This document shows, one piece after another, positions 1 to 64,000 of a DNA stretch of 64,000 bases (the first letter of the stretch is position 1; each line of letters starts with the position of its first letter). The notes beneath the pieces were generated by a model that searched no databases, was not told the origin of the DNA, and worked only from the letters and a program-made list of their open reading frames with translations. The DNA comes from Patescibacteria group bacterium. Its GTDB lineage: Bacteria; Patescibacteriota; Patescibacteriia; GWA2-46-9. The stretch is from the NCBI GenBank assembly GCA_041675205.1, contig JBAYUF010000005.1:6159-70158 (forward strand). The letters are read 5' to 3'. The position numbers were made by a program, and so were the translations under genes.

Positions 1-5
1 AAAAT

Positions 6-446
6 ATGTCTATAACACTACACAGTTTAACGGGTCAGCCTCGCCGTTCACGGCGCCGAATTGGTCGTGGAAATGCCTCGGGTCGAGGAACAACTGCGGG
101 CAAAGGTACCAAAGGGCAGCGGGCGCGAACGGGCGGTAGCCGCGGTATTGCTCGACGGGCGATGCAGCAGTACTTCCGTCGCATTCCGAAGCGGGGTGGT
201 TTCACGGTTGATCGTCAGGCCGTGGCTATCGTAAAGCTTGGCGACATGAACACCGCCTTTGCAACTGGTGCAACGGTGACGCCTGCCGTACTCGTGAAAA
301 AAGGTATGGCGCCGAGTGGAGCAATCATTAAGATATTGAATACCGGGGTCATTACCCGTGCGGTCACCGTTAAGGGGTGTCGCGTGTCGGCTACCGCTGC
401 CGCAGCTATAACGGCTGCCGGTGGTACGGTTGTCGCTAAAAAATAA
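6..446 (+). CDS. rplO: 50S ribosomal protein L15
   Basis: Gly/Arg-rich N-terminus ([23 protein letters not shown]) typical of L15; directly upstream of secY as in the spc operon. Confidence 0.9.
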
Positions 447-450
447 GCCG

Positions 451-1764
451 ATGGGTGTAATGAACGTGCTTCGGCAAATTTGGCAGGCGAAAGATTTGCG
501 CCGCAGTCTTATGATTGTGGTGGGAATGCTAGCTATTTTCCGCGTTCTTGCACACATTCCTTTGCCTGGTGTCGATCAAGAGAATTTGCGGGCGCTTTTT
601 GCCGGCAACCAGCTCCTGGGGTTTGTGAACATTTTTTCTGGTGGTGGTCTTGAGAATTTTTCTATCGTTGCTTTGGGTGTTGCGCCGTATATTACCGCCT
701 CCATCATTTTCCAGCTTTTGGCTATGGCGGTGCCGAGTCTTGAAGAGCTTTCCAAAGAGGGTGACTATGGTCGGCAAAAGATTAACCAGTACACACGCTA
801 CGCTACGGTTCCATTGGCCGCACTGCAAGGCATTGGTATTATCACCCTACTCCGTCAATCGCCAGCCTTGGGTGTACCGGTGTTGCCGGCTATCATGACC
901 CCATTTGTGTATGGGTCGCTCATCATCACCATGATTGGTGGTTCGATGTTACTCATGTGGATTGGGGAACTCATAACTGAGCGAAAAATAGGTAATGGTA
1001 TTTCGCTTCTTATCTTTGCTGGTATTGTTTCACAGTTACCATCGACCGTTATCAATACCTGGCAATTGTTACGGAGCCCAGGCGGCGGCATTGATACGGC
1101 ACAATTAATGCAAATTGGCGTCTTCTTAGCCATTGCCGTAATAACTATTTATGGGGTGGTGTATGTAACGGAAGCGCAGCGGAATGTTCCGGTGTCGTAC
1201 GCCAAGCGCGTTCGCGGGAGTAGAATGTTTGGCGGCGTTGATACGCATTTACCACTGCGGGTTAACCAAGCTGGCGTTATCCCAATTATTTTTGCCATTT
1301 CAATTTTACTATTTCCACCATTAGCCGCCCAGTTTTTTGCTGGTGCCACCACGCCATGGCTCGCAAATATGGCTAATGGCATCACGCGCCTTTTCCAGAA
1401 TCAAACGTTTTACGCCGCTAGTTATTTTGTGCTTGTTTTCATTTTCACCTACTTCTATACCGCAGTCATTTTTCAGCCAATACAAATTGCGGAGAATCTT
1501 CAGAAGCAGGGCGGTTTTATCCCTGGTATTCGTCCCGGACGACCGACGGCTGAGTATCTTGGGTACGTTATAAATAGAATTATTTTTGCGGGAGCTCTCT
1601 TCCTTGGAACCATCGCCGTTTTGCCACTGGTGATGCAGCAGACCACCGGTATTACAACGCTCGCGATTGGCGGAACGTCGCTCCTCATCGTTGTTTCGGT
1701 GGTGATTGAAACAGTGCAGCAAATCAAAGCGCAGCTTGTCATGCGCGATTACGAAAGCTTTTAG
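451..1764 (+). CDS. secY: preprotein translocase subunit SecY
   Basis: 10-TM protein with the [11 protein letters not shown] signature. ATG at 451 follows the L15 stop at 444-446; the track ORF start at 421 overlaps rplO. Confidence 0.9.
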
Positions 1765-1826
1765 ATTGCACGCGCTCTGGTTTACTGCGGAAGTTGCTTG
1801 CCTGCGTCGTGCTATACTGCACTGAT

Positions 1827-2480
1827 ATGATGACGTCCGGTAGACACCGCTATGTATTATTAGGGCCACAGGGTTCCGGCAAGGGGACGCAGGGTGCGTT
1901 GCTCTCTCAAGAAATTGGCGTAGAGCATATTTCAACTGGTATTCTTTTTCGTTCTGCTATTGCTGACCGAACTGCGTTAGGCGTAGAAATTGCGGAAACA
2001 ATGGCGCGTGGCGATTTGATTTCAGACGAGACGGTCAACAGACTCATCGCCGGCGCTTTTGCGAAGCAGTCGAGTGCTCCGTCGTATATTTTAGATGGGT
2101 ATCCACGGACGCTTCCGCAATTGGCATATCTTGAGAAGCTAGCCGCACCGCGATTGGCACTGCTGTTTACGCTTACCGATGAAGAAGCGGTGAACCGTTT
2201 GGCGGGTCGGTTAGTTTGCACGCAGTGCGAAGCGATTTATCATATTAGTCGTCGGCCGCCGAAGAGTAATGGCGTGTGCGATCAATGTGGAGGGGTAATT
2301 GCCGCCAGAAGTGACGATACGCCTGAAGCTATTCGACGGCGCTTGAAGCAGTACCACGACGAAACAGAGCCGTTACTTACTGAGTACGAACGAGCCGGTA
2401 AACTCATACGCATTGATGGGCGACCTGACGCAGACACCGTCTACGTTGAGGTTCGACGTGTGCTTGGCCTTTTACAATAG
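1827..2480 (+). CDS. adk: adenylate kinase
   Basis: P-loop LLGPQGSGKGTQ and a zinc-lid CTQC...CDQC. Start placed at the internal Met just before the P-loop. Confidence 0.85.
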   Translation: MMTSGRHRYVLLGPQGSGKGTQGALLSQEIGVEHISTGILFRSAIADRTALGVEIAETMARGDLISDETVNRLIAGAFAKQSSAPSYILDGYPRTLPQLAYLEKLAAPRLALLFTLTDEEAVNRLAGRLVCTQCEAIYHISRRPPKSNGVCDQCGGVIAARSDDTPEAIRRRLKQYHDETEPLLTEYERAGKLIRIDGRPDADTVYVEVRRVLGLLQ

Positions 2481-3264
2481 TGTGGCGCGCTACACCTCAG
2501 CGGAAATTACAATCATTCGTGAGTGCGGCCGCTTGCTTGCACAAATTTTACATGAGGTAATAGCGCAGGTGCGGCCAGGTGTTCAGACTGCGGCGCTTGA
2601 TGCGTTAGCTCGGGAACGTATGCAAGCAGTCGGTGGGGTGCCATCGTTTCTTGGGTATACTGCTGGTGGTTCTGTTCCATTTCCTTCAACGCTCTGTGTG
2701 TCTATAAATGGTGAGGTTGTTCATGGCCCTGCGTTACCATCACGAGAACTGCATGACGGCGACATCGTTGGTCTTGATATTGGTATGCGCTACCCAGCCA
2801 AGGGGGGATTCTGTACGGATATGGCAATGACCGTTCCCGTTGGACGCGTGAGTGAAGCAGACAGACGATTACTGGAAGTAACGCGTGAGGCATTGCAGCT
2901 TGGCGTGGCGGCTGCTTTACCGGGCGCTACTGTTGGCGATATTAGTCGCGCCATTGAGAAGCGGGTGAAAGCAGCTGGGTATGGAATCGTTCGCGAGCTT
3001 GTTGGTCATGGCGTTGGTCGTCAGGTCCATGAAGCCCCCGAGGTGCCGAATTTTTTTGTGCGCGGACCAATTGCGGCGACGGTATTGCAACCCGGCCTGG
3101 TTATTGCCATTGAACCAATGGTGAATGCTGGCAGTGCTGCTATTCGGACGCTGAAAGACAATTGGACCATCGCAACGCGTGACGGTTCTCGGGCGGCGCA
3201 TTTCGAGCAAACTATCGTGATTGCTGAGCATGGTCCGGCTGAAATTTTGACCCCTTTCCTGTGA
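2481..3264 (+). CDS. map: methionine aminopeptidase type I
   Basis: MAP pita-bread fold motifs (HGVGRQVHEAP, metal ligands D/D/H/E/E). Probable GTG start at 2481 right after the adk stop; an alternative ATG at 2413 would overlap adk. Confidence 0.8.
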
Positions 3265-3665
3265 CCGTCATTGCTATTGATTTTGGTGAGCGCTGGCTGG
3301 GGGTAGCCGTTGGTAGAGATGAGCCTAAAGTTTCAATGCCACTTTTTACCATTGACAGAAACAGTGAGCCTGATGCAGTTGCTCGGTTGCGAGCTGCAGC
3401 AGTGAACGAAGGTGCTGATGCAATTGTCATTGGTGCTCCAAACCCATTGCGTGCAGAACCCGGTGTTGCTGCCTCAGCCATAACACAAGCGGTTAGCGTT
3501 TTTGCTGCCTCGCTACGTGAGGCAATGCCCTACACTATCGAATTTATGGACGAGCGGTTTACCTCGAACGCGGCTGCAGTGCTTCGTCGAGATTTCCCAA
3601 CCGCTGATGAGCATGCTTTGGCGGCTATGCTCATCGCTGATAATTATTTGGGTCACCGCGCATGA
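3261..3665 (+). CDS. ruvX: Holliday junction resolvase-like protein RuvX/YqgF
   Basis: N-terminal IAIDFGERWLGVAV motif, about 134 aa. GTG start overlaps the map stop. Confidence 0.75.
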   Translation: MTVIAIDFGERWLGVAVGRDEPKVSMPLFTIDRNSEPDAVARLRAAAVNEGADAIVIGAPNPLRAEPGVAASAITQAVSVFAASLREAMPYTIEFMDERFTSNAAAVLRRDFPTADEHALAAMLIADNYLGHRA

Positions 3666-4444
3666 GCGCGTACTTGCGAACCCGTGCCGTCGTTCTGCGG
3701 CATGAGCAACCCAGAAACGCTGATGTTCGAATTCTGTTTCTGTCCGCCGCGCACGGTAAGGTAGATGCGGTTGCCCGTGGATTGCACTTACAAAAAAGTA
3801 AGCTGGCGGCGTCGCTGCAACCGTTTACGGTTATCGAAGCGTCATTTGTGCAAGGCCGGCAGCGGCGAATAGTAACTGGTTCGATCCCGGAACGACTGCA
3901 GGTGATTATTCGACAAGATCCAGCTCGGGCATTTTCGGCCGGACTCATCGTTCGTTTAGCGGATTTGATGTTGCCGATAGAGCAACCTGATGCTGCTACT
4001 TTTGAGCTAACGGTCGATGCGCTCGAGGCGCTTGATCGTCCCAAGGTCTCACCACAAGGTTTAAATATCCTGCCCTATGCCTATGCCTGGAAATTATTCA
4101 GTCGGGTAGGGTATTTACCTGATCTTGCTACTTGTCGGGTGTGTGGCCAAGCATTCGCTACGCAATCGTTGTTCCTTGATGCTCGTGGTGGCGGCGTTAT
4201 ACACCAGACGTGCGCAGCCAATGGGTTTATCGCTATGCCGATAAACGCCAGTATTATTCGGGCGCTTCTGCTACTCACGCAAGCGCCATTAGCTGAAGCC
4301 GTTCGAGCGCGTATGAGTACATCATTGCAAGACGCGATTATGCTGGTAACGAGAAGTCTCATGGAAGAGCGGTATGACGTGCCTATGCATGGCTCATTTT
4401 GGACTACGCTTTCGTTTGTCCGCCAGCCTGTCCACGAGACCTAA
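3662..4444 (+). CDS. recO: DNA repair protein RecO
   Basis: N-terminal OB-fold region plus a CRVCG...HQTC zinc-binding segment. ATGA overlap with ruvX. Confidence 0.7.
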   Translation: MSAYLRTRAVVLRHEQPRNADVRILFLSAAHGKVDAVARGLHLQKSKLAASLQPFTVIEASFVQGRQRRIVTGSIPERLQVIIRQDPARAFSAGLIVRLADLMLPIEQPDAATFELTVDALEALDRPKVSPQGLNILPYAYAWKLFSRVGYLPDLATCRVCGQAFATQSLFLDARGGGVIHQTCAANGFIAMPINASIIRALLLLTQAPLAEAVRARMSTSLQDAIMLVTRSLMEERYDVPMHGSFWTTLSFVRQPVHET

Positions 4445-4464
4445 TTTCTTGTATACTCAGGTCT

Positions 4465-5868
4465 ATGCTGAGAACACATACTGTTGCCGAACTTATTACT
4501 TTGCCAGCTGGAACAACCGTAACGGTGGCTGGTTGGGTACATCGTCGACGCGATCATGGCCCCATTCTTTTCGTAGACCTACGCAATCGAACGGATGTTG
4601 TTCAAGTCGTTGTTCGGTTGAAAGATTTTAGTGCTGAAGTACAAGAACAAATTAAGGACGGGCTCCGATCAGAATCAGTTGTGGCAATCACTGGTACCGT
4701 CACCGCTCGTCGACCAGGAACGGAAAATGCTGAGCTCTTAACGGGTAACATTGAACTTGTCGCAACCACAGTGACGGTCCTCAATCGTTCCGAGACGCCA
4801 CCATTTGTCATTGACGACCCGGCGCTCGTTGCAGGTGAAGAAGTGCGCTTAACCTATCGGTATCTTGATTTACGTCGTCAGAAGCCGCTTAGCAATATGC
4901 TACTTCGCAACAGTGTTATTCAAGCCATGCGACAGTATCTCTTAGAGCGAGATTTTATTGAAATAGAGACACCAGTCTTAAGCAAATCAACGCCAGAAGG
5001 AGCGCGAGATTATTTGGTGCCAGACCGTCGTCGGCCGGGTCAATTTTACGCCCTACCACAGTCGCCACAGCAGTATAAGCAGCTCTTGATGGTGGCCGGT
5101 CTGGAACGCTATTTCCAAATAGTGCGTTGTTTCCGTGATGAAGATACGCGAGGCGATAGGCAGCCAGAATTCACGCAATTAGATATTGAGATGAGTTTTG
5201 TTGAGCAGGAAGACTTGTTGCAGCTCATTGAGGCGCTCTACATTCATTTGGTAAAAACGTGCACACCAGAAAAAAAGATTCAAGAAATTCCGTTTCCTCG
5301 GCTCACCTACAAAGAGGCCATGGAAAAATATGGAAACGACAAACCAGATTTGCGAAAAGATAAAGATGATCCAACTGTTTTGGCGTTCTGTTTTATTCTG
5401 GATTTTCCAATGTTTGAACGCAAAGACGATGGAACACTGGGCGCCGTGCATCACCCGTTCACGAAGCCGCGGGTGGCGAACGCCGAAGCATTGCGAGCTG
5501 CTGAGCCAACATCCATTCTGGCCGATCAGTACGACTTCGTGTTGAACGGCTATGAGATCGGTGGCGGAAGCATTCGAACGCACGACCCTGAGTTGCTCGC
5601 CGCTGTGTTTGAAGTCTTAGGGCATCCACCAGAGGATGTTGAGCGACAGTTTGGGCATCTCCTGCGGGCCTTCCGCTATGGCGTTCCGCCACACGGCGGT
5701 ATTGCGCCAGGTATAGACCGATTCATAATGCTCTTGGCAAATGAACCAAACATTCGTGAAGTCATCGCGTTTCCAAAAACGGGTGATGGACGAGACCTCA
5801 TGATGGATGCACCAAGTCTTGTTTCAGATGAACAGATGAAGGAACTGCATCTTTCCGTTCGGAAGTAG
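4465..5868 (+). CDS. aspS: aspartate--tRNA ligase (compact form, no large GAD insertion)
   Basis: Class II aaRS motifs (FYALPQSPQQYKQLLM, RCFRDED, GGGSIR) and a bacterial-type HHPFT motif. Starts at the internal Met; the track ORF begins 66 nt earlier. Confidence 0.85.
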   Translation: MLRTHTVAELITLPAGTTVTVAGWVHRRRDHGPILFVDLRNRTDVVQVVVRLKDFSAEVQEQIKDGLRSESVVAITGTVTARRPGTENAELLTGNIELVATTVTVLNRSETPPFVIDDPALVAGEEVRLTYRYLDLRRQKPLSNMLLRNSVIQAMRQYLLERDFIEIETPVLSKSTPEGARDYLVPDRRRPGQFYALPQSPQQYKQLLMVAGLERYFQIVRCFRDEDTRGDRQPEFTQLDIEMSFVEQEDLLQLIEALYIHLVKTCTPEKKIQEIPFPRLTYKEAMEKYGNDKPDLRKDKDDPTVLAFCFILDFPMFERKDDGTLGAVHHPFTKPRVANAEALRAAEPTSILADQYDFVLNGYEIGGGSIRTHDPELLAAVFEVLGHPPEDVERQFGHLLRAFRYGVPPHGGIAPGIDRFIMLLANEPNIREVIAFPKTGDGRDLMMDAPSLVSDEQMKELHLSVRK

Positions 5869-5886
5869 GGTTGTTCGTCAGCGTTT

Positions 5887-6606
5887 TTGATGATGTATTC
5901 GGTAACGTTAGAACGGTTTGAAGGACCGTTAGATTTGCTTTTGAAGCTCATCGAGAAAGAAGAGCTACTCGTTACCGATATCTCGCTCGCCAAAGTTACT
6001 GAGCAGTATTTAGCCTACATTGATAACACGCCGACGCTGCGGGCTGATGATCTGGCCGATTTTTTGGTAATTGCCGCACGACTACTGCTCATTAAATCTC
6101 GTGTACTTTTGCCACACCTTTTCATGGCTGATGAAGAGGCCGTGACTGATACGCTAACAGAAGAGCTAGCGCGGTATCGACTGTATGTCTCCGCCGGGAC
6201 CTTGTTGTATCGACAGTATCGGGCGAACCAAGTCTGCTTTGTGCGTGAGCGCATGGCCAGAGTGACTGTGGCGAGCTTCAGCCCCGCGTCTAACGCTGGT
6301 TTAGAGTACCTGGAGCAAGCATACGTAGGGATTCTCGCCGAAATTGGTAGGTTGGTGCGTCCGAAGCCGGAGCTCATAACACGAACAATCAGTCTTCAAG
6401 AGCGGATTACCGTATTGCGTACGCTGTTTTCAAACGCAAATAGTGTAGACTTTAGACAGGCGCTGGCGAATACAAAAACAAGAACCGAAGTCATTGTTAC
6501 CTTTCTGGCCCTTCTCGAATTAGTGAAGCAGCGACACGTTGTCGTTGCACAAGAAGAGGGGACTGATATTATTCGTATAACTCGCTATGACAACAGCACC
6601 ACTTAA
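5887..6606 (+). CDS. scpA: segregation and condensation protein A
   Basis: N-terminal FEGPLDLLLKLIEKEEL kleisin motif. Confidence 0.8.
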   Translation: MMMYSVTLERFEGPLDLLLKLIEKEELLVTDISLAKVTEQYLAYIDNTPTLRADDLADFLVIAARLLLIKSRVLLPHLFMADEEAVTDTLTEELARYRLYVSAGTLLYRQYRANQVCFVRERMARVTVASFSPASNAGLEYLEQAYVGILAEIGRLVRPKPELITRTISLQERITVLRTLFSNANSVDFRQALANTKTRTEVIVTFLALLELVKQRHVVVAQEEGTDIIRITRYDNSTT

Positions 6607-7171
6607 ATCACAACTCGAGGCAATATTGTTCGTGGCCACTCGGCCGCTTTCAATTGATAAGTTGGCTGGTATCGTACATGCTGAAGCGGCAGCCGTTGAA
6701 ACAGCGCTCGGCGAATTGGCGGCAGAGTACGACGAACGGGTGGTGCACGCTGGTGGCGTCCAGCTGCTGCGACACGCTGGTGAAGTGCAGTTGGTCACCA
6801 GCAGTGCCGTGAGTGACGTCGTAAGAGAATTTTTAAAAGCGGAAACCACTGGCGAGCTAACGAAGCCGGCCGTGGAAACCTTGTCTATCATTGCCTACCG
6901 TGGGCCAGTAACGAAAAGTGATTTAGAAAAAATAAGAGGGGTAAATTGTACGTTGATATTGCGCAACCTCATGATGCGCGGACTAGTTATCGTTGAGGAG
7001 GATAAAAAGAAAATGCTGCTCTACTACACAGTGTCGAGTGATTTCATTCGACATTTAGGTTTAACGTCAATTCAGCAACTGCCACAGTACGAAACGCTCC
7101 ATCGTCCTGAGGTTGTCGATCAGCTTTTAGCTGAGCGGACCGATGAAATACGAACCACTGTCACTGAGTGA
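6587..7171 (+). CDS. scpB: segregation and condensation protein B
   Basis: LEAILFVATRPLSIDKLA winged-helix motif. Overlaps scpA as in scpAB operons. Confidence 0.8.
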   Translation: MTTAPLKSQLEAILFVATRPLSIDKLAGIVHAEAAAVETALGELAAEYDERVVHAGGVQLLRHAGEVQLVTSSAVSDVVREFLKAETTGELTKPAVETLSIIAYRGPVTKSDLEKIRGVNCTLILRNLMMRGLVIVEEDKKKMLLYYTVSSDFIRHLGLTSIQQLPQYETLHRPEVVDQLLAERTDEIRTTVTE

Positions 7172-8132
7172 TTCTCGGGTGGCGCTCGTTGTCGCGCTGG
7201 TGGTGCTTGCCGTGCTAGCGAATGCGTTGCTTTTCGTTGGCTCTTTTCCTGGTGTCCGTGTGTCTGCGGCTACAACAGCAACGTTACCAGTACAGCGAGA
7301 CGTATACCGACCGACTGTGCCGGGAGCGCTACTGTCCGAGGTAACAGCCATGAACGTCTATATGAGTAGTGAAGGGTCGTCACCCTTGCCGCTCATGAAA
7401 TATCATGCCGATGACCCGGTACCGTTGGCCAGTCTTACAAAGCTCATGACCGCGCTTATTGCCTTGACGTATAATCCGGCCTGGGACGAGTCGGTTACCA
7501 TTCTGGCAGAAGATAGGCGACCGGGTGCGCGGCAACGCTTGCATCCTGGTGACACGGTTACTGTGGCAGATCTTTGGAAGTTATTACTCATCGCCTCAGA
7601 CAATGATGCCGCTGCGGCGCTTGCACGAAGCTTGGCTGGGAGCGAGAGCGCGTTTGTTAATGCCATGAACGCTTTGGCGAACTCGTGGTCATTGTCAGCC
7701 GTTACGTTTGCTGATGCCAGTGGCCTGAGTGATGGGAATCGAGCATCAGCCCGAGACTTTGCGGTAATTGCTCGCAAGGCTTTTTCGGAAGAGCGCATCG
7801 TTACCGCAGCAAGTGTGACCGACAGCACAGTGTTTATCGGTGGTGAAGCTGAACGCATTTTTAATACCGATCAAGTACTGCAAGATAATGCAGAAACAGC
7901 CACCTACGGCTGGACGCTCACGGCGGGCAAAACAGGGCACACTGAGGAAGCTGGTTATAACATAGCGCTATTAGCTGGAAATGAAACAGGGGAAGCGGCG
8001 CTCATGGTTTTACTTGGCGGAAAAACAGCAACAGATCGTGCCGAGGACGTACTCCGTTTAGTACCCTGGGCACTTACCACGACAAAAAATTTGCCAACTG
8101 GTGAACGACACGATGAACGTCTGCTATACTAA
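7143..8132 (+). CDS. D-alanyl-D-alanine carboxypeptidase (serine-type, PBP5/6-like)
   Basis: Signal/TM N-terminus; SxxK (ASLTK), SxN (SDN) and KTG (KTGHT) motifs. Confidence 0.75.
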   Translation: MKYEPLSLSDSRVALVVALVVLAVLANALLFVGSFPGVRVSAATTATLPVQRDVYRPTVPGALLSEVTAMNVYMSSEGSSPLPLMKYHADDPVPLASLTKLMTALIALTYNPAWDESVTILAEDRRPGARQRLHPGDTVTVADLWKLLLIASDNDAAAALARSLAGSESAFVNAMNALANSWSLSAVTFADASGLSDGNRASARDFAVIARKAFSEERIVTAASVTDSTVFIGGEAERIFNTDQVLQDNAETATYGWTLTAGKTGHTEEAGYNIALLAGNETGEAALMVLLGGKTATDRAEDVLRLVPWALTTTKNLPTGERHDERLLY

Positions 8133-8137
8133 TTGCT

Positions 8138-8860
8138 ATGAAGATGCCGATAGTTGTCGCCAATTGGAAAATGTATTTGAACGTACCTGAAAGTGTTGCC
8201 TTGGCTCAGAAACTGGTGCGGGCACCGCGTCTGCCTGTTACGGTCGTCGTTTGCCCGAGCGCTATAAGTATCTCAGCCGTGGCTGATATTCTGCGGGGTA
8301 GCGCTACCAGCCTTGGTGCGCAGTTGGTTAACACAGCGGTACGCGGTGCGCATACGGGGGGTGTATCGGCGGCAGATTATGCTTCTCTTGGTGCCACCTA
8401 TGCCATTGTTGGCCATTCAGAGGTACGTCGACGAGAGGGAACTGATGTGCATGCTTTGCGTGAGCAGTGCCTAACAGCACTCGCCAATGGCTTGACGCCC
8501 ATACTATGCATTGGGGAGACGCTGGAGCAGCACAATGAAGCAAGCTCGATACTGCGTGAACAATATACACAAGTAGTTGGTTCAGGACTCCCTGGTTCTT
8601 TTTTGGTTGCGTATGAGCCACTATGGGCAATCAGCGCCACGTCCGGCGCGCATCCGCTGTTAATTGAAGACGTTGCCGAGTCTAGTGCACTGCTTCGGTC
8701 GTTTATTGATGACGCGGTGCCTGTTTTGTATGGCGGCAGCGTGGACCAAACAAATGCGGCAGGGTTCATCGGCGCACATGGTTTTGATGGTGTACTCGTT
8801 GGTGCGGCGAGTACCGAGGCGGTTTCATTTCAAAATATTATTGCTCAAGTAGCTCGTTAA
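8138..8860 (+). CDS. tpiA: triosephosphate isomerase
   Basis: ANWKM N-terminus; catalytic loop AYEPLWAIS/GT; about 240 aa. Confidence 0.9.
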   Translation: MKMPIVVANWKMYLNVPESVALAQKLVRAPRLPVTVVVCPSAISISAVADILRGSATSLGAQLVNTAVRGAHTGGVSAADYASLGATYAIVGHSEVRRREGTDVHALREQCLTALANGLTPILCIGETLEQHNEASSILREQYTQVVGSGLPGSFLVAYEPLWAISATSGAHPLLIEDVAESSALLRSFIDDAVPVLYGGSVDQTNAAGFIGAHGFDGVLVGAASTEAVSFQNIIAQVAR

Positions 8861-8862
8861 GT

Positions 8863-9774
8863 ATGCTGTACGACGTTTTACCCATCCTCGTTCTCTTCGG
8901 TGCTATTGTTGGTTTTGTGATAACGGTTGGCAGACGGTGGTCGGATATACGCTTAATGAAGATTGAACATCTTCCTGAAGTTATTACAGCTACGAAGAAG
9001 CGACAGTTATTGCTTCGTGGTTTGCAACGTCGTTTACGCGAGCGAACAGGGCACCTTTGGCAGCGCACTGCGGCGCTTCGCGCTGAAACGGGGGAACGTC
9101 TTGGTGACTTCTATGAACGGCTTCTCGAATTAGATCGCCGGTATCGACATGCGAATCCTTCATCCGCCGCAGATGTCTCAACGACCGATATTGCCTCGCT
9201 TTTAGCTGTTGCAAAGAACGCCGAACAGACAGGTAACAAAGAAGAAGCGGAACGCACGTACCTCGATATCATTACGCATGACCATCGCAACACGGAAGCC
9301 TACCGAGGTCTTGGCCGTATTTACTGGAACGCCGGAAACCGCGAAGAAGCTGCGCAGTCGTTCGAATATGCGCTGCGGCTTGATCCACGTGACGCCGAAA
9401 CGTATGCATTGCTCGCCGCAGTGAGCGTGGAGCTAGGTGCCTTGGCGCGAGGTTGTAGTGCCTATGAGCAAGCCGTCTCCTTTGAGCCCGATCATGTGCC
9501 GTATCGTATTGGTCTCGGTGACACGCTTGTCAGTATGGAAGACTTCCCAAGTGCCATTGCAACATTTGAAGCGGCGGTGGCGTTGGAGCCGTCAAATCCT
9601 CGTTGCCTTGACCGACTCATCGATGTTTGTATACTTGGGGGTAATAAGCGGCTTGCGACTAGCACTTTACGGCACTTAGCCACGGTTAATCCTGACAATA
9701 ATAAGCTTCAGGAGTTCGAGGATCGTATAAAAGCGATGCCTCGAAAACGCCGGACGACTGAGCCGTCGAGCTAG
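8863..9774 (+). CDS. TPR-repeat protein with N-terminal membrane anchor
   Basis: Hydrophobic N-terminus followed by repeated TPR-like helices (AYRGLGRIYWNAGNREEAAQSFEYALRLDP...). Confidence 0.6.
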   Translation: MLYDVLPILVLFGAIVGFVITVGRRWSDIRLMKIEHLPEVITATKKRQLLLRGLQRRLRERTGHLWQRTAALRAETGERLGDFYERLLELDRRYRHANPSSAADVSTTDIASLLAVAKNAEQTGNKEEAERTYLDIITHDHRNTEAYRGLGRIYWNAGNREEAAQSFEYALRLDPRDAETYALLAAVSVELGALARGCSAYEQAVSFEPDHVPYRIGLGDTLVSMEDFPSAIATFEAAVALEPSNPRCLDRLIDVCILGGNKRLATSTLRHLATVNPDNNKLQEFEDRIKAMPRKRRTTEPSS

Positions 9775-9804
9775 ACCAAACAAGCTGTTTTTTACGTCTT
9801 TGTA

Positions 9805-9880
9805 GGCCCACTTAGCTCAGTTGGTAGAGCATCTCCATGGTAAGGAGAAGGTCCGCAGTTCGAATCTGCGAGTGGGCTCC
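9805..9880 (+). tRNA. tRNA-Thr (anticodon GGU)
   Basis: Hand-folded cloverleaf: acceptor GGCCCAC/GTGGGCT, D-arm GCTCAGTTGGTAGAGC, anticodon stem TCTCC/GGAGA with loop ATGGTAA, T-arm GGTCCGCAGTTCGAATCTGCG. Confidence 0.8.
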
Positions 9881-9991
9881 ATTCGACTCGGTTTGCCTAT
9901 GGCAAACCTCGCTCATGGCAAGCCATCTATATTGAGTCGAATGTCCTGAGCGACTGTAAGGAGTCGAAGGGCGAGTGATAAGTTTTAGTCT

Positions 9992-10078
9992 GGGTGGTTA
10001 CCGAAGTAGTCAAACGGACCTGACTGTAAATCAGGTGGCCCTGTGCCTTCGAAGGTGCAAATCCTTCACCACCCACCA
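9992..10078 (+). tRNA. tRNA-Tyr (anticodon GUA), long variable arm, CCA encoded
   Basis: Acceptor GGGTGGT/ACCACCC, anticodon loop CTGTAAA, extended variable arm, T-loop TTCGAAG. Confidence 0.8.
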
Positions 10079-10214
10079 GCCTTCGCTCAAGCTTCGGCTG
10101 GCGTGCCAGCCATAGTTTCAACGACGGTTGGCGGCCAGACGATATAGTAAAGCGGCTGTTCGCCGTAGTTTTAACGAAGGAGAACAAATTGTCAGTTGCC
10201 ATAAGTAAATATAC

Positions 10215-10290
10215 GCCGCCTTAGCTCAGCTGGTAGAGCAACACTTTTGTAAAGTGAAGGTCCCCGGTTCGAGTCCGGGAGGCGGCTCCA
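10215..10290 (+). tRNA. tRNA-Thr (anticodon UGU), CCA encoded
   Basis: Acceptor GCCGCCT/AGGCGGC, anticodon loop TTTGTAA, T-arm CCCGGTTCGAGTCCGGG. Confidence 0.8.
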
Positions 10291-10389
10291 ATAGCGTACA
10301 TTTTGATTTATCAAAATGTTTGCAACGTCAGTAGTCCCGCCAGCGGGCGGGGCTCCAGTAGTGTATAAAACAGGATTAACTACTAAAAA

Positions 10390-11280
10390 ATGTTTCTTTT
10401 CTTTTTCAATCCGTTTTTGCTAGGGTACTTTATTTTACCCGCGTCATTGTTTGCTCTGGCGGTCGGTTTCTATAAATATCGTCAAAAGGAATTATCCGTC
10501 AATCAGAAAGCAAAAAAAACTGCCTTTGTTTCAGCAGTTCTGGTTTTTGTTGTGTACACTGCCTACACAATTTATCTGATTTCAATCTCGACTAATTCAA
10601 CCGCAATTTTGGGCGTAATAGAAATACCATTCTCTGGCATTCCGCTCGCATTATTTGCTTACGCAATTGAATGGTCCCTAGCATATTTGTTTTTTTCTAA
10701 AGTTACAAAGGAATCATATACCGGAGAAAATCATTCGCGACGGATAATCATTGCGGCTGTCGTAGTTGCACTCGTCGTAATTCTAGGATCGGTGGAAAGC
10801 TATAGAACCGCTCTTGCCATGAAAGTCAGCAATAGTACAAAGGCAGGGGAGATACAAAAAGTCTACGATTCTTTTTTTGTGAAGTACGATGATAAAATTC
10901 TGAGCCAAATTGCAAGTAATGAGTACACTCCTGTTGAGGTTTTAAACGAACTTGCCCACGATGATCGCGAACGTGTTCTTCACGAGGTTGCTCGTAATCC
11001 AGCAACGCCTCTCGAAGCGCTACGCTTTATGTATGAAAATCAGGGCAGCGAAAGATTTGGTGACAGATACGTAGCGTATGATCTCGCAGTTAATCCTAGT
11101 ACACCGCTCGACATATTGCTTGAACTTAGCAAGAGCGATGATGATGTGGTTCGAAGCAATAGCACATATAATCCCAATCTTCCCCTTGAAATTTTGTGTG
11201 AGCTAAGCAAAGAGCAAAAGGGCGTAGTGTCGTCGCAGGCCAAGTCAAATATCAAAGCCCGCGGGGTCGCCTGTCCTTAG
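10390..11280 (+). CDS. membrane protein with C-terminal leucine-rich-repeat-variant (LRV-like) repeats
   Basis: Four or five N-terminal TM helices, then three repeats of the NP(S/A)TPL(D/E)xLxxL...VR(S/E) type. AT-rich relative to the flanks. Confidence 0.55.
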   Translation: MFLFFFNPFLLGYFILPASLFALAVGFYKYRQKELSVNQKAKKTAFVSAVLVFVVYTAYTIYLISISTNSTAILGVIEIPFSGIPLALFAYAIEWSLAYLFFSKVTKESYTGENHSRRIIIAAVVVALVVILGSVESYRTALAMKVSNSTKAGEIQKVYDSFFVKYDDKILSQIASNEYTPVEVLNELAHDDRERVLHEVARNPATPLEALRFMYENQGSERFGDRYVAYDLAVNPSTPLDILLELSKSDDDVVRSNSTYNPNLPLEILCELSKEQKGVVSSQAKSNIKARGVACP

Positions 11281-11344
11281 TTGACAGTTACCCCATTTTC
11301 TATCACACTGTGTTGACTTACTAGTATCAAAACAATAGAACGAT

Positions 11345-11500
11345 ATGTCCCAGGATAACCTGATAAAATTGGAGTGCACGGTTTGCAAGCGTGTTAACTA
11401 CCATACTTTTAAGAATAAGAAGAAGATTAAGGAGCGTCTTGAGATCAAGAAGCACTGCGAATGGTGCAAGAAGCACACGTTGCATAAGGAAACGAAGTAA
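11345..11500 (+). CDS. rpmG: 50S ribosomal protein L33 (51 aa; absent from the ORF track because it is under 60 aa)
   Basis: Translation [51 protein letters not shown] shows the L33 CxxC...CxxC zinc ribbon and the [10 protein letters not shown]-terminus. Sits just upstream of tRNA-Trp as in many bacteria. Confidence 0.85.
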
Positions 11501-11620
11501 CTAGTCGTGGATGGCTTATGGCAAGTAGCTGTAAGTAGCATTCATTCCGGGAAAGAATTAAACTATCAGGGTGTTATGACAATCTAGCGTTGCCATTTGC
11601 CAATGGCCTTTGCTAACTAC

Positions 11621-11694
11621 GGGGGCGTAGTGAAGTGGCATCATGCGGGTCTCCAAAACCTAAGTCGTAGGTTCGATTCCTACCGCCCCTGCCA
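11621..11694 (+). tRNA. tRNA-Trp (anticodon CCA), CCA encoded
   Basis: Acceptor GGGGGCG/CGCCCCT, D-stem GTGA/TCAT, anticodon stem CGGGT/ACCTA with loop CTCCAAA, T-arm GTAGGTTCGATTCCTAC, discriminator G. Confidence 0.75.
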
Positions 11695-11695
11695 G

Positions 11696-11735
11696 AAAAA
11701 TCCGTCACCATTTGGTGTACGGATTTTTCTGTTAT
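11696..11735 (+). terminator. intrinsic terminator hairpin (AAAAATCCGT...ACGGATTTTT), A- and T-flanked
   Basis: Perfect 10-bp stem flanked by an A-run and a T-run. A second, near-identical copy lies at 14652-14690. Confidence 0.7.
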
Positions 11736-11860
11736 TGGAAGGCGGAGTCGAACCTGGGGAAGGGGTCGGGGAACGGGAGTTCCCCGTGGCGGAATTATTC
11801 AAACCGAGGGGTTTGAAAGAGTCGCGGAGCGACGATGGTTCTAGCGAAGCGGATTCTACC

Positions 11861-11882
11861 GCCCCTGCCAGTTTGAGCTAGC
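11861..11882 (+). repeat. direct repeat of the tRNA-Trp 3' end (GATTCTACCGCCCCTGCCAG), att-like
   Basis: Matches 20/21 nt of tRNA-Trp positions 11674-11695. A further partial copy (CATCTACCGCCCTTGCCA) lies at 16262-16280. Confidence 0.7.
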
Positions 11883-11996
11883 ACAAGAAGCATCGTTTCA
11901 AGAGAGTACACGTTAGGATCAATACCCAGGCGAAAGCCTGGGTATTGGCGTATTAGGGCGAAAGAATTGAATTTGCATATATGATATTATGTCCTT

Positions 11997-12755
11997 ATGC
12001 GCGATGATGAACAGCCGGTATGTCCCAACTGTGGTTGGCCACTCCACATAGGCCAGCATGGGCCCCATCCTGAAGATGCTCCGAGAGAACCAACTCATCC
12101 ATTGCCGGAGGATTTGGCTCATCGGTTTGTGAACGGCACTATTTTTAATGATGCTGAAGTAGTAGCTGAAGGAGAACATGGTGATATCTATCGAGGCTTT
12201 ATTCGGGAGGAGCCGAATATTGGTATTCAAGCGGCGAAACTTCGGATAGATTTTCAGAAATCTAGTTCTTCAAATGCTGACACTCCAAAACAGGTACGCT
12301 TTGAATACGTACAGCCGGATAAAGTTGATTCAGAAAGTGATGTATTAGTGGCAGAAATGCATATCGCTCCATGGGGTAAAAATAAATTTGTTTTACAGCA
12401 CCGTTACGTTCAACCTGAGTTTCAAGGTAAACTTGGTCTTGGGACTAAACTTTTGCAGCAGGTAGAAAGTTGGTTAGCGCAAGTGGCGAGTGAAAAGAAA
12501 GAGGATGTGATTCTCGAAGTAGATACAGGCCAGAAGGGAGTGATTTCTTGGGTCGAGAAAAATGGTTTTTCTGTTGATCCTGATCAAGTCAAAGAATTGC
12601 AGGAGGTTGTGGATCATCCTGACCGATATGCGCTCGAAGACGTTCCTGATGTTGACGGATTGACTAAACCCGAATTCATTTTTAGAAATGATACCCCGGG
12701 CAGAACCGTTATTGACGCAGTTCGTTTTACTTTTAGTAAGAAGATTTCTGGTTGA
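11997..12755 (+). CDS. GNAT-family acetyltransferase with N-terminal CxxC zinc-ribbon-like motif
   Basis: CPNCGWPLH N-terminus; GNAT motif A-like FQGKLGLGTKLLQQVE. Confidence 0.5.
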   Translation: MRDDEQPVCPNCGWPLHIGQHGPHPEDAPREPTHPLPEDLAHRFVNGTIFNDAEVVAEGEHGDIYRGFIREEPNIGIQAAKLRIDFQKSSSSNADTPKQVRFEYVQPDKVDSESDVLVAEMHIAPWGKNKFVLQHRYVQPEFQGKLGLGTKLLQQVESWLAQVASEKKEDVILEVDTGQKGVISWVEKNGFSVDPDQVKELQEVVDHPDRYALEDVPDVDGLTKPEFIFRNDTPGRTVIDAVRFTFSKKISG

Positions 12756-12765
12756 ACAGAGTCCG

Positions 12766-12856
12766 CTCGAGGTGCATTGTTTTGATCATTGAAACAAGGC
12801 CCCAAAAGCCTTACTGGTGTTGACCGATTGAGGTTCGATCTCGAGGTGGCCTGCCA
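12766..12856 (+). repeat. structured intergenic repeat, family A, copy 1 (CTCGAGGTG...GGTTCGATCTCGAGGTGGCCTGCCA)
   Basis: Aligned by eye with four other copies. Conserved ends and a central AAGGC/GCCTT hairpin; the 5' hairpin varies in sequence but keeps its structure. Confidence 0.75.
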
Positions 12857-13032
12857 AAAGAGTTCTGTCTGTGAAAGGCCTTTTTAATACAGTAATCATT
12901 GACAAGGGATGCCTTTTTCCATACAGTGCTGCTCGTCGTGGATGTAGAAGATTCGTAAGTTTCAATTCACAACTCAGGGCTTGGTCGGCTCTGACCCACA
13001 GAGAAGCCGAAGAAATTCGGCAAGGAGGAACC

Positions 13033-13614
13033 ATGACCGCAATCCGAAGAGTAGTTGATATGCTGGGGCTCAATTGCTTGCCGTTACTCGTCTCGTTCCG
13101 CAAGGCACATGACGATCGACGGCAGGGAGGTGCTCGCAAGCCGCGTCGCATCGCGCCTCGTGTGCTCATCCGCTGCGGATGCTGCAAGCAACGCGTCGAG
13201 GTGTGTGTTGATGAGCATCCGACGGGAGATCCTCATGTTGACATGCTCGAAATCAACGGCGTCTATGGCAGCATCGACCAGTGGCGACAGGTGCTGCTGC
13301 CACTCCTCGGTGTACCGATGCCGGACGCTGAGCGTCGCGAAGCTCGTCTCGCGCTCGTTCGCCGTCGTATGGTGAACGACGGCAGGATGAGGGAGGCGGG
13401 AGACTGCAGATCGTGTGGCGATCCGGCGGAAGAGCCTGAAGGCGAAGACGTTCCCGCCGGTCTCTGTTCGGAGTGCCAGGATATGCAGAAGAAGGGCTGG
13501 CTCAGCAACACGGAGCCCTCGCGACCACTGGTGCCACGCGCATCGGATCGGAGAGAGCCTCTTACCCGAAGTGGCCCGGCGTATTCGCTTTACGATCCAG
13601 CGCGTCAGGGCTGA
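13033..13614 (+). CDS. Cys-rich hypothetical protein in a high-GC cassette
   Basis: Roughly 62% GC against about 40% in neighbours. Strong SD (AAGGAGGAAccATG). Multiple CxxC pairs (CGCCKQ, CRSCG, CSECQ). The track ORF extends upstream to 12871. Confidence 0.5.
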   Translation: MTAIRRVVDMLGLNCLPLLVSFRKAHDDRRQGGARKPRRIAPRVLIRCGCCKQRVEVCVDEHPTGDPHVDMLEINGVYGSIDQWRQVLLPLLGVPMPDAERREARLALVRRRMVNDGRMREAGDCRSCGDPAEEPEGEDVPAGLCSECQDMQKKGWLSNTEPSRPLVPRASDRREPLTRSGPAYSLYDPARQG

Positions 13615-13626
13615 TCGAATGTGCGT

Positions 13627-13680
13627 GGGGCGGGTTCGGTTGGTTGCAACAAGCTTCCGACCGACCCGCCCTTCGTCCTT
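13627..13680 (+). repeat. GC-rich imperfect palindrome, family B copy 1 (GGGGCGGGTTCGGTTGG-TTGCAACAAGCTT-CCGACCGACCCGCCC)
   Basis: Long imperfect inverted repeat with a conserved loop. A second copy at 24810-24866 follows the other high-GC cassette. Confidence 0.65.
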
Positions 13681-13711
13681 TTCAAACATTTTTTTATTTG
13701 AAGTTACTGAG

Positions 13712-13803
13712 CTCGAGGTGCGGCGTTTCGTTCATCTAAAATAGACCCCAAAAGCCTTACTGGTGTTGACCGATTGGGGGTTCGGTCTCGAGGCGGCCTG
13801 CCA
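13712..13803 (+). repeat. structured intergenic repeat family A, copy 2
   Basis: Same ends (CTCGAGGTGC ... CTCGAGGCGGCCTGCCA); hairpin GACCG...CGGTC fully paired in this copy. Confidence 0.75.
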
Positions 13804-13848
13804 AAAGAGTTCTGCCCGAGGAGGGCGGGACTTTTTTGTTTTTATTTT
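13804..13848 (+). terminator. intrinsic terminator (AAAAGAGTTCTGCCCG-gagga-GGGCGGGACTTTTTT)
   Basis: GC-rich stem with G-U pairs, A-run upstream and T-run downstream. Related copies at 12857-12885 and 16281-16320. Confidence 0.65.
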
Positions 13849-13910
13849 ATTCAGATTCAATTTCTCTGTCTGATACCAGGTCTTTCGGCGAGATATGACA
13901 GTATCAGAAT

Positions 13911-14486
13911 CTATATAAAATCGGTTTTTTGAAAATGCTGCCAGTCTTTTTGTTGCCATGTTCCGCCCCAGTCCCATCCATATTTCTTAAAAAGCTTAAC
14001 CACATGGCCGTCCGCTACTATTGCTCCTGTCGCACCGGGGTCATATGTCGCCCCTGGAGGAAAGACTGTTCCATCAATCGCGACGTAAGGGTTTGTTGCC
14101 GGGTTGATATCTATAGCAAGGCCGTATGAGTGATTAGACGGCTTATTTGTGCCGTAGATCAAGCGGTAGTTAAATGCTGAAGTGTTATTCGCAGCCATGC
14201 TGTTCTCGTCAATCCAGTTGTAGGCGACAATCGGAAGCATTTTTTCAATTGGGAAGCGTATCTCATAAAGTTGCTTGAAAATCTCCAGTACTTCTTGTTG
14301 CACCTTTTTATTTATAACTAGTTGTCCTGTATGTGTTCTTTTGTCAAAAGAAATGTAGTCGATAGTCAAAAGAGCTTGGCTATGACGAACTTCGTCGGGC
14401 ATTTGTCCAGCCAAGGATTCTTCTATTGTCATTGCGCTATCAATAATTTTGCTCATGTTTGCTCTCAGCAAGGTTATAACTTGCAT
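13911..14486 (-). CDS. M15-family zinc D-Ala-D-Ala carboxypeptidase/peptidoglycan peptidase (VanY/endolysin-like)
   Basis: SNHSYGLAIDINP and DWQHF zinc-ligand motifs. Start uncertain (Met at 14486 or 14456); the track ORF runs on into repeat A3. Confidence 0.6.
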   Translation of the reverse strand: MQVITLLRANMSKIIDSAMTIEESLAGQMPDEVRHSQALLTIDYISFDKRTHTGQLVINKKVQQEVLEIFKQLYEIRFPIEKMLPIVAYNWIDENSMAANNTSAFNYRLIYGTNKPSNHSYGLAIDINPATNPYVAIDGTVFPPGATYDPGATGAIVADGHVVKLFKKYGWDWGGTWQQKDWQHFQKTDFI

Positions 14487-14560
14487 ATAAATATTATCAT
14501 AAATAGGAACTCGTGATCGGGCCGTGTCACTTTTGTCACTTTTCACTAAATCCGCAGGTG

Positions 14561-14651
14561 CTCGAGGTGTGTCGTTTTGATCATCGGAAAAAGGTTCCAA
14601 ACGCCTTACTGGTGTTGACCGATTCGGGTTCGGTCTCGAGGTGGCCTGCCA
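14561..14651 (+). repeat. structured intergenic repeat family A, copy 3
   Basis: CTCGAGGTGT...GGTCTCGAGGTGGCCTGCCA, followed directly by the AAAAATCCGT terminator copy. Confidence 0.75.
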
Positions 14652-14690
14652 GAAAAATCCGTCACCGTTTTGGTGGACGGATTTTTCTGT
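14652..14690 (+). terminator. intrinsic terminator, second copy of the AAAAATCCGTCACC...ACGGATTTTT hairpin
   Basis: Near-identical to 11696-11735. Confidence 0.65.
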
Positions 14691-14773
14691 TGTTGGGTGA
14701 AAGGAATCGAACTTGAGAAGGGGGTCGTAACTGCAAGAGGAGAAGAAAAATTAGATTATGATAGAATAAGGTT

Positions 14774-15844
14774 ATGAAAATTGCAGATATCAATAAGTAT
14801 AGTTGGATAAAAAATTGGGGTGGAAACTGGAGTTTCCTGACGTGTTTTTACTTTGCCAATTACTATACAGGTGAAATGTGGAAGCAGATGGGTAAGGGTA
14901 TAAAAAAAGCCGTCATCATTTCGAATAATGGATATGGTTTTTGTTATTTCGATCCTAGTGATCGAGAATTATATGGAAAATACATAGGACTAAAAATAGG
15001 TAAGAATAAAGCGGCAGCTTTGAAATTTAGTAATGAACTAAAAAATCAAGCCGACACCTTGATTGAATATACTCACAAGTTAAGGAAGATGAAGACCGTT
15101 TCCTCAGTAGAGTATTATGATTTTCTGAGAAAATTTCTAGCATATTCTGGCCCGCACATGAGCATTCGGCCTACAGTTGATTATCTGCCAGAAAAACAGG
15201 TGAGACTGGTTCTGCCAATTTTCGAAAAAACTAGATTGTACGTAGAGGATGTTTATTTTGCGACAGAAGTGTTTATGCGTCATTGGGCCGAACAATTATC
15301 TGAACGAATGCGAGTCAATCCAAAATTCATACTCTCTTGCACGCCGTCCGAAATTAAGAATTATTGGCTTCATCAAAAGCTACCACCAACAAAGATTTTA
15401 AAAGCGCGATTTGTATCAAGCGGTATTATTTTTGATCGATTAGAAAACAAGGTTTTTGTTGGCCGCACCGTGGAAAGAATTGAAAAACTTCTTCAAGGCA
15501 GGCCGGACAAAAAAGAAATTAAGGGCCAAACAGCCTACGGAGGATTGGTTAAAGGTAACGCAAGAATCATTTTTAATCCTACGGTTCATAGCGCGCGAGT
15601 TTTTCAGAAGGGCGATATATTAATTACTGGAATGACAAGGCCAGAATTTTTACCTTTGATGCGAAAAGCTGGTGCAGTTGTTACAGATGCTGGAGGTATT
15701 TTAAGTCACGCTGCAATTACAGCCCGTGAAATGAAAATACCGACCGTCATAGGCACTACTGTTGCGACCAAAATTTTCAAAGATGGTGATATGGTTGAAG
15801 TTGATGCCACCCACGGAGTAGTAAGAATACTAAAATCACAGTAG
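14774..15844 (+). CDS. PEP-utilizing-enzyme mobile (phosphohistidine swivel) domain protein with uncharacterized N-terminal domain
   Basis: C-terminal GDILITGMTRPEFLPLMRKAGAVVTDAGGILSHAAITAREMKIPTVIG matches the PEP-utilizer His domain (catalytic His in SHAAI). About 37% GC. Confidence 0.6.
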   Translation: MKIADINKYSWIKNWGGNWSFLTCFYFANYYTGEMWKQMGKGIKKAVIISNNGYGFCYFDPSDRELYGKYIGLKIGKNKAAALKFSNELKNQADTLIEYTHKLRKMKTVSSVEYYDFLRKFLAYSGPHMSIRPTVDYLPEKQVRLVLPIFEKTRLYVEDVYFATEVFMRHWAEQLSERMRVNPKFILSCTPSEIKNYWLHQKLPPTKILKARFVSSGIIFDRLENKVFVGRTVERIEKLLQGRPDKKEIKGQTAYGGLVKGNARIIFNPTVHSARVFQKGDILITGMTRPEFLPLMRKAGAVVTDAGGILSHAAITAREMKIPTVIGTTVATKIFKDGDMVEVDATHGVVRILKSQ

Positions 15845-15935
15845 CTCGAGGTGCATCATTTTTGCCATCAAAATAAGGCCCCAAAAAGCCTCACTGGTGT
15901 TGATTGATTGGGGTTCGATCTCGAGGTGGCCTGCC
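15845..15935 (+). repeat. structured intergenic repeat family A, copy 4
   Basis: Begins immediately after the TAG stop at 15842-15844. Hairpin 3 carries compensatory changes (GATTG/CGATC). Confidence 0.75.
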
Positions 15936-16420
15936 GTAGAAGGAGGAGTGTCCGAATGGCTGTTCGTCTTTTCTGTTATATGAGTTGTCTAGACAGGTGT
16001 GTGTGCCTTCACTATACTACTTACTATATGGATGAATCACTTATCATACAAAAGCTGGTTTCCTTGGATGAAAAGATTAGTGGTATTGCGACTCAAGACA
16101 GCCTGATAAAACTTTCTGATGACATCACGCAGGCACTTGATGACCAGCTTGTTATTTTGCAAAGATTGGATTAAGAGAGGCTTTTCACTATGGAACGAAT
16201 AAAGAGAATTGAAGCGGATGTTGAAGAATTAAAATTACAACTGAAAGTGGCTTAAGAGCTTCGACTTCATCTACCGCCCTTGCCAAAAGAGTTCTGCCCG
16301 TCGGGGCGGGACTCTTTTTACGTGAGAGAATATTGAAAAAGAGGGTATTTTTTATTGTAGAAAGATAGTACAGCGAGAATCAGAGGTATGGTAAACTGAT
16401 TTTGCTGACTAAATGACTCT

Positions 16421-16918
16421 ATGAGAACTAGAAAAGAATTAGAGAGGTATGTTACTTCAGTCGGAAAGGATATTAAGGATTGTAGAATAGCTGTCGGTTC
16501 ACTCATTTTTGACAAGGAAAATAAAGTCATACTACTTGAACGTGGAGATAGTTCACGCGATAGTGCTGGTAAGTTTGAAGGTGTAGGCGGGGGTGTTGAC
16601 GCCGCCGAAGAAAATTTGCACGAAGCGCTACAACGAGAGATACATGAGGAAATCGGTGAAGTTCAGGTTGATATAAAAGAGTTACTCACCGTAATGATTC
16701 TACCAGGCTCGACGGGCGGTACGTGGGTTGTTCCAATTTATTTATGTAGATTAAAAAGCGGGGAGCCAATAGTTATGGAGCCTGATAAGATAGTTAAAAT
16801 ACATCATTTCAAGCTGGGGGACATACCCTACAATAAGCTGAGCGCGTATCAGAAAAGTACGATGGATGCTTATCGTGAGAAGTACGGCCAAGAAGTATTT
16901 GACGTTCTTTCGAGTTGA
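16421..16918 (+). CDS. NUDIX hydrolase
   Basis: Nudix box GGGVDAAEENLHEALQREIHEEIGE. Confidence 0.7.
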   Translation: MRTRKELERYVTSVGKDIKDCRIAVGSLIFDKENKVILLERGDSSRDSAGKFEGVGGGVDAAEENLHEALQREIHEEIGEVQVDIKELLTVMILPGSTGGTWVVPIYLCRLKSGEPIVMEPDKIVKIHHFKLGDIPYNKLSAYQKSTMDAYREKYGQEVFDVLSS

Positions 16919-16939
16919 CTTGCAGAAGGGATTATCTGT

Positions 16940-18424
16940 TTGGACTCACTACGTAAGCGAAATATGAAGTTTGATAATTTTGAAATTTACGAAAGAATTT
17001 ATAGTAGCCATTGGTTTCTGACTTCCTACAATGGAATCGGATTTATTTTTGATTTCCCAAAAATCGGCGGTGGCAATTTTCTAAAGAAAGTCATTTATGT
17101 GATGGAAAATCAGATGTGTCGCTATATATTTAATCATAAGGAGTTTGAGCTGGCTGCCAACTATACTGCCGATAAATTAATCAATAATAACAAATGGAGA
17201 AAAGAAGTTTACGAAAAAATTGATTATTTTACAAAACAGTATTTTGATGCAGGAGAAAATTTAAGAGATTCAAATTTATCTTTGCTCTCTAACAAAGAGC
17301 TAATTAAACGCATTCGACGAATAATTGTTTTTCAGCATTACCATCAAGTCTACAGTGTTTTGGCCAATGGAGTAGTTTTAGATGGCCGCAATCATATGTC
17401 GAATAAAATTCGAGATGAATTACGAAATAATTTAAACTTCCCTCCGAAGTTTGAGAATTATTGGAGCACATTAACTCAAATTACGAGGATGAGTCTTCGG
17501 CAGAAAAAAGATTATGAAATTTCTCTTTTAGCAAAAAAGGTTGGAATACTAACTCAGAAACAAATTGAATCAAAATTAAAAAAGCTGCATAAAGAGTATT
17601 GTTGGCTCGACTATAATAATATGGGACCGGCAACGTCGTTTGATGCGTTTCGACAGCAACTTAAAATGGCAAAGCGGAGCGATAAGGACTTGAATGTACC
17701 GAAGCGTTTGGCAGTTTTGAAGAAAAAACAAAGACAATTGATGTCTACATTGAAATTTAACCGAAGGTCTAGATTTTTGATTGCATTAGCCCAACAGGTG
17801 ATTTGGCAGAAAGGGTATCGAAAGGATGTTCAGTATCATGGATTTTATTGCTATGAGCCCTTGTTGCAAGAGCTCGTAAGAAGAAAAAAAGTTTCTGATT
17901 GGCAAACATTGAGTTTCCTATTCCCTTGGGAACTTGAGGGTTATATAAAATCAAATAAACCGACCACTGCTGAATTGGAACAAAGGCGCAAGCTTTCAGT
18001 CTTTATGGTGACAAGAGCGGGACATTCAATCATGGTAGGAAAAAAAGCAAAGATGACTGTAAAAAAATTTGGATCACTTGAAAATTTTACAAGTGTAACC
18101 GAAGTAAGGGGTCAAGTTGCGTATACAGGATTAGTTCGCGGTAAGGTTAAAATCATTCAAACTCCGTCAGACATGGTCAAAATGAACAAAGGGGATGTTC
18201 TCATGTCCCAGGCAACCAGTCCTGATTTACTGCCCGCAATGAAAAAAGCTGGTGCAATTGTTACGAATACCGGTGGTTTAATTTGCCATGCTGCAATAAC
18301 TTCTCGCGAATTAAAGATTCCTTGTGTAGTTGGCACAGCAAAAGCAACCTTAGTCTTTAAAGACGGAGATTTGGTAGAGGTTGATGCAACTAGCGGAGTC
18401 GTAAAAATAGTAAAATCAGAATAG
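16940..18424 (+). CDS. PEP-utilizing-enzyme mobile-domain protein, paralog 2, with larger uncharacterized N-terminal region
   Basis: C-terminal GDVLMSQATSPDLLPAMKKAGAIVTNTGGLICHAAITSRELKIPCVVG is homologous to the C-terminus of 14774-15844. AT-rich. Confidence 0.6.
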   Translation: MDSLRKRNMKFDNFEIYERIYSSHWFLTSYNGIGFIFDFPKIGGGNFLKKVIYVMENQMCRYIFNHKEFELAANYTADKLINNNKWRKEVYEKIDYFTKQYFDAGENLRDSNLSLLSNKELIKRIRRIIVFQHYHQVYSVLANGVVLDGRNHMSNKIRDELRNNLNFPPKFENYWSTLTQITRMSLRQKKDYEISLLAKKVGILTQKQIESKLKKLHKEYCWLDYNNMGPATSFDAFRQQLKMAKRSDKDLNVPKRLAVLKKKQRQLMSTLKFNRRSRFLIALAQQVIWQKGYRKDVQYHGFYCYEPLLQELVRRKKVSDWQTLSFLFPWELEGYIKSNKPTTAELEQRRKLSVFMVTRAGHSIMVGKKAKMTVKKFGSLENFTSVTEVRGQVAYTGLVRGKVKIIQTPSDMVKMNKGDVLMSQATSPDLLPAMKKAGAIVTNTGGLICHAAITSRELKIPCVVGTAKATLVFKDGDLVEVDATSGVVKIVKSE

Positions 18425-18514
18425 CTCGAGGTGCGTCGTTTTCGTCTTCGAAACAAGGCTCCAAACGCCTTACTGGTGTTGACCGACCGGGGTTCGATCT
18501 CGAGGTGGCCCGCA
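18425..18514 (+). repeat. structured intergenic repeat family A, copy 5
   Basis: Starts right after the TAG stop. Its 3' end is degenerate (GGCCCGCA instead of GGCCTGCCA). A terminator hairpin CTGCC-ttaaac-GGCAG-TTTTTT follows at 18523-18551. Confidence 0.7.
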
Positions 18515-18598
18515 GCAACAAATCTGCCTTAAACGGCAGGTTTTTTATTACTCAAAACGACAGGCATCGTGAAGTTAGAACTGTGATAGAATGTATGT

Positions 18599-18934
18599 AT
18601 GACCTTTTTACAAAAAACTATATTTGTTCTGATTATCCTGCTTATCCCCATAGCCTTTTTGCTAGGAGGTTTTCTTGGCAATTTGAAATATGCAGCACCT
18701 TTGGCACACTGTAATCCTGCCTCCGTGCCATATGAAAACGCTGAAACCCAAGAAGTATCTCTACCGATGAGTACTATGTTCAGAAACTATTATGGACATA
18801 CGTATAATTTTAGTGGTCATATTGTGCCTAAAGGGGTCAGTCTAAAAGATTATTATTCAACATTTAACTCTGGTGGTTTTCATTATCTTAAAACTACCAA
18901 TGGAGAGGTAGTCGCTTGTGGATTTTATAAGTAG
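18599..18934 (+). CDS. small membrane-anchored hypothetical protein
   Basis: Hydrophobic N-terminus. ATG lies 7 nt after an extended -10 element (TGATAGAAT, 18584-18592), implying a leaderless transcript. Confidence 0.45.
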   Translation: MTFLQKTIFVLIILLIPIAFLLGGFLGNLKYAAPLAHCNPASVPYENAETQEVSLPMSTMFRNYYGHTYNFSGHIVPKGVSLKDYYSTFNSGGFHYLKTTNGEVVACGFYK

Positions 18935-19015
18935 CGAGCGGGGACTAATCGCAAATCAGGAACATAAATAAACTCACACTGCCGCTGAATAATGGTTTTG
19001 ACGTCCTCCACGATG

Positions 19016-19099
19016 CCCTGCCATCAGAAACGACCCGTAAACTCGGGTCGTTTCTGGTAGAGGGGAGTGGGACATAGAACTGTGATAGAATATTTAAGT
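19016..19099 (+). promoter_or_regulatory. terminator-promoter junction module (CCCTGCCA / 13-bp hairpin / extended -10 TGATAGAAT)
   Basis: Perfect hairpin CAGAAACGACCCG-taaact-CGGGTCGTTTCTG, then GGACATAGAACTGTGATAGAAT. ATG of the next gene is 9 nt after the -10. Confidence 0.6.
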
Positions 19100-20278
19100 A
19101 TGCAAAAAATTACTACAAGCGAGTACGCGGATTTGACACAGCACGAACTAGAGGCGCTGAAACATGAGTTTAACCTTGCGGATGCACATACTCATCAATC
19201 GCAATCGCTCACCCAGCGGAAGATTATAAGTCGACTACCAAGCCTCTGGTACCAATCGGAAAGAGCCACACAGGTCGAAATGGAGAATAAATTTATTCGT
19301 TCTTTTTTTCAGTATCATCAACAGCCTACGGCATTGAAAACACCTTCATTGTTAGTCTATGCAGCCTCCATTGGGATGGTAATTGTCTCTAACTATTTCA
19401 AGAAAAAACAACTGTCCGTTCAGCTGATAACCCCTTGTTTTGATAATCTTCCTGACCTACTAAGAAATCTTGGAGTACCAATTAAGCCGTTGCGAGAAGA
19501 GTTATTAGAGGACGCTAGTGCTATTTATCAGAATCTAGAGCGACATTGTAAAAGTGACGTTATTTTTCTTGTCTCTCCCAATAATCCGACGGGGTTTGAA
19601 CTTACAGGTAACGTAGGCACTGACTATAAGGCACGATTTAAGGAACTGATTCGCTTTGCCAAGAATCATAATAAAATCCTTGCGTTCGACTTTTGTTTTG
19701 CTTCGTTTATAGTGCAGGATGCAAAAGTACCTACGTTTGATGTCTACAGCCTGCTAGAAAAATCGGGTGTGAGCTATATTGCCATTGAGGACTCTGGGAA
19801 AACGTGGCCGCTGCAAGATGCCAAGGTGGCACTTATTAAAGCGAGCAAGAATCTTTATCCTGAGCTCCACAATATTCATACGGCGTATTTGCTCAACGTT
19901 TCACCATTTATTTTGAATCTTGTAAGCGAGTATTGTGAAGATTCGATAAAAGACAAGGGTTCTAGTATCAAGAACCTGCTTGAACGAAATCGCAAGATTG
20001 TTAAAAAGGAATTAAGCGGAGACCTGCTTGAGTTTATGGAACCTGGCACACTTGTTAGTGTCGCGTGGTTCAAGATTAGAAATTCGAAGATTATGGCAAC
20101 GACCTTGCAGAAGCATCTCTATCGCAAGGCAAGGGTGTACGTATTGCCAGGAACATACTTTTTTTGGGATAAGCCGACCAGGGGAGAAAGGTATATACGA
20201 ATTGCCTTAGCGCGTGACACGATTATGTTCAAAAAAGCAATCGCAAAAGTTAAGAAGGCTCTCTATGCATACAGGTAA
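19100..20278 (+). CDS. PLP-dependent aminotransferase (class I/II fold)
   Basis: SPNNPTG motif and a candidate PLP-lysine in EDSGKTW. Start moved to the ATG at 19100 because the track start at 19067 lies inside the promoter element. Confidence 0.6.
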   Translation: MQKITTSEYADLTQHELEALKHEFNLADAHTHQSQSLTQRKIISRLPSLWYQSERATQVEMENKFIRSFFQYHQQPTALKTPSLLVYAASIGMVIVSNYFKKKQLSVQLITPCFDNLPDLLRNLGVPIKPLREELLEDASAIYQNLERHCKSDVIFLVSPNNPTGFELTGNVGTDYKARFKELIRFAKNHNKILAFDFCFASFIVQDAKVPTFDVYSLLEKSGVSYIAIEDSGKTWPLQDAKVALIKASKNLYPELHNIHTAYLLNVSPFILNLVSEYCEDSIKDKGSSIKNLLERNRKIVKKELSGDLLEFMEPGTLVSVAWFKIRNSKIMATTLQKHLYRKARVYVLPGTYFFWDKPTRGERYIRIALARDTIMFKKAIAKVKKALYAYR

Positions 20279-21023
20279 AGAACTCGCGATTCCTTTAGTA
20301 TCCCCTATGCTTGACGGGGCGATAGATAAAGAGTCCATCAGACGCCTTGTGTCATTCTGCGAACCGTATGTGGATATATATGTTCCATGTCTTTCTTCGG
20401 GTGAAGGTGAGAAACTTAGTTCGAGTCAGTGGTCAGAAGTGGTTAGTGCAGTGAGAAGCGAAACAGACAAACCCGTCTATTGTGGGATTTTGAAAGAGGG
20501 AAAAGAAGAGGTACAACAGTATTTGGTTTTGGCGGCCAAGTATGGGTGTGAGGGCGTTGTTATTAAGGTGGAGATGCTTCATCCAAACAATGGTTTGGAT
20601 TTTTCTGGCCTGAAGCTCATTCTTTATAATCAAGAGGGGTCTAAAGCAACGGCGGCTGAATTACTACAACTATCAAGGCATCCTCAAGTAGTCGCAATTA
20701 AAGACAGTTCTGAGAATGTAAGTTTATTCAACGAGCTCTCGGAGTCTTTAGCTCGGGAGGGGAGTGCGGTGAAATTATATCAAGGAATGGAAACCACGAT
20801 TCTTCAAACGCCTGACGCCGATGGGATGCTCATTTCATTGGCTAATGTAGAGCCGAGCTTTTGTAGAAAACTGCTATCGGAGCAAGGTGGAAAGGCTGCA
20901 CAAGAGCTCGATGGCTACATTGAGCGCTATAATCTAAAAGACGGTCAGTGGTATAAGTCCTTAAAAGAAGCCCTGTATAGTATGAAAGTCATTAACTCTC
21001 CGCAACTTGTTGGCCAGGAGTAA
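20264..21023 (+). CDS. DapA/N-acetylneuraminate-lyase family class I aldolase-like protein
   Basis: AIPLVSPMLDG, SSGEGEKLS and VAIKDSS (Schiff-base Lys context). Overlaps the aminotransferase stop, suggesting an operon. Confidence 0.5.
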
Positions 21024-21024
21024 T

Positions 21025-21510
21025 ATGAAAAATATTTACGTAGATTCAGGCGTATTTTTGGCGATGCATAGCATTGATGAAAAAATCCGTGTTACGTGCA
21101 AGAACTTTTTTGTTGCCAATTTTTCAAAGCAGTTGTTCATGTTGCTGGAAGATGTTGGGCAGTGTGATGCCGTGATTTGGAAGGAAGAAAGAGAATTGCA
21201 GGATGCTTATTATCCATTCATGGACAACTTGCATACGTTGATGAAAATCGAGCGAGTTCCTTATAATAAGGGCGCCTTAGAGAATATTGATGAGCTACGG
21301 ATAATTGATAGTAGTTTCTCTATCAGCGACCTTCTGACCTTGTCTCATGTTAAAGCGAGTGGTGCAGTACTGTATACACTTGGGGTATCTCGTTTGAAAA
21401 TTGATAGCATATGTAAAGCCTTGCCTGAACAGGAGGCGAGTGAACTTAGTTTCGAGCAGCAGCTTGAGCGACTATATCAAGAGTCTTTAAAACTAAGAGT
21501 GGGTCAGTAG
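21025..21510 (+). CDS. hypothetical protein
   Basis: ORF continuing the operon with no recognizable motifs. Start ambiguous (21007 or 21025). Confidence 0.4.
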   Translation: MKNIYVDSGVFLAMHSIDEKIRVTCKNFFVANFSKQLFMLLEDVGQCDAVIWKEERELQDAYYPFMDNLHTLMKIERVPYNKGALENIDELRIIDSSFSISDLLTLSHVKASGAVLYTLGVSRLKIDSICKALPEQEASELSFEQQLERLYQESLKLRVGQ

Positions 21511-21613
21511 CTCCGTGTATACATATCAGGACGGTAACTAGATAAAGCAAAGTTCTGCAGTTGAAGTTCTAGTTTGATAGCTACCCAATTCTAGGTTCAA
21601 ACTTGTGTACTAG

Positions 21614-21692
21614 CCCTGCCATCAGAAATGACCTATAAACTCGGGTCGTTTTTGATAGAGCGAAACAGGACATGGAACTGTGATAATATAAC
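21614..21692 (+). promoter_or_regulatory. terminator-promoter junction module, copy 2 (degenerate hairpin; extended -10 TGATAATAT)
   Basis: GCCCTGCCATCAGAAATGACC...GGACATGGAACTGTGATAATAT. ATG at 21696 is about 7 nt after the -10. Confidence 0.55.
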
Positions 21693-22373
21693 TTGATGAA
21701 AGACAAAGTCATTGTTATTACGGGTGGAAGCAAAGGCCTCGGCAAGGGTCTCGCTAATATTTTGGCAAATAACAGTAATAGAGTAGTCATTTGCGCTCGA
21801 CATGAAGTTGAATTAGATAAGACTGCGAAAGAGATTGGCGCAATCCCTTTTCTTGCGGATGTGGCAAAAGAAGAGGATGTAGAATTGCTTGCCGCCTATG
21901 CTGTAAAAGAATTTGGATGCATTGATTTATGGATAAACAATGCCGGCATTTGGTTGCCCCATGCATCGATTGAAGACACCGATCTAAAAAAAGTGCAAGA
22001 GATGTTTTTGGTTAATGTGTTTGGTACGATGAATGGCTCAAAGATTGCGCTTACGCAAATGAGGAAACAGGGTCATGGAACGGTCGTTAACATTATTTCA
22101 ACAAGCGGATTAATTGCTCGGCCTCAGTCGTCAGGATATGCGGCAAGTAAGTGGGCAGTTCGTGGATTTACTGATTCAATTCGTGAAGAAGTTAAGGGCA
22201 CGGATATCCATGTTCTGAGTGTGTACCCCGGGGGCATGCAAACAGATCTATTTGGCGAACAGAAACCGGAAGAGATGAATAAGTATATGACGTTCGAATC
22301 AGTGGCAGAGAAAATTATTGAAAATTTAGATGCCCTGGAACCATTGACGGAACTAATCATCAAGCGCACGTAA
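21693..22373 (+). CDS. SDR-family short-chain dehydrogenase/reductase
   Basis: TGGSKGLGKG cofactor motif, NNAG, and catalytic YAASK. Confidence 0.75.
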   Translation: MMKDKVIVITGGSKGLGKGLANILANNSNRVVICARHEVELDKTAKEIGAIPFLADVAKEEDVELLAAYAVKEFGCIDLWINNAGIWLPHASIEDTDLKKVQEMFLVNVFGTMNGSKIALTQMRKQGHGTVVNIISTSGLIARPQSSGYAASKWAVRGFTDSIREEVKGTDIHVLSVYPGGMQTDLFGEQKPEEMNKYMTFESVAEKIIENLDALEPLTELIIKRT

Positions 22374-22396
22374 GTTCTGTTCGTTTTTGATAGAAG

Positions 22397-23347
22397 GTGA
22401 CGATGATTCTAGTCCCGCTGTGCGGGACGGATTCAACTATTTCCGAGCCGCTCCTTGTTACGATACGAGACATAGTTGAGTACCTCAAAATCCTATTTAT
22501 GCGATACGATTACAAAATTAGCCGCGCTGTTTCATTCGCCATTGAAACGCACGAAATTAACCAAAAACAAAAGCGGAAGGGAAAAGATATTGCCTACATC
22601 ACGCATCCTCTCACTGTTGGGCTTATATTGTCGCGCTGCGGTGCTAGTGACGAGGTCGTAGTGGCGGGCATACTGCATGATACTGTTGAGGATAGCGTTG
22701 ACGATCACAAAGTAACTATCGCGATGCTTCAAGAACGTTTTGGTAAGAAAGTTGCTGAACTCGTTACTAGTGTCACCGAAACAAACCGAGCGCTGCCATG
22801 GAGTGAGCGCAAGCGTGAAGCACTCGAACATGTTGCATCATTTTCACATGAGGCGTTGCTGGTGAAATCCGCCGATGTCATTAGTAATGCAACCGAAATC
22901 ATAGATGACCACAAGCATGATGGCGACTCAGTGTTTGCTCGTTTTAATGCGCCAAAGATTGATGTTCTTCAGAACTACTTATGGGTAATTACGGCCATTA
23001 TTAAATGTTGGCCAGACAGCCCACTTGCAGAAGACTTGCGTTCCGTTGCTAATGGACTACAGGATATGGCTGCGCTTCATTTCATGCAGAACCATCGAGC
23101 TATTGTTATTGAGTATCGGGATTACAGTGAAGACATGCCTATTCAGTGCCCGGTGTGTGATTGGAGTGGTACGCCCAAGGAAAGTGGACTCCTCAATACT
23201 GACAGCCAGGCAGCGCTTGATGTCTCCTGCCGTAATTGCGACAAGATTCTGCTCGTCGTAGAGTATGCCTCTGGCAATGAGGTGGGTAACGAAAGTGAGA
23301 TTGCATTTATTCCCAAGATGAAAAAGAAAATGGACGAAAGTAGCTAG
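22397..23347 (+). CDS. HD-domain phosphohydrolase (RelA/SpoT-type ppGpp-hydrolase-like) with C-terminal CxxC...CxxC zinc ribbon
   Basis: AVSFAIETHE...GKDIAYITHPLTVGLIL...GILHDTVED (HD motif); CPVCDW...CRNCDK at the C-terminus. True start may be the Met at 22499. Confidence 0.55.
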   Translation: MTMILVPLCGTDSTISEPLLVTIRDIVEYLKILFMRYDYKISRAVSFAIETHEINQKQKRKGKDIAYITHPLTVGLILSRCGASDEVVVAGILHDTVEDSVDDHKVTIAMLQERFGKKVAELVTSVTETNRALPWSERKREALEHVASFSHEALLVKSADVISNATEIIDDHKHDGDSVFARFNAPKIDVLQNYLWVITAIIKCWPDSPLAEDLRSVANGLQDMAALHFMQNHRAIVIEYRDYSEDMPIQCPVCDWSGTPKESGLLNTDSQAALDVSCRNCDKILLVVEYASGNEVGNESEIAFIPKMKKKMDESS

Positions 23348-23611
23348 GCATTGCTTCGAAGCACTTTCTTTTTAAGCTAGAGTGATCCTGGATCAAGCAC
23401 CGCAAGCGTTTTCAAGTCTGGTACATAAAATCCGTTTGACTGCCGTATACTGGTTCTAACGTCCTCTATGATGCCCGCCAGTTTGAGCTAGCACGAGAAG
23501 CATCGTTTCAAGATAGTTAGAAATCAACACCCAGGTGAAAGCCTGGGTGTTGATGTTTGATAGGTAAACCAGAAAAGTTTGGAACTGTGATAAAATTACA
23601 TAATGCAAGAT

Positions 23612-24101
23612 GTTAACTTTTCAGTTGATGGAAAAAAGCTCACAGGTAACACTTTTTTCCAGAAACACTTCAGTTAAAAAATCCAGCCGCTTTGATTATT
23701 CATGGATGGGAGAGTAAACAGGACAGAGGTTTTTTATTAGCGGAGGCGCTCGCTGAACAACGTGACTAAAAAGTTTTATCACAAATTGCCAGGAGGGGGA
23801 GTTGAGGAAGGTGAAGACATTGAGACTGGATTGCGTCGAGAATCGTTTGAGGAGATTGGTTGTACAATTGAGTATATTCATGAGCTAGGAACTATTGAAG
23901 AATATCGAAATGAATGCAGAAACGGGGGAGGTCGGCATCAAATCTCACATTGCTTCATCGCCGAAATTGCTGGAGATACTTGAAGTTGCTATCGAGAAAT
24001 TAGAAAGCGAGGCAAGTGTTGAAGATTATGAGGGCAAATTTATAAGATTAAGAGATCTTTTGTTTCTTAAAGAAGCAAGTTCGTGGATGCAGATCAATTG
24101 A
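23612..24101 (+). pseudogene. NUDIX hydrolase pseudogene (at least two frameshifts)
   Basis: The Nudix box LPGGGVEEGEDIETGLRRESFEEIG lies in one frame while the N-terminal and C-terminal segments continue in other frames (23612-23677, 23762-23983, 23895-24101). Confidence 0.55.
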
Positions 24102-24259
24102 AGCCCCTTCTTGATAGCTGTTGTTCTGCTGTGAGGTGGTTTTTAATAATAAAGTAATCATTGACAAAGAAAGTTTTTTTCAATAAGGTGTTGCTCGTCG
24201 TGGATGCGGAACGATTTTTAAAAACGAAGAAAGATTCAAATATTCGGTACGGAGGAATC

Positions 24260-24778
24260 ATGAACGAGGTGAAAACATTGGCACAGGTCTTGGCAAGGAT
24301 GACCTCAGAATTCATGCAAAGCGAAGCATTCAGGTTTCTCGCGAACCGGAGGCAGTATACGAATGAAGTGGTGCGTCGCGTCGATACATCCATCCCTGAG
24401 CTGAGGGTATTCGTTCAGGCAGTTATCTGTGTCTTCGGTAACAGAGGTGCTAGTGGGCTCACATTTGCCCTGGGTATCATCTTCCACTTGGTGGACCAGG
24501 ATACACCAAGTCGGGTGTGGCTTGAAAAGCACTTGCTGTTGCTTGATGACGAGATTGTCGAGAGGGCCGTCGACACGTTGCAGGAGGAGCCCCGCTGTCT
24601 CGTTGCTGCGGGTGAGCGTTCATCCGCAGGTGCTTATGAGGTTGCGGGCACTATAGAAGGCATGGGTACTTTCGAGGGTGAAGATGCAGCCAGGGGCGCA
24701 TTTGCAATCTTCGGATTACTGCAACAACTCGACAATGCACCCGCTGATGACGATCCTGGCTCTGCGTACTTGATTTAA
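24260..24778 (+). CDS. hypothetical protein in the second high-GC cassette
   Basis: About 60% GC. Strong SD (ACGGAGGAATCATG). Upstream promoter and leader are homologous to those of the 13033 cassette. Confidence 0.5.
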   Translation: MNEVKTLAQVLARMTSEFMQSEAFRFLANRRQYTNEVVRRVDTSIPELRVFVQAVICVFGNRGASGLTFALGIIFHLVDQDTPSRVWLEKHLLLLDDEIVERAVDTLQEEPRCLVAAGERSSAGAYEVAGTIEGMGTFEGEDAARGAFAIFGLLQQLDNAPADDDPGSAYLI

Positions 24779-24809
24779 TCACCACGGGTAACACTCAGTG
24801 GTGCTGACA

Positions 24810-24866
24810 GGGGGGCGGTCTGATTGGTTGCAACAAGCTTCCAAACGGCCCGCCCCTCGTCCTGTC
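24810..24866 (+). repeat. GC-rich imperfect palindrome, family B copy 2
   Basis: GGGGGCGGTCTGATTGG-TTGCAACAAGCTT-CCAAACGGCCCGCCCC, with the same loop as 13627-13680. Confidence 0.65.
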
Positions 24867-24908
24867 CAAATATTTAATTTTCATTTGAAACCATAGTTCT
24901 CAAGGTGG

Positions 24909-24991
24909 CCTGCCATCAGACATGACCCGTGAACTCGGGTCTTTTTTGGTAGAGAGGAGTAGCACATGGAACTGTGATAGTATTCGTACGT
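24909..24991 (+). promoter_or_regulatory. terminator-promoter junction module, copy 3 (extended -10 TGATAGTAT)
   Basis: GGCCTGCCATCAGACATGACCCGTGAACTCGGGTC...CACATGGAACTGTGATAGTAT. ATG at 24992 lies 8 nt after the -10. Confidence 0.55.
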
Positions 24992-25615
24992 ATGGAACTA
25001 TTTCTAACATCGAGCGTTCACGCTGTGGCGCAAGACATTGCCAAGAAGATTAACCTTGTTAAGGCAAACAAGCTAGTGTTTATCACTACTGCCGCTGAGC
25101 CGAAAGAGGAAGGGGATTTAACCTGGCTTTATAACGATAGACAGGCGTTGGTCGATGCTGGCTTTAATGTCGTTGATTATACAATTACTAATAAGAACAA
25201 AAGCGAGCTAGAGCGTGACCTTGAGGGTTTCGACTACATCTATCTCTCAGGAGGGAATACCGCTTATCTTTTACAACAATCTCAAAAATCAGGATTTGTT
25301 GCTTTGGTAAAAGAACTCGTTCAGAAGAAAGGTAAAGTCTACATCGGGACTAGTGCAGGCTCAGTCATTGCCGGGCCGAGACTCTCTGATTACTACATTG
25401 ACGAATCAACAGAGTTGGAAGACAAAAAAGGATATGGGTTTGTAAATTTTACAATTGTTCCGCATTGGGGTTCTGGTGATTTTAGAAAAACGTACTTAGG
25501 CGAGAGATTGAAGATTGTGTATAAAGAAGATCAAGTGCCCCTACTTCTTCTTACTGATAATCAATACGTTCACATAAAAGATGAGCAGATGAAGATCATT
25601 GATGTGAAAGAGTAA
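24992..25615 (+). CDS. S51-family peptidase (dipeptidase E/cyanophycinase-like)
   Basis: LSGGNTAYLL and GTSAGSVIAGP motifs. Confidence 0.6.
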   Translation: MELFLTSSVHAVAQDIAKKINLVKANKLVFITTAAEPKEEGDLTWLYNDRQALVDAGFNVVDYTITNKNKSELERDLEGFDYIYLSGGNTAYLLQQSQKSGFVALVKELVQKKGKVYIGTSAGSVIAGPRLSDYYIDESTELEDKKGYGFVNFTIVPHWGSGDFRKTYLGERLKIVYKEDQVPLLLLTDNQYVHIKDEQMKIIDVKE

Positions 25616-25629
25616 ATCGTGAGTTTTTT

Positions 25630-25740
25630 ATGAAGTTGCTAAAAACAATAAGTGATACAGAAAACCCACCCTGGGGGTGGGTGGGTGGGAAAAGGTGAGG
25701 ATATAGAGACCGGGTTGCGCACGAGACAATCTGCTAGAAG
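25630..25740 (+). pseudogene. NUDIX gene remnant carrying a G-quadruplex-type G-run
   Basis: GEDIETGLRTRQ Nudix-box fragment, homologous to 23800-23860, placed out of frame behind GGGGGTGGGTGGGTGGG (25673-25690). Confidence 0.45.
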
Positions 25741-25822
25741 ATAGTGAGTAGCAACCTTGTTGAATAGTAGGACAGCGATTATTCCGTAAGGCTTGATGTA
25801 GGACGGAGCCCCATACCTCGAT

Positions 25823-26128
25823 TCAGGGGCCTAAGGTGAGCAACAACAATTGAAACAGCAAGGGAACACCGAGCAACACGATACCCCAGCCAATACCTCG
25901 CCCGAGTTGGATCCATGGAAAGGGGAGCCTTTTGGCCAGTACACCCGGAAGCAAGATGCCTATTACGATCAGAGGCAACCAGATAATCTCGCTGCGAACA
26001 CTCGACCTGAATGTAGCCTGAAAGAACAAGAAAACGGTAACAGTGAGCAGGAGTAGAGAAGGGCTTACCAGAAAGCCGACTACGTATTGAATCAACGGGT
26101 AACGATATCGGGGTGTCATATGAATCAA
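25823..26128 (-). CDS. small multi-TM hypothetical membrane protein
   Basis: Strongly hydrophobic 101-aa ORF, preferred over the overlapping 169-aa frame. Low confidence. Confidence 0.3.
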   Translation of the reverse strand: MIHMTPRYRYPLIQYVVGFLVSPSLLLLTVTVFLFFQATFRSSVRSEIIWLPLIVIGILLPGVLAKRLPFPWIQLGRGIGWGIVLLGVPLLFQLLLLTLGP

Positions 26129-26334
26129 GTATACGCTTGGTGGACCGGTGACTGTGTGGATAAGTGGTGTCGAGCCGGCCGGAGAGTGAACGTCGGGATC
26201 TTGGCGGTTCCAGCCGTCGACGGGGCGGATTGGCTTCGTTCAGCAATTCTTCCGACTGACCTGCTCCTCGTCCTTCTCTGACCTCCAAAATAGTTCTCGC
26301 TAGGATGAAATTTTAATTATGTTAGAATAAAATC

Positions 26335-27015
26335 ATGAAAGATAAAGTCATCGTTATTACTGGCGGTAGTAGAGGTCTTGGGAAAGGGATGGCACAGCTT
26401 CTTGCGTCTAAAAAGAATACAGTAGTAATTTGTTCAAAAAATAAAACAGAAGTTGAAAAGACGGCGAAAGACATAAATGCCACTGCCTTCGTTGCGGACG
26501 TTACCAAAGAAAGCGATGTTAAAGCCCTGGCTGATTTTACAGTGAAACAATTTGGAGGTATTGATGTTTGGATAAACAATGCTGGCGTATGGTTGCCACA
26601 TGCAACAATTGAAGAGGTAGACATGAAACGAGTAGACGGTATCTTTGCGGTAAATGTGTTCGGCACTATGTATGGCGCAAAAACCGCCTTGCTTCAAATG
26701 AGGAAACAGCAATGCGGAACCGTTGTTAATATCGTTTCTACGAGTGGTCTTGATGCGAGGCCGACATCCTCAATCTATGCAGCCAGTAAATGGGCGGTAC
26801 GAGGCTTTACGGATTCCATCAGAGAAGAGTACAGAGAGACGAACATTAAGATACTGGCAGTATATCCAGGCGGAATGCAGACGGCTTTGTTTGATGAGAA
26901 AAAGCCAAATGATATAAACACATACATGAGCTTTGAATCCGTTGCAGAAAAAATCGTTGCCAACCTGGAGTTGGCGGAACCTTTAGAGGAATTGATTATT
27001 AAACGGCCATCTTGA
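26335..27015 (+). CDS. SDR-family short-chain dehydrogenase/reductase, paralog of 21693-22373
   Basis: TGGSRGLGKG, NNAG, YAASK. About 55-60% identical to the first SDR over its full length. Confidence 0.75.
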   Translation: MKDKVIVITGGSRGLGKGMAQLLASKKNTVVICSKNKTEVEKTAKDINATAFVADVTKESDVKALADFTVKQFGGIDVWINNAGVWLPHATIEEVDMKRVDGIFAVNVFGTMYGAKTALLQMRKQQCGTVVNIVSTSGLDARPTSSIYAASKWAVRGFTDSIREEYRETNIKILAVYPGGMQTALFDEKKPNDINTYMSFESVAEKIVANLELAEPLEELIIKRPS

Positions 27016-27025
27016 GGGCGGGTAT

Positions 27026-27373
27026 ATGAAACATTACATGAAATTATCAGCAGAACCTTTTCAAAAAATTAAGAGCGGCTCCAAAGTAATAGAGTCACGA
27101 TTATATGATGACAAGAGAAAACTAATTTCGGTGGGCGATGAAATTGAATTTAGTGAGAATGAGTATCCAGAAAGTAAGGTATGCACGAAAGTTTTAGAAC
27201 TCCTACGTTATCCAACCTTCGCTGAGCTTTTTGCAGACAATAATCCGGTTCTATTCGGTGACAGCAGCAGAGATTCTCTTTTGAAAATAATTAGAAAGTA
27301 TTACTCCGACGACGACGAGAAAAAGTTTGGGGTGGTTGGCATTCGTATTGCTTTAGTTGACAAAACCGCATAA
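27026..27373 (+). CDS. ASCH-domain protein
   Basis: PUA-like ASCH pattern (F..I..G.K..E.R; GDEIEF). Confidence 0.5.
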   Translation: MKHYMKLSAEPFQKIKSGSKVIESRLYDDKRKLISVGDEIEFSENEYPESKVCTKVLELLRYPTFAELFADNNPVLFGDSSRDSLLKIIRKYYSDDDEKKFGVVGIRIALVDKTA

Positions 27374-27469
27374 ATTCAGTAGGTTTTCGCCGTACCCAAT
27401 CACGGGTACCAAAACCCTAGTTGCTTAAGGGTTGATGCCCTAGCAACACACAGAGAGGGGTTCTTTCAA

Positions 27470-28792
27470 ATGGTAGACATTCGAAATGTCACACGCGATG
27501 ACTTACCTGTTGTCGCCGAGATGATGCACGAGGCGCTCGATCCGTACTACGGAGGAGATCACCGTGCACACGCGAAACGTATCGTCGAAACCGCCGCAGA
27601 AGGGAGTGCGGATACGAAGGGGCATTTTTCAGCAGCGCAGATCATGTACGTGGCGGAAGAAGAAGGGCAGATTATCGGCCTTCTCAACTTCGTGGTCAAG
27701 CATCAAGGGACGCTGAAGGTCAGTCCGCTCATCGTCCTCGAAGCTGCGCGAGGGAAAGGCGTCGGTCGTCTTCTGTTGCAGAAAATGGAAGCGTACGCGA
27801 AGGAGTACGGTATTCGGCAGATTTACTGTACCGTTGCAGCTCAGAACAAGCTCGCGTTGTCGTACTTCCTCGGCCATGGCTTCATTCGGGCGGGCATGGC
27901 GCATGGACACTACCGGCCCAACGCAGACGAGTGCATGCTGTACAAAGTTGTTGAACATGGACCGCTTCCCGAGGAACGTCTCATCTCCGTGCTACCGATG
28001 ATTGACGACGAAAAACCGCAAGTGCGCGCGTTCGTCAAGGCTCGTCTTGCGCCATACTTCGAAGGCGTCGATGACCGGTGGATGGATGCTCTCTTCGCAG
28101 GGTACGCGCGCAAAGACAGTCGTGACCCCAATGAAAAGTACAAGATCATTTGGGTTGCCAAAGCATCCGACGGCACTGTCCTTGGTGTTGCCGCGGCCAC
28201 ACCGAAGAAGGGGGAGCCAATCAAGTTGATGCCACTCGTGGCAGAAGACATCCGGGCATTCTCAGCCCTCGTTGCGGAGCTCCCTGGTTTACTCCGCGAG
28301 TATGGGCATAAGCTCTACACGCATACCGTACCAACGAGTGTTGAAGCTGAGACGCTTCAGCACCATGGATGGCAGGTGGAAGCGATGATGCCCGAGGCAT
28401 ACAAATGTGGCGTGGTCACCCAACAATGGGGACTCGCACTAGAGGAGAAGGTTATGAAAACAATGCGAGTGAAGCGACAGTATTTCGACGCGATCATGGC
28501 TGGCACTAAGCCGATCGAAGCTCGCGTGGGGTACGACAACATCCGGCGGATCCAGGGCGGAGACAATATTCAGTTGGAATGTGGACGACTCTCGGGGGTC
28601 GTGCAAGTTGTCGACGTACGCGTCTACCGCACGTTCGAGGAGATGCTCCAGACGGAAAATGCTAGGAACATCGTTCCTGACAATCCGGTTGGCGCGCTGG
28701 AAGTTCTCCAGCACATCTATCCACCCGAGAAGGAAAAGCTTGGTGTCTACGTGTTTGAGCTGATGGTGCTGAGGGGTCCGGTTTCTCGGTAG
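27470..28792 (+). CDS. GNAT acetyltransferase fused to a C-terminal ASCH domain (high-GC gene)
   Basis: N-terminal GNAT motif ARGKGVGRLLL; C-terminal YFDAIMAGTKPIEAR ASCH pattern. About 60% GC. Confidence 0.55.
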   Translation: MVDIRNVTRDDLPVVAEMMHEALDPYYGGDHRAHAKRIVETAAEGSADTKGHFSAAQIMYVAEEEGQIIGLLNFVVKHQGTLKVSPLIVLEAARGKGVGRLLLQKMEAYAKEYGIRQIYCTVAAQNKLALSYFLGHGFIRAGMAHGHYRPNADECMLYKVVEHGPLPEERLISVLPMIDDEKPQVRAFVKARLAPYFEGVDDRWMDALFAGYARKDSRDPNEKYKIIWVAKASDGTVLGVAAATPKKGEPIKLMPLVAEDIRAFSALVAELPGLLREYGHKLYTHTVPTSVEAETLQHHGWQVEAMMPEAYKCGVVTQQWGLALEEKVMKTMRVKRQYFDAIMAGTKPIEARVGYDNIRRIQGGDNIQLECGRLSGVVQVVDVRVYRTFEEMLQTENARNIVPDNPVGALEVLQHIYPPEKEKLGVYVFELMVLRGPVSR

Positions 28793-28808
28793 GTCGGTTT
28801 CGTAGAGC

Positions 28809-28852
28809 GGGCGGTTATCAGTAATGGTAACCGCCCGCCAGTTTTTTCCTAC
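28809..28852 (+). terminator. intrinsic terminator (GCGGGCGGTTA...TAACCGCCCGC + T6)
   Basis: 11-bp perfect stem followed by TTTTTT. Confidence 0.75.
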
Positions 28853-28934
28853 CTTCCATGGACAGGATTTTTTCTTTTGTTAACTACAGCCTATTCGTAA
28901 AGTTTACAATGCGGTAGTCTGAACTCAATAGATT

Positions 28935-30068
28935 ATGCGTACAAATTCACAAGTTATATTAGGAGTGATTGTGGGCGCTGTTGTTGTTGCCGCCTTGGTT
29001 TATGCTTGGCAGCGTTTCGCAGTGTCTGACGAACCGCAGCCAATTAATTCAATTAATAAACTGGGCGAAGCCTTTCAGCAGGAGGGGAACCTTGTTAAAG
29101 ATGGTCCAGGCTTCAAGCCAGGTGTTTGGTATCTCATATATGAAGCGCCGGGGCAGCCGGGTTTGAGTGTTGAACTTTCTTTTGATGCAAATAGTACCTG
29201 TGTGATATTAGAAAAAAGCTCGGCTTGTCAGCTGTCCGATTTACAAATAGGGGACCGCGCAGCAGTGGAAGGCTATATCTTGGAATCGTTAGTGAATGTA
29301 GAAAAAATAATAGTGATTTCGCGAGCAGACCAAGTTCCGGATAAAAGCGATCTCATTCAAGCAACCATGCCTGTCGCAAATCAAGTCGTTGCCAGTCCGC
29401 TTGTGATTGCAGGAAAAGCGCGTGGCACCTGGTACTTCGAGGCATCATTTCCCGTAAGTTTGTATGACGCCAATAATAAACTTTTGGGGTCCACGCCTGC
29501 GCAAGCCGAGAGCGACTGGATGACGACGGAATTCGTGCCATTTAGGACAACGTTAACGTTTACGAAACCAACAACCGCAATCGGAACGTTAGTGCTTCAA
29601 AAAGATAATCCATCCGGCCTGCCAGAGCATGACGATGAGCTTCGCATTCCTGTTACGTTTTCAACGGCAACGCGACCCATAAAACTCTATTACTATAATC
29701 CCAATCTCGATAAAGACGGCAGCGGTAACATTTTATGTTCTGCCAACGGGTTAGTGTCTGTTGAGCGAGTAATTCCCGTTACCACAGTACCCATTCAAGA
29801 CACGGTTCGACAGCTGTTACGTGGGGACCTAACGGTTACGGAAAAAATACTGGGCATCTCAACCGAGTTTCCGCTGGCAGGTGTTGAGTTGGAGGGAGTG
29901 TCACTTTTGAACGGCGTCCTTACATTAAATTTCAGCGATCCTCAGAACAGGACGGGTGGCGGTTCTTGTCGGGTGGGCATTTTGTGGGCGCAAATTGAAG
30001 CTACTGCCAAGCAATTTCCCGAAGTGAAAAGTGTCCGTTTTACGCCAGAAGAGCTTTTTCAACCGTAA
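28935..30068 (+). CDS. membrane-anchored GerMN/Gmad2-like domain protein
   Basis: N-terminal TM; C-terminal GerMN-like segment (LLRGDLT...GVSLLNGVLTLNFSD). Confidence 0.5.
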   Translation: MRTNSQVILGVIVGAVVVAALVYAWQRFAVSDEPQPINSINKLGEAFQQEGNLVKDGPGFKPGVWYLIYEAPGQPGLSVELSFDANSTCVILEKSSACQLSDLQIGDRAAVEGYILESLVNVEKIIVISRADQVPDKSDLIQATMPVANQVVASPLVIAGKARGTWYFEASFPVSLYDANNKLLGSTPAQAESDWMTTEFVPFRTTLTFTKPTTAIGTLVLQKDNPSGLPEHDDELRIPVTFSTATRPIKLYYYNPNLDKDGSGNILCSANGLVSVERVIPVTTVPIQDTVRQLLRGDLTVTEKILGISTEFPLAGVELEGVSLLNGVLTLNFSDPQNRTGGGSCRVGILWAQIEATAKQFPEVKSVRFTPEELFQP

Positions 30069-30090
30069 TATTTTTCCATAAACTCAGTTT

Positions 30091-30753
30091 ATGGAAATCG
30101 ACGAATTACAACCTATTGCAGGTGAAAAGAAGTATATAATTTTCGATCTTTCTGAAGTTTTATTAACGGGCATTAAAGATACTGGTTTAGCGCTTGCTGA
30201 GAAGCATCAACTGAGCGTTGCAAAAGAGCATACCGCCGCATGGACTCACCACGCGACACCCTTGTTGACGCCGTTAGTAAAGGAATTTTTCAATGGGAAC
30301 GTGAGCGAAGATGAATACATCAACGAAGTTCTCGCCACCTATCCGCAACTTGGTGAGGCTGAGTCACTGAAGCAACATATTAGAAATAACTTTAAGGAAG
30401 TCGAAGGAACGAGGGATATTATTATAAATCTAAAAACATCAGGTTACACGCTGGCTCTATTCTCCGTCCATGCGAAAGAATGGGTGGACTATTGTGAACA
30501 GAAATTTAACTATCATGACCTGTTTGATGTGCGTGTTTATTCCTATGAAGACAAGGTTTCTAAACCAGATCCTGTTTCATTCCAAAAAGTACTTTCACGT
30601 CTCGCAGCTGATCCAGCAGAGTGCCTCTTTATCGACGATTCAGTGTTCAATATTGAAGCCGCAAGAAATTTAGGCATTCATTCTATTTTATTCACAACGG
30701 CCGATGAGCTGCAGAGTGAGTTGAGGATAATGCTGCCAGATCTCGCACCATAG
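30091..30753 (+). CDS. HAD-superfamily hydrolase
   Basis: N-terminal IIFDLSEVL (motif I variant) and C-terminal LFIDDS (motif IV). Confidence 0.5.
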   Translation: MEIDELQPIAGEKKYIIFDLSEVLLTGIKDTGLALAEKHQLSVAKEHTAAWTHHATPLLTPLVKEFFNGNVSEDEYINEVLATYPQLGEAESLKQHIRNNFKEVEGTRDIIINLKTSGYTLALFSVHAKEWVDYCEQKFNYHDLFDVRVYSYEDKVSKPDPVSFQKVLSRLAADPAECLFIDDSVFNIEAARNLGIHSILFTTADELQSELRIMLPDLAP

Positions 30754-30824
30754 TGCGCCATTTATACCAGTTTTGCTGTTTTGCGAACCACGACCTACAG
30801 AAGAGAACATGATAAACTTCAATT

Positions 30825-32591
30825 ATGAACGCTGAACAACAGGGCGTTAATTTTACATCCTGGCAACTAATTAAGGATATTTTTCAACTGACTAAGCCTT
30901 ATAAGTTTAGGTTTATTGTCGCGTCGTTAATTAGAGTAGCGGGCGACCTTGCGCAACTTTATCCGGCGTTTGCTTTTGCCTCTACTGTTGTATTTCTGAC
31001 TCACTATAGTGCCGGGCAGTCGCTAACTCCTTTATGGGTGATTATAGGTTTATGGTTTGGGGCAACAATAATTCGAGCACTCAGTCAGTTTTTCTCGAAA
31101 TTTAGCGGCTACTGGATTGCTGAAAGAGTCGCCTTAGACGTTACCTTAAAAGCAGTTCAGCACCTGTTTCTTCTTGATATGGTGTGGCATGAGCGAGAGA
31201 ATTCCGGAAATAAAATAAAGAGGGTTCAGAATGCCGCAGATGCCTACACTAAGATTTTACGTCTTTGGTTTAACAGCATTATTGAGGTTATTGTAAACCT
31301 TGTTGCCATCAGCATAATCATTTCACGGTTTGACCATACGGTATTAGGGGTATTAATAGTTTTTTTGATTAGCTACTTCATTATCTCCGCAATCATGACC
31401 CGAAGGGCGGGGAATGCATCGTATGCGGTGAACGCCCGTGAGGAAGATGTGAACGGATTGTTATTTGAAGCAATCAATAATATCCGAACAGTTAAGGTCA
31501 TGGCCATGGCGAAAACGTTATATGCAACGATTGTAAAGGGTACCGAAGCTTTGTTTGGCAAGATACTCATACGAATCTTTTGGTATCAATCAAGAAATTC
31601 CTTCCTCTCGTTTTGGGCAGCAGCATTTAAAATTGGCATCATTGTAATAATCGTCAAAGGCATTATGGTGGGCAACTATGAAATAGGATTTCTCATTTTG
31701 TTCAATAGTTATTTTTCAGATTTGAGGGAGTCAATTGATGAACTTTCTGTCGCGAGCGTAGATTTTGTAACCTCACGTTTTAGTATAGCGAGAATGAGGA
31801 CCATTCTAGACGAACCAGTGACGATAGATGATGAAAATAAAAAAAATATACTTCCCACAGAGTGGCAAAAAATTGTATTGAAGAATGTATCGTTTGCCTA
31901 TGGCGAGAATGAAGTTCTGAATGACATATCCTTTGAAGTACGACGTGGGGAAAAAGTTGGCATTGTTGGACTTTCCGGAGCCGGAAAATCAACATTGTTT
32001 AAACTGCTTCTTAAAGAGCGAGAAGATTATAGTGGCGATGTCTTCTTTGACGATTTATCAATTAAATTAATTAGCAAAATTGACTACTTCAAACATGTTT
32101 CCGTTGTGCTTCAGGATACAGAGGTTTTCAACTTTTCTCTCAAAGATAACATTACAATCACAAATAATAAGAAGAAAACAAATCAAAAATTACTGCAACA
32201 GGCGCTCACAACCGCCCACATGGCTGAGGTGGTTAACAAACTCCCCAACGGCCTAGATACGATTATAGGAGAAAAAGGCGTGAAACTTTCCGGTGGGGAA
32301 AGACAGCGGTTGGGTATCGCTCGAGCGGTGTTTAAGGAGCCACAAATTCTCCTTCTCGATGAAGCTACTTCACACTTAGATTTGGAATCAGAACAGAAAA
32401 TTCGTGATTCGCTACACAAGTTTTTTGAAAATGTAACTGCAATTGTCATCGCCCATAGGCTCACAACAATTAAAGAGATGGACAAAATATTAGTTATTGA
32501 AGACGGAAAAATTGTCGAAAGCGGCACTTTTGACGAACTTCAGGCACGCGGCGGTAGATTCCGAGAACTGTGGGATAAACAGAAATTGTAA
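30825..32591 (+). CDS. ABC exporter, fused permease/ATP-binding protein
   Basis: Six TM helices followed by Walker A GLSGAGKST, signature LSGGERQR and Walker B LLLDEATS. Confidence 0.85.
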   Translation: MNAEQQGVNFTSWQLIKDIFQLTKPYKFRFIVASLIRVAGDLAQLYPAFAFASTVVFLTHYSAGQSLTPLWVIIGLWFGATIIRALSQFFSKFSGYWIAERVALDVTLKAVQHLFLLDMVWHERENSGNKIKRVQNAADAYTKILRLWFNSIIEVIVNLVAISIIISRFDHTVLGVLIVFLISYFIISAIMTRRAGNASYAVNAREEDVNGLLFEAINNIRTVKVMAMAKTLYATIVKGTEALFGKILIRIFWYQSRNSFLSFWAAAFKIGIIVIIVKGIMVGNYEIGFLILFNSYFSDLRESIDELSVASVDFVTSRFSIARMRTILDEPVTIDDENKKNILPTEWQKIVLKNVSFAYGENEVLNDISFEVRRGEKVGIVGLSGAGKSTLFKLLLKEREDYSGDVFFDDLSIKLISKIDYFKHVSVVLQDTEVFNFSLKDNITITNNKKKTNQKLLQQALTTAHMAEVVNKLPNGLDTIIGEKGVKLSGGERQRLGIARAVFKEPQILLLDEATSHLDLESEQKIRDSLHKFFENVTAIVIAHRLTTIKEMDKILVIEDGKIVESGTFDELQARGGRFRELWDKQKL

Positions 32592-32796
32592 ATTACGTCG
32601 TAGCGTTTTTGCTCTACATGTGCGAAAATTAAACTGAACAGAGTAGAATATAATGGCACGCTAGACTCGTTTCGGGAGAATAAGAAATTCACGAGAAGTT
32701 TAATAGGGGCTGTTTGAAGTTAACTGTGATAAACTCAAAATGAAGATTTTATAATGGTAGTATTTATATTGTTTAATACATTCATAGCGAGTATAT

Positions 32797-33183
32797 ATGG
32801 ATACAACGATTTTCCTCGCCAAGATATGGGGACCTGTTATCTTAGCTGTTGGGCTTGGCGTTTTTGTGAGTCGTAGCTACTACATTAAAATATATAGAGA
32901 CTTAGAAAAGGAAACGCTCGCTGTGCTTATCTTTGGCATGGTAGGGATGGCCGCCGGTATTGCCCAGGTACTTTCGCATAACGTTTGGGGCACACTTTCA
33001 CAAATTATTATCAGCCTGCTCGGCTGGGGGCTACTTATTAAAGGTTTAACATTTGCCATTACTCCTCGAATCGTTGATTGGAGCGGCAATTTGGTTAGCA
33101 ACACCAAGCTGATTTCTTTCGTGGGAGTATTCACTCTTGTAGTTGGTGCGTATCTCTCCTCGGTTGGTTATTTCGGTTTTTAG
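32797..33183 (+). CDS. hypothetical membrane protein
   Basis: Four predicted TM helices and no other motif. Confidence 0.4.
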   Translation: MDTTIFLAKIWGPVILAVGLGVFVSRSYYIKIYRDLEKETLAVLIFGMVGMAAGIAQVLSHNVWGTLSQIIISLLGWGLLIKGLTFAITPRIVDWSGNLVSNTKLISFVGVFTLVVGAYLSSVGYFGF

Positions 33184-33207
33184 CTATAAAGCAAAGAGCT
33201 ACATTGC

Positions 33208-33624
33208 GTGATGTCTTTTTTATCTGAAAGAACATGGGCACGACACGCTAACCCATGGAGCGGATGGACGCGGGTGCTGACTATGCCTGTGCTTGCCGCA
33301 GGACTCTACAGGCATAGTTTTTTAATTCTTGGAGCGGCGGTGGTTTGGATGGTAATTAATCCGATGGTTTTTTCGAAACCAAAAAGAGTAAATAACTGGA
33401 TGAGCAAGGGAGTACTTGGTGAGCAACGGTACTACCGAGAGGGAAAGAAATTTAAAAGGGATTTACCAACATTATTGAACGTTATCAACGTTCCTGTTTT
33501 TGTTTCTTTTTTGTACTTTGGTTGGCAACAAGAGTTTGTGCCGATGATTCAGGCGGGTCTACTCACCATGACTATTAAGTTCTGGTTTATTGATCGGATG
33601 TATCGTTTGGCTGATGAGGTTTAG
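33208..33624 (+). CDS. hypothetical membrane protein
   Basis: Hydrophobic helices. Confidence 0.4.
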   Translation: MMSFLSERTWARHANPWSGWTRVLTMPVLAAGLYRHSFLILGAAVVWMVINPMVFSKPKRVNNWMSKGVLGEQRYYREGKKFKRDLPTLLNVINVPVFVSFLYFGWQQEFVPMIQAGLLTMTIKFWFIDRMYRLADEV

Positions 33625-33810
33625 TAAGTCAACGTATGAAGCTATAACGCGCAAGCCCCAGTCAAAAAAGTTCTGCTCATGAGGGCGAAACTTTTGTTAT
33701 CCTCATATTCTAAAATGTAAAGTCAACTTGACATACAAATTGTGAAGGTTTACGCTAAGGACAGTATTCAAAGTGTCTCTTGGTTCACTTGAGACGCTGC
33801 TAATAATTTT

Positions 33811-34398
33811 ATGAATAACAAAATAATCGCAATTGCAGTTACCGCGCTTGTCGTGATTGGTGGTGTCATTATGTACGCCAACCGCCCAGGTACAGCACCC
33901 GTAGACACGTCCGATAGCATGATGAATGAGGATAGTAACGTACCGGCTGACGCTATGATGGGCGACGAGGCAACAGAAGAAGGAGAAAAAATGATGCTCG
34001 ACGACGGCACGTCAAAAGACAAAAATAGCATGATGGAGCAAAAGGATGATAGCGCCATGATGAAGTCATCGGCTGGAACTTACGTCGACTTTTCCCCAGA
34101 AGTTTTAGCGGCGGCGCAAAACGAACAAAAAGAGGGACGTAAAATTGTACTCTTTTTTCACGCAGCATGGTGCCCTTTTTGTATAGCGGCGGACAAGGAT
34201 TTTCGTGAGACGCTTGCAATGAATAGTTTTCCAGCCAATGTGACGCTCATAAAAACTGATTACGATACGCAAAAGGAGCTAAAGAAGAAATACGGCGTAA
34301 CCAATCAACACACTTTTGTGCAAATCGATTCAAACGGCAATCAGATTACAAAGTGGGTGAGTGGGGAAACTGCGTCGCTCATTGCTAACGTTCGGTAG
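33811..34398 (+). CDS. membrane-anchored thioredoxin-like protein with Met-rich low-complexity linker
   Basis: WCPFC active site; Met-rich region between the TM anchor and the Trx domain (MMNEDS..MMGDE..KMMLDD..SMMEQKDDSAMMKS). Confidence 0.6.
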   Translation: MNNKIIAIAVTALVVIGGVIMYANRPGTAPVDTSDSMMNEDSNVPADAMMGDEATEEGEKMMLDDGTSKDKNSMMEQKDDSAMMKSSAGTYVDFSPEVLAAAQNEQKEGRKIVLFFHAAWCPFCIAADKDFRETLAMNSFPANVTLIKTDYDTQKELKKKYGVTNQHTFVQIDSNGNQITKWVSGETASLIANVR

Positions 34399-34415
34399 TC
34401 GTTCAACAGATTTCT

Positions 34416-36041
34416 ATGGTACATATTGCCCTTGCATTCGTTGCCGGCGTCTTAACCATAGCGGCGCCGTGTATTCTCCTGCCTCTGCCAATTATCTTTG
34501 GTGGCTCTGTCGGAGTGAGAAGTAAAACCCGGCCGTTGTTTATCACGTTAGGATTCGTGGTCAGCTTTTCGGTGGTGGCCTTGCTGATCTCCTATTTAAC
34601 GCAGCACCTCGGGCTTGATCCGAACACATTGCGTACGGCCGCCGTCGTGTTGCTTGGGGCCTTTGCATTGTTCATGATTTGGCCGACGCCGTTTGAGCGG
34701 CTCATGGCGCACTTCAGTGGGTTACTGAATCGAGCAGCAGTGATGGGACAGCAAACAGGACAAGGAAACCTTGGCGGGTTTGTACTCGGTATGATTATTG
34801 GGATTTTGTGGGCTCCTTGTGCTGGCCCAATTCTCGGGTCCATATTGACGCTGGTCGCTTTGCAAGAGAATCTCGGCGAAGCAAGCCTGCTGTTGGTTGC
34901 CTATGCAGTTGGTGCTGGTTTACCTATGCTGGCAATTGCGTATGGAGGACAGGCACTAACGACAAAAATTAAGAGTATATCCAAGTACGCACAGCGATTG
35001 CAGCAGGGTTTCGGTATCATTCTTTTACTTTTGGCCACAGCTGTTTATTTTCAATACGATACGGTTGTTCAGGCCGCCTTGGTCAAGCGACTGCCTGTAT
35101 TTAGTGTGACGCTTGAAGAAAAACTTACGTCAGCCTTTTCTCCTGCAGCACCTGGTACGAAGAACGATTACGGCGCTGCACCGGATTTTGTCGGCATAGC
35201 GAACTGGCTAAACACTGATCCTCTAAAAATCGCCGATTTGCGCGGCAAGGTTGTCCTTGTCGATTTCTGGACCTATAGCTGCATTAACTGTATTCGTACT
35301 TTACCGTACATTACAAAGTGGTATGACAAATACCAGGACGAGGGTCTTGTCATTGTGGGTGTGCATACCCCTGAATTTGCATTCGAAGAAAATACCAATA
35401 ACGTGGCTACTGCTTTGGTGCAGCACGGAATTAGGTATCCTGTGGCTCAAGATAATGATTATCAAACCTGGCGGGCGTACAACAATCGCTACTGGCCTGC
35501 TAAGTATCTCATTGACCAAAATGGACGCATTGTTTACACCCATTTTGGTGAAGGAAACTATGAGGAGACAGAGGCGGCAATTCGGTCGTTGCTAGGACTT
35601 AGTTCGGTCGATGGCGAAGAAGAAAAGCCTCGCGCTAGCAGTAAGTCCCCGGAAATGTATTTGGGAACTGATCGCATTGCGAACCTAGCACCCCAGCAAA
35701 AACCATCGGCTGATGCAGCAACGTACATTTTACCCCCATCGCTACTACTCAATCAGTTTGCACTGGCGGGGGAGTGGCGATTTAGTCCGGAGTTTGTATC
35801 GACGGTGGCACCTGGTGCTCGTGTGCGTTTACGATTTAACGCTGGTAAAGTTTTTATGGTTGCTAGCGCATCGAAACCAGCAACCATCTCGGTGCTGGTC
35901 GACGACGAGCCGCAACCCGATGTTGTTGTTAGCGCCGCAACACTGTATACATTATTTGATTCGGATGATTATCGTGAACATACCCTTGAGTTCATTGTCC
36001 CAGAGTCTGGTTTTGAACTCTTTACGTTTACCTTCGGATAG
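34416..36041 (+). CDS. CcdA/DsbD-type transmembrane disulfide-transfer domain fused to a TlpA-like thioredoxin domain
   Basis: Multi-TM N-terminal half with a conserved Cys pair; FWTYSCINC thioredoxin CxxC motif. Confidence 0.65.
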   Translation: MVHIALAFVAGVLTIAAPCILLPLPIIFGGSVGVRSKTRPLFITLGFVVSFSVVALLISYLTQHLGLDPNTLRTAAVVLLGAFALFMIWPTPFERLMAHFSGLLNRAAVMGQQTGQGNLGGFVLGMIIGILWAPCAGPILGSILTLVALQENLGEASLLLVAYAVGAGLPMLAIAYGGQALTTKIKSISKYAQRLQQGFGIILLLLATAVYFQYDTVVQAALVKRLPVFSVTLEEKLTSAFSPAAPGTKNDYGAAPDFVGIANWLNTDPLKIADLRGKVVLVDFWTYSCINCIRTLPYITKWYDKYQDEGLVIVGVHTPEFAFEENTNNVATALVQHGIRYPVAQDNDYQTWRAYNNRYWPAKYLIDQNGRIVYTHFGEGNYEETEAAIRSLLGLSSVDGEEEKPRASSKSPEMYLGTDRIANLAPQQKPSADAATYILPPSLLLNQFALAGEWRFSPEFVSTVAPGARVRLRFNAGKVFMVASASKPATISVLVDDEPQPDVVVSAATLYTLFDSDDYREHTLEFIVPESGFELFTFTFG

Positions 36042-36046
36042 TCGTT

Positions 36047-36247
36047 ATGCCTGTGTATAATGACATCAAGAAAATGAGGATGGCCAAAGGTATCACGCAA
36101 GATGAATTGGCAACTGCAGCTGGCGTCTCTCGTCAAACGATTGTGGCTATAGAGAAGGGGAACTATACACCCTCGCTCCTACTTGCCATGGACTTGGCCC
36201 ACATTTTTAAGGTGCCGGTCGAAAGGCTTTTTAGTATAAAAAAATAG
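36047..36247 (+). CDS. XRE-family helix-turn-helix transcriptional regulator
   Basis: ITQDELATAAGVSRQTIVAIEKG HTH. Confidence 0.75.
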   Translation: MPVYNDIKKMRMAKGITQDELATAAGVSRQTIVAIEKGNYTPSLLLAMDLAHIFKVPVERLFSIKK

Positions 36248-36249
36248 TT

Positions 36250-36612
36250 ATGAAAATAATTTATTACAATCTGTTCCTTCTGATTTTCTTTATACTTTTT
36301 GCAGGTTTTTTGATGAGTACCCCCATGGCAACAATGAGTATGACTGAGGGCGTGACCATCGCTATCGTACTCGGTTTGTATGTTGTAGCGATGTCGCTTG
36401 TTGGTGAGGGCAAAGTTGTTGATGAACGAGGAATGCTTCACCGATACCTAGCCAATCGTTGGGCTCTTGTGTCCGGAACGACCGTGTTAACCCTCGGAGT
36501 CGTATATCAGCTATTTGTCAGTCATGAACTCGACTACTGGCTACTCAGCACCTTAATTGCTATTAATGTCGTCAAAATTGTCGGTCTAATATATTCTGAG
36601 TACCGGCGATAA
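36250..36612 (+). CDS. small membrane protein co-transcribed with the XRE regulator
   Basis: Three or four TM helices, 3 nt after the XRE stop. Confidence 0.45.
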   Translation: MKIIYYNLFLLIFFILFAGFLMSTPMATMSMTEGVTIAIVLGLYVVAMSLVGEGKVVDERGMLHRYLANRWALVSGTTVLTLGVVYQLFVSHELDYWLLSTLIAINVVKIVGLIYSEYRR

Positions 36613-36662
36613 ACACTTCTGAGTTACTAGATTTTTTTAAATTCTAATGTGCTCACGCTGTG

Positions 36663-38495
36663 TCATCGGTTCCACTCAATAGGAAGTTGGCCTGTAAAAG
36701 GTTTAAGACCAAACAGTACGTCGGCCACTCCTTGCCCTTCGCTCCCTGGCAGCCATGAGGCTACGACACCATCCCAGGTGCTACTGTAGGGTGAAATTTC
36801 TAGTGGTCTTCCAGCAACAATTAGTACAACCAACTTCTTACTTTGCTTTTTTAATTTATTGATTGCTGCCAGGTCTTCGTTACTTAAGCGAGGATGTTCA
36901 TTGTCACCCCATCCTTCGGCGTAGGTTTTTTCTGAAACCACCGCGATACCTACATCTGCAAGACTCTGTTTTGATGCAAAATTAGCATCTACGTTGTATT
37001 CAACCTGTGTGTCCTTCGATACAGTGTTTTTTATCCCTGCCAGTATTGTGGTGCCTGGCAGCCAGTTACCATCGACCCCTTGCCACTCTACTGTCCACCC
37101 GCCGCTCTGGCGCCCTAAATTATCGGCCCCTGAGCCAGCGACAAAGATTTTCTTTACAGACGAAGACAGTGGCAGAATATCGTTACTGTTTTTCAATACT
37201 ACTTGCGACGCTGCAACGGCTTGTCGTGCTAACTCTTTATGCTTTTGATTACCAATCACAGAAAGACCGTTCGCCGTTGCAGCCGGCCGATCAAACAGAC
37301 CTGTTTTAAATTTCACAGTGAGAATTCTACGGACGGCATCATCCAGACGGTCTCTCGATATGTCACCGTTGTGTATGGCCGCTTGCATATTTGATACAAA
37401 ATCTTTGTACTCAAACGGGGTCATTACCATGTCTACCCCTGCATTAATAGCCATGACAAGAGACCGATATCTATCGTTATCTAATATATATACGGCATAC
37501 CAGTCCGAAACGATAAATCCAGAAAATCCGAGCTCCTTTTTTAAGACGTCGGTTAACAGGTACTGATTTGAAGGATTTTTAATCCCATTCCATGCAGCGG
37601 TACCCACCATGATTGTTTGTACGCCTTCGGTGACGGCTTTATGAAAGGGGGTTAAATGAGTTCCGCGTAATGCTTGTTCGTCGAGCGTGATATTTCCTTC
37701 CTCTATTTTAAAATCCTTATTGCGTGACGTTCCGTATTCCATGGCGCCGCCGCCAAGAAAATGTTTCGCCGTCGCTAGGACGTTAAAATAACCAGTAGAC
37801 GATTCTTGCGTCCCGGCTAAGTACGCCGCACCTAATTGCGTGACGTTGTCCGTATCTGACCCAAAGGTTTCGTATGTTTTGCCCCACCGGCTATCTTGAG
37901 GAACGTCGAGGTTAGGGGAGTAACTCCAGTAAATTCCCGTGGCAGCCATCTCTTCAGCAGTAGCTTTGGCAATGCGTCGTACAAGGTCTGCGTCTCTCGT
38001 GGCGCCTAATGCGATAGCGTGAGGAAAAATGGTGGCACCGAAAACGTTATTGTGACCATGAATTGCGTCAGTCCCATAGAGAAGTGGAATGCCTAAGCAC
38101 GTATTAGCAGCTGCAGACTGAAACGTTTGTACCATTGCAAGCCATGCTTGTGGGGTATTCTCTTTCGGCGCACCACCACCACCGCTTAACAGGGCACCCA
38201 GGTTGAAGTGGCTAATGTCGTTAACATTTTGAATACTATCTTTTTCAATGATTACCATTTGGCCAATTTTCTCTGCGTCGTTCATCCGCTTCATCAAGTC
38301 GTCTACCCGTTCCTCTGTCGATAGTGCTGCGTTCAGGTACTTGGCGTCCACGCCGTCGCAACGAGGCTCTGAAGAAAAATCAATAGGTACGATGGCAGAT
38401 TTCTGATTCTGAACGAGGAAAAAAGCAATCATCGCTCCGATTAGCGTCATGAGCAGAACACCATATATCATGACGGTATGTTTGAATTTGAACAT
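36663..38495 (-). CDS. glycoside hydrolase family 3 (beta-glucosidase/beta-hexosaminidase-like), membrane-anchored
   Basis: GFSGFIVSDW catalytic Asp motif; N-terminal TM; 610 aa. Confidence 0.8.
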   Translation of the reverse strand: MFKFKHTVMIYGVLLMTLIGAMIAFFLVQNQKSAIVPIDFSSEPRCDGVDAKYLNAALSTEERVDDLMKRMNDAEKIGQMVIIEKDSIQNVNDISHFNLGALLSGGGGAPKENTPQAWLAMVQTFQSAAANTCLGIPLLYGTDAIHGHNNVFGATIFPHAIALGATRDADLVRRIAKATAEEMAATGIYWSYSPNLDVPQDSRWGKTYETFGSDTDNVTQLGAAYLAGTQESSTGYFNVLATAKHFLGGGAMEYGTSRNKDFKIEEGNITLDEQALRGTHLTPFHKAVTEGVQTIMVGTAAWNGIKNPSNQYLLTDVLKKELGFSGFIVSDWYAVYILDNDRYRSLVMAINAGVDMVMTPFEYKDFVSNMQAAIHNGDISRDRLDDAVRRILTVKFKTGLFDRPAATANGLSVIGNQKHKELARQAVAASQVVLKNSNDILPLSSSVKKIFVAGSGADNLGRQSGGWTVEWQGVDGNWLPGTTILAGIKNTVSKDTQVEYNVDANFASKQSLADVGIAVVSEKTYAEGWGDNEHPRLSNEDLAAINKLKKQSKKLVVLIVAGRPLEISPYSSTWDGVVASWLPGSEGQGVADVLFGLKPFTGQLPIEWNR

Positions 38496-38817
38496 ACTGC
38501 GAGCGTAGCACCCTTTGCTTGGAATGTCTTATGCTGTATTAAAAAATAGCTTCGCAGAAGGTTTTTGGATGAATGTAGCGTATAGAACAGCATTCAGCGT
38601 AGTGCTGAGGGGGGATTTTGAACAGAACTTATTTCTTTTTGACTTTTTACTCAGCTTTCATTGGCTGGTTTTTTATGTAATTAAACATACAAGAATATTA
38701 AGATTGGTTGTGTCGGCGCGTATCTGGGTGTACGGTAGTAATTGCATATAGAGATTTGTGCTCATCTCGACAACGTGACAGAACCTTGCATAATTTATTT
38801 ATTATAAGTTTATTTCA

Positions 38818-39366
38818 ATGGATGTAGAAAAAGGTTGGCATACAAAGATAACGATGTGGCAGTGGCTGGCACTCCTTGTCGCCGCAGCGGTCGTAGTTTC
38901 GGCGGTAACGTACTATGCTCTTCCAATATCAGATTCTGAGAATAATGACGTGGCTTCAGATCAGGCTGCCCCTATCGAGAACGAGCAGCAAGAGACAACC
39001 GATGTCGGTACGCCAGAGGCAACTACTTCTGACAAGCCCGGTGTTTCAGTAAAGGCACCTGTGGTTTCGTCAAAGCTTACCTATGAGCAAGCGATAGCGG
39101 TTTCAGAGTATCGTTTCCAGTTTGATAACAATTGTAACGGTAGCACAGGAATTACGAGTGGCGGAGCACTGAATGTGAAGCAAGGGGCCAATATCATGCT
39201 GGAGAATCACGGTGATGCTTCGCACGTAATCGCGCTTGGCAATGACGCACACACCATTGCCGCTGGTGGTTTTGTGGTGACGAAAGCTCCGAAGGTCACC
39301 AAGACAACAGGGCTCTATATTACGTGCGACGGTGGAGGAGCCGGTAACCTTTTCGTGAATCCGTAA
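38818..39366 (+). CDS. hypothetical secreted/membrane-anchored protein
   Basis: TM or signal anchor followed by an acidic linker. Confidence 0.4.
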   Translation: MDVEKGWHTKITMWQWLALLVAAAVVVSAVTYYALPISDSENNDVASDQAAPIENEQQETTDVGTPEATTSDKPGVSVKAPVVSSKLTYEQAIAVSEYRFQFDNNCNGSTGITSGGALNVKQGANIMLENHGDASHVIALGNDAHTIAAGGFVVTKAPKVTKTTGLYITCDGGGAGNLFVNP

Positions 39367-39530
39367 ACGAGAATTGGTCATAAAAACGAGTAAAGTAGTT
39401 AGTGACAAACGAGCGACCATACGGCCGCTCGTTTGCGGTATGTATTGGCGGGAAGGAACGGTCACTTTTTCTGAATAGACCCGGCGTGCTATTATTAAAT
39501 CATTATTAATAAGTTCGTAGCGTACCGAAT

Positions 39531-39596
39531 ATGGCAAAGGGAAATAACGCCCAGCAAAGGAACAAGAAAAAGCCCAAGAAAGAGAAGGCTAAGTAG
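39531..39596 (+). CDS. possible 21-aa Lys-rich micro-ORF (MAKGNNAQQRNKKKPKKEKAK)
   Basis: Too short for the ORF track; strongly basic. No further support. Confidence 0.2.
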   Translation: MAKGNNAQQRNKKKPKKEKAK

Positions 39597-39618
39597 TTGA
39601 GGCAATAACTCGCCAACA

Positions 39619-39816
39619 ATGACTGGACGAGATAGAGCAGCCGTAGCGGTCGGCAAGGTGGTAGAGGTTGTCTTGAAAGCAGACCAAGAAAGTGGCAAGC
39701 GAACAAAAGGTGTTGTTGCTGAAATATTGACGAGTTCATCGTTTCATCCTCGGGGCATTAAAGTGCGTTTAGAAAATGGATTGGTGGGCAGGGTGCAGGA
39801 GATAATTACGCAATAG
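39619..39816 (+). CDS. YwbE-like small conserved protein
   Basis: G.V..V.K.DQ..G..T.G.V..IL....H.RGIKV.L.NG.VGRV pattern. Confidence 0.45.
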   Translation: MTGRDRAAVAVGKVVEVVLKADQESGKRTKGVVAEILTSSSFHPRGIKVRLENGLVGRVQEIITQ

Positions 39817-39845
39817 TCGTGAATACGGTAGTGCAAAGAAAATAG

Positions 39846-40406
39846 ATGCGAGCTGAAAAAAACAGTGCCTACAGTTTTCGTGTCAGTAATCGTTCTCGTC
39901 GAACGCGCATTACTATTTATCCTGATGCGAGCGTGGTCGTTAGTGCTCCGAAAGAAGTGAGTGCGCATCAAGTTGAACAGTTTATAGCGAAGAAAGCGCA
40001 TTGGATATTAAAAAAAGTTGCTTATTTCAAGCGCCAGCATTCTTTACCGTCTGTTTTCGCAAAAAATAATCATTTTCAAGACCATAAGGAACAAGCGCTT
40101 CTATTGGCGCGCGAGCGAGTCACGTATTTTAATGAGAAGTATAATTTCGTATTTAAAAAAATCTACATTAAAAACCAAAAAACAAGGTGGGGAAGTTGTT
40201 CAAAAAATGGGAATTTAAATTTTAACTACAAAATTGCGTTGCTCCCGCAGCACTTTGCAGATTATGTAATCGTGCATGAATTGTGTCATCTAGGGGAGTT
40301 CAATCATTCTGCAAAGTTTTGGGCATTGGTGGCGCGTACTGTTCCGGATTACTTGGACATTCGAAATATGATGAAAAAGGAAACGATCAATGTATATGCA
40401 AGGTAG
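39846..40406 (+). CDS. YgjP/DUF45-type metal-dependent hydrolase
   Basis: HELCHL (HExxH) with a WGSCS upstream motif. Confidence 0.65.
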   Translation: MRAEKNSAYSFRVSNRSRRTRITIYPDASVVVSAPKEVSAHQVEQFIAKKAHWILKKVAYFKRQHSLPSVFAKNNHFQDHKEQALLLARERVTYFNEKYNFVFKKIYIKNQKTRWGSCSKNGNLNFNYKIALLPQHFADYVIVHELCHLGEFNHSAKFWALVARTVPDYLDIRNMMKKETINVYAR

Positions 40407-41646
40407 TCGAACGGGTCGTGTTTCTTGGGATGCTGTTGTCATTGGTGGTGGCCCAGCCGGAATGATGGCGGCTGGCCGCGCCGCAGAGTGTGGCCATTCT
40501 GTTTTGTTACTGGAAAAAAATGCCACGCTTGGTAAAAAATTACTTATTACTGGCGGCGGGCGATGTAATGTGACGAACAATAAAGAACTTCGCATTATGC
40601 TGGCCAAATATAAAGGGAAAGATAAATTTCTTTTCTCAGCTTTTTCACAATTTAGTATCGAGGATGCACTGTCATTTTTTCACCGTCGTGGTATGGCGAC
40701 CAAAGAAGAAGCGGAAGGCCGTATTTTTCCAGTTTCAAACAGCGCACAGTCCGTCTGGAATGTTTTGGTACAGTATATGAAAGAAGGGGGAGTGCGAGTG
40801 CAGACAGCAGCTGCGGTGATGGCGGTAGAGGCTCGAGACGGGCAATTCATAATAAAATTAAAGGATAAAAGTGAGATTAGCGCGAAGGCGTGCATCATCG
40901 CCGCCGGTGGCATTTCACGGCCGGAAACAGGCTCAACCGGTGAAGGTTTTTTGTGGCTTAAAAAAATGGGTCACCGTATAGTGGAGAATGATTTTGCACT
41001 TGTCCCCGTTGCGTTGAAAGATTCTTGGGTAAAAAAGCTGGCCGGTGTATCACTGCGAGATTGTAAACTCACCACATTTCAAAACGGGCAAAAACAGGAA
41101 GCCAGTAAAGGGACACTTCTTTTTACTCATGTTGGCATAAGCGGCCCGATGGTATTGAATATGAGTAGAGGTATCGGTGAGCTGCTGAAGTATGGTGAAG
41201 TTAGTATCATGCTCGATCTGTTCCCTAAAGTTGATGGGGGCGAACTGAAACAGCAGCTGCAGACGCTACTCGTGACAGAAAGTAATAAGAAGATTAAAAA
41301 TGTTCTTGGTAAAGTAATACCAAATGCCCTTGTGCCGGTTTTGCTGTCGCTAGCTGGCATCGACGGCGAAACACCAAATCACAGCGTGCGGTCCGAATCA
41401 CGAAAAGCGCTTATACGCTTAATGAAAGCAGTTCCACTCTCTGTTAAGGGCCTTCTTGGCAAAGATAAGGCGGTTGTTTCGTCTGGTGGCGTTTCTTTAG
41501 AAGAAGTTAATTTTAAAACAATGGAATCTCGCACCGTGCCGGGTTTGTACGTAGTAGGGGACATGTTAGATATTGACCGTCCGTCGGGTGGCTATAGCTT
41601 GCAGTTGTGTTGGACAACCGGCTTTGTGGCGGGAAGCAGCTGCTAG
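40390..41646 (+). CDS. HI0933/BaiN-family flavoprotein (FAD-dependent)
   Basis: VIGGGPAGMMAA dinucleotide-binding motif and GGGRCNVTN family signature. Confidence 0.75.
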   Translation: MYMQGSRTGRVSWDAVVIGGGPAGMMAAGRAAECGHSVLLLEKNATLGKKLLITGGGRCNVTNNKELRIMLAKYKGKDKFLFSAFSQFSIEDALSFFHRRGMATKEEAEGRIFPVSNSAQSVWNVLVQYMKEGGVRVQTAAAVMAVEARDGQFIIKLKDKSEISAKACIIAAGGISRPETGSTGEGFLWLKKMGHRIVENDFALVPVALKDSWVKKLAGVSLRDCKLTTFQNGQKQEASKGTLLFTHVGISGPMVLNMSRGIGELLKYGEVSIMLDLFPKVDGGELKQQLQTLLVTESNKKIKNVLGKVIPNALVPVLLSLAGIDGETPNHSVRSESRKALIRLMKAVPLSVKGLLGKDKAVVSSGGVSLEEVNFKTMESRTVPGLYVVGDMLDIDRPSGGYSLQLCWTTGFVAGSSC

Positions 41647-41678
41647 GGTGGAACAAATAAATAGCGCATACTGTAGCT

Positions 41679-42269
41679 ATGAACAACTATTCGCCAAACT
41701 ATCCAAGCGGTTTTGTCTTTGTCGGTTTTGTTATTGCCATAGGGCTTTTTGCAGCTTTTGTGCTCCGAAGCTTTTATGGCAACCAGGCAGCTGGTCAGCA
41801 ATCTATTTTCTCAGTCGGTCAGAAAGCGATTAATCAAATTAAAGCGCTGCCTGTGCCGAGCGTCCCTGACGAGTTATCAGACGGCAATGTGGGCAGTAAA
41901 GAGCTTCTTGATTTAAGTAATCAGAACCTCGACAAAGTTCCTGTGTACGCATTGCAAATGAAAGAATTAGAGGTGCTTGATTTGTCTGGTAATAAACTCA
42001 CTGGTGCACTGCCAGGAGAGATACGTTTTCTACAAAACCTCCGAGAGCTCAAACTGAGCGGTAACAATATGACTGGTATTCCGTCAGAAATTGGTCAGCT
42101 GAGCAAACTCGAATCACTCGATTATTCGTACAATAAAATCAATGGCTTACCGAATGAGCTCGCTAATCTAAAAAATTTAAAAACGCTGAACCTGACGGGT
42201 AATCAGTTTTCACAGCAAGACCTTGATGGCATTGTAAAGCAACTACCCAATCTCCAGGTTATTTATTAA
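41679..42269 (+). CDS. leucine-rich-repeat protein with N-terminal membrane anchor
   Basis: Tandem LxxLxLSGNxLTG repeats. Confidence 0.65.
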   Translation: MNNYSPNYPSGFVFVGFVIAIGLFAAFVLRSFYGNQAAGQQSIFSVGQKAINQIKALPVPSVPDELSDGNVGSKELLDLSNQNLDKVPVYALQMKELEVLDLSGNKLTGALPGEIRFLQNLRELKLSGNNMTGIPSEIGQLSKLESLDYSYNKINGLPNELANLKNLKTLNLTGNQFSQQDLDGIVKQLPNLQVIY

Positions 42270-42294
42270 TTGACGGGCACGAAAAGATTGTTTT

Positions 42295-43176
42295 ATGAGC
42301 GAACAACCAATAGACGCACAAAAAACAAAAGGCATGTGTCCACACGGAAATTTTTTTTCTTCACCCTGTGGGGCTTGCAAGCTCGAAGCGGGTAGTGGCG
42401 TGGAAGACGCGCAAGAGCTAGCTGTTCCCGAACTTTCAAGGGTAGATGCGGCAGACCGAGCGGCGATTGCGGCGTATTATCAATTTGAACTTGATCAAGG
42501 GTTTTCTACCGTGCGACCAGAAACAACGCTTGATAGAATGATTGATTTTCGACAGCAACAGATTGCCGAAAATAAGTTGCGAGTCGTCATGGTTAAAGAT
42601 GGAAATAAACTTGTGGCGACCAGTGTTGTTGTGCTTGAGAGCGGCACTATGGGAAAAAGTATTTTAGACAATGAAGCCTATGCGGCTGGCGCGGTCGTCG
42701 ACCCAAGTTTTCGTAGCGGCGGCATTGGTAAGCGCGTAGCAGCAGAGCAGGAAAAGATTGCCAGAGAGGCTGGTAGGGATTCCATGGTAACGATAATTAA
42801 AGACGACAATTATCCGAGCATGCGGCTGCGCATGGGCGTGGGCTATCAGCTAGATGGCGTTGAGGAAAGAGAAGACGAAGTAGATTATCATTATCGGAAG
42901 GATTTGCAGAAGGAGATGGGGGAAGCCAGAGATTGGAAAAGAGAAATGGAGAGTGGTAACTTGAATTTTATAGAAGATGAAATCAGTGGTGACTCGCCTG
43001 ACCAGTTTTTACTTCGGCCAAATGATTTGCCACGCATTAAAGAAGCGCTACAGAATAACTATCGTGGCGTTTACTTATTACGTCCTGAAGATTTTTCTGA
43101 AACTACGGTATTGACCGAAAATGCAGTTGTTTTTGTGAAGCAAAAAAGCGAGGTTAAAAATAATGCTAGTAGTTGA
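42295..43176 (+). CDS. GNAT-family acetyltransferase with N-terminal Cys cluster
   Basis: CPHGNFFSSPCGAC at the N-terminus; GNAT motif A-like FRSGGIGKRVA. Confidence 0.45.
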   Translation: MSEQPIDAQKTKGMCPHGNFFSSPCGACKLEAGSGVEDAQELAVPELSRVDAADRAAIAAYYQFELDQGFSTVRPETTLDRMIDFRQQQIAENKLRVVMVKDGNKLVATSVVVLESGTMGKSILDNEAYAAGAVVDPSFRSGGIGKRVAAEQEKIAREAGRDSMVTIIKDDNYPSMRLRMGVGYQLDGVEEREDEVDYHYRKDLQKEMGEARDWKREMESGNLNFIEDEISGDSPDQFLLRPNDLPRIKEALQNNYRGVYLLRPEDFSETTVLTENAVVFVKQKSEVKNNASS

Positions 43177-43320
43177 GATTACCATAAAGCCACTGCCTTA
43201 TGTGTGGGTTATTTACTAAATTGCGCATCGTGTTAAGTAGATAAGCATCTTTTCCTTTCCCCACTTCATTGCTTTAAAGCATTGACAGGGGGAGGGGGGT
43301 GGTGTTATGGTGGGGAACAT

Positions 43321-43665
43321 ATGGCACGAAGACGTTTTTCCGAAGATGAATACAGACAGAATCCCTGGTTCCGGCAACTCTGCCAGGCGCTCTTGTCGTG
43401 CCGGACAGAGGCCGAATTAGCTGATTTTTTGCGTGACATAGCCACCCTGCCAGAGTTGCAGTCCTTAGGTGAGCGGCTAGAAGTTGCTAAGCAATTAGCA
43501 AAAGGGAAAACCTATCGCGACATAGTTGATACAACAGGAGCAAGTTCAGCAACAATTTCACGAGTGTATAGTTTTTTGAGTGACGGCGCAGGTGGGTACA
43601 AACGAATCTTAAAGAAAGAGCATACCGGCAAATCACCCTCCAGGGTTGGTTTGCGTCGTTCTTAA
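43321..43665 (+). CDS. TrpR-like/YerC-YecD family DNA-binding protein
   Basis: FLRDIATLPELQSLGERLEVAKQLAKGKTYRDIVDTTGASSATISRV HTH. Confidence 0.55.
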   Translation: MARRRFSEDEYRQNPWFRQLCQALLSCRTEAELADFLRDIATLPELQSLGERLEVAKQLAKGKTYRDIVDTTGASSATISRVYSFLSDGAGGYKRILKKEHTGKSPSRVGLRRS

Positions 43666-43750
43666 TTTTTTTAAGCACGTTGTTAACGAGCCCTGTCACG
43701 AGGGCTTGTTTTCGTTTGTGGTCAACGAAAAAATAGTGTGGAGTTGAAAA

Positions 43751-44050
43751 GTGTCGAAAAGAATACTTGTGGTTAACCCTCCCCGCATCGGGCGTGAGGA
43801 CTATGGCGATGTCGCTTTTGACGAGCACGGAGTTGAGGTGACCCCAACGCAGGGTGAAACTGCCACGAGATTGGTTTATCCGCCGTCGGTTGAAGTTCTT
43901 ACCAATTCGAGTGGGATCACCAACCGCCGGCTTCGTCTTAATCTTCAGCCGACCAGTGAGGAGCAAGTTACGTTCGACTGCATCTTTGGCTGGTACTCCT
44001 GGGAGGAAGGGTTCGAGAATCGACAAACCGATCCGCGTCTGGCGCCGTAG
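43751..44050 (+). CDS. hypothetical protein
   Basis: 99-aa ORF, preferred over the antisense 243-aa ORF at 43487-44218, which overlaps the TrpR-like gene. Confidence 0.3.
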   Translation: MSKRILVVNPPRIGREDYGDVAFDEHGVEVTPTQGETATRLVYPPSVEVLTNSSGITNRRLRLNLQPTSEEQVTFDCIFGWYSWEEGFENRQTDPRLAP

Positions 44051-44100
44051 AAGGTGACAGTCGCAAGATTTCACGTCGTTACCATTGGAGGTAAACAGCA

Positions 44101-44988
44101 ATGGATCCTTTAAAGTTGGTACTTTGTAATGGTTCTCTTTCGGCCAGTCTGCGTGTGTATCTCGGACGGGCAGGCTACGACATAGGTAAGGCTGATCGCA
44201 GAGGATATTGTGGAACATCCACAGATGGAAGCATCGAATTTTGGGAACGAGACCGTCGTATGGTTCCGTATCTTGTGGCAGGTGGGTACGACGCTGGTAT
44301 CACTGGCCTTGATCTCACGCTTAACAGCTGTGTTCAAGGTCTGCGACAGATAGCTGGTCTCTGCTTTTCAAGAGCGACCAACAATCCAACGCGTTGGGTG
44401 CTGGCAAGCAAGGGTACGTGTGATCTATCCGGCTCGCTACGAATCGGATGCGAGCTAGAGAATTTACCCGCGCTTCTTCTGCCGGCATGTCCTTACCCAA
44501 TTCGTGATTACCAAGTGGTGAAGCTTGAAGGCAATGAAGAAATGGCCATTGAAGAAGGTCTCTGTGATCTGATTCTCGTGGTTACTGAAACTGGCAGCAC
44601 ACTTCAAGCCCTCAGTCTTACCATCCTGCCTGGTTGCGAACGTTTGCTCGTTAGCGTTCCTCAAATCATCGCAAAAGGTAATCTCTGTGATGAGAAAGAG
44701 GAGGCCTTGCAAGCGCTTAGCTTCGCTCTTACGGCAGTGATCGGAGGGTCGGCTCATGTAATGCTAACGTTCGACATTCCCAAATTTGCCCTCAGTTCGC
44801 TTCAGCTGCCTGGTGAGGTAGCGCCCACGGTATCACCGCTTTTACGCGAAGGCTGGTGTGCCGTGCAGATTTGTATCGATAGAAGCGATATTGGGAAGGT
44901 CGGTCGTTTAGTTGAGTTGGCAGGAGGTCGTGCCATCGTCGCACAAGACATCCTGGCCTACTCCGACTCAAGTCGTACAGCGAGGTAA
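44101..44988 (+). CDS. hisG: ATP phosphoribosyltransferase (HisG long-form)-like protein
   Basis: HisG-like core (WERDRRMVPYLVAGGYDAGITGLDLTLN) plus a C-terminal regulatory-domain-like segment (TVSPLLREGWCAVQICI...GGRAIV). No other his genes are present in the window. Confidence 0.5.
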   Translation: MDPLKLVLCNGSLSASLRVYLGRAGYDIGKADRRGYCGTSTDGSIEFWERDRRMVPYLVAGGYDAGITGLDLTLNSCVQGLRQIAGLCFSRATNNPTRWVLASKGTCDLSGSLRIGCELENLPALLLPACPYPIRDYQVVKLEGNEEMAIEEGLCDLILVVTETGSTLQALSLTILPGCERLLVSVPQIIAKGNLCDEKEEALQALSFALTAVIGGSAHVMLTFDIPKFALSSLQLPGEVAPTVSPLLREGWCAVQICIDRSDIGKVGRLVELAGGRAIVAQDILAYSDSSRTAR

Positions 44989-45053
44989 CAAGGGAATTTC
45001 AGCGTAAAAAGGGGCTGTCTGACAATGTTCAGACAGCCCCAACTACTATTAAC

Positions 45054-45638
45054 GTGGACATCAAATTGTGGAGTATAATGAAAGAACAAGTAAAAAAAGT
45101 ATTTATGGACGAGAAAAGACACACACCAATTGATGAGATTGAAAAAGATCTCGACCATGCGGCGCTAAAAGAAGCCGAGCATAGTAAGATGTTAGCCTAT
45201 TTAGAGAAGGCAAGAGATCTTGGAAAGTTTGATGCAACAAATCCAGGCATAGATCAGAGTATGACGCCTAGGGAACACCTTCACATCGGAAGCTCAGTTG
45301 AGGGGTTGGGTTATCATCCAAATTTACCGTTCGGCTTTCTTGGTGGTAGCTCACTAGAAGTAATCAATAGAGTTCGAGAGGAAATGAATAAAGATGGAGC
45401 ACGTCGGTTTTTTTGTGAAACCCCCGAAGGGAAACCCATGTATGTATTAGTTGAGTTTCTTCCACTGACAGAACAGGCATTACTAAGCGAAGAGCCAACG
45501 GTAACGTTTAAAATAGTGGGTGCGATGTCCCACGTAGATGAACCAATGCCAATTCCAGCGAATGCTGAAGCGTACCTGATTGCAAAAATGCAAAAAGTGC
45601 AAATTGCAGCAAAGAAGGAACCAAAGTCGTATGGGTGA
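45054..45638 (+). CDS. hypothetical protein
   Basis: ORF with a charged N-terminus and no motif. Confidence 0.4.
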   Translation: MDIKLWSIMKEQVKKVFMDEKRHTPIDEIEKDLDHAALKEAEHSKMLAYLEKARDLGKFDATNPGIDQSMTPREHLHIGSSVEGLGYHPNLPFGFLGGSSLEVINRVREEMNKDGARRFFCETPEGKPMYVLVEFLPLTEQALLSEEPTVTFKIVGAMSHVDEPMPIPANAEAYLIAKMQKVQIAAKKEPKSYG

Positions 45639-45644
45639 ATACCC

Positions 45645-46412
45645 ATGATTAGACAAGAAAAAATACCAACGGACAATGGTGGATATATTGCTGCGGCTAT
45701 ACATCACCCACCACAGACGACAGATTGCTTAGCCATTCTTTGCCCTGGCTGGTTAGATTCAAAAGAGTATAATCATTTGGTATTTTTGGCCGACGATTTA
45801 GCAAACGAGGGTTACACGGTTGTTCGTTTTGATCCAACAGGCACTTGGGAAAGTGAAGGCGATACACCACATACCGTTTCTGAATACCTCAATGATATAA
45901 GATCTGTTTTGGAATATATGCTTGAAACGGGCAGTTTCAAGCACGTGCTTCTCGGTGGGCATAGCCGTGGGGGAATGGTTTCTATTCTTTACGCTATTCG
46001 TGATTCTAGAATCTCTACTGTCCTGGCCATAATGACCCCCTACAGTATTGTCAGAACACAAACAAAAGACACCATTGAAGCATGGAAAAGTAAGGGTTAC
46101 CGCATTTCTTTACGAAACGTACCAAATAGTAAAGAAATAAAAGAATTTCGCGTGCCGTATTCACACGCCGAAGATGCAGAGATGTATAATGTTCTAGAAG
46201 AGGTTAAAAATCTTCACACGCCATTGCTTCTTGTGACAGGGGATGTAGACACAGTTGTGTCACCCGATGATGTTAAGCAGATTTATGACAAAGCCAATGA
46301 GCCAAAGCAGTTCTTGACCCTGGAAGGCATTGGGCACGATTATCGTCATAATGATGATGAAATTAAAATCGTGAATGAAGCTGTATTGAAAGCTTTAGAA
46401 TCTTTCGAGTAA
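45645..46412 (+). CDS. alpha/beta-fold hydrolase
   Basis: Nucleophile elbow GGHSRGG; downstream Asp and His (GIGHD) candidates. Confidence 0.65.
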   Translation: MIRQEKIPTDNGGYIAAAIHHPPQTTDCLAILCPGWLDSKEYNHLVFLADDLANEGYTVVRFDPTGTWESEGDTPHTVSEYLNDIRSVLEYMLETGSFKHVLLGGHSRGGMVSILYAIRDSRISTVLAIMTPYSIVRTQTKDTIEAWKSKGYRISLRNVPNSKEIKEFRVPYSHAEDAEMYNVLEEVKNLHTPLLLVTGDVDTVVSPDDVKQIYDKANEPKQFLTLEGIGHDYRHNDDEIKIVNEAVLKALESFE

Positions 46413-46414
46413 CT

Positions 46415-47137
46415 ATGACAAAATTTTTTCTTGCCGCTCTTTTAGTCATTGGATTATTTATTACGTACCAGTGCGTTCGGACGATGCGCTACATTCGTAT
46501 TGGGAGAGCCATTGAACAAAAAACAATTCCTTTTTCACGTTCGGTGGAATCTCCTCAACTGCGCATACTTGTTATCGGGGATAGTAGTGCGGTTGGGGTT
46601 GGGGCAGGAGCGCCAGAAGAATCAGTGGCAGGTCGACTTGGAGCATTTTATCCAGATGCAGAAATTGTGAATGACGGCGTGAGCGGCGCTAGAACCGCCG
46701 AGCTCATCCCACGTTTAGCCGCTCGTGCTGGTCAGCATTTCGACCTCGTTCTTCTTCAGATTGGCGGCAATGATATTGTTCGGCTGACGGACGTCGATGA
46801 ACTTGCGAAAAGTATTGAGGGCGTTCTCGACGGTGCTGTCGCAATTAGTGACCACGTTGTACTTGTCAGCTGCGGTAATGTTGGCACAGCAAAACTGTTT
46901 CCACCCGGAGTGCGTGCGATTCACGAGCGACGGACGCGAGTTGTGAGGGAACTATTTATGCGCACCGCGAACGAAAAACGGGTTCCATACATTGATCTTT
47001 TTCGTGAGGCATATGCGGACCCCTTTGCCCGAGAACCGAAGCGGTTTTATGCGGCAGATTGGTTTCATCCAAGTGGCGAAGGATATGGGGACTGGTTCGG
47101 TTTCATAGAGCGTGCTTTGCCAGATTTGGCAAAATAG
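46415..47137 (+). CDS. SGNH/GDSL hydrolase, membrane-anchored
   Basis: GDSS (block I) and GGND (block III). Confidence 0.7.
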   Translation: MTKFFLAALLVIGLFITYQCVRTMRYIRIGRAIEQKTIPFSRSVESPQLRILVIGDSSAVGVGAGAPEESVAGRLGAFYPDAEIVNDGVSGARTAELIPRLAARAGQHFDLVLLQIGGNDIVRLTDVDELAKSIEGVLDGAVAISDHVVLVSCGNVGTAKLFPPGVRAIHERRTRVVRELFMRTANEKRVPYIDLFREAYADPFAREPKRFYAADWFHPSGEGYGDWFGFIERALPDLAK

Positions 47138-47188
47138 CAGTGCTTCTCGCAACTGGATTTTAAGTCGAAAAGATGCTAGAATAACTCA

Positions 47189-47632
47189 ATGAAATTGAAT
47201 ATACAAACAAAGTTGCTTGTCCTTTTGCGCGTCACTTTGGGCGCGCTATTTGTGTATACCGGCCTACTTAAACTGTTTACGCCGGGCTGGTCGGCGGCGG
47301 GTTATTTAGCCGGTGCAAAGAATTTTACTGCTCTGTATGCCTTTCTTGGTCAGCCGGGCATTATCGAATGGGTCAGTCTTATAAACGAGTGGGCGCTCAC
47401 GCTTTTGGGCGTGGCACTTATTACTGGTTTGTTCCTTCGGGTGGCTGCACCTCTCGGCGCCTTACTCATGCTGCTGTATTACGCCGTTTTACCTTTTCCT
47501 TTCCAAAGTCCAAATAGCTTTTTAATCGATGAGCACATTATTTACGCGCTAGTACTCCTGGTGTTGGCATCTGCGAACGCGGGTCGTCATTTAAGCATTC
47601 AGGCACTTTGGCGGTCACGTCGTACACTATGA
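47189..47632 (+). CDS. DoxX-family membrane protein
   Basis: LLRVTLGALFVYTGLLK and four TM helices. Confidence 0.6.
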   Translation: MKLNIQTKLLVLLRVTLGALFVYTGLLKLFTPGWSAAGYLAGAKNFTALYAFLGQPGIIEWVSLINEWALTLLGVALITGLFLRVAAPLGALLMLLYYAVLPFPFQSPNSFLIDEHIIYALVLLVLASANAGRHLSIQALWRSRRTL

Positions 47633-49383
47633 GCACAGTCATTACTTGGATTCGAACCCACTACGTTTGGTCGGCTGTTATTGCGGTTGTCATAGTTGGT
47701 ATTGGTTTCGGCATTGTTCGAAGTCGTTCGGGTGGAGATACGACGTTTGAAACGATTGTTGCGCGTAAGCAAAATATAACGCAGACCGTTGAAGTAACCG
47801 GCAAGGTGAAGCCTGCGTCGGCGGTGGACCTGGCGTTTGAAGGCACGGGGCGAGTGGCGGCGGTTAGCGTTATCGTTGGCGCCAAAGTGGCACAAGGGGA
47901 TACGCTGGTTCGATTGGAAGGTGCCACATTGTCTGCCTCGGTTTCTGAAGCGAATGCAAATGTCACGAGTGCCTTAGCTCGACTTAAGCAACAAGAGGCA
48001 TTATTGGATGCGGCTCGGGCAGAGTATGACGAGCTTCTTCGTGGCCCAAGAACTGAGGAGCGAACTATTTCTGCTACGAAGGTGGCTCGTGCTGAGCAGA
48101 CATTGGCGGACAGTAAGAAAAAATTAATTGATTCCACAAGCACCTCTGACACGGCGCTGCGTAACGTTTACGCCAGTGCTGGTGACACACTGCAAGATGC
48201 GTATCGAGTCGCAGACGATGCGTTGGCGAAGCAAGTTGATGATTTTTTTCTTGACCAAGGTTCAGGTACGCCACGACTTTCTTACGTAACCGCTGACACA
48301 CAATCTGGAATCGATGCCGAGAATCAGCGTCTGGCGGCTGGCTTGGCAGTGCAGTCGCTAGCCACACTTGCAACTGTCGACGTTACAAACGGTGCTGCGG
48401 TTACAAGTGCGCTTTCTGTTGCTGTTAGTAAGCTGCGAATTGTGCAAGCTATGTTGGAACGTTTAGCCGACACCTTGAATGTATCGACTAGTTTAAACAG
48501 CACTTCACTCGCAACGTATAAAGCTAATCTCAACACGGCTCGAACAAATATTAATGCGTCAATTAGTGCAATTAATTCACAGTCGCAGAGTATAAGTGCT
48601 CAGCAGGCCACAAACCAGGCCGCTACCACCACAGCGCAGGCAGCGGTAAATGATGCGGAGCAAGCCGTAATGGCTGCTAAAAATGAGCTAGCCTTACTTG
48701 ACGCCGGGGCGTCTTCGGAAAAATTGAGAAGCGAAGCCGCCGCGGTAAAGCAGGCAGAAGCGAATGTCGCTTCGCAGCGGGGAGATGTCGAGCGTGCGCA
48801 AGCTGCTGCGGCAAGCGCTCGAGCAGAGTTGGCGAAGGCAACGCTACGGGCGCCGATAGCCGGCGTCGTGACGGCCGTTGCTATTGAACCGGGAGAAATA
48901 GTGTCTGCCAATAAAACTATCGTTTCGCTTATAGGTGACAGCGCCTATGAAGTTGAATCATTTGTACCAGAGGCAGAAATCTCTAAAGTCAAAATAGGGG
49001 ATGATGCAGCTATTACGCTGGACGCTTATGGCAGCGATGTTGTTTTAACGGCAGTGGTCACCAGTGTTGATCCTGCGGAAACTGAAGTTGAAGGGGTAGC
49101 AACGTACAAGATGGTACTACAATTTACCGGGCAAGATGAACGCATTAAATCAGGCATGACCGCTAACATAGTGCTCACGACTGGCGAACGTACAAATGTT
49201 TTGGCAATTCCTCAACGAGCAATTTTTAGTCGCGATAGAATAAAGTACGTTCGGGTGCTGGTGGGCGAGTTACCAGAAGAGGTAAAAGTAACAACGGGCC
49301 TTAATGATATTTTGGGCAACGTTGAAATTCTTGAAGGCTTAGAGGAGGGTGACACCGTTATTGTTTCGGAAAAAGCAAAGTAG
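47608..49383 (+). CDS. HlyD-family/efflux membrane-fusion (periplasmic adaptor) protein with long coiled coil
   Basis: N-terminal TM, lipoyl-like beta segments flanking a long Ala/Gln-rich coiled coil, and a C-terminal beta-barrel. Confidence 0.7.
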   Translation: MAVTSYTMSTVITWIRTHYVWSAVIAVVIVGIGFGIVRSRSGGDTTFETIVARKQNITQTVEVTGKVKPASAVDLAFEGTGRVAAVSVIVGAKVAQGDTLVRLEGATLSASVSEANANVTSALARLKQQEALLDAARAEYDELLRGPRTEERTISATKVARAEQTLADSKKKLIDSTSTSDTALRNVYASAGDTLQDAYRVADDALAKQVDDFFLDQGSGTPRLSYVTADTQSGIDAENQRLAAGLAVQSLATLATVDVTNGAAVTSALSVAVSKLRIVQAMLERLADTLNVSTSLNSTSLATYKANLNTARTNINASISAINSQSQSISAQQATNQAATTTAQAAVNDAEQAVMAAKNELALLDAGASSEKLRSEAAAVKQAEANVASQRGDVERAQAAAASARAELAKATLRAPIAGVVTAVAIEPGEIVSANKTIVSLIGDSAYEVESFVPEAEISKVKIGDDAAITLDAYGSDVVLTAVVTSVDPAETEVEGVATYKMVLQFTGQDERIKSGMTANIVLTTGERTNVLAIPQRAIFSRDRIKYVRVLVGELPEEVKVTTGLNDILGNVEILEGLEEGDTVIVSEKAK

Positions 49384-49481
49384 AGTTTTTGCCAGCGCAT
49401 TGGTCGAGGAAAAAAAGAAGCCCGCGCCTAAAGGTCGACGCGGGCACAACGGACTGGCCTACCGGCCGGTGGACTAGCGCG

Positions 49482-49700
49482 CTACTCGCCACACCTGCTG
49501 CAGAAGACTCTGCTCTCAGTGAGCGCCCGCGCCGTTTCCAGCAGGGCTTCGTATGAAATCGGGAGGGACTTCCTCCCACATCCCGCGCATTCCAGCACGT
49601 ACGTTGCGCCCGCAGGCAGCGCTGGCACGTCCAGCTGCTGCGTGTCGATCCGCATGACGGCACGAATGCTCGGTTGAGTACCCTCGGTTGTTGCGTTCAT
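49482..49700 (-). CDS. small CxxC...CxxC zinc-ribbon protein in a high-GC islet
   Basis: Strong SD (AGGAGGTG) 7 nt upstream of the ATG. ECAGCG...CSRCGE. About 62% GC. Confidence 0.5.
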   Translation of the reverse strand: MNATTEGTQPSIRAVMRIDTQQLDVPALPAGATYVLECAGCGRKSLPISYEALLETARALTESRVFCSRCGE

Positions 49701-49778
49701 AAGCCACCTCCTGTGGCGTCGCCGGTCTGTTTATTGGCGACTATTCTACCCTAGCATTCCAAAAGGAAAAGGCAAGAG

Positions 49779-50390
49779 CTAGCCAATATCCATGGCTGAG
49801 GGGTCTTTTTGGCGCCGAGGGGGTGGTGCAAGTTGCGGTAGGATGTGTGGGGCAGCACGTTCCTCAATCTCAGTTTCTTCATCAGGATACTTCTCATCAT
49901 CCGACTCAGTTACGCTCTCAACAGGTAGTCGCGTTAGTGGAGCGTTGTGAAGTTCCACCGGTGCAGCGCGCGCTGTTGGCGTCGCCGTCGATTCGTGCTG
50001 CCGCACAAGACGATGCAGCTCAGGAACGTGCTCTGCGCTTAACGCGTTAACAATTTTTTTTAAATCTTTTCTATCTGACGAACTAATTACTCCAGCCCGT
50101 TGCGCTTTCCAGCCCGCTTTCTGCATCCGTCGTCGAGCGAAGTAAGAAATACTCGTTGCGCCAGTGGGCAAGCGTTTTAGTTCGTCACCAATAATATTTG
50201 CAATTGTGCTGAGATCTTTTTTTGAAAGGTTTTTGGCTTCTCGGCGGACAGCTCCACCCGACCATTTAAAACGTCGGAGCTGACCAGCCAATCCCTTGTG
50301 GCGAGCATCACCAAACCGGCCAGATTGAAAATGGCTGCCCGTGCCGGCTTTAGACAGGTCAACGCTTGCGTCTTCTTTATGAGATTGCAT
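49779..50390 (-). CDS. hypothetical protein
   Basis: 203-aa ORF, basic with an acidic C-terminal tail. Confidence 0.4.
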   Translation of the reverse strand: MQSHKEDASVDLSKAGTGSHFQSGRFGDARHKGLAGQLRRFKWSGGAVRREAKNLSKKDLSTIANIIGDELKRLPTGATSISYFARRRMQKAGWKAQRAGVISSSDRKDLKKIVNALSAEHVPELHRLVRQHESTATPTARAAPVELHNAPLTRLPVESVTESDDEKYPDEETEIEERAAPHILPQLAPPPRRQKDPSAMDIG

Positions 50391-50434
50391 TTTTTAGACG
50401 TAACTTGAATGTTTTGCTGGTAACGTATACAATT

Positions 50435-51262
50435 ATGACATATTTCATGGGTTTTTTCAATATGACTACTACAAAAAAATACAGTATTGCATTGGTTCTT
50501 GTGGTGCTCATAGGTCTTTTTGGGCTGAAAGTAGTACTGAACCAAGGCACAACACCACCACAAACTGAAACACCGGACAGACCTGTTGTGGATTTGGTGA
50601 CACCAAGCGAGGGCGAAACAGAACAACCCGCGGCGCCAGTACAGCCACCGGTAGATGAACCTGTCGCAGAAACGAAACTTCCCGTGAAAATAAATATTAC
50701 TGTTCCTTTTACTTCGCAAGCGCCATTTGGCGATTGGGATGATCAACGACAGCAAGATGGTTGTGAGGAGGCGTCAACGTTGATGGCGGCGAGATGGATT
50801 ACTGGCGAGTCATTAAATCCAACAACGGCATTGGCGGAGCTAATGAAAATTTTTTCTTGGGAGGTTGAAGCCTTTGGAGCCTCGAATGACACCAATGCGG
50901 CAGATACTGCTCGCATTTTGACTGACTATTTTAAAGTCCCACAGGTCACGGTGAGTCGAGACGTTTCGGTTGCCAGTATTCGTAGTGCGTTGGCTTCTGG
51001 TAAGGTCGTCATTGTGCCTACTGACGGTCAAGCCTTGGGGAACCCATATTTTAGTGGTGATGGACCAGAGCGCCACATGCTTATCATTATTGGGTACGAT
51101 GATTCGACAAAACGCTTTATAGTGAATGACCCAGGTACAAAGCGGGGTGCTTCGTATCAGTATAACTACGACGTGCTTTTCGACGCTATTCGAGAGTACC
51201 CGTCGGGTGTGCATCAGCCAATCGTTGCGGATCGAAAAGCAATGATTATAGTTGCCAAATAG
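50435..51262 (+). CDS. membrane-anchored C39-like (papain-fold) peptidase-domain protein
   Basis: QQDGCEEAST (Cys context) and ERHMLIIIGYDD (His context) resemble the Peptidase_C39_2 family. N-terminal TM. Confidence 0.5.
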   Translation: MTYFMGFFNMTTTKKYSIALVLVVLIGLFGLKVVLNQGTTPPQTETPDRPVVDLVTPSEGETEQPAAPVQPPVDEPVAETKLPVKINITVPFTSQAPFGDWDDQRQQDGCEEASTLMAARWITGESLNPTTALAELMKIFSWEVEAFGASNDTNAADTARILTDYFKVPQVTVSRDVSVASIRSALASGKVVIVPTDGQALGNPYFSGDGPERHMLIIIGYDDSTKRFIVNDPGTKRGASYQYNYDVLFDAIREYPSGVHQPIVADRKAMIIVAK

Positions 51263-51295
51263 TAATTTACTCATCTTTTTTCTTGCAAAACGAAA

Positions 51296-52216
51296 ATGGA
51301 AAAGAAAAAACCATTGACTCCAGAAGAGGAATTGCAACGACTTGCCACAGAGTTTTACGAACGCTTTCAGCGTGGTGGTAGCGGCATACGCTCTGTTGTT
51401 CGAAACATTGCGCTGGTCGTTGGTCTGCTCATTATTGTTATAAATAACCCCTTACTTTTAAGTTTACTTCCTATGGACATTACTTTTGTTCCAGTACTTA
51501 TAGTTTTGTTTGTTGTACTCATAAGTATTCGGCAGGTTAACCAGTACGAGCGGGGAGTGAAGTTTCAATTTGGAAAATTTCGACGCATGGTAGAACCAGG
51601 TTGGCGTTTGGTTTGGCCAATTATTCAAAACATGACCAAGGTGGATATCCGCGTAAAGGTTACTGACGTCCCGTATCAAGAAACGATTACGCGCGACAAC
51701 GTTTCGGCGCGTATTAACGCTGTTCTTTTCTACAAAATTACTGACGTAGAAAAAGTGATTATTGAAGTTGAAAATTTTCGAGATGCTGTTTCTCAGCTGG
51801 CGCAAACCACCATGCGGAATGTTATTGGTGAAATGACGTTAGACGAGTTGCTTTCAAATCGCGATGCTGCCGCCGAGCGTATTCGAGAAATCATTGATAA
51901 AGCCAGTGATCCATGGGGCATTAAAGTAGAGTCCGTTGAGTTAAAAGATATTGTGCTTCCTGAAGATATGGTGCGCACTATTGCGAAGCAAGCAGAAGCC
52001 GAGCGAGAACGACGAGCAGTTATCATTAACTCTGAAGGTGAAGTATCGGCCGCTGAGAATTTGCGGAAAGCTGCGGAAATATTGTCTGGCTCCCCAGGCG
52101 CACTGCATCTCCGTACATTGAATAGCATCAACGACATTTCGAGCGACGCATCAAACACCATAGTATTCGCCGTGCCACTCGAGGTACTCAAAGCATTTGA
52201 ACGGTTAGGTAAATAG
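51296..52216 (+). CDS. SPFH/Band-7 (stomatin/HflK-like) protein
   Basis: TM followed by an SPFH core (KVDIRVKVTDVPYQETITRDNV...). Confidence 0.75.
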   Translation: MEKKKPLTPEEELQRLATEFYERFQRGGSGIRSVVRNIALVVGLLIIVINNPLLLSLLPMDITFVPVLIVLFVVLISIRQVNQYERGVKFQFGKFRRMVEPGWRLVWPIIQNMTKVDIRVKVTDVPYQETITRDNVSARINAVLFYKITDVEKVIIEVENFRDAVSQLAQTTMRNVIGEMTLDELLSNRDAAAERIREIIDKASDPWGIKVESVELKDIVLPEDMVRTIAKQAEAERERRAVIINSEGEVSAAENLRKAAEILSGSPGALHLRTLNSINDISSDASNTIVFAVPLEVLKAFERLGK

Positions 52217-52225
52217 GTCGTTTCT

Positions 52226-52993
52226 TTGGCGATGCTCTTTGGTAAAAAAATAGTTGTCGTCATGCCGGCGTATAACGCCGAGCAAACAGTGCGACAAACG
52301 TATGAAGAAGTACCAAAAGATTTTGTTGATGAGGTAGTTCTTGTTGACGACCAGAGTGTTGATCAAACAGCCGCCGTTGCCGCTTCGCTTGGCATACGGA
52401 CAATCAGCCATCCGAAGAATACGGGGTATGGTGGCAATCAAAAGACATGCTATCGAGAAGCTTTGCGACTCGGGGCGGATGTTGTTGTTATGTTGCATCC
52501 GGATTATCAGTATTCGCCAAAACTTGTACTACCCATGGCGGCGCTCATTGCCAGCGGACAGTATGATGCTGTGCTCGGCTCACGATTTATTTCGGAAGGC
52601 GCCATGAAAAACGGTATGCCGTTGTATAAGTATGTTTCAAACCGTTGTCTGACCTTGTTTGAAAATTTGTGCACCGGCAAACGACTTTCAGAGTATCACA
52701 CGGGCTATCGTGCCTTCTCGCGACGTGTACTCGAGTCGCTGCCGCTTGCCGAGAACTCTGACGATTACGTATTTGATAGCCAGATGCTAGCGCAGGTGTT
52801 GTATGCAGGTTTCAAAGTAGGTGAAATTTCTTGCCCGGCGCGATACTTTCCTGAAGCTTCATCCATAAATTTTCGCCGTTCGGTTCACTATGGGTTTGGT
52901 GTGCTAGCAACGTCACTGCAATATCGACTCAATAAACTTGGGGTAATGAAGACTGGTCGGTTTCAGAATATTCAATTTCCCGACACGTTGTAG
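52226..52993 (+). CDS. family 2 glycosyltransferase (DPM1-like)
   Basis: VVMPAYNAE and [10 protein letters not shown] (DxD) motifs. Confidence 0.75.
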
Positions 52994-53523
52994 CGCTCAG
53001 CATTCTCTAGATGAATGAGCGCGGTCTGTAGTGCCTGGTAGCTGTAGTCAATTCGCGTAATTCTGTTTTTTGTAAGGACACCAATGATGCCGAGATTTTC
53101 ACGGAAAGAACCGTCTTTGCTGTAGCCGAGTTCGACCGCTGCATCGGTTGCTTCCAGGCCGGCTTTCATTTTTGCAATTATTTCAGATTGATACTCAAAG
53201 CAGCTGGACAACCCAAGGTGTACATTTGTGCCATCCCAGATGGCGCATGCGGTTGTATCCATGTGTCCAGTTTTTGTATAGGGGACGTCAATAAGTCCGG
53301 ATTCAAGGCCAACGCCATAGTCTCCACCTAGCTCCATAAGGGCGGCACGAGCACGGTCAGCCGCTCCACGAATTGTTTCTTCAAGGTTCATTGGTTGTGC
53401 TGGCACAGAAGTTTTAACACTGACACCAATAACTTCGGCGTTTGCTAATAGTGGGTATTCACGAACAGCTCTTCGAACGGCTTCCAGCTTCGCTTCGTTT
53501 TTTGTGCCGACGATAATTCGCAT
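52972..53523 (-). CDS. inosine/xanthosine triphosphatase-like NTPase (YjjX family)
   Basis: N-terminal [16 protein letters not shown]. Start trimmed to the ATG at 53523. Confidence 0.5.
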
Positions 53524-53606
53524 AGTTACTATTGGTTGCTGCTTTGCAGTATAGCAAATAAATTGAACGCACTTGTCTTCTGCGCCTGACAAGCTACTAT
53601 ACAACC

Positions 53607-54524
53607 ATGTTTATTGTGGAAATTGCAATCGTTGTTTTTGGCCTCTGCCTTTTTGAGGTAATTTCTAGCATTGATAACGCCATAATCAATGCCGAAGTTT
53701 TAAGTGGCATGGGTGCTAAAGCGAGAAAGTGGTTTTTGTTGTGGGGTTTGTTATTGGCAGTTTTTGTCGTTCGAGGGTTGTTGCCCCTATTCATTGTTTG
53801 GGTCACCGCGCCCGAGCTTGGGTTTTGGGGAGCGTTAACCGCAACGTTTAGTAGTGACCCTCAGGTGCTCGCCGCGGTGGAAATGGCAGCGCCGATACTA
53901 CTCACCGGCGGCGGTGTCTTTTTGATTTTTTTATTTTTCCATTGGTTGTTCTTGGAAGATAAGAATTATGGTCTACCACATGAAAAGTTTTTTTATCGTT
54001 ATGGCCTGTGGTTCTATACCGTGGTTTCGATAATACTTGCAGCAATAGTATGGTTTACTATTCATGAAAATCCCTTGATGGCGTTTAGTGCCGTGGTTGG
54101 GTCAACGGCGTTTTTTATTACCCACGGGTTTAAACAGAACGCCGAATTGGCTGAAAAGGATTTATTGACGTCGCACCGTTCGGATATGAGCAAGATTCTT
54201 TATCTGGAGGTTATTGACGCCACTTTTTCGGTTGACGGAGTTCTCGGTGCATTTGCATTCACCTTATCCGTGCCGCTTATTTTCTTTGGGAATGGTGTGG
54301 GTGCCTATGTTGTGCGGGAGCTTACAATTAGAAATGTCGAGAATATAAAAAAGTATTTGTTTTTGAAAAATGGTGCGATGTATTCGATTCTTTTCTTGGG
54401 AACCATAATGCTGCTTGACGCTTTTGGTGTGCACGTGCCAAGTTGGGTGTCGCCACTGACCACGTTTGGAGTGGTCGGGTATTTCTTTATGAAGTCGAAG
54501 CGGGAGATGGTGGTTAGTGGTTAG
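53607..54524 (+). CDS. DUF475-family integral membrane protein
   Basis: Multi-TM protein with FEVISSIDNAIINAEVL N-terminus. Confidence 0.5.
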   Translation: MFIVEIAIVVFGLCLFEVISSIDNAIINAEVLSGMGAKARKWFLLWGLLLAVFVVRGLLPLFIVWVTAPELGFWGALTATFSSDPQVLAAVEMAAPILLTGGGVFLIFLFFHWLFLEDKNYGLPHEKFFYRYGLWFYTVVSIILAAIVWFTIHENPLMAFSAVVGSTAFFITHGFKQNAELAEKDLLTSHRSDMSKILYLEVIDATFSVDGVLGAFAFTLSVPLIFFGNGVGAYVVRELTIRNVENIKKYLFLKNGAMYSILFLGTIMLLDAFGVHVPSWVSPLTTFGVVGYFFMKSKREMVVSG

Positions 54525-54538
54525 TAGCGGGTGGTCTA

Positions 54539-54952
54539 TTATGGAGTCGTCTTTATAGCCCGCGAAGAAGTGTCTAGCCAGGATTCAGGAAGAAGTTCAA
54601 ACATTTTTATATTTCTATCTTGCGCTACGTGAACAAGCGTTTCTTTGTTGTTGGCGTGTATTTGAAGCAGTAGTTCTCGACAGCGACCACAGGGTGGAAT
54701 AACAGTTCCGGAATTTTTAACCGCCAACATTTCTACAACTTCAGATTCACCTGATTTTAACATTTCAGCCACTGCTGCGTGTTCAGCGCAAAAGCCAAGA
54801 CTGCAGTCAGTATCAATGCAGATTCCCGTATAAATATTTCCATCCTTCGTTTTTAGGGCGGCTCCGACCCCGCCACAACTTGCAAAAGGGGTTAGTTGAC
54901 GGCCAGCACTTATCGCAAATGCTTTTTGGTAGAGTTCTTCAAAATTATTCAT
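54539..54952 (-). CDS. cdd: cytidine deaminase
   Basis: CAEHAA...PCGRCRELL zinc-binding motifs. Confidence 0.8.
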   Translation of the reverse strand: MNNFEELYQKAFAISAGRQLTPFASCGGVGAALKTKDGNIYTGICIDTDCSLGFCAEHAAVAEMLKSGESEVVEMLAVKNSGTVIPPCGRCRELLLQIHANNKETLVHVAQDRNIKMFELLPESWLDTSSRAIKTTP

Positions 54953-54994
54953 ATTACCTTAAAAAAATTTCGATTGTTCGAAATGTATATTAAT

Positions 54995-55240
54995 GACGTT
55001 GGGCTGGTCCCGCTGCTGCGGGACTACTAGCTGTTGAAACATTCTGACTACATCAGAATGATCATTATCGTTGCGGGACCATATTCCCGGGGTTCGTCGG
55101 CCATGGGCATCGCCGAACCCTTCGAGTCCCGACGCACAACAAACTGTTGTTGTCCTCCAGCCCTCAGTCACGATGTTCTCCCGCCCTGTGGCGGGACTAC
55201 TGACTTTCAAAACATTATGACAACGTCATAATGCACGTTA
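54995..55240. repeat. tandem duplicated hairpin module sharing GTCCCGCC with the adjacent tRNA-Pro T-arm
   Basis: Two units of about 95 nt: TCCCGCTGCTGCGGGACTACT...CATTCTGACTACATCAGAATG and TCCCGCCCTGTGGCGGGACTACT...CATTATGACAACGTCATAATG. The hairpin arms carry compensatory substitutions. Confidence 0.55.
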
Positions 55241-55244
55241 GTGT

Positions 55245-55321
55245 GGTCGGGCTGGCGGGACTCGAACCCGCGACCTCGTCGTCCCGAACGACGCGCGCTA
55301 GCCAACTGCGCTACAGCCCGA
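55245..55321 (-). tRNA. tRNA-Pro (anticodon CGG), CCA encoded
   Basis: Reverse complement folds as CGGGCTG acceptor, GCGCAGTTGGCTAGCGC D-arm, anticodon loop TTCGGGA, T-arm GCGGGTTCGAGTCCCGC. Confidence 0.8.
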
Positions 55322-55425
55322 TATGAGGAAATTTGGAACCTAGTTTATTCGTCATTAAACAAGGTTAGCCAAGTATAGCTGGCACAACGTTTTTACTCAA
55401 TTAGCGGGATTGACCGTAAAAGCCA

Positions 55426-56769
55426 TTAATCTTCCACAAAATGTATAAGCTTCTGTTGAAGCACTTCAATTTTATCCGGTAATTTTGCAGCCATTGCGAG
55501 CGCCAGTTTTGCTGCCTCAGCGTCAGTTGGTCCTTCTCGAAGTGAAATACCAAGCTGCTGTGCAGTTTCTAGTATTTCGTCAGACTTTGTTTTTCGATTT
55601 TTTAACATCAGTTCAAGTGGCTCCAAAATGAACTGTCTTTGATTCGGAATAAAGTTTTTTGCAAGCTTGAGAAGCGCTGAGCAGTAGCTATAAATAGCGT
55701 CGTCATCAAATCCGCTTAAAGCCGCCTTGCCTTGTAAAGTAAAACGGACATGACTATCTGGCGGAACAAAAATTGTTTTACGGTCAAAAGTAAAAGGTTC
55801 AGGAATGGCACTGTCGCTTGGTTGCACGGTAAGCCCTTTTTCGTACACCGCTGTTGCTAAAAATTTAATTAACTGTGAAATGGCGACTAAAATTTCGGGG
55901 TCGTTCATGTCTGGCGCACGATGTTCAATCGTGCCTACAGAATTTATTCGTATTGGATTCCATGAGGCGTCTAGCAGGGAGCCACGTTTTGCAAGTGAGC
56001 GTGCCTGTATACCAAGCTTATGTAGAGTAGCTTTCCAGTTGTGGGATCGTTGCTGAATAACATGTAGTAAATTCCCTCCGGTAGCTTCGTATGGTTGAAG
56101 TGCTCCAAGGTCTTGATAATTTGCATAGAGACCACCGGGATAATTAAATGGTTTTCCGCCTCGGTAGGCAATTATTCGGCTAGCTTTCCCGAGTCGTGTT
56201 CCTTGGTAAAAAGGTGATGATTGAGAAAAAGCAATCAGTGCCGGGTCCATGGCTATAAACAGATTATGTACATTCACGAGGTTCGTCTGTTGATTAGAAA
56301 AAAATCTATATACAAGATTCTTTGCAGTTTTACTATATACACCGCGCGGTAATGTAAAGTGGCAGTGCATGCCAGCGCACCGGCCAGCAATTGCAAAGCG
56401 TTGTTTACCAAAAATTTCTTCTTGTGCTCTATATCGTGGGGCATTCCGAATCGCCGGCGTGAATGTTCCCGGGTATGTTCCGAGATGGTAAATAACTAAC
56501 TCCTCCTTTTCTGCGGCGGCTAGCAAAGCTTTAAAGTCCTCCATGGACTGCCACATAATATTTGGCAAGTTTGTATGCGGCTTCGTTCGTAGCTCAATCA
56601 GGTTTTCAGATGCCTCGTATGTTGCATCTACGCTCGGGCTATCTGCACGTAATCGTTTAAGTAAACGGTCTGCGCCATTATGAATATACCCATCCTTGTC
56701 AAGAATGTGGAATTCAAATTCAATACCGAATGTTAGGTGTTTCAGCGGAACAGCGTTTATTTTTGTCAT
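55426..56769 (-). CDS. carboxylate-amine ligase (glutamate-cysteine ligase family 2, YbdK-like)
   Basis: N-terminal TFGIEFEFHILD and overall GCS2-like organization. Confidence 0.6.
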   Translation of the reverse strand: MTKINAVPLKHLTFGIEFEFHILDKDGYIHNGADRLLKRLRADSPSVDATYEASENLIELRTKPHTNLPNIMWQSMEDFKALLAAAEKEELVIYHLGTYPGTFTPAIRNAPRYRAQEEIFGKQRFAIAGRCAGMHCHFTLPRGVYSKTAKNLVYRFFSNQQTNLVNVHNLFIAMDPALIAFSQSSPFYQGTRLGKASRIIAYRGGKPFNYPGGLYANYQDLGALQPYEATGGNLLHVIQQRSHNWKATLHKLGIQARSLAKRGSLLDASWNPIRINSVGTIEHRAPDMNDPEILVAISQLIKFLATAVYEKGLTVQPSDSAIPEPFTFDRKTIFVPPDSHVRFTLQGKAALSGFDDDAIYSYCSALLKLAKNFIPNQRQFILEPLELMLKNRKTKSDEILETAQQLGISLREGPTDAEAAKLALAMAAKLPDKIEVLQQKLIHFVED

Positions 56770-56916
56770 AACACAAAAACCGAGTTTTGCTCGGTCTTAA
56801 AAGTTAAAACGATAAATTTTGTACCTGCATATAGACACATACTTATTATAGTTCAGCACCGTCTCTTTTGTCGAGCACCATTGCACGATTTTTTTTGTGA
56901 CGTACACTGGAATTAT

Positions 56917-57183
56917 ATGTGGGAGAACGAGCGCGAAACGCTCATGCGACAGGGGTCTATTGTGCTGCGCCTTATGGCAACAGCAGAGAAAAGTCGCACC
57001 ATGGCGAGAGGTCAGCAAAAGAATGGCGTTGTTAAAATAGACGTTAGAGAGCCTGCTTCGAAAGGACAAGCCAATCGCGCCATTCGTGCCTATCTTGCCG
57101 ATGTCTTTCGAGTACCGGTTGAGAATGTTCGTTTGCTTTTGGGCGTACGCAGTCCACGCAAACAATTTAAAATAATGCTTTAG
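56917..57183 (+). CDS. YggU/DUF167-family protein
   Basis: EPASKGQANRAIRAYLADVF...LLLGVRSPRK conserved core. Start ambiguous (56917 or 56944). Confidence 0.55.
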   Translation: MWENERETLMRQGSIVLRLMATAEKSRTMARGQQKNGVVKIDVREPASKGQANRAIRAYLADVFRVPVENVRLLLGVRSPRKQFKIML

Positions 57184-57186
57184 GGT

Positions 57187-58476
57187 GTGGCTATACAACA
57201 AGCCGATTCAAGTGACGATTTGTTTGCCGCTCGCGGCATAGAAGAAAAAAAGCAATTCGCACCACTAGCAGACCGCATGCGGCCGAGTACGCTTGCTGAA
57301 TTTTTTGGGCAAACACATTTGGTTGGTGAAGGCACGTCACTGCGTCAGGTGCTCGAGGCTGATGCGGTGCCTTCAATGATTTTGTGGGGGCCGCCAGGGT
57401 CGGGGAAGACAACGTTGGCTCGCATTGTCGCTCATATGACTGGTTCGACGTTTATTTCTTTCCACGCAGTAACGGAAGGGGTGGCGGCATTACGGAAAGT
57501 TATTGCCGAAGCCGCCGAGCGGCTTAACTTATATCATTCGAGAACGATTTTATTTATTGATGAGATTCATCGCTGGAGTAAGGCGCAGCAAGACGCCCTG
57601 TTGCCGCATGTTGAAAATGGAACCATCACCTTAATCGGAGCGACAACGGAGAATCCATCATTTGAAGTCGTCAGCGCTTTGCTATCTCGTTGTCGTGTTT
57701 TTACGTTTCAAAAACTTACCACCGATGAAGTTGCGGCTATCATACATCGGGCGTTGTCTGATCGCACGATGGGTTTGGGTAATATTCGTGTGGCTGCGCC
57801 AACAGTTTTGTTTTTGGCAGCCGCGGCGGATGGTGACGCGCGTGTGGCGCTCAACGCATTAGAATTTGCTGTAAAAGCAGCGGTGCGACAAGGACGTATG
57901 GACATTACAAAAGAAGACATTATCCAGGCGTTATCCTCACCACAACTACCGTACGACAAAAATGGCGAAGAACATCACAATATAATCTCAGCGCTTCATA
58001 AAAGTATGCGTGGCTCAGACGCTAATGCGTCGCTCTATTGGCTGGGTCGAATGCTCGAGGCAGGGGAGGATCCGCTCTACGTGGCTCGGCGATTGGTTCG
58101 TTTTGCGAGTGAAGATATTGGCTTGGCGGATCCGAACGCCTTAGTGGTGGCGGTTGCCGGTTTTCAAGCGACGCACGTCATTGGCATGCCCGAGGCGAAC
58201 GTCGTGCTGGCTGAAGTTGCGGCGTATTTAGCGCGGGCACCAAAATCTAATGCGGTGTACACGGCTTATGGAGCGGTGCAGGAAGCTATTCGTGACACTG
58301 GCGCTCTTCCTGTGCCGCTCCACCTTAGGAATGCGCCAACTGCACTTATGCGAGAATTGAATTATGGAAAAGGGTACCAATATACGCCAGAAGCAAAAAA
58401 GCGTGGAGAAGCATTAGCGCAGACCTATTTGCCAGATGAAATCAGTGACCACGAATTTTTTAAAGCGGACGCTTAA
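57187..58476 (+). CDS. rarA: replication-associated recombination protein A (AAA+ ATPase RarA/MgsA)
   Basis: Walker [10 protein letters not shown], Walker B FIDEIHRW, sensor and C-terminal MgsA domains. Confidence 0.85.
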
Positions 58477-58482
58477 AAAAGA

Positions 58483-58530
58483 CCGGCCGGCTACCTCGAG
58501 AGAGAGCGTAGCCGGCCTTGGTGCGGGGGA
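58483..58530. terminator. GC-rich hairpin terminator (GACCGGCCGGCTAC...GTAGCCGGCC), probably bidirectional
   Basis: Perfect 14-bp stem between the convergent rarA and minus-strand genes. Confidence 0.6.
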
Positions 58531-58553
58531 GCGGTTGTCCTGACGGCGCGGCG

Positions 58554-58721
58554 TCAGGAGGTGGGGAATAGGACCGACCAGATGATCGGTCCGGCGACAA
58601 AGATGAAGATGAAGGTGAGGCCGATGATGCCGACCTTCCTCTTGGTCTCTTCACTCCAGCCGATGTTCGAAGGTGCCTTGGAAGGTACGATGACCTGTCG
58701 CTTCTGTCGGTTTCGACTCAT
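58554..58721 (-). CDS. small high-GC membrane protein (55 aa), absent from the ORF track
   Basis: Strong SD (AAGGAGG) 6 nt upstream of the ATG. MSRNRQKRQVIVPSKAPSNIGWSEETKRKVGIIGLTFIFIFVAGPIIWSVLFPTS. Confidence 0.45.
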   Translation of the reverse strand: MSRNRQKRQVIVPSKAPSNIGWSEETKRKVGIIGLTFIFIFVAGPIIWSVLFPTS

Positions 58722-58739
58722 GGCGTTGCCTCCTTGTTG

Positions 58740-59003
58740 CTATTTGGCGATTGTTTTCTGTGCGAGCGTCTGTCGCCTCGCGCGGGAACGATTCGCAATG
58801 ACTTGCAGTCGCACGATTCCGAAAATCGAAACGACGATGAACGCGAGTGGGAACCACGCGTCCTTCTTGAATTGTTCGGCGACCAGAACTATCGCGCTCG
58901 CGAGCGCCACAATTCCAAAGCCGAGTTGGTACGCACGAAGCAGTTGCACGTTTCTCTTGCCTCCTTGTCTATCGCTAAGCGAGTCGACTCGCTTTTTTAT
59001 CAT
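58740..59003 (-). CDS. small two-TM hypothetical membrane protein
   Basis: 87-aa ORF with two hydrophobic helices. Confidence 0.4.
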   Translation of the reverse strand: MIKKRVDSLSDRQGGKRNVQLLRAYQLGFGIVALASAIVLVAEQFKKDAWFPLAFIVVSIFGIVRLQVIANRSRARRQTLAQKTIAK

Positions 59004-59029
59004 TTCACAGCCACTTTGTCAACGCTTCT

Positions 59030-59377
59030 TTGAGTTGGTATACTGTGGTTACTATGACTGATGAACGTTGGGACGAATTAATCGGACAATTGAAAGATGC
59101 TGGTGTTGTTGAGTCGGAAGTTGAGGAGACGCTGGAAGACCGGCCGGGTGTGGTAATTCGGGTTATCGCTAAAACTCCCGCTGGGCGTGTTTGCTTATCT
59201 CGCACAACACAGCCGCGCAAAATAGGCGAAAAAACTTTTTTTGCTAAACGGTCTAGTTCCACGGCCGCAGTAGAAAACGTTTATGACGAAAAAGACGTTG
59301 TGCATGTTTTCACCGTAGAACGTGAAATAGACGGTGAATGGTCGGAAATTAGGGCAAGTGACTTTGGCCTTGGATAA
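59030..59377 (+). CDS. hypothetical protein
   Basis: ORF with no motif. Start may be the Met at 59054. Confidence 0.4.
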   Translation: MSWYTVVTMTDERWDELIGQLKDAGVVESEVEETLEDRPGVVIRVIAKTPAGRVCLSRTTQPRKIGEKTFFAKRSSSTAAVENVYDEKDVVHVFTVEREIDGEWSEIRASDFGLG

Positions 59378-59379
59378 CT

Positions 59380-59799
59380 ATGAAAAAACACGACCTACTA
59401 CTACTTTTTCTTGCCGTCATCACCATACTTGCGGTAAATGTTTCCGTACAAGCTATGAATGCAGTGGTTCTGACACAAGCGACACAGGTTGCTTCAAAAC
59501 CGTCTCCCGTTGACACGAAAGCGTACCAAAATGGTGCGGCCGCAGCGCTTACAAGTTTCGTGGTGGCGTATCAAGCTGACAGTAAAGAAGAGCGTGTGGT
59601 TGCGATAACAAATGCCCGAACCGCACTCCTCGCATTGCGCGTACCGATGGATCTTAAAGACGTGCATTTGGATTTGGTGCTAGCGCTCGATGCTTTAGCA
59701 GCGGCTGAAGCAGCAGAAAACGAAGTAGCCATGAGCAGTGCCCTGGCTGGGTTACGAGCCATTAGTGTTGCTAACCCGTGGTTAGCGGCTGGGCAATAA
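59380..59799 (+). CDS. Ala-rich secreted hypothetical protein
   Basis: Signal-peptide-like N-terminus (MKKHDLLLLFLAVITILAVNVSVQA). Confidence 0.45.
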   Translation: MKKHDLLLLFLAVITILAVNVSVQAMNAVVLTQATQVASKPSPVDTKAYQNGAAAALTSFVVAYQADSKEERVVAITNARTALLALRVPMDLKDVHLDLVLALDALAAAEAAENEVAMSSALAGLRAISVANPWLAAGQ

Positions 59800-59806
59800 G
59801 TATTCT

Positions 59807-60691
59807 GTGCGCAACTACGCTTTAGGTTTACTACAATGGTTGCGCCAGCTATACAACCGTTTGCGATACGCTGGCCGGGGGTTTCTTTTGACGCTGCGTC
59901 AGCAACCAGCACGGCGACTACTACCAATAATAAGTGGCGTCGTTTCTATTAGTCTTTTTGAATTTGTACTGTTTCGCCCCGACCTTTGGGCAATAGTGAT
60001 TCTGCTCATTATCGCCATGGCTGTTACCACGGGTATTGGTCTTATGAACACCCGGCTCACTTTACCAGGTTGGTGGCACACGCTTATTACCCCGGCGCTT
60101 CTGGGTATTACCTCGGTCGGGCTTTTGCTTTTTCTCCCTACTGCAACCAGTCGTCAGGTAACCATTATTCTCGTTGCCGCCTTGTTTTTACTGTTTTGGG
60201 AAAACATTTGGCGCTATTACTGGGATAGGGCGCGGTATCATGATGAGGCACTTGAAAATATATCGCTGGCGTTAAACACCGCCATCATCTGGTTCTTTTC
60301 TCTCTTTGCGTTTAATGCACTACTCGACGCCACGATTTTCCCTGGCATTATTGCAAGCAATGCACTCCTCATTGGTTCAGGGTTAGTGGTGGCAATCGTT
60401 TTCTTTATCGATTACCGCACAATTTGGGTGCAACGGTACAATGCAGAAACCGTCTGGCTGCTGCAAGTATCGCAAGCGTTAATTTTAGGCGAACTATTTT
60501 GGGTAACCAATTTCTTACCGCACAGTGTTGAAGTAAAGTCTTTCTTGCTGGTTTTGGCGTACTATCTATTTACAAATATTGGCCGGTCATACTTAGACGG
60601 CACCCTGCGGTCGTCTGTGCTTCGTCGGTATCTGTACCTTGGCACGTTTACCTTGCTTGCTGTCTTTATTACTGCTAATTGGTTTGTTTAG
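59807..60691 (+). CDS. polytopic hypothetical membrane protein
   Basis: Eight or more predicted TM helices. Confidence 0.5.
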   Translation: MRNYALGLLQWLRQLYNRLRYAGRGFLLTLRQQPARRLLPIISGVVSISLFEFVLFRPDLWAIVILLIIAMAVTTGIGLMNTRLTLPGWWHTLITPALLGITSVGLLLFLPTATSRQVTIILVAALFLLFWENIWRYYWDRARYHDEALENISLALNTAIIWFFSLFAFNALLDATIFPGIIASNALLIGSGLVVAIVFFIDYRTIWVQRYNAETVWLLQVSQALILGELFWVTNFLPHSVEVKSFLLVLAYYLFTNIGRSYLDGTLRSSVLRRYLYLGTFTLLAVFITANWFV

Positions 60692-60852
60692 GGCGGTGTA
60701 GATAGGGTAGTTACCATTGACTTTTTGAATAAAAAGTAGTAATTTCTTTGGTCGCCTACAGTCGTAGGGGGCCAGCTTTTCTCGTGAGTAACGAGACTAA
60801 GTTGAGCTGAATGTTCACTGACAATCAAAGGTTTTTAGAAGGAGAAATTCCG

Positions 60853-61056
60853 ATGGCCGAGAAATCTGAGACGAAACAGCCGATGGGGTTTGTTTGCCCT
60901 GGCTGGGCAAAGCCTCACTGGAATGCCCTCGAGTGCACTATCGAAGAGTGCACCGACGGCAGTCACGTCGTGCTGGACCACTCGTTGAACGGCGTGACCA
61001 TTTATGCCGGTGCAACGCGTAAAGATTGCAGCGACTGGCTGAATCCCTACTGCTAA
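60853..61056 (+). CDS. small Cys-containing hypothetical protein (high-GC module, gene 1)
   Basis: SD (AGAAGGAGAAAT) before the ATG at 60853. About 58% GC. Confidence 0.4.
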   Translation: MAEKSETKQPMGFVCPGWAKPHWNALECTIEECTDGSHVVLDHSLNGVTIYAGATRKDCSDWLNPYC

Positions 61057-61096
61057 CCTTCGCTACTGCGAAGCTGACTAAGAAACTGGAGGAACC

Positions 61097-61684
61097 ATGA
61101 ACGGGATATTTTCCATGACCCAGTTCCTCCAGGAATACCCTGAGGTGCTGGACCCACGTCGATTAGTCGACGATGAGGAACATTACCGGCGATGGATTGC
61201 GGCGCGAGAAACGCTCGTCTGGAAGGCCTACGCCGCCAGAGAACGAGCAATTTCGTATCGCGGCTTTAAGGTAGGGTGCGCCGTTTACGCATGGCGACCA
61301 TATCGAGAAGCCAAAGAAGCATGGCAGGTTAGCGAAGACCCCGCTGACTACATGGGTGTCCGGTGGACGACGTTCACTGGGGCAAACATGAAGACGGCAG
61401 AGGATATTCGCCCAGTTTGCGCCGAACAAGTGGCAGTTTCCGCAGCTCGTATGGCTGGCTATACCCGTATCATTGGGATTGTCGTTGTCGGCGAACCGCA
61501 AACTGACCACGATAGTGGACTCAGCCACAGAACGCTGCACCCGTGTGGCGTTTGCAGACGAACCCTTGCTGCACTTCCAGAGGTGCATGGCGACACTCCA
61601 ATTCTGACCGGAGGAATCGATGGAGACGTCATTCATCTCGAAGAGTTCAGCTTGGACGAGCTCGTGCAGTTGCACGAGATTTGA
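61097..61684 (+). CDS. CDA-fold zinc-dependent nucleotide/nucleic-acid deaminase-like protein (high-GC module, gene 2)
   Basis: CAEQVAVSAA (C/H-A-E) and HPCGVCRRTL (PCxxC) zinc motifs. Strong SD (CTGGAGGAACCATG). Confidence 0.55.
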   Translation: MNGIFSMTQFLQEYPEVLDPRRLVDDEEHYRRWIAARETLVWKAYAARERAISYRGFKVGCAVYAWRPYREAKEAWQVSEDPADYMGVRWTTFTGANMKTAEDIRPVCAEQVAVSAARMAGYTRIIGIVVVGEPQTDHDSGLSHRTLHPCGVCRRTLAALPEVHGDTPILTGGIDGDVIHLEEFSLDELVQLHEI

Positions 61685-61710
61685 TGGTCAACCAACAAGG
61701 AGAAGAAACC

Positions 61711-62013
61711 ATGAAACCAACACGTGTGGTCGTCATCGACGACGGCCCCGAAGGCCTGAAAGCGTACCTCGGTACGCTGGATGGAACGGGGACTGTCTAC
61801 TTCACCCGTTGCGGTGACGGTGGATGCCCGGTGACTCAAGCCGACCCCTCCGAACTTCCGGCGGACGGCTGGGTCGAGAGTGTCGGCGGCGACGAGCTGC
61901 ACGTCGACGTCGAGAACGTCCGGATTAGTCTGGACGACGGCCGCATCAAGTGGGACGTCAGCTGTGACTGGTTCGAAGTCTCACCGCAGCCCCTGAGCCC
62001 CGACGAAGCCTGA
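61711..62013 (+). CDS. small hypothetical protein (high-GC module, gene 3)
   Basis: SD (CAAGGAGAAGAAACC) before the ATG at 61711. 100 aa, acidic. Confidence 0.4.
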   Translation: MKPTRVVVIDDGPEGLKAYLGTLDGTGTVYFTRCGDGGCPVTQADPSELPADGWVESVGGDELHVDVENVRISLDDGRIKWDVSCDWFEVSPQPLSPDEA

Positions 62014-62168
62014 GTCAGCCACCCGGCGACGAAGACAACCTACAATCAGAAGACCCCCGCATCGCTTGAAATAATAGTGGTGTCGGGGTCTTTAAACTTT
62101 ATGAAGTAAAAATGGCGTTTAATGATAGGCTCGCCCCACAGCGAGCCTTCTGCTATTATTCTTTCACT

Positions 62169-63260
62169 ATGGAACAAACAGAGATACCAACGTTTCCACT
62201 CGAGCGCAAAGCAGGCGTTCCAGTGCCGGTGTTAATCATTCTGTCGCTGGCTGGCGGTATGGCTGGAGCGGCGCTTCTTTTTTCGTTGTTTCCGGAACTC
62301 AGAAAAGCAGTAATCCCACCGGGTACAGAGTCTGTCATTGTGTCGTCTCCTGGTACGGTGGTGGTTGAAGAGGGGGCACGAGTGGTGGATGTTGTTCGGC
62401 AGAGCAAAACAGTTGTCGCTTCGATATTTAAGAAAGGTAATACCACCCGTCTTGGCAGCAGTGTTGTTTATCCACACTCCTCGGCAAGTGGCTCGGCAAT
62501 TATGCTGACAGCGGATGGTTGGTTTGGAACTGTTCAAAACGCCAATGTTTTGGTTGGGGATATCTTGATTGTGGATAATGTTCCTTTCGAAATTAAGACT
62601 GTGTATAAAGACAGTGCTAGCCCATTCGTGCTCGGCAAGGTTGAAGGTGCCCATTTCGCCTCTGTTACTTTTTCAGAACCAGATAACGTAGCGGTCGGAA
62701 TGACCGTTGTCGCCACAACCGGCGAGGAAGATGGCGAGCGTCTTTCACTTGTTTCTTTGACCACACCTTTCGATAGTAGCGACAAGGTACTCACGAGTGA
62801 CCGCCTCACCTATGGGTATGGGGTTTCCTCACTTCGGTTATCGACCGTTGGAATTCCGGTTTTCAGTTTACGCGGTGACCTCGTGGGCCTGACAACAAGC
62901 TCTACGTCTGGCGCAACGGTTTTGGTTCCGGCGGACGTATTGCAGTCACTTCTTGATCAGCAAATTCAATTCTCGAATAGTAAGCGAGCGAGCCTGGGTA
63001 TTACCTACGTGCGGGCATCAGTGCAGGGGGATGTGAGCGGCATGATTAGAACTGTTGTCGCTAGTGCTGCAAAGAGTGCTTCCATACCGGTTGGTAGCAT
63101 CATTGTTTCAATTGATGAAGAAATAGTTGAAGACGCAGATATTTTTCGGGTGATATCTAAAAAACAACCTGGTCAAACAGTTACGTTGAAATATCGCTCT
63201 GGTGTGGAAAGTTCTCAAATCATTGAGAAGACAGTAATCCTTGGTGAGTTATCCACCTGA
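62169..63260 (+). CDS. HtrA/DegP-like trypsin-fold protein with C-terminal PDZ domain, catalytic motifs degenerate
   Basis: N-terminal TM, a trypsin-like beta-barrel region, and a PDZ-like C-terminus (GSIIVSIDEEIVEDADIFRVISKKQPGQTVTLKY). No recognizable GNSGG or TNxHV motifs. Confidence 0.5.
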   Translation: MEQTEIPTFPLERKAGVPVPVLIILSLAGGMAGAALLFSLFPELRKAVIPPGTESVIVSSPGTVVVEEGARVVDVVRQSKTVVASIFKKGNTTRLGSSVVYPHSSASGSAIMLTADGWFGTVQNANVLVGDILIVDNVPFEIKTVYKDSASPFVLGKVEGAHFASVTFSEPDNVAVGMTVVATTGEEDGERLSLVSLTTPFDSSDKVLTSDRLTYGYGVSSLRLSTVGIPVFSLRGDLVGLTTSSTSGATVLVPADVLQSLLDQQIQFSNSKRASLGITYVRASVQGDVSGMIRTVVASAAKSASIPVGSIIVSIDEEIVEDADIFRVISKKQPGQTVTLKYRSGVESSQIIEKTVILGELST

Positions 63261-63289
63261 GGATAACGTTATTTCCAGCCTTACAGGGA

Positions 63290-63480
63290 TGGAAATAACG
63301 TGCCGTATGCAGGTACGACTTACGCTATACGTTATACGGGAGATAGAGGCTATACGGCATACGCCGTAGGTTATACGCCTTACGCTATAGGCTGTACGGA
63401 AAGTCACCGTTGGCCGTAAACTACTTGGCGTACTGCGTACTGCGTATGGCGTATAACGTACTTTTCCGCTATACTTTTTA
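63290..63480. repeat. TACG-rich degenerate short tandem/palindromic repeat tract
   Basis: Reiterated TACGCTATACG, TATACGG and GCGTACTGCGTACTGCGTATGGCGTATAACGTAC units upstream of the ECF sigma gene. Confidence 0.6.
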
Positions 63481-63616
63481 GGTATTTTGTGTTGAAAAGG
63501 GCCTGTTTTTAATTATGAATTCACGGGTGTAACATAACCCTCTTTTTTTCGTCTTATTTATTGTCAGCTTACTGCATCTGCAAAGCTCTCCTTGGCAAGA
63601 AAAGATACTGCTGTAC

Positions 63617-64000
63617 CGATTGTACGACGGAGACCCGTCGGCTTTCGCAGAGCTCTATGACGCATATGCGCCAAAGATTTACCGCTTCATCTACTTCAAA
63701 GTAGGAACACAAGCGGAAGCAGAAGACCTGGCAAGTGAAGTGTTCCTTAAAACGTGGGAGTACGTGAAGCGACGAGAACGACGGATTAAGAATTTTCGGC
63801 CGTTCGTTTATCGACTCGCCCACAACGCTGTCATCGACCATTACCGTTCACGCAGTCAACAGCCGCAAACGCAAATCGATGAACAGCTAGCCACGTTCCC
63901 GGCCGAGATAGATTTAGCAGCCGATGCCGTTCGAAGTTCAGATTTGGAAATAGTTAGACGAGCATTACTGCTCATTAAAGAAGAGTACCGAGATATTATT
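63617..64000 (+). CDS. ECF-type RNA polymerase sigma-70 family factor (3'-truncated by window end; start uncertain)
   Basis: Region 2 pattern: LYDGDPSAFAELYDAYAPKIYRFIYFKVGTQAEAEDLASEVFLKTW...FRPFVYRLAHNAVIDHYR. There is no in-frame ATG, so a TTG at 63617 is proposed. Confidence 0.6.

Follow-up and report, generated by a model that had tools for sequence, protein, structure and literature searches.

The ssrA islands of Dehalococcoides are a described case of units accreting in tandem on a tRNA-like gene, at its 3′ end. Some of these units have no integrase; most of the islands carry a six-gene integration module including the serine recombinase DsiB, with a 20 bp repeat and insertion in the T-loop; units lacking integration genes were proposed to be cis-mobilizable (PMC3146451). 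Here, we describe an array of small gene cassettes behind tRNA-Trp in a 64-kb window (the whole stretch of DNA analysed) for which these islands can, by analogy, be taken as a precedent for tandem accretion, integrase-less units included. Both have tandem units directly downstream of a tRNA-like gene, direct repeats of its 3′ end, and a further conserved motif directly preceding the repeat, and the content of the Dehalococcoides islands is strongly strain-variable. However, the units here measure 0.2-2.6 kb without a recombinase in any of them, the strict core spans 7 nt at the CCA terminus, and each unit has modular terminator/promoter arms.

Other systems share different parts of this anatomy. 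Like chromosomal integrons and integrase-less attC clusters, the array is long and one-directional, with mostly one-gene cassettes of ~1 kb; as in chromosomal integrons there is a short common boundary motif, a conserved end repeat despite unrelated neighbouring genes, fast turnover between relatives, and accessory enzyme content. Unlike those integrons, it has no intI, attI or attC (R/L box) architecture, its boundary is the tRNA-Trp 3′ end, its cassettes contain their own promoter and terminator, and both cassette ends come from conserved families. CIMEs, several kb in size, are what is left of decayed ICEs or IMEs beside a functional element; they and other products of ICE-IME accretion resemble the array in being att-flanked units without integrase and transfer genes, in tandem at one site, and CIMEs depend on an enzyme supplied in trans, as these cassettes would. 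Here, in contrast, no helper element is seen, and the units seem to be constructed as expression cassettes, not left over as remnants. The pdif modules and IMEX (e.g. CTX phage) are also small gene modules with short recombination sites, for which the host supplies the recombinase from another locus, and some dif/Xer sites are hairpin-forming palindromes, but on inspection the core and arms described here do not look dif-like (an 11-6-11 imperfect palindrome), and the target is a tRNA end.

The tRNA-Trp gene (CCA anticodon; 11621-11694, plus strand; identified by ARAGORN, Rfam tRNA score 59.1 bits) ends in CCTGCCA (11688-11694), which covers U72, G73 and the encoded CCA and is the primary junction core. 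The window contains 18 copies of this 7-mer, compared with 6.58 +/- 2.63 in shuffled sequence (0/100 shuffles reached 18). Eight exact copies lie on the plus strand between 11688 and 24915 (ending at 11694, 11870, 12856, 13803, 14651, 19023, 21621 and 24915) where 0.68 would be expected on one strand of 13.2 kb (Poisson P = 6e-7), and the minus strand of the same stretch has none. Together with four degenerate cores, ending at 15936 (CCTGCCG), 16285 (CCTTGCCA), 18514 (CCCGCA) and 23480 (CCCGCCA), they lie exclusively between genes and on the tRNA strand, and their flanks fall into conserved arm families; the ten remaining copies in the window are inside coding sequence and have unrelated flanks. 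The initial annotation had proposed that CCTGCCA recurs at module boundaries and that the array starts at the CCA end of tRNA-Trp with the tRNA 3′ end as junction core, and both proposals hold. The two repeats of the tRNA-Trp tail that it reported are also real, with corrected positions: the near-perfect copy is at 11852-11870 (not 11861-11882) and the diverged copy at 16266-16285 (not 16262-16280). Among the tRNAs of the window only tRNA-Trp has a repeated tail; those of the other four show no repeats.

Each junction consists of a left arm (17-48 nt) resembling the 3′ end of the tRNA and a right arm containing a terminator and, in many cases, a promoter. The left and right arms form about four and six families, respectively (R1-R6 on the right); the four right-hand families recognized initially are genuine, and R5, R6 and the separation of the left-hand families are added here. 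The left-arm blocks (ACTGnnGnTGA, GGTTYnA and CTCnAnGnTGsCCTGCCA) resemble the portion of tRNA-Trp from the T-loop to the CCA. The right arm is an intrinsic terminator closing the previous unit, usually followed by a promoter positioned 6-8 nt before the ATG, so that the cassette mRNA is probably leaderless. The arms are restricted to the array: nhmmer matches to a left-arm profile are confined to the arrays of three genomes and exclusively on the plus strand, the array-type promoter AACTGTGATAGAAT is found in the array only, and no arms were found in the other ~47 kb of the window or the core parts of related loci.

At least 12 cassettes, mostly one-gene and 0.2-2.6 kb, are present in the window, and all units are described here on the plus strand. 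Unit 0 (11695-11870) is ORF-free and has an R1 arm, comprising the tRNA terminator hairpin, an inverted tRNA-3′-like fragment (TGGAAGGCGGAGTCGAACC) and a GGGGAAC/GTTCCCC hairpin, followed by a tRNA-like left arm (GATTCTACCGCCCCTGCCA; 11852-11870); its single-stranded DNA fold has z = -7.1, and it is 88.95% identical over 181 nt to a counterpart unit in Uhrbacteria CG10. Cassette 1 (11871-12856) has an R4 arm starting GTTTGAGCTAGCAC with a GNRA hairpin (11918-11947), a GNAT acetyltransferase gene (11997-12755) and a left arm, Module A (12765-12856). Cassette 2 (12857-13803) has a degenerate R2 arm, a promoter unit, D6 (12885-12949; TTGACA-17-TACAGT), a leader with a Shine-Dalgarno site, a high-GC ORF without assigned function (13033-13614; the longer ORF, 12871-13614, has a GC of 0.58), a GC-rich hairpin, D3 (13627-13691), and Module A (13711-13803). 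In cassette 3 (13804-14651) an R2 terminator (13802-13838) precedes an M15 peptidase gene on the minus strand (13911-14456), and Module A (14560-14651) remains on the plus strand; arm polarity is thus independent of gene orientation, and Module A is a DNA boundary rather than a 3′ UTR element. Cassette 4 (14652-15936) contains the second R1 copy (14652-14727), a gene with a PEP-utilising (swivel) domain (14774-15844), and Module A (15845-15936), which starts directly past the stop codon and ends in CCTGCCG.

Cassette 5 (15937-16285) has an R6 arm with a promoter-like site (15990-16018), a small coiled-coil gene (16028-16256) broken by an in-frame TAA (16172-16174), and a tRNA-like left arm (CATCTACCGCCCTTGCCA; 16266-16285); the gene is 75.5% identical over 192 nt to 17246-17436 of the related array L004. 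Cassette 6 (16286-18514) has an R2 terminator, a NUDIX gene (16421-16918), a second PEP-utilising domain gene (16940-18424; 43% identical to the first at the protein level), and Module A (18424-18514; core CCCGCA). The R5 arm of cassette 7 (18515-19023) contains a terminator (18520-18543), GGCATCGTGAAG and the extended -10 promoter AACTGTGATAGAAT (18579-18592), and is followed by a 111-aa ORF (18599-18934) and an A' left arm (18977-19023, ending CTCCACGATGCCCTGCCA); this cassette matches L004 at 84.7% over 124 nt. Cassette 8 (19024-21621) has an R3 arm with terminator and promoter (19024-19099), aminotransferase (19100-20278), DHDPS-like (20265-21023) and DUF6190 (21025-21510) genes, and a left arm ending GGTTCAAACTTGTGTACTAGCCCTGCCA. 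Cassette 9 (21622-23480) has an R3 arm, an SDR gene (21696-22373), an R3 remnant (22371-22394), an HD-domain gene (22403-23347), and an A' left arm (23434-23480; core CCCGCCA). Cassette 10 (23481-24915) starts with the second R4 copy, which has compensatory changes in the GNRA hairpin, and contains frameshifted alpha/beta-hydrolase and NUDIX gene fragments (about 23600-24100), D6 (24147-24211), a high-GC ORF (24260-24778) and D3 (24811-24875), ending in a minimal left arm (CTCAAGGTGGCCTGCCA; 24896-24915) that lacks the Module A interior.

The grammar decays in the distal part (24916-28840), where an R3 arm is followed by an S51 peptidase gene (24992-25615), a NUDIX-box remnant (~25670-25720), a third D3 copy (26222-26286), a second SDR gene (26335-27015) with 68% amino acid identity to that of cassette 9, an ASCH gene (27026-27373), a high-GC GNAT-ASCH gene (27470-28792) and a terminator (28807-28838) whose 3′ side reads CCCGCCA|G. 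Farther along there is an array-type promoter remnant (AACTGTGATAAACT; 32722-32735), and a degenerate R2-like junction (CCCCAGTCA/AAAAAGTTCTGCTCATGAGGGCGAAACTTTTG; 33656-33696, plus strand) suggests that older, eroded cassettes extend towards the GH3 glycosidase gene of the conserved right flank (36663-38495, minus strand; 77.6% identical over 1414 nt to CG10). In 500-nt windows GC content spans 33-60%, and individual genes range over 36-58%; cassette genes are present on both strands, as the initial annotation had described.

Re-assortment of the arms at the core is shown by comparison of the junctions. Right arms are common to only 2/15 junction pairs with similar left arms, and left arms to 2/16 pairs with similar right arms, and at least 14 distinct pairings of left and right families change over precisely at the 7-nt core. 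With arm-family labels assigned by the analyst (n = 21), left and right families are unassociated across junctions (permutation p = 0.78), whereas arms at the two ends of one cassette are associated (p = 0.016), with R4 paired with A in 4/4 cases and R5 with A' in 4/4. What is inherited as a unit is therefore the whole cassette and not the spacer between genes.

Two relatives have the same junction grammar behind tRNA-Trp with almost entirely different genes. The left flank (TPR gene, tRNAs, LRV-repeat gene, rpmG, tRNA-Trp) is syntenic in all three genomes, and the GH3 right flank is common to the window and Candidatus Uhrbacteria CG10. In CG10 the site is nearly empty, with two units and one gene in about 1.6 kb between tRNA-Trp and GH3, which lies about 1.7 kb from the tRNA-Trp end; in the window the GH3 gene is 25 kb from tRNA-Trp, with at least 12 cassettes and about 12 kb of eroded or module-free sequence between the flanks, and the JBAZXG genome has at least nine cassettes on a contig that ends inside the array. 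GH3 thus follows the array in the near-empty relative as it does in the window, and no NusG-type match was found among the scanned window ORFs, so that the supposed displacement of secE-nusG is not sustained. Arm searches found carriers in these three genomes only, and arms are 84-93% identical between species, compared with 63-75% for core coding DNA. The coiled-coil gene of cassette 5 is the single cassette gene common to the window and a related array, where its neighbours differ, and it is as diverged as core genes, so some of the cassettes may have been passed on vertically for a long time. For this organism a single further assembly, a Logan contig, was found; it is 100% identical, base for base, over 13746-25844, and no population or order variant, empty junction or circular form was seen.

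No recombinase was identified by Pfam on about 70 window ORFs or by six-frame phmmer, consistent with the initial annotation, nor in the JBAZXG locus (19 kb) or the CG10 loci (11 kb); integrase fragments were absent in every frame, and no phage-like or conjugation genes were found. A classical integron was rejected: intI and attC architecture are lacking, and promoters and terminators come with the cassettes themselves. The explanation we favour, with slightly better than even confidence, is that an enzyme encoded elsewhere has built up the array by adding small integrase-less cassettes through site-specific recombination at a core that stems from the tRNA end. A cassette would run from core to core (right-arm module, gene or genes, left arm), and in a circular cassette the two arms would be joined as one site. 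A recombinase from elsewhere in the genome or from a helper element would exchange strands within or next to the 7-nt core with a partner site at the tRNA end or any existing junction, leaving the tRNA intact and adding one junction at every event. The initial interpretation, serial site-specific integration or an integron-like array, is partly supported: the anatomy, the confinement of the arms to the array, the variation between relatives and the re-assortment at the core are shown, and the recombination, circular intermediates, enzyme type and ongoing activity are inferred. In favour of our explanation are also the enrichment and uniform strand of the cores, the fixed polarity of Module A, and the higher between-species identity of the arms than of core coding DNA. 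Against it weigh the absence of a recombinase, circle, empty junction or order variant from the DNA covered, the restriction of the arms to three genomes, and the core-like divergence of the one shared cassette gene. Inspection of the core flanks revealed no adjoining inverted core-type binding sites, unlike a simple tyrosine-recombinase site, and the arms form strong inverted repeats with each other in some instances, but not generally.

It is possible, but unlikely, that the junctions are mosaic intergenic repeat elements (BOX, Correia or REP/BIME-like) kept for a role in transcription or RNA processing, with growth via local duplication, homologous recombination between repeats and natural transformation without a dedicated site-specific recombinase, and a core conserved as a tRNA-like 3′ end that is processed or protects the transcript. 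The right arms do read as credible terminators and promoters and the arms abut stop and start codons, some cassettes are paralogous (the SDR and PEP-utilising genes), Module A is flanked by a 9-nt direct repeat (CTCGAGGTG) and has an interior-less counterpart, several arm composites are long palindromes, and no recombinase was found in the window or related loci. However, homologous recombination needs more than a 7-nt core, yet the family combinations switch there; the modules are missing elsewhere in the window and in core parts of related loci; Module A stays on the plus strand beside a minus-strand gene; and the arm modules have no tRNA-like or other Rfam match even at E <= 10 and weak covariation. 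Somewhat less likely again is a series of tandem scars left by ordinary tRNA-targeting elements (prophages, islands or IMEs) with their own integrases, later reduced by deletion. Such elements are classically recognized by partial tRNA 3′ repeats, tandem islands bounded by a 20-bp ssrA repeat are documented (PMC3146451), and pseudogene fragments and eroded distal junctions indicate decay, but at least a dozen independent reductions in three genomes would be needed, each keeping both arms and about one gene and losing the integrase without a fragment in any frame; phage-like and conjugation genes are not found, and the two arms of a cassette tend to go together.

A classical integron array of the CALIN type, with its integrase outside the window, is very improbable. 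One-gene cassettes of about 1 kb with a common 7-nt boundary motif would fit, as would accessory enzymes (GNAT, NUDIX and similar) like those of chromosomal integron arrays, but the junctions have no GTTRRRY/RYYYAAC core and no R''-L''/L'-R' imperfect palindrome closing the cassettes, the conserved motif comes from a tRNA 3′ end, the cassettes have their own promoters and terminators, and intI does not adjoin the first cassette. An assembly chimera, in which pieces of different organisms are joined via shared repeats, is scarcely credible: GC is heterogeneous and repeats break assemblies (the Logan contig ends in a Module A copy, the JBAZXG contig in the array), but the ENA and Logan contigs, found independently, agree over their shared span including a high-GC cassette, high-GC and low-GC genes are flanked by the same arms, and the architecture recurs in two other genomes.

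Under the favoured explanation, accumulation of cassettes by site-specific recombination, the per-gene GC spread (36-58%), the two expression styles and the pseudogene fragments among the cassettes fit foreign origin followed by decay. A limited literature search found no description of an integron-style capture site without an integrase behind tRNA-Trp. In this ultra-small, Uhrbacteria-like member of the Patescibacteria, the array resembles an integron-style gene-capture site.

The source of the window is an Uhrbacteria-like bacterium of the Patescibacteria, and the sequence matches ENA contig k141_1282698 (sample ERZ27247358); judged by a neighbouring protein, its nearest relatives are a Patescibacteria MAG (JBAZXG010000001, here JBAZXG) and Candidatus Uhrbacteria CG10 (PFET01000009, here CG10). 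The first 11.6 kb hold core genes – secY, map, recO, lysS, scpAB, a D-Ala-D-Ala carboxypeptidase gene and tpiA – together with a TPR gene, three tRNAs, the gene of an LRV-repeat membrane protein, and rpmG. An intact tRNA-Trp gene (11621-11694; 59.1 bits) then ends in CCTGCCA, and it is this heptamer that forms the core of the junctions in the array behind it. CCTGCCA occurs 18 times in the window, compared with 6.6 +/- 2.6 in shuffled sequences, and between 11688 and 24915 there are eight exact copies on the + strand where 0.68 are expected (P = 6e-7), and none on the other strand. Four further junctions have one-base variants of the core, with ends at 15936, 16285, 18514, and 23480. The initial annotation had proposed at least 11 recurrences at module boundaries, and the 12 junctions – eight exact, far above expectation, and four variant – bear this out. 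All 12 cores are intergenic and their flanks are conserved, with families of arms recurring beside them, whereas CCTGCCA elsewhere in the window lies within genes and has unrelated flanks.

Among the five tRNAs in the window, only tRNA-Trp has a repeated tail. A direct repeat of its 3′ end (18 of 19 positions matching) is located at 11852-11870 and a diverged copy at 16266-16285, both forming left arms that are nearly the tRNA tail itself, and shorter cores are present at every junction. A distal direct repeat of the tRNA 3′ end, with the tRNA itself left intact, is a hallmark of tRNA-targeting elements. Past 24915 the limits of the array are uncertain; older cassettes seem to continue toward the glycosidase gene (GH3) at its right flank, judging by eroded junctions at 28834-28840 and 33656-33664.

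Each junction consists of a left arm, the core, and a right arm, and a cassette runs from core to core as right arm, gene or genes, and left arm. Module A, a left arm of 91 nt, is present in five copies that each start GCTCGAGGTG, directly after a stop codon at 15845 and 18424, and 10 nt after one at 12765. The A′ arm (ACTGCCGnTGAATAATGGTTCTAACGTCCTCCACGATGCCCTGCCA) is homologous to the 3′ 48 nt of Module A, having the blocks ACTGnnGnTGA, GGTTYnA, and GnTGsCCTGCCA in common with it, and A″ – found in the relatives only – is A′ with an 18-nt hairpin insert. JBAZXG has only the 3′ part of Module A, and at 24896-24915 a minimal left arm of 17 nt (CTCAAGGTGGCCTGCCA) suffices; Module A itself looks like a minimal arm carrying an 81-nt insert bounded by the direct repeat CTCGAGGTG. 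The boundary consensus is CTCnAnGnTGsCCTGCCA, after which diverse terminators follow. Module A retains its + strand polarity beside a minus-strand M15 peptidase gene, and marks a DNA boundary, not a 3′ UTR. An identity as a tRNA-like or other known RNA was rejected, as Rfam returned nothing at the gathering score or at E <= 10 except the tRNA itself, and in the consensus fold only 2 of 25 predicted pairs have a compensatory change, with an unfavourable covariation term (+0.68 kcal/mol). One hairpin loop of Module A, CTCCAAA, resembles the tRNA-Trp anticodon loop, which we note as a lead only. Several arms of the relatives (JBAZXG locus 16930-16950 and 18380-18400; CG10 locus 1835-1850, 1950-1965, and 3238-3256) have an insert consisting of a small hairpin, CCGCCAGAGGCGG(A), which occurs in both orientations. 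None was seen in the window, and the hairpin looks like a miniature repeat colonizing the arms.

The right arms fall into recurrent families as initially annotated, numbering six rather than four. R1 adds an inverted fragment resembling the tRNA tail to the terminator of the tRNA itself, R2 consists of a terminator starting AAAGAGTTCTGCCCG, and R3 is a terminator with a promoter. R4 starts GTTTGAGCTAGCAC and in both window copies also has a GNRA hairpin, R5 is a terminator followed by GGCATCGTGGAG and then a promoter, and R6 is a long hairpin with a promoter-like site. The array promoter, AACTGTGATAGAAT, is of the extended -10 type and within the window is confined to the array region; it ends 6-8 nt upstream of the ATG, and the cassette mRNAs are therefore probably leaderless. 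High-GC cassettes have another promoter unit (TTGACA-17-TACAGT) with a leader of ~100 nt containing a Shine-Dalgarno site (12885-13040 and 24147-24259), and share a 65-nt GC-rich hairpin 3′ of the stop codon (13627-13691, 24811-24875, and 26222-26286). Both the promoter/leader and the hairpin of these cassettes are nested inside ordinary arms. On the minus strand, an ORF of 169 aa has its start within reach of the third hairpin copy, which overlaps it, and this ORF may thus be spurious.

Some joined sites form long imperfect palindromes, as at tRNA|R1 (fold z = -7.1) and at A′|R5 in CG10 (1800-1949 of that locus; z = -8.9), and the A′ block CTCCACGATGCC is present in R5 as an exact reverse complement. 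We rejected a general rule in which every right arm would contain a left arm in inverted form: tRNA|R1, A′|R5, and A′|R4 show the relationship strikingly, but across the full set of pairs it lacks significance. The joined sites are reminiscent of the folded single-strand substrates of attC and the CTX phage site, although neither the palindromes nor the 9-nt direct repeat bounding Module A, which were considered as possible terminal inverted repeats and target-site duplication, is a general feature of the arms; the palindromes are accordingly treated as a lead and not as a basis for the mechanism.

The cassettes code for two GNAT acetyltransferases, the M15 peptidase, two PEP-utilising swivel-domain proteins, a NUDIX hydrolase, a trio of aminotransferase, DHDPS-like, and DUF6190 proteins, an HD-domain protein, an S51 peptidase, ASCH proteins, and two SDRs that are 68% identical at the protein level, with GC contents ranging from 36% to 58% per gene. 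Several cassette ORFs have no match among NCBIfam and PDB sequences, and PADLOC gave weak domain-level matches only, with no membership of a defence system. Decayed pieces are also present: fragments of NUDIX and alpha/beta-hydrolase genes with frameshifts, the remnant of a NUDIX box, and a small coiled-coil gene common to the window and JBAZXG (102 aa in the latter). At 16172-16174 this gene has an in-frame TAA where the relative has CAA, and the window copy is either a pseudogene or a candidate for read-through. Genes of the PEP-utilising swivel family occur widely in Patescibacteria and DPANN-type archaea, where they sometimes form long paralogue runs; an unrelated metagenome contig (GCA_020049755.1, positions 1-14054) has nine such genes within 14 kb, mostly in tandem. 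None of the homologues of the PEP-utilising cassette gene whose genomic contexts were examined is accompanied by array arms.

JBAZXG has the same left flank as the window, including tRNA-Trp, and from there to the end of its contig at least nine cassettes whose arms belong to these families. CG10 likewise has this left flank, and then two units only: one that is 89% identical to the ORF-less first unit of the window, and one cassette with a 365-aa gene that closes with an A″ arm and core. An R2 terminator follows, with GH3 directly next and HI0933-like genes further on, as in the window past 36.6 kb. GH3 thus lies ~1.7 kb from tRNA-Trp in CG10 versus 25 kb in the window, and CG10 provides the near-empty site for which a comparison with relatives had been proposed. 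The supposed displacement of secE-nusG is not supported: GH3 follows the array in both CG10 and the window, and no NusG-type match was found among the window ORFs scanned. Gene content differs, with only one cassette gene common to the window and JBAZXG (75.5% nucleotide identity) and both of its neighbours different. All else shared inside the two arrays is arm sequence, which is 84-93% identical, compared with 63-75% for core coding DNA.

In the collections searched, the arms are carried by these three genomes only. The strict Module A pattern matched one species genome (JBAZXG) in public collections, the relaxed pattern gave two chance matches in high-GC coding DNA among metagenome contigs, and five patterns of arms or tRNA tail were absent from viral contigs. 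GH3 homologues of other genomes lie in different neighbourhoods, and the 100% identical matches belong to the window's own organism; two loci with more distant LRV homologues also have a different genomic context.

Further features were observed outside the tRNA-Trp arrays. The gap between rpmG and tRNA-Trp differs among genomes (window 11500-11620; CG10 locus 1349-1570; JBAZXG locus ~11240-11925), containing an intact 23S-rRNA-IVP (four-helix-bundle) gene in CG10, a 35-nt remnant of it in the window (11531-11565), and in JBAZXG a LAGLIDADG-like ORF ending just 5′ of the tRNA. In one of the distant LRV loci (L009), a LAGLIDADG_3 ORF (9517-10179) likewise ends 4 nt before a tRNA-Leu, which is followed at 10270-10345 by a terminator and an inverted tRNA-tail-like fragment (TGGAAGGGGACTCGAAC), a motif as in the R1 arm; a similar terminator recurs 1.9 kb downstream (~12120-12170), with small ORFs preceding it. 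These elements may mark an analogous but weaker array at a different tRNA of another lineage. A 63-nt hairpin element (AATCAGAAGACCCCCGCA...CGGGGTCTT) without a match in Rfam is 89% identical between the window (62043-62104, 5′ of a PDZ-protein gene) and JBAZXG (2948-3009 of its locus, 5′ of lysS). The spacers of the tRNA-Thr/tRNA-Tyr/tRNA-Thr genes (window 9881-10215) are hairpin-rich and partly conserved in JBAZXG, which has an additional 80-aa GIY-YIG ORF between these tRNAs.

To ask what is inherited as a unit, 24 junctions from the three genomes were compared over 30 nt on each side, excluding the core. Where left arms were similar, right arms were also similar in 2 of 15 junction pairs, and conversely in 2 of 16; family labels showed no association across the junction (permutation p = 0.78). 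Within a cassette, the opening right arm and the closing left arm are associated (p = 0.016): the four cassettes with R4 all end in A-type arms, and the four with R5 all end in A′ or A″ arms. The unit inherited together is therefore right arm, gene, and left arm, and cassettes are juxtaposed at random, with the switch always at a 7-nt sequence too short for homologous recombination. The four R5 junctions all have CTGC(A/G) in place of CTGCCA as their core, which suggests that the right arm brings along the terminal one or two bases and that exchange would occur to the left of the final CA.

How such junctions arose can be weighed against several known systems. An assembly chimera is unlikely, since two assemblies are identical at every base and other genomes show the architecture as well. 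Shuffling of intergenic repeat elements through homologous recombination would account for the terminators, promoters, and paralogues, but leave unexplained the exact switch at the 7-nt core and the restriction to one locus; unlike dispersed repeats (REP/BIME, BOX, Correia, MITE), all copies in the 64 kb and ~30 kb of related loci are in tRNA-Trp arrays and on one strand. Mobility of the IS200/IS605 type (PATE-like) was rejected, as hairpins differ between arm families and no TnpA-like segment was found with the query sequence used, and no feature in support of Xer/dif-like or homing-endonuclease mechanisms was found. Scars of ordinary integrase-bearing islands would require too many parallel reductions: neither Pfam nor six-frame phmmer, with reference recombinase sequences as queries, detected tyrosine, serine, or HUH recombinases or recombinase-like segments in the window or the related loci, in keeping with the initial report for the window, and no integrase of its own was found in any of at least 12 + 9 + 2 units.

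A classical integron fails on its defining features. Upstream of tRNA-Trp are rpmG, the LRV gene, tRNAs, and the TPR gene, with no intI beside the first cassette; inspection revealed no GTTRRRY at the boundaries and no attC boxes (R″/L″-L′/R′), inverted repeats between the arms did not reach significance in a general test, and in place of a common Pc promoter and promoterless cassettes, the right arms have promoter-like sites and terminators of their own. Of the earlier picture, the cassette array at the tRNA end and the tRNA-derived core are supported. Cis-mobilizable elements and accretion arrays, in which att-flanked units without integrases are stacked at one site, share this feature with the array. 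The nearest documented case is found in Dehalococcoides, where 20-bp repeats of the ssrA 3′ end delimit islands that lie in tandem, and where some units lack integration genes (PMC3146451). The tRNA-Trp array has logic in common with integrons and cis-mobilizable elements, but differs from these and the ssrA islands in that its units comprise one gene, integrases are completely absent, the 7-nt core sits at the CCA end, and the expression arms are modular. A limited full-text search for Patescibacteria arrays and tRNA-linked cassette arrays yielded no account of arrays of this kind, which is not proof of absence.

The best-supported explanation is the serial site-specific insertion of small circular cassettes by a trans-acting enzyme. 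Insertion would proceed by conservative recombination, either at the end of the tRNA or at junctions already present, with an integron-like or CIME-like logic in which the core derives from the tRNA end. A more specific proposal, which we put forward tentatively and consider somewhat likelier to be wrong than right, is that some Patescibacteria have an undescribed integron-like capture platform, with the tRNA-Trp 3′ end as primary site, tRNA-mimic arms of 17-48 nt acting as attC, self-contained cassettes of terminator, promoter, and gene, and a recombinase encoded elsewhere that possibly uses folded palindromes. The arms are short, well defined, and more conserved than core genes, making the idea directly testable.

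Assemblies break within the arms – a Logan contig ends in a Module A copy (window 13746) and the JBAZXG contig ends in its array (19330 of that locus) – so that such arrays are probably under-represented in metagenome-assembled genomes, and the breaks suggest systematic truncation. If the system is active, a pair of arm and core, together with the enzyme acting on it, could be developed into a tool for site-specific insertion in organisms currently lacking genetic tools. Patescibacteria have tiny genomes, and their gain and loss of accessory genes is poorly understood. If the proposal is correct, a hot spot where one-gene cassettes are stacked, ready for expression, behind an essential tRNA would give them a compact route for gene flux, and the problem solved by integrons would have found a second, independent solution.

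Follow-up and report, generated by a model that had tools for sequence, protein, structure and literature searches.

GAAA-capped hairpin repeats that lead two cassettes of a tRNA-Trp-anchored array in Patescibacteria

tRNA-anchored islands, integrons and the array behind tRNA-Trp

The known systems closest to the locus described here are the tycheposon islands of Prochlorococcus and the cis-mobilisable elements that lack an integrase. Tycheposon islands are anchored at tRNA genes; each new integration there shifts the older elements farther inward, and partial tRNAs stay behind (bioRxiv 10.1101/2020.12.28.424599). Integron arrays, with their attI and attC sites and the integrase IntI, provide the second point of reference. 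Among open-access papers and bioRxiv preprints, no description was found of cassette arrays, integrons or tRNA islands of the present type in Patescibacteria.

In the 64-kb window, i.e., the whole stretch of DNA that was analysed, which belongs to a metagenome-assembled genome of an uncultured member of the Patescibacteria, a gene for tRNA-Trp is followed by an array of small cassettes (Table 1), with a G+C content of 0.35-0.45 versus ~0.5 in the flanks, which consist of housekeeping genes (SecY, Adk, Map, RecO, class II aminoacyl-tRNA synthetase, ScpAB and TIM). The last 7 nt of the tRNA gene, CCTGCCA, comprise three acceptor bases, the discriminator G and CCA, and recur, with variants, at the cassette junctions. 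The pattern CCYGCCA has 31 matches in the window against 12.9 expected, and nine of those on the + strand, the tRNA-Trp 3' end included, cluster within 11688-24909, each clustered core being preceded by a sequence that resembles the T-loop and the 3' acceptor strand of tRNA-Trp (for example, GGTTCGATCTCGAGGTGG-CCTGCCA). At least eight + strand junctions have the CC(T/C)GCCA end after a GGTTCG-type T-loop/acceptor-like sequence; these degenerate tRNA-like ends yield no tRNA score in Rfam at E<=1. The units between junctions measure 0.5-2.6 kb and carry one to three genes, nearly all on the + strand. Their cargo is of the accessory type: GNAT, a G+C-rich ORF, an M15 peptidase (- strand), two PEP-utiliser swivel-domain proteins, Nudix, an aminotransferase-DHDPS-DUF6190 trio, SDR with HD, an S51 peptidase, SDR, ASCH and GNAT-ASCH. 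The arrangement is common to three independent assemblies, so that misassembly is unlikely; ENA ERZ27247358 k141_1282698 (71.5 kb) carries the window, Logan contigs from SRR6484325 (L003, L039) show the arrangement at 100% identity, and a JGI assembly (L002) is 99.6% identical apart from a run of N. Neither an excised form nor another cassette order was seen, exact-protein look-ups having returned only identical contigs from the same population.

The array holds decayed genes. A small coiled-coil-like protein is a pseudogene in the window (16027-16255), where TAA replaces a sense codon, and has 102 aa in the related array L024 described below (10001-10309); a homologue in Uhrbacteria (P0127) lies outside any array. 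Decayed fragments of alpha/beta-hydrolase and Nudix genes occupy 23603-24100. The regions 12885-13691 and 24147-24875 (also 26222-26286) are paralogous cassettes with a TTGACA-N17-TACAGT/TAAGGT promoter and a conserved start of the region downstream of it, the leader being ~130 nt in the first; a long G+C-rich hairpin (GGGGCGGGTTCGG...CCGACCCGCCC) closes each of the two longer regions, their coding strand differs between gene callers, and the ORF of 12885-13691 is unusually G+C-rich (55% G+C). On the minus strand, sequences resembling tRNA 3' ends, GGTTCGACTCCGCCTTCCA and AAGTTCGATTCCTTTCACCCA, are located at 11737-11757 and 14693-14713, just past the type A terminators, and may be relics of oppositely oriented tRNA-like sites. 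The GNAT cassette protein has no detected homologues beyond itself. Homologues of the PEP-utiliser cassette protein are abundant in CPR and DPANN genomes, and around the five homologues whose contigs were examined (P0002, P0003, P0004, P0041; L020-L023, L036, L037) there was neither a tRNA array nor a box of the kind described in the next section. Swivel-only phosphohistidine-domain (PEP-utilising) proteins like the two of the window array form long tandem runs of paralogues in other CPR genomes (L020 1-14054, at least eight; L022 5579-13046) and have >2000 relatives in CPR and DPANN genomes.

The likeness to tRNA-anchored islands is extensive. The array has a full tRNA gene at one end, each unit has partial copies of the tRNA 3' end at its boundaries, the older units lying farther inward, its cargo is accessory and partly degenerate, and its content varies between related genomes at the same locus. 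Three of the four island features tested are present (an intact tRNA, partial-tRNA direct repeats and variable content); the fourth, an integrase within the element or next to the tRNA, was seen neither in the 64-kb window, where Pfam scans of the large ORFs detected no Phage_integrase or other recombinase domain, nor in 12.2 kb of L024, where no recombinase was seen. Unlike such islands, the array consists of units of no more than 2.6 kb that have neither an integrase nor a replication module, its cassettes each carry a promoter-like -10 element directly before the ATG and are probably leaderless, and its modular non-coding ends are common to genomes in which orthologous proteins are 35-52% identical.

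With integron arrays, the locus shares co-oriented, small, mostly single-gene cassettes, structured recombination-type sites between them and the reuse of site families with unrelated genes. In contrast to integrons, the window contains neither an intI gene nor an attI site; the core CCTGCCA comes from a tRNA and differs from GTTRRRY (the GTTTGAG that follows it has T at position 4); the sites resemble tRNA 3' ends and not R''-L''/L'-R' palindromes; and the cassettes have their own predicted promoters, recognised in six window cassettes only as matches to the consensus TGnTAnnnT, and not a common Pc. The array is integron-like in its working but failed every integron test run (no intI, a different core, own predicted promoters).

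Table 1. Coordinates of the tRNA-Trp locus, its junctions, modules and predicted promoter elements (positions of the window unless L024 is named).
Feature	Position	Strand	Details
tRNA-Trp (CCA) gene	11621..11694	+	59 bits; ends ...CTACCGCCCCTGCCA
Cassette array	11695..26300	+	~11 small cassettes behind tRNA-Trp; right end not sharply defined
Junction cores	11864, 12850, 13797, 14645, 19017, 21615, 23474, 24909		
Junction cores, mutated	15930, ~16280, 18509		CCTGCCG, CTTGCCA and CCCGCAG, respectively
Junction before copy 1	11848..11870	+	partial tRNA-Trp 3' end (GCGGATTCTACCGCC) and core CCTGCCA 11864-11870
Copy 1 box	11871..11904	+	34 nt, GTTTGAGCTAGCACAAGAAGCATCGTTTCAAGAG
Copy 1 hairpin	11919..11948	+	stem 11920-11931 / 11936-11947, 12 bp; loop GAAA 11932-11935
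Extended -10-like element TGATATTAT	11982..11990	+	6 nt before ATG of GNAT gene (11997-12755), 37 nt past hairpin
GNAT cassette ends	11871; 12856		right-hand start GTTTGAGC; left-hand end ...GGTGGCCTGCCA
Junction before copy 2	23452..23480	+	degenerate tRNA-like end (GGTTCTAACGTCCTCTATGATG) and core CCCGCCA 23474-23480
Copy 2 box	23481..23514	+	34 nt, GTTTGAGCTAGCACGAGAAGCATCGTTTCAAGAT
Copy 2 hairpin	23523..23554	+	stem 23523-23536 / 23541-23554, 14 bp; loop GAAA 23537-23540; closing pair T.G
Extended -10-like element TGATAAAAT	23588..23596	+	6 nt before ATG 23603 of decayed ORF (alpha/beta-hydrolase-like and Nudix fragments)
-10/ATG units, window	11982-11999, 14759-14776, 18584-18601, 21681-21698, 23588-23605, 26320-26337		
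-10/ATG units, L024	7196-7213, 11371-11388		
Type A module	11695, 14652		native tRNA terminator, GAAAAATCCGTCACC...
Type B module	12857, 13804, 16287		AAAGAGTTCTGCCCG...
Type C module	19024, 21622, 24916		TCAGAAACGACCCG...CGGGTCGTTTCTG
18516 type module	18516		core 18509; also in L024 and L035
Type E module	15937 (shortened copy)		also in L024
L1 left-hand elements, window	12765-12856, 13711-13803, 14560-14651, 15845-15936, 18424-18515		~90 nt
L1 left-hand elements, L024	~8225-8279, 11810-11863		

Two copies of a box and a hairpin

The junctions have a regular layout in which a degenerate tRNA-Trp 3' end is followed by CC(T/C)GCCA, a hairpin module, TGnTAnnnT and the ORF. The modules to the right of the core are of five sequence types, and the repeats studied here, ~80 nt long (11871-11948 and 23481-23554), represent type D: a common 34-nt box that abuts the core and, farther 3', a GAAA-capped hairpin of 12-14 bp with no T-run. 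The hairpins of types A, B and C and of the 18516 type start 0-8 nt from the core, are T-rich in the tail or in the 3' arm of the stem, and are detected by the terminator scan. In the window, in L024 and in a third locus, L035, the right-hand modules join freely with different left ends and unrelated genes. One family of left-hand ends, denoted L1, contains an anticodon-arm-like hairpin (AAGGC-CCCAAAA-GCCTT), a T-loop-like box GGTTCGAT and two repeats of CTCGAGGTG; identity to the reference copy is 60-82% among its five copies in the window, its 3' half is kept in a distant genome, and its structure is weakly supported by RNAalifold.

The two repeats are the leading non-coding module, immediately right of the junction, of two different cassettes in the array. 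The initial annotation had recognised both copies and their position right of a junction, but started copy 1 at 11883, which falls inside the box that begins at 11871, and read the junction of copy 2 as CCTGCCAG, where the sequence is CCCGCCAG. Its stem of 11-12 bp closed by GAAA is present, being somewhat longer in copy 2 (14 bp) than in copy 1 (12 bp, or 13 bp if a U.G pair is counted), and the downstream genes are those it had named, a GNAT gene after copy 1 and a decayed ORF with a Nudix-box fragment after copy 2.

A repeat finder listed two pairs: one of 44 nt, covering the box and the core in front of it, at 93% identity, and one of 30 nt, covering the hairpin, at 90%. In the alignment of the two copies, the left flanks are 50% identical, which is the background of the same scoring and the level of unrelated sequence; the core matches at 6/7 positions, the box at 32/34 (94%) and the hairpin at 26/30 (87%), the linker between box and hairpin is 50% identical with a 5-nt indel, and identity falls to 57% in the stretch from hairpin to ATG and to 48% in the downstream ORFs. 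The likeness thus begins at the core, is limited to two islands, box and hairpin, amid unrelated flanks, and is not part of a segmental duplication; the initial annotation had allowed for such a duplication, spanning its flanks and with no copies elsewhere, and the box is moreover present in a second genome.

Among 13 aligned base pairs of the hairpin, one is changed on both sides (U-A to C-G, the single coordinated T-to-C and A-to-G change pointed out from the start, seen in two sequences), two are changed on one side, to or from wobble (C-G to U-G and U-G to U-A), and none is broken. These changes agree with a conserved structure, suggestively only, as two sequences carry no statistical weight. 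Folded as DNA, the hairpins reach -14.2 and -15.5 kcal/mol, with dinucleotide-shuffle z scores of -6.7 and -9.3; the whole 90-95 nt folded as RNA gives z scores of -3.4 for copy 1 and -6.5 for copy 2. Small 5' helices predicted inside the box are unsupported, an A/G difference between the copies breaking one predicted pair. Neither strand of the element has conserved coding potential.

The same comparison bears on the possibility that the repeats are a passive relic of one ancestral cassette front end, with box and hairpin as functionless patches that failed to diverge or were gene-converted. Such a relic would fit the existence of just two full copies, none having come from exact-pattern scans of public collections or from BLAST against phages and plasmids, as well as the decay of genes in the array. 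It accounts poorly, however, for conservation as patchy as 94% and 87% beside ~50%, for three stem substitutions that all keep pairing, and for a box that is nearly identical in a genome with 35-52% identical orthologous proteins, and we regard it as improbable.

A related array in a distant genome

A scan with L1, the commonest left-hand junction element, led to one genome, the Patescibacteria MAG SO_2017_GW1_50, in which the fuller locus is L024. Its synteny is that of the window (S11 peptidase, TIM, TPR, tRNAs, LRV protein, tRNA-Trp, followed by an array up to the end of the contig), and the orthologous proteins are 35% (TIM), 48% (TPR) and 52% (LRV) identical. The cassettes differ from those of the window, the junction families are the same, and the junction modules are 85-90% identical to their window counterparts at the nucleotide level. 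Near-identical junction ends despite proteins of 35-52% identity fit horizontally shared cassette ends. In a third lineage, represented by L035, a tRNA-Trp-like end is joined at the core to a right-hand module that in the window and in L024 follows L1-type ends. Directly upstream of tRNA-Trp in L024, and overlapping its 5' end, there is a 224-aa ORF (4140-4814) with a weak match to HTH_23 that was not called by the gene caller and has no counterpart in the window.

At 7161-7185 of L024, core and box occur together (junction ...GAGCCCCTGCCA-AGTTGAGCTAGCACGAGAAGCATTGCAAGAAACGGTGCTATACTAAATATATG), with 20/21 nt of the search box; here the box adjoins the core, there is no hairpin, and the -10 element and ATG follow directly. 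A weaker box-like sequence, AAGCTAGCACGAGAGG, lies at 11325, with a degenerate core 37 nt in front of it and a -10 element 35 nt behind it. Box and hairpin are therefore separable and do not make up one obligate unit. The two window copies were used to build a covariance model, which was run with filters off against the window and a few loci. It scored these copies at 114 and 106 bits; the L024 boxes, aligned with deletion of the hairpin positions, reached 21 and 19 bits. It found no third copy in the 64-kb window and, beyond the L024 boxes, none in the other loci. Exact-pattern scans with the box gave 0 matches in GTDB representative genomes and, in JGI metagenome contigs, 15 loci (L004-L018), all of them chance 19-nt matches in unrelated coding DNA that could not be extended. 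In IMG/VR, exact-pattern scans with the box and with the L1 junction element gave 0 matches, and blastn of the junction with the element against phages and plasmids gave none. In Rfam 15, only tRNAs reached the gathering threshold over the whole window, and nothing relevant appeared at E<=1 over 11600-27000. The known set accordingly comprises two full copies and two box-only copies. A dispersed palindromic repeat (REP/MITE-like), which requires many copies, was rejected on the two that the covariance model finds in 64 kb, as was a CRISPR-repeat-like reading, given two copies only, 11.6 kb apart and in no array of repeats.

The separability of the two parts is relevant to the view that the hairpin is a single-stranded-DNA recombination structure, comparable to the folded attC of integrons, or a small palindromic insertion element. 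The DNA mini-hairpin d(GCGAAAGC) is unusually stable, and the perfect stem of 12-14 bp with its GAAA loop, the long stems beside the core in all right-hand modules and the presence or absence of the hairpin independently of the box would all suit a structure of this kind. The hairpin, however, is located not at the junction but 48 nt (copy 1) and 42 nt (copy 2) away from it, the core is unlike the attC motif GTTRRRY, the window has no integron integrase, and the copies are two only, in the same relative place; taken together, these observations make a role in single-stranded DNA very improbable.

Predicted promoters and possible roles of the module

In six window cassettes, both type D cassettes included, and in two cassettes of L024, the consensus TGnTAnnnT stands exactly 6 nt upstream of the ATG, and a third L024 cassette has it at 7 nt; these are consensus matches only. 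The cassette ORFs with this -10-N6-ATG layout have no Shine-Dalgarno sequence, which suggests that the cassette mRNAs are leaderless. In copy 1, 37 nt separate the last stem base from the -10 hexamer. In copy 2, the -10 element lies 36 nt past the 14-bp stem and 38 nt past the position that matches the last stem base of copy 1, and downstream of the hairpin comes a promoter module, ...AGTTTGGAACTGTGATAAAAT, that is also found after hairpins of other types. A promoter module (G)ATAGGCATCGTGRAGTTAGAACTGTGRTAKAAT is found at 18545-18592, at ~8310-8350 of L024 and at ~500-545 of L035, i.e., in three Patescibacteria lineages and before unrelated cassette genes. With the predicted -10 element 6 nt before the ATG, box and hairpin are upstream of the predicted start of cassette transcription, and a reading of the element as a 5' UTR or riboswitch was rejected on this layout. 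The box itself was considered as a promoter (TTGAGC-N17-TTTCAA) and rejected on account of a poor -10 and variable spacing.

The initial annotation had proposed several roles for the element. That of an RNA stability or processing element is unlikely because the element stands upstream of the predicted transcription start and because the genes that follow the box are unrelated in all three cases (GNAT; the decayed hydrolase/Nudix ORF; in L024, a 338-aa protein without a Pfam match). Protein binding by the box is conceivable. The terminal structure of an inserted unit comes nearest to the evidence, as both window copies start at CC(T/C)GCCA after a tRNA-Trp-like 3' end and head a cassette. The repeats mark the boundaries of putatively mobile cassettes and are probably not a free-standing RNA gene.

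A different kind of RNA is conceivable upstream of the cassette transcript, namely a small RNA of ~80 nt released from the 3' trailer of the tRNA or tRNA-like sequence by cleavage after CCA, with the conserved, single-stranded 5' box as a seed and the GNRA hairpin protecting the 3' end. The element does begin exactly after ...GCCA, its conservation is concentrated in the box at the 5' end and the hairpin at the 3' end while the linker varies, and the loop-adjacent C-to-U change gives a G.U pair on the + strand only, the strand of the tRNA and the cassettes. Yet copy 1 is preceded by a mere fragment of tRNA, 17-23 nt long, behind a strong bidirectional-type terminator, the L024 copies have no hairpin, and Rfam offers no match, so that a trailer-derived RNA appears distinctly improbable.

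Alternatively, the box could serve as the operator of a DNA-binding protein that regulates the cassette promoters and would bind the near-palindrome GAGCTAGCAC as a dimer, the hairpin being unrelated. The box does contain the palindrome GCTAGC, it is kept across distant genomes whatever the downstream gene, and in L024 the two boxes are separated from the -10 element downstream by 24 and 35 nt and overlap the -35 area. In the window, however, the stretch from box to -10 measures ~95 nt in copy 1 and ~91 nt in copy 2 and includes a stable hairpin, the distance from box to -10 is not fixed, and the box is seen twice in 64 kb, at junctions only. Regulation through the box consequently strikes us as decidedly unlikely.

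The explanation that best covers the locus as a whole, and to which we give somewhat more credence than doubt, is that of a cassette-start module in which recombination occurs at CCTGCCA and the hairpin acts as an insulator or cap. Under this explanation, cassettes would be inserted, and probably shuffled, by site-specific recombination at CCTGCCA, carried out by a recombinase that would be encoded elsewhere in the genome, and the module would most likely travel with the cassettes that recombine there. We infer mobility at the core solely from the comparison of arrays: left and right modules combine freely exactly at this point, and they are kept far better than the housekeeping genes. The box would then be the cassette-side flank of the crossover site and, in the cassette beside the tRNA, would also supply the first bases of the tRNA 3' trailer; given the unrelated sequences right of the core in other cassettes, it is not a universal recombinase arm and is not needed for recombination in general. 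The box-like sequence at 11325 of L024, 37 nt away from a degenerate core, also speaks against the explanation.

As for the hairpin, it may shield the cassette promoter from read-through or form a cap at the 3' end of RNA that runs on from the tRNA or from the preceding cassette. A terminator-like role is suggested by its place, which is that of the terminator hairpins in the other module types. It resembles intrinsic (Rho-independent) terminators and 3' stabilising stem-loops in its G+C-rich perfect stem, its stable tetraloop and its position, equivalent to that of the terminators of types A, B and C, but differs from them in that no T/U tract follows the stem, and a consensus scan misses it. 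Several observations speak against such a role: the tails read GCGTATTAGG and GTTTGATAGG, with no T/U run, and the terminator scan does not list the hairpin; a small terminator-like hairpin with a T-run seems to belong to the HD gene that precedes copy 2, and copy 1 is located behind the terminator of the tRNA itself.

In a broader perspective, the array could reflect integron-like gene capture in Patescibacteria, in which the tRNA-Trp 3' end would stand in for attI, tRNA-mimic sites would separate leaderless, self-promoted cassettes, a recombinase would act in trans, and modules would circulate between distant lineages; we advance this tentatively, as a scenario that is on the unlikely side. 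The hairpin alone is a minor feature, and the cassette-array context is more useful: the hairpin marks boundaries in a modular array of mini-cassettes at tRNA-Trp, in an uncultured phylum with reduced genomes, for which little is known of how genes are exchanged. Should the modules be real parts of a recombination and expression system, they would provide sequence handles for finding such arrays in Patescibacteria MAGs, for delimiting cassettes and for searching for the recombinase, and the acquisition of accessory genes by these bacteria would become directly testable.

Follow-up and report, generated by a model that had tools for sequence, protein, structure and literature searches.

Five repeats downstream of tRNA-Trp in a Patescibacteria bacterium look like boundary sites of an integron-like cassette array

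Why does one stretch of a Patescibacteria group bacterium genome carry five similar intergenic repeats of about 91 nt behind a tRNA-Trp gene, and what could they do there? In an earlier description made from the letters alone (the sequence-only reading), these repeats were taken for a structured family with tRNA-like 3' ends, for which a recombination site analogous to attC, a 3'-UTR RNA element and a small mobile repeat were considered as roles. The family itself, here termed R, proved real in the window, i.e., the whole 64-kb stretch analyzed. R1 (12765-12856), R2 (13711-13803), R3 (14560-14651), R4 (15844-15936) and R5 (18424-18515) are all found on the + strand, are 80-87% identical to each other in pairwise comparisons, have unrelated upstream flanks and were recovered by nhmmer with E values of 1e-27 to 1e-29. 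All copies are located 1.1-6.9 kb 3' of tRNA-Trp and nhmmer found no other full copy in the 64 kb. Rfam 15, a search suggested at the outset, returned only tRNAs and three chance-level hits elsewhere and nothing matching R. No match to R was found in other sequences or collections, and the mobility of R is therefore inferred from the mosaic described below only.

The palindrome CTCGAG, which had been noticed at both ends of every copy, is part of a longer 9-nt direct repeat, CTCGAGGTG, which occurs nine times in the window, always within R copies, compared to an expected count of 0.19. R1, R4 and R5 start 0-10 nt 3' of stop codons, two of these (R4 and R5) immediately after TAG, as was also noticed previously; both TAG codons end PEP-utilizer paralogues. 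R3 is found upstream of a divergently oriented gene and R2 behind a hairpin terminator (hairpin H). The reported likeness between the last 25 nt of R and the T-loop-to-CCA segment of tRNA-Trp held for the length and for both ends, which share 8 + 7 identical bases while 10 differ, so that only GGTTCGAT and CCTGCCA are common to both; it did not hold for a fixed CCA, as the core reads CCTGCCG in R4 (ending CCG) and CCCGCAG in R5 (ending CAG). The CCA behaves as part of the adjacent right-flank module, not as a fixed feature of R.

Covarying hairpins, which had been presented as a sign of selection on RNA or DNA structure, were not borne out. The proposed four-helix, cloverleaf-like architecture pairs 92% of the cells in the R copies, but only two two-sided pair changes were found, both in R4, and this number was reached by 66 of 500 shuffles; the RNAalifold covariation term was +0.68, i.e., a penalty. 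Hairpin 2, which had been thought to keep its pairing through compensatory changes, showed none and has three mismatched cells. Single-sequence RNA folds of R were as stable as shuffles (z from -1.07 to +0.65), as were bottom-strand DNA folds (-9.8 to -12.7 kcal/mol; z from -0.91 to +0.32). Across the copies, columns 1-10 show 0% pairwise difference, against 29% for columns 11-44 and 9% for columns 45-89 (Fisher p = 1.6e-4); this strongly uneven divergence indicates constraint, which acts on the sequence of R and not on its fold. R1-R5 look like cassette junction sites, without being proven folded RNA.

A functional tRNA gene was also considered for R and rejected, as R lacks both a detector call and a 7-bp acceptor stem. 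ARAGORN called five tRNAs in the window, none of them at an R copy, and Rfam RF00005 found no match over 12400-18800 even at E <= 10. The 7 nt 5' of GCCA (GTGGCCT) have no complement at the R 5' end, where CTCGAG pairs instead with the CTCGAG located 11 nt before the end of R. A covariance model was built from the five copies as had been proposed; its best non-self matches were the tRNA-Trp genes of two related genomes, L127 (16.5 bits, E about 0.05-0.1) and L128 (12.4 bits). Beyond the last 25 nt, the likeness of R to tRNA-Trp is weak (z 1.2-1.8; covariance model E about 0.05-1).

The R copies belong to a larger set of at least 12 junctions that share the tRNA end CCTG(CCA); all are + strand sites spread over 11.6-24.9 kb, each between cargo genes. 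Every left arm includes a T-loop-like GGTTC box, and behind each junction comes a terminator/promoter module drawn from a few types. This larger structure, which reaches to about 25 kb and includes other site types, had been missed by the sequence-only reading. The tRNA-Trp(CCA) gene (11621-11694, +; ARAGORN, and Rfam RF00005 with 59 bits), just downstream of rpmG, anchors the array as its primary site, and the shared core comes from the 3' end of this gene, ...CTACCGCC-CCTGCCA. The gene is directly followed by module alpha(1) (11695-11780), a terminator hairpin with a -35-like GAGTCGAAC segment, which is about 90% identical over ~85 nt, starting exactly at CCTGCCA, to alpha(2) behind R3 (14652-14735). 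Displaced tRNA-Trp 3' fragments are found at T'1 (11837-11870; GGTTC..ATTCTACCGCCCCTGCCA), which is followed by epsilon(1) (11871-11947; 90-93% identical to 23481-23552), and at T'2 (16258-16285; GCTTCGACTTCATCTACCGCC-CTTGCCA), which is followed by beta; the tRNA end is matched at 15/15 positions by the former (11856-11870) and at 14/15 by the latter (16271-16285). In published work (Islander, PMC4383910; the tycheposon preprint, 10.1101/2020.12.28.424599), displaced fragments of this kind are read as a sign that elements have integrated repeatedly at a tRNA gene.

Module beta is located behind R1 as a degenerate copy (12857-12890) and, as detected by a terminator scan, behind R2 (13804-13840) and T'2 (16286-16320); most R copies have a terminator-like hairpin on their 3' side. 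The remaining boundary sites are S1 (18978-19023; ACTGCCG..GGTTTTGACGTCCTCCACGATGC-CCTGCCA), followed by delta(1) (19024-19105; a terminator and a promoter-like GGAACTGTGATAGAAT motif), the tRNA-3'-like U (21594-21621; GGTTCAAACTTGTGTACTAGC-CCTGCCA), followed by delta(2) (21622-21703), S2 (23439-23480; GGTTCTAACGTCCTCTATGATG-CCCGCCA), followed by epsilon(2) (23481-23552), and R0 (24895-24915; AGTTCTCAAGGTGG-CCTGCCA), an R-type site without the 75-nt body. R0 was identified by nhmmer and by alignment to the R2 context, scored 12.4 bits with the R covariance model, and is found between hairpin H' (24811-24875), which is homologous to the hairpin upstream of R2, and delta(3) (24916-24997). T'2 and R0 appear decayed, and a further decayed site is possible near 26290. 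The pairing of left arms with right modules is shuffled, and the change-over falls exactly on the core: alpha follows tRNA-Trp (11694) and R3 (14651), beta follows T'2, R1 and R2, and delta (three times) and epsilon (twice) are found at same-core junctions behind other left arms. This core has a length of only 4-7 nt, and microhomology-mediated recombination at this core may be an alternative route to these combinations.

The genes between the junctions are mutually unrelated (GNAT, M15 peptidase, PEP-utilizers, NUDIX, aminotransferase and others) and the GC content of the array ranges from 30% to 62%; this cargo is foreign and mixed. Cassettes ended by R copies include C2 with a GNAT gene (11997-12755; ended by R1), C3 with a GC-rich ORF (13033-13614) and hairpin H (13627-13691; ended by R2), C4 with an M15 peptidase gene (13911-14459; ended by R3), C5 with a PEP-utilizer gene (14774-15844; ended by R4) and C7 with NUDIX (16421-16918) and PEP-utilizer (16940-18424) genes (ended by R5), the cargo of all but C3 being assigned by Pfam. 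The orientation of the R sites is constant despite inverted cargo, as the M15 peptidase gene before R3 is on the minus strand, and the cassette ends are modular, with one promoter and terminator scaffold around unrelated ORFs. About 70 ORFs tested across the window yielded no integrase, resolvase or transposase domain. Three independent assemblies of the organism are identical across the island, and neither a circular or excised form nor presence/absence polymorphism of a cassette was seen.

A second genome carries a comparable arrangement. A Parcubacteria relative (L128, L129 and L130) shares the TIM-TPR-tRNAs-L33-tRNA-Trp synteny, and in L128 at least 10 kb of tiny ORFs are found 3' of tRNA-Trp, separated by repeated sites of the form GGTTCTAAC[A/G]TCCTCTACTATGG[C/T]CTG with repeated right modules. 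The S1 and S2 sites of the window are homologous to these boundary sites, while no protein is common to the two arrays; no recombinase was found among the annotated genes of L128, including no integrase in its array. L127, which serves as the empty-site comparison, has a bare tRNA-Trp with flank only (tRNA-Trp..CCTG|TGGCAAAAAACTTCTCT). In L128, that flank sits behind an internal site (..TCTG|TAGCAAAAAACTTCTCT) and another module is found behind the tRNA, and upstream of the tRNA cluster L128 and its closer relative L127 share only about 82% identity. The layout of alpha(1) is the same as that of the L127 tRNA-Trp flank and the L128 flanks.

Taken as a whole, these observations favor, with a probability of roughly 0.55, the interpretation that R1-R5 serve one subfamily of small gene cassettes as attachment (boundary) sites, these cassettes being part of an integron-like array with the tRNA-Trp 3' end as its anchor. 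Of the roles initially considered, the recombination site is the one best matched by the flank exchange at the CCTG(CCA) core, in which tRNA-Trp and its fragments take part, even though the defining features of attC are missing. A cassette would open with one of the modules alpha, beta, gamma, delta or epsilon, which hold a terminator alone or together with a promoter, continue with one to three cargo genes and end with a left arm imitating the tRNA-Trp 3' segment, which would comprise a T-loop-like GGTTC box, 10-20 nt and the core CCTG, usually with CCA next. Recombination of one site with another, or with the tRNA gene, with crossover at or just after CCTG, could join any left arm with any right module, and cassettes would accumulate behind the tRNA while leaving it undamaged. 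We infer that the exchange is driven by a site-specific recombinase acting in trans and that cassettes move as units, in a system that may still be active or may survive only as scars. R is the longest arm type, with about 84 nt 5' of the core. A complete tRNA-Trp-like sequence seems to be its ancestor, with an anticodon-arm-like hairpin 2, a T-loop box and the 3' end, and the strongly conserved parts of R (10 nt at the 5' end, 50 nt at the 3' end) most likely serve as protein-recognition sequence in double-stranded DNA.

The repeats could instead be inert relics of local duplication, unequal crossing-over, microhomology joins of the tRNA-Trp end and its terminator, or scars of conventional integrase-bearing islands deleted long ago, devoid of function today and unconnected to any dedicated cassette system. 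With 13-20% divergence among R copies, recombination could date far back and the sites could by now be scars without activity; the decayed sites (T'2, R0 and possibly that near 26290), the lack of a recombinase gene in 64 kb, the identity of the island in three samples and published islands with scattered partial tRNAs from old events (10.1101/2020.12.28.424599) also agree with such relics. We consider this possible but doubtful, because the constraint indicated along R, twelve joins at one 4-7-nt core, the modular cassette ends with their common scaffold, an S-type site conserved in two genomes despite arrays with no gene in common, and the low identity upstream of the tRNA cluster between L128 and L127 all speak against it.

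Two further explanations seem less probable still. R could be a transcribed tRNA-like RNA element at the mRNA 3' end, between stop codon and terminator, that acts as a processing or stability signal, e.g., as a mimic of RNase P/Z or CCA-enzyme substrates, with the flank mosaic as a by-product of recombination. The stop codons just before R1, R4 and R5, the terminator-like hairpins, the cloverleaf-like drawing, the resemblance of hairpin 2 to the tRNA-Trp anticodon arm together with the T-loop box and CCA-like end, the weak covariance model matches to tRNA-Trp genes and the placement of an R unit as that of tRNA-Trp behind rpmG would fit this role. It is unlikely, however, since R folds no better than shuffles, shows no significant covariation and is unseen by ARAGORN and the Rfam tRNA model, R3 has no co-oriented upstream gene, R2 follows hairpin H, R4 and R5 lack CCA, and S, U, T' and R0 hold equivalent positions without the R body. 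As for a small mobile repeat, the ~75-nt R body could be a MITE-like insertion into a CTCGAGGTG target in a short pre-existing site, with 9 bp duplicated and the composite spread along with cassettes; the 9-nt direct repeat borders the body and 24895-24915, with its homologous upstream hairpin and CTCAAGGTGG-CCTGCCA end, looks like an empty site. This is very improbable, as the terminal inverted repeats amount to only about 4 nt (ATCG/CGAT at the body ends), no dispersed copies were found outside the array within 64 kb or in any collection, and a slippage deletion between two 9-nt repeats explains R0 equally well.

Several known systems resemble the cassette array in part. RtT RNA of the E. 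coli tyrT operon (RF00391) consists of head-to-tail 178-bp units without intervening genes; like these, the window units are located 3' of a tRNA gene and end in its 3' terminal nucleotides including CCA, but they are separated by genes and have no Rfam match. The pdif sites of Acinetobacter plasmids are 28-bp XerC-spacer-XerD sites in alternating orientation, and IMEX elements use host Xer recombinases; small modules without a recombinase of their own, with short conserved boundary sites and with rearrangement by an enzyme whose gene lies elsewhere, would be common to both, whereas the window sites are tRNA-like direct repeats. With Islander/TIGER-type islands and Prochlorococcus islands/tycheposons, the array shares an intact tRNA at one end with displaced 3' segments as direct repeats marking units, newer units displacing older ones outward, foreign cargo of odd GC content, and att-like flank exchange at the repeat (in the window and between L127 and L128). 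Unlike such islands, its units are only 0.2-2.6 kb long, number at least 12 in 13 kb and contain no integrase in any cassette, R and S are conserved sequences of non-tRNA type, mimics of the tRNA end (8 + 7 of 25 nt in R) and not decayed copies of it, and the crossover falls on its last nucleotides (CCTG|CCA) and not in the T or anticodon loop.

By comparison, integron arrays differ in having IntI, as neither a Phage_integrase nor another recombinase domain was found in the window ORFs, and in the inverted core sites of attC (R''/L'' ... L'/R'), whose R''/R' consensus (RYYYAAC/GTTRRRY) is absent from R, whose ends are CTCGAGGTG and CCTG(CCA) and which has no stable bottom-strand hairpin; in addition, the window cassettes carry their own terminators and promoter-like motifs and the primary site is a tRNA gene. 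Like integrons, the array has short integrase-less cassettes, an end site of 30-90 nt that is conserved at its ends and variable in between, shuffling of arms and neighbors at a short core, and a tRNA end as fixed primary site in the role of attI, and its sites are co-oriented at successive cassette ends across 12 junctions.

The repeats R1 to R5, each of about 91 nt, lie on the + strand at 12765-12856, 13711-13803, 14560-14651, 15844-15936 and 18424-18515. A profile built from the five recovered each of them at E = 1e-27 to 1e-29 in the 64-kb window, and this profile search found no further full copy there. The copies are 80-87% identical to each other in a star-like pattern. Their upstream flanks show no relationship (39-51% when alignment is forced), with the exception of those of R4 and R5, which are the 3' ends of a pair of paralogous PEP-utilizer genes. 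A 9-nt direct repeat, CTCGAGGTG, which includes the CTCGAG of both ends, occurs nine times in the window, with 0.19 expected, and all nine occurrences are inside R copies. A TAG stop codon is found immediately 5' of both R4 and R5, and the last 25 nt, consisting of GGTTCGAT, 10 nt and CCTGCCA, are as long as the tRNA-Trp T-loop-to-CCA segment and share both of its ends. Profile, repeat count and alignment therefore confirm what the sequence-only reading had described, i.e., a five-copy family with CTCGAG ends, two starts directly behind stop codons and a tRNA-Trp-like 3' end. Sequence constraint along R is clearly uneven: the copies do not differ from each other (0%) over the first 10 nt, and pairwise differences are 29% over columns 11-44 and 9% over columns 45-89 (Fisher p = 1.6e-4). 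A coding role of R is unlikely, since the frame continued from the upstream genes meets stops in R1 and R2 and frame-shifting indels in R2 and R4. A restriction-site role of CTCGAG was dropped because the motif shows no avoidance in the rest of the window, where 12 more sites are present.

The tRNA-Trp gene is located at 11621-11694, just after rpmG, and its last 15 nt recur exactly at 11856-11870 and with one mismatch at 16271-16285. Module alpha, a terminator with a further conserved segment, follows both tRNA-Trp and R3 and is about 90% identical between them, with the identity beginning exactly at CCTGCCA. Module beta follows R1 and R2 and also the tRNA fragment ending at 16285. All four combinations of left arm (the sequence before the core) and right flank therefore exist, namely tRNA with alpha, R with alpha, tRNA fragment with beta and R with beta, as would be expected of attB, attR, attL and attP. 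When repeats were searched more widely in the window, further junctions with the same core were identified: the S-type sites S1 at 19017, followed by module delta, and S2 at 23474, followed by module epsilon, which is found also after the fragment at 11870; and the tRNA-3'-like site U at 21615 and the body-less R-type site R0 at 24909, both followed by delta. In total, 12 junctions were found between 11.6 and 24.9 kb, and 11 of these have, about 13-27 nt ahead of their core, a GGTTC-like box, which reads GGTTC at nine junctions, GGTTT at S1 and AGTTC at R0; T'2, a displaced tRNA-Trp 3' fragment, carries GCTTC instead.

A terminator-like hairpin follows most R copies. In several cassettes (about 18578, 19088, 21676, 23583 and 24978), the terminator of the right-flank module is closely followed, near the cassette start, by the motif GGAACTGTGATAGAAT. 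This motif is similar to an extended -10 element (TGnTAGAAT) and may represent a promoter in several right modules. What was initially taken for a minus-strand tRNA fragment in alpha is better regarded as belonging to a promoter-like segment, which is conserved in the second Patescibacteria genome with an array (L128) and in its array-less relative (L127). The sequence GCCTGCTAGAAAAATC at 19749-19764, in the aminotransferase ORF, matches the R3-alpha junction at 15 of 16 positions; this is probably due to chance, as about 0.6 such matches are expected in an all-against-all comparison of the region.

Tracing of the tRNA-Trp neighbourhoods of other Patescibacteria through L33 homologues led to this second array, which belongs to one Parcubacteria lineage (GCA_002772895.1; L129 and L130 are the same as L128) and keeps the TIM-TPR-tRNAs-L33-tRNA-Trp synteny of the window. 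Downstream of its tRNA-Trp, tiny ORFs, most of them unannotated, occupy at least 10 kb, with no integrase among the annotated genes of the array. The CTGCCA tRNA end with its terminator/promoter module occurs three further times, and sites of the form GGTTCTAAC[A/G]TCCTCTACTATGG[C/T]CTG occur about eight times, some with mid-site insertions of 17-36 nt and three or four with a common left arm of about 90 nt. The S-type site reads GGTTCTAACRTCCTCTAYNATGGYCTG, and S1 and S2 of the window are clearly homologous to the L128 sites; no protein is common to the two arrays. The array-less relative, which is about 82% identical to L128 upstream, has a tRNA-Trp ending in CCTG, followed directly by TGGCAAAAAACTTCTCT. 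In L128 this flank lies behind an internal site, and the tRNA-Trp is followed by another module, so that the two genomes read as an empty-versus-occupied comparison with the switch directly after CTG. The tRNA-Trp of L127 (10250-10280) has no encoded CCA, its CCCCTG being followed by TGG, and in L128 (4478-4510) the CCA comes from the post-junction module (CCCCTG followed by CCAAAGGG); whether CCA is encoded therefore depends on the adjoining module. No array was found behind tRNA-Trp in the five other lineages examined.

The tRNA-like end of R is meaningful. When a covariance model of R was run over 207 kb of sequence, the best non-self matches were tRNA-Trp genes, with 16.5 bits for that of L127 (E about 0.05-0.1) and 12.4 bits for that of L128, followed by R0. 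Hairpin 2 of R, CAAGGCCCCAAAAGCCTT (CAAGGCTCCAAACGCCTT in R5), resembles the anticodon arm CAAGGGTCTCCAAAACCCTTG, and CTCCAAA, the tRNA-Trp anticodon loop, is present in R5 in a shifted register. R is probably descended from a tRNA-Trp-like sequence, which was possibly foreign. Full-length descent from the window's own tRNA-Trp was not significant, with 5.7 bits only under the covariance model and z of 1.2-1.8 for the 5' parts in plain alignment. Neither ARAGORN nor Rfam recognised R as a tRNA.

The claim that compensatory changes point to selection on RNA or DNA structure was not supported by fold energies, RNAalifold or a helix-by-helix pairing count. RNA folds of R1 to R5 showed no extra stability over dinucleotide shuffles (z = -1.07, +0.65, -1.03, +0.33 and +0.63), the bottom strand folded as DNA was no better (z = -0.91 to +0.32), and the RNAalifold covariation term was positive, i.e., penalising. 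The proposed architecture, a closing stem with three hairpins, has 92% of its cells paired. Changes on both sides occur in two pairs only, both in R4, which was equalled by 66 of 500 column shuffles, and no compensatory change was found in hairpin 2 of the five copies. Since five sequences provide little power, a structure of R is unproven rather than excluded. A match to a described Rfam family was not found either, at the gathering threshold or at E <= 10.

R0 (24895-24915) is an informative site. Upstream of it, a hairpin at 24811-24875 is 82% identical to the one upstream of R2, after which R0 reads CTCAAGGTG-GCCTGCCA, with the 75-nt body missing. As this sequence is continuous without the body, the R body is bounded by the 9-nt direct repeat, and it was either inserted with a 9-bp duplication or deleted between the repeats. 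The GC-rich hairpin module (GGGGCGG...CCCGCCC) is present three times (13627-13691, 24811-24875 and 26222-26286; 68-82% identity), and two of these copies immediately precede an R-type site. After the third, near 26290, comes ATAGTTCTCGCTAGG; it is similar to the left part of R0 and may represent a thirteenth boundary that has decayed.

In the best-supported interpretation, one subfamily of cassettes has R as its attachment site, within an array that is anchored on tRNA-Trp and would have grown by recombination at CCTG(CCA). Among the candidate roles proposed earlier, that of a recombination site is therefore kept, and structure-based selection is left with no evidence. R could alternatively be a tRNA-like 3'-UTR element acting at the RNA level, a set of inert scars or the product of MITE-like insertion, but none of these explains the exchange of flanks at the core and the second genome as well as an attachment site does. 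Even if the sites are only scars, they would still document that these organisms gain genes in large part through repeated integration at tRNA-Trp.

Two published accounts of islands at tRNA genes (PMC4383910; 10.1101/2020.12.28.424599) describe integration that recurs at one such gene, leaves displaced partial tRNAs behind and pushes older elements outward as newer ones arrive. The window array resembles these islands in the repeated use of one tRNA gene and in its displaced partial tRNAs. It differs from them in that no integrase gene was found among about 70 ORFs tested across the window, it consists of very small units, its crossover point lies at the extreme 3' end and, in place of decayed tRNA ends, it has conserved sites that mimic a tRNA. 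In these four respects the array is integron-like, although R does not qualify as attC, since IntI, the R''/R' consensus and a stable hairpin are all lacking. A broader and tentative proposal, with a probability of about 0.3, is that some Patescibacteria possess an undescribed integron-like gene-capture system. Its primary site would be the 3' end of the tRNA-Trp gene, and its mobile mini-cassettes would bear tRNA-Trp-mimicking sites of 30-90 nt (R-type and S-type), each cassette bringing a terminator and a promoter. A recombinase acting in trans, encoded elsewhere and possibly of an unrecognised kind, would stack and shuffle the cassettes between CCTG and CCA.

Patescibacteria (CPR) have tiny genomes with few recognised mobile elements, and their acquisition of accessory genes is little understood. 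A series of at least 12 self-contained mini-cassettes, placed behind a tRNA gene that is universally conserved, would make up a compact locus for gene capture with no integrase in cis, and two distant members of the group have such arrays with related boundary sites. If active, these arrays could serve as a marker of flexible gene pools in CPR metagenomes, provide a defined DNA site as bait for the responsible recombinase and possibly represent a counterpart to integrons with an origin in tRNA-targeted integration.

The window belongs to contig ERZ27247358:k141_1282698 of ENA (71.5 kb); its TIM protein is 100% identical to one of a 'Patescibacteria group bacterium' MAG, and 43% identity is reached by the second-best match. 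The island is not a misassembly, since it is identical in the Logan and JGI assemblies of this organism; Logan contigs break at R copies, and no population variation was found in the island among three assemblies. Exact-pattern scans for R in genome contigs (40 matches inspected), viral contigs and metagenome contigs (67 scored) returned only chance matches in GC-rich coding DNA. This absence is weak evidence because the window's own contig was not returned either, and the scans say little about close relatives. A blastn search of R1 with its flanks against phages and plasmids gave no match, and viral scans gave nothing for the tRNA-Trp end, modules beta and delta or the S-type site.

The units between junctions are 0.2-2.6 kb long, range from 30% to 62% GC and carry unrelated genes, including a GNAT, a 60-62% GC ORF, an M15 peptidase (minus strand), two PEP-utilizer proteins, a NUDIX protein, an aminotransferase, a DHDPS-like protein, a DUF6190 protein, an SDR and an HD protein. 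The region is modular at several levels; cassettes C3 and C11 have a promoter/leader segment and a hairpin in common and unrelated ORFs. This segment (TTGACA...TACAGT; 12885-12949 and 24147-24211) is 82% identical between its two copies and the proteins encoded after it lack similarity, as if the coding part had been swapped within a conserved expression scaffold. The GC-rich ORF (13033-13614), in a neighbourhood of about 42% GC, has no Pfam match and only a weak match to a DksA-like zinc-finger PHROG (E = 4.6e-4), and was probably acquired recently from a GC-rich donor. The annotation of the Logan assembly includes a 73-aa NUDIX fragment inside C11 (23762-23983), which is probably what remains, as a pseudogene, of a cassette gene similar to the NUDIX gene at 16421-16918. 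Among the unannotated proteins of the window, the largest (382 aa; 62112-63260) matches neither Pfam nor PHROG. No R-like element was found beside PEP-utilizer homologues or on their contigs. In two other CPR contigs (L041, 7030-7155, 9890-10010 and 11060-11195; L043, 1322-1424), each of the tandem PEP-utilizer paralogues is succeeded by a hairpin, after which a conserved C-terminal coding motif (..VDA..G.V.I.KK*) occurs a second time; this could reflect recombination that duplicated the gene end, or a short intervening sequence.
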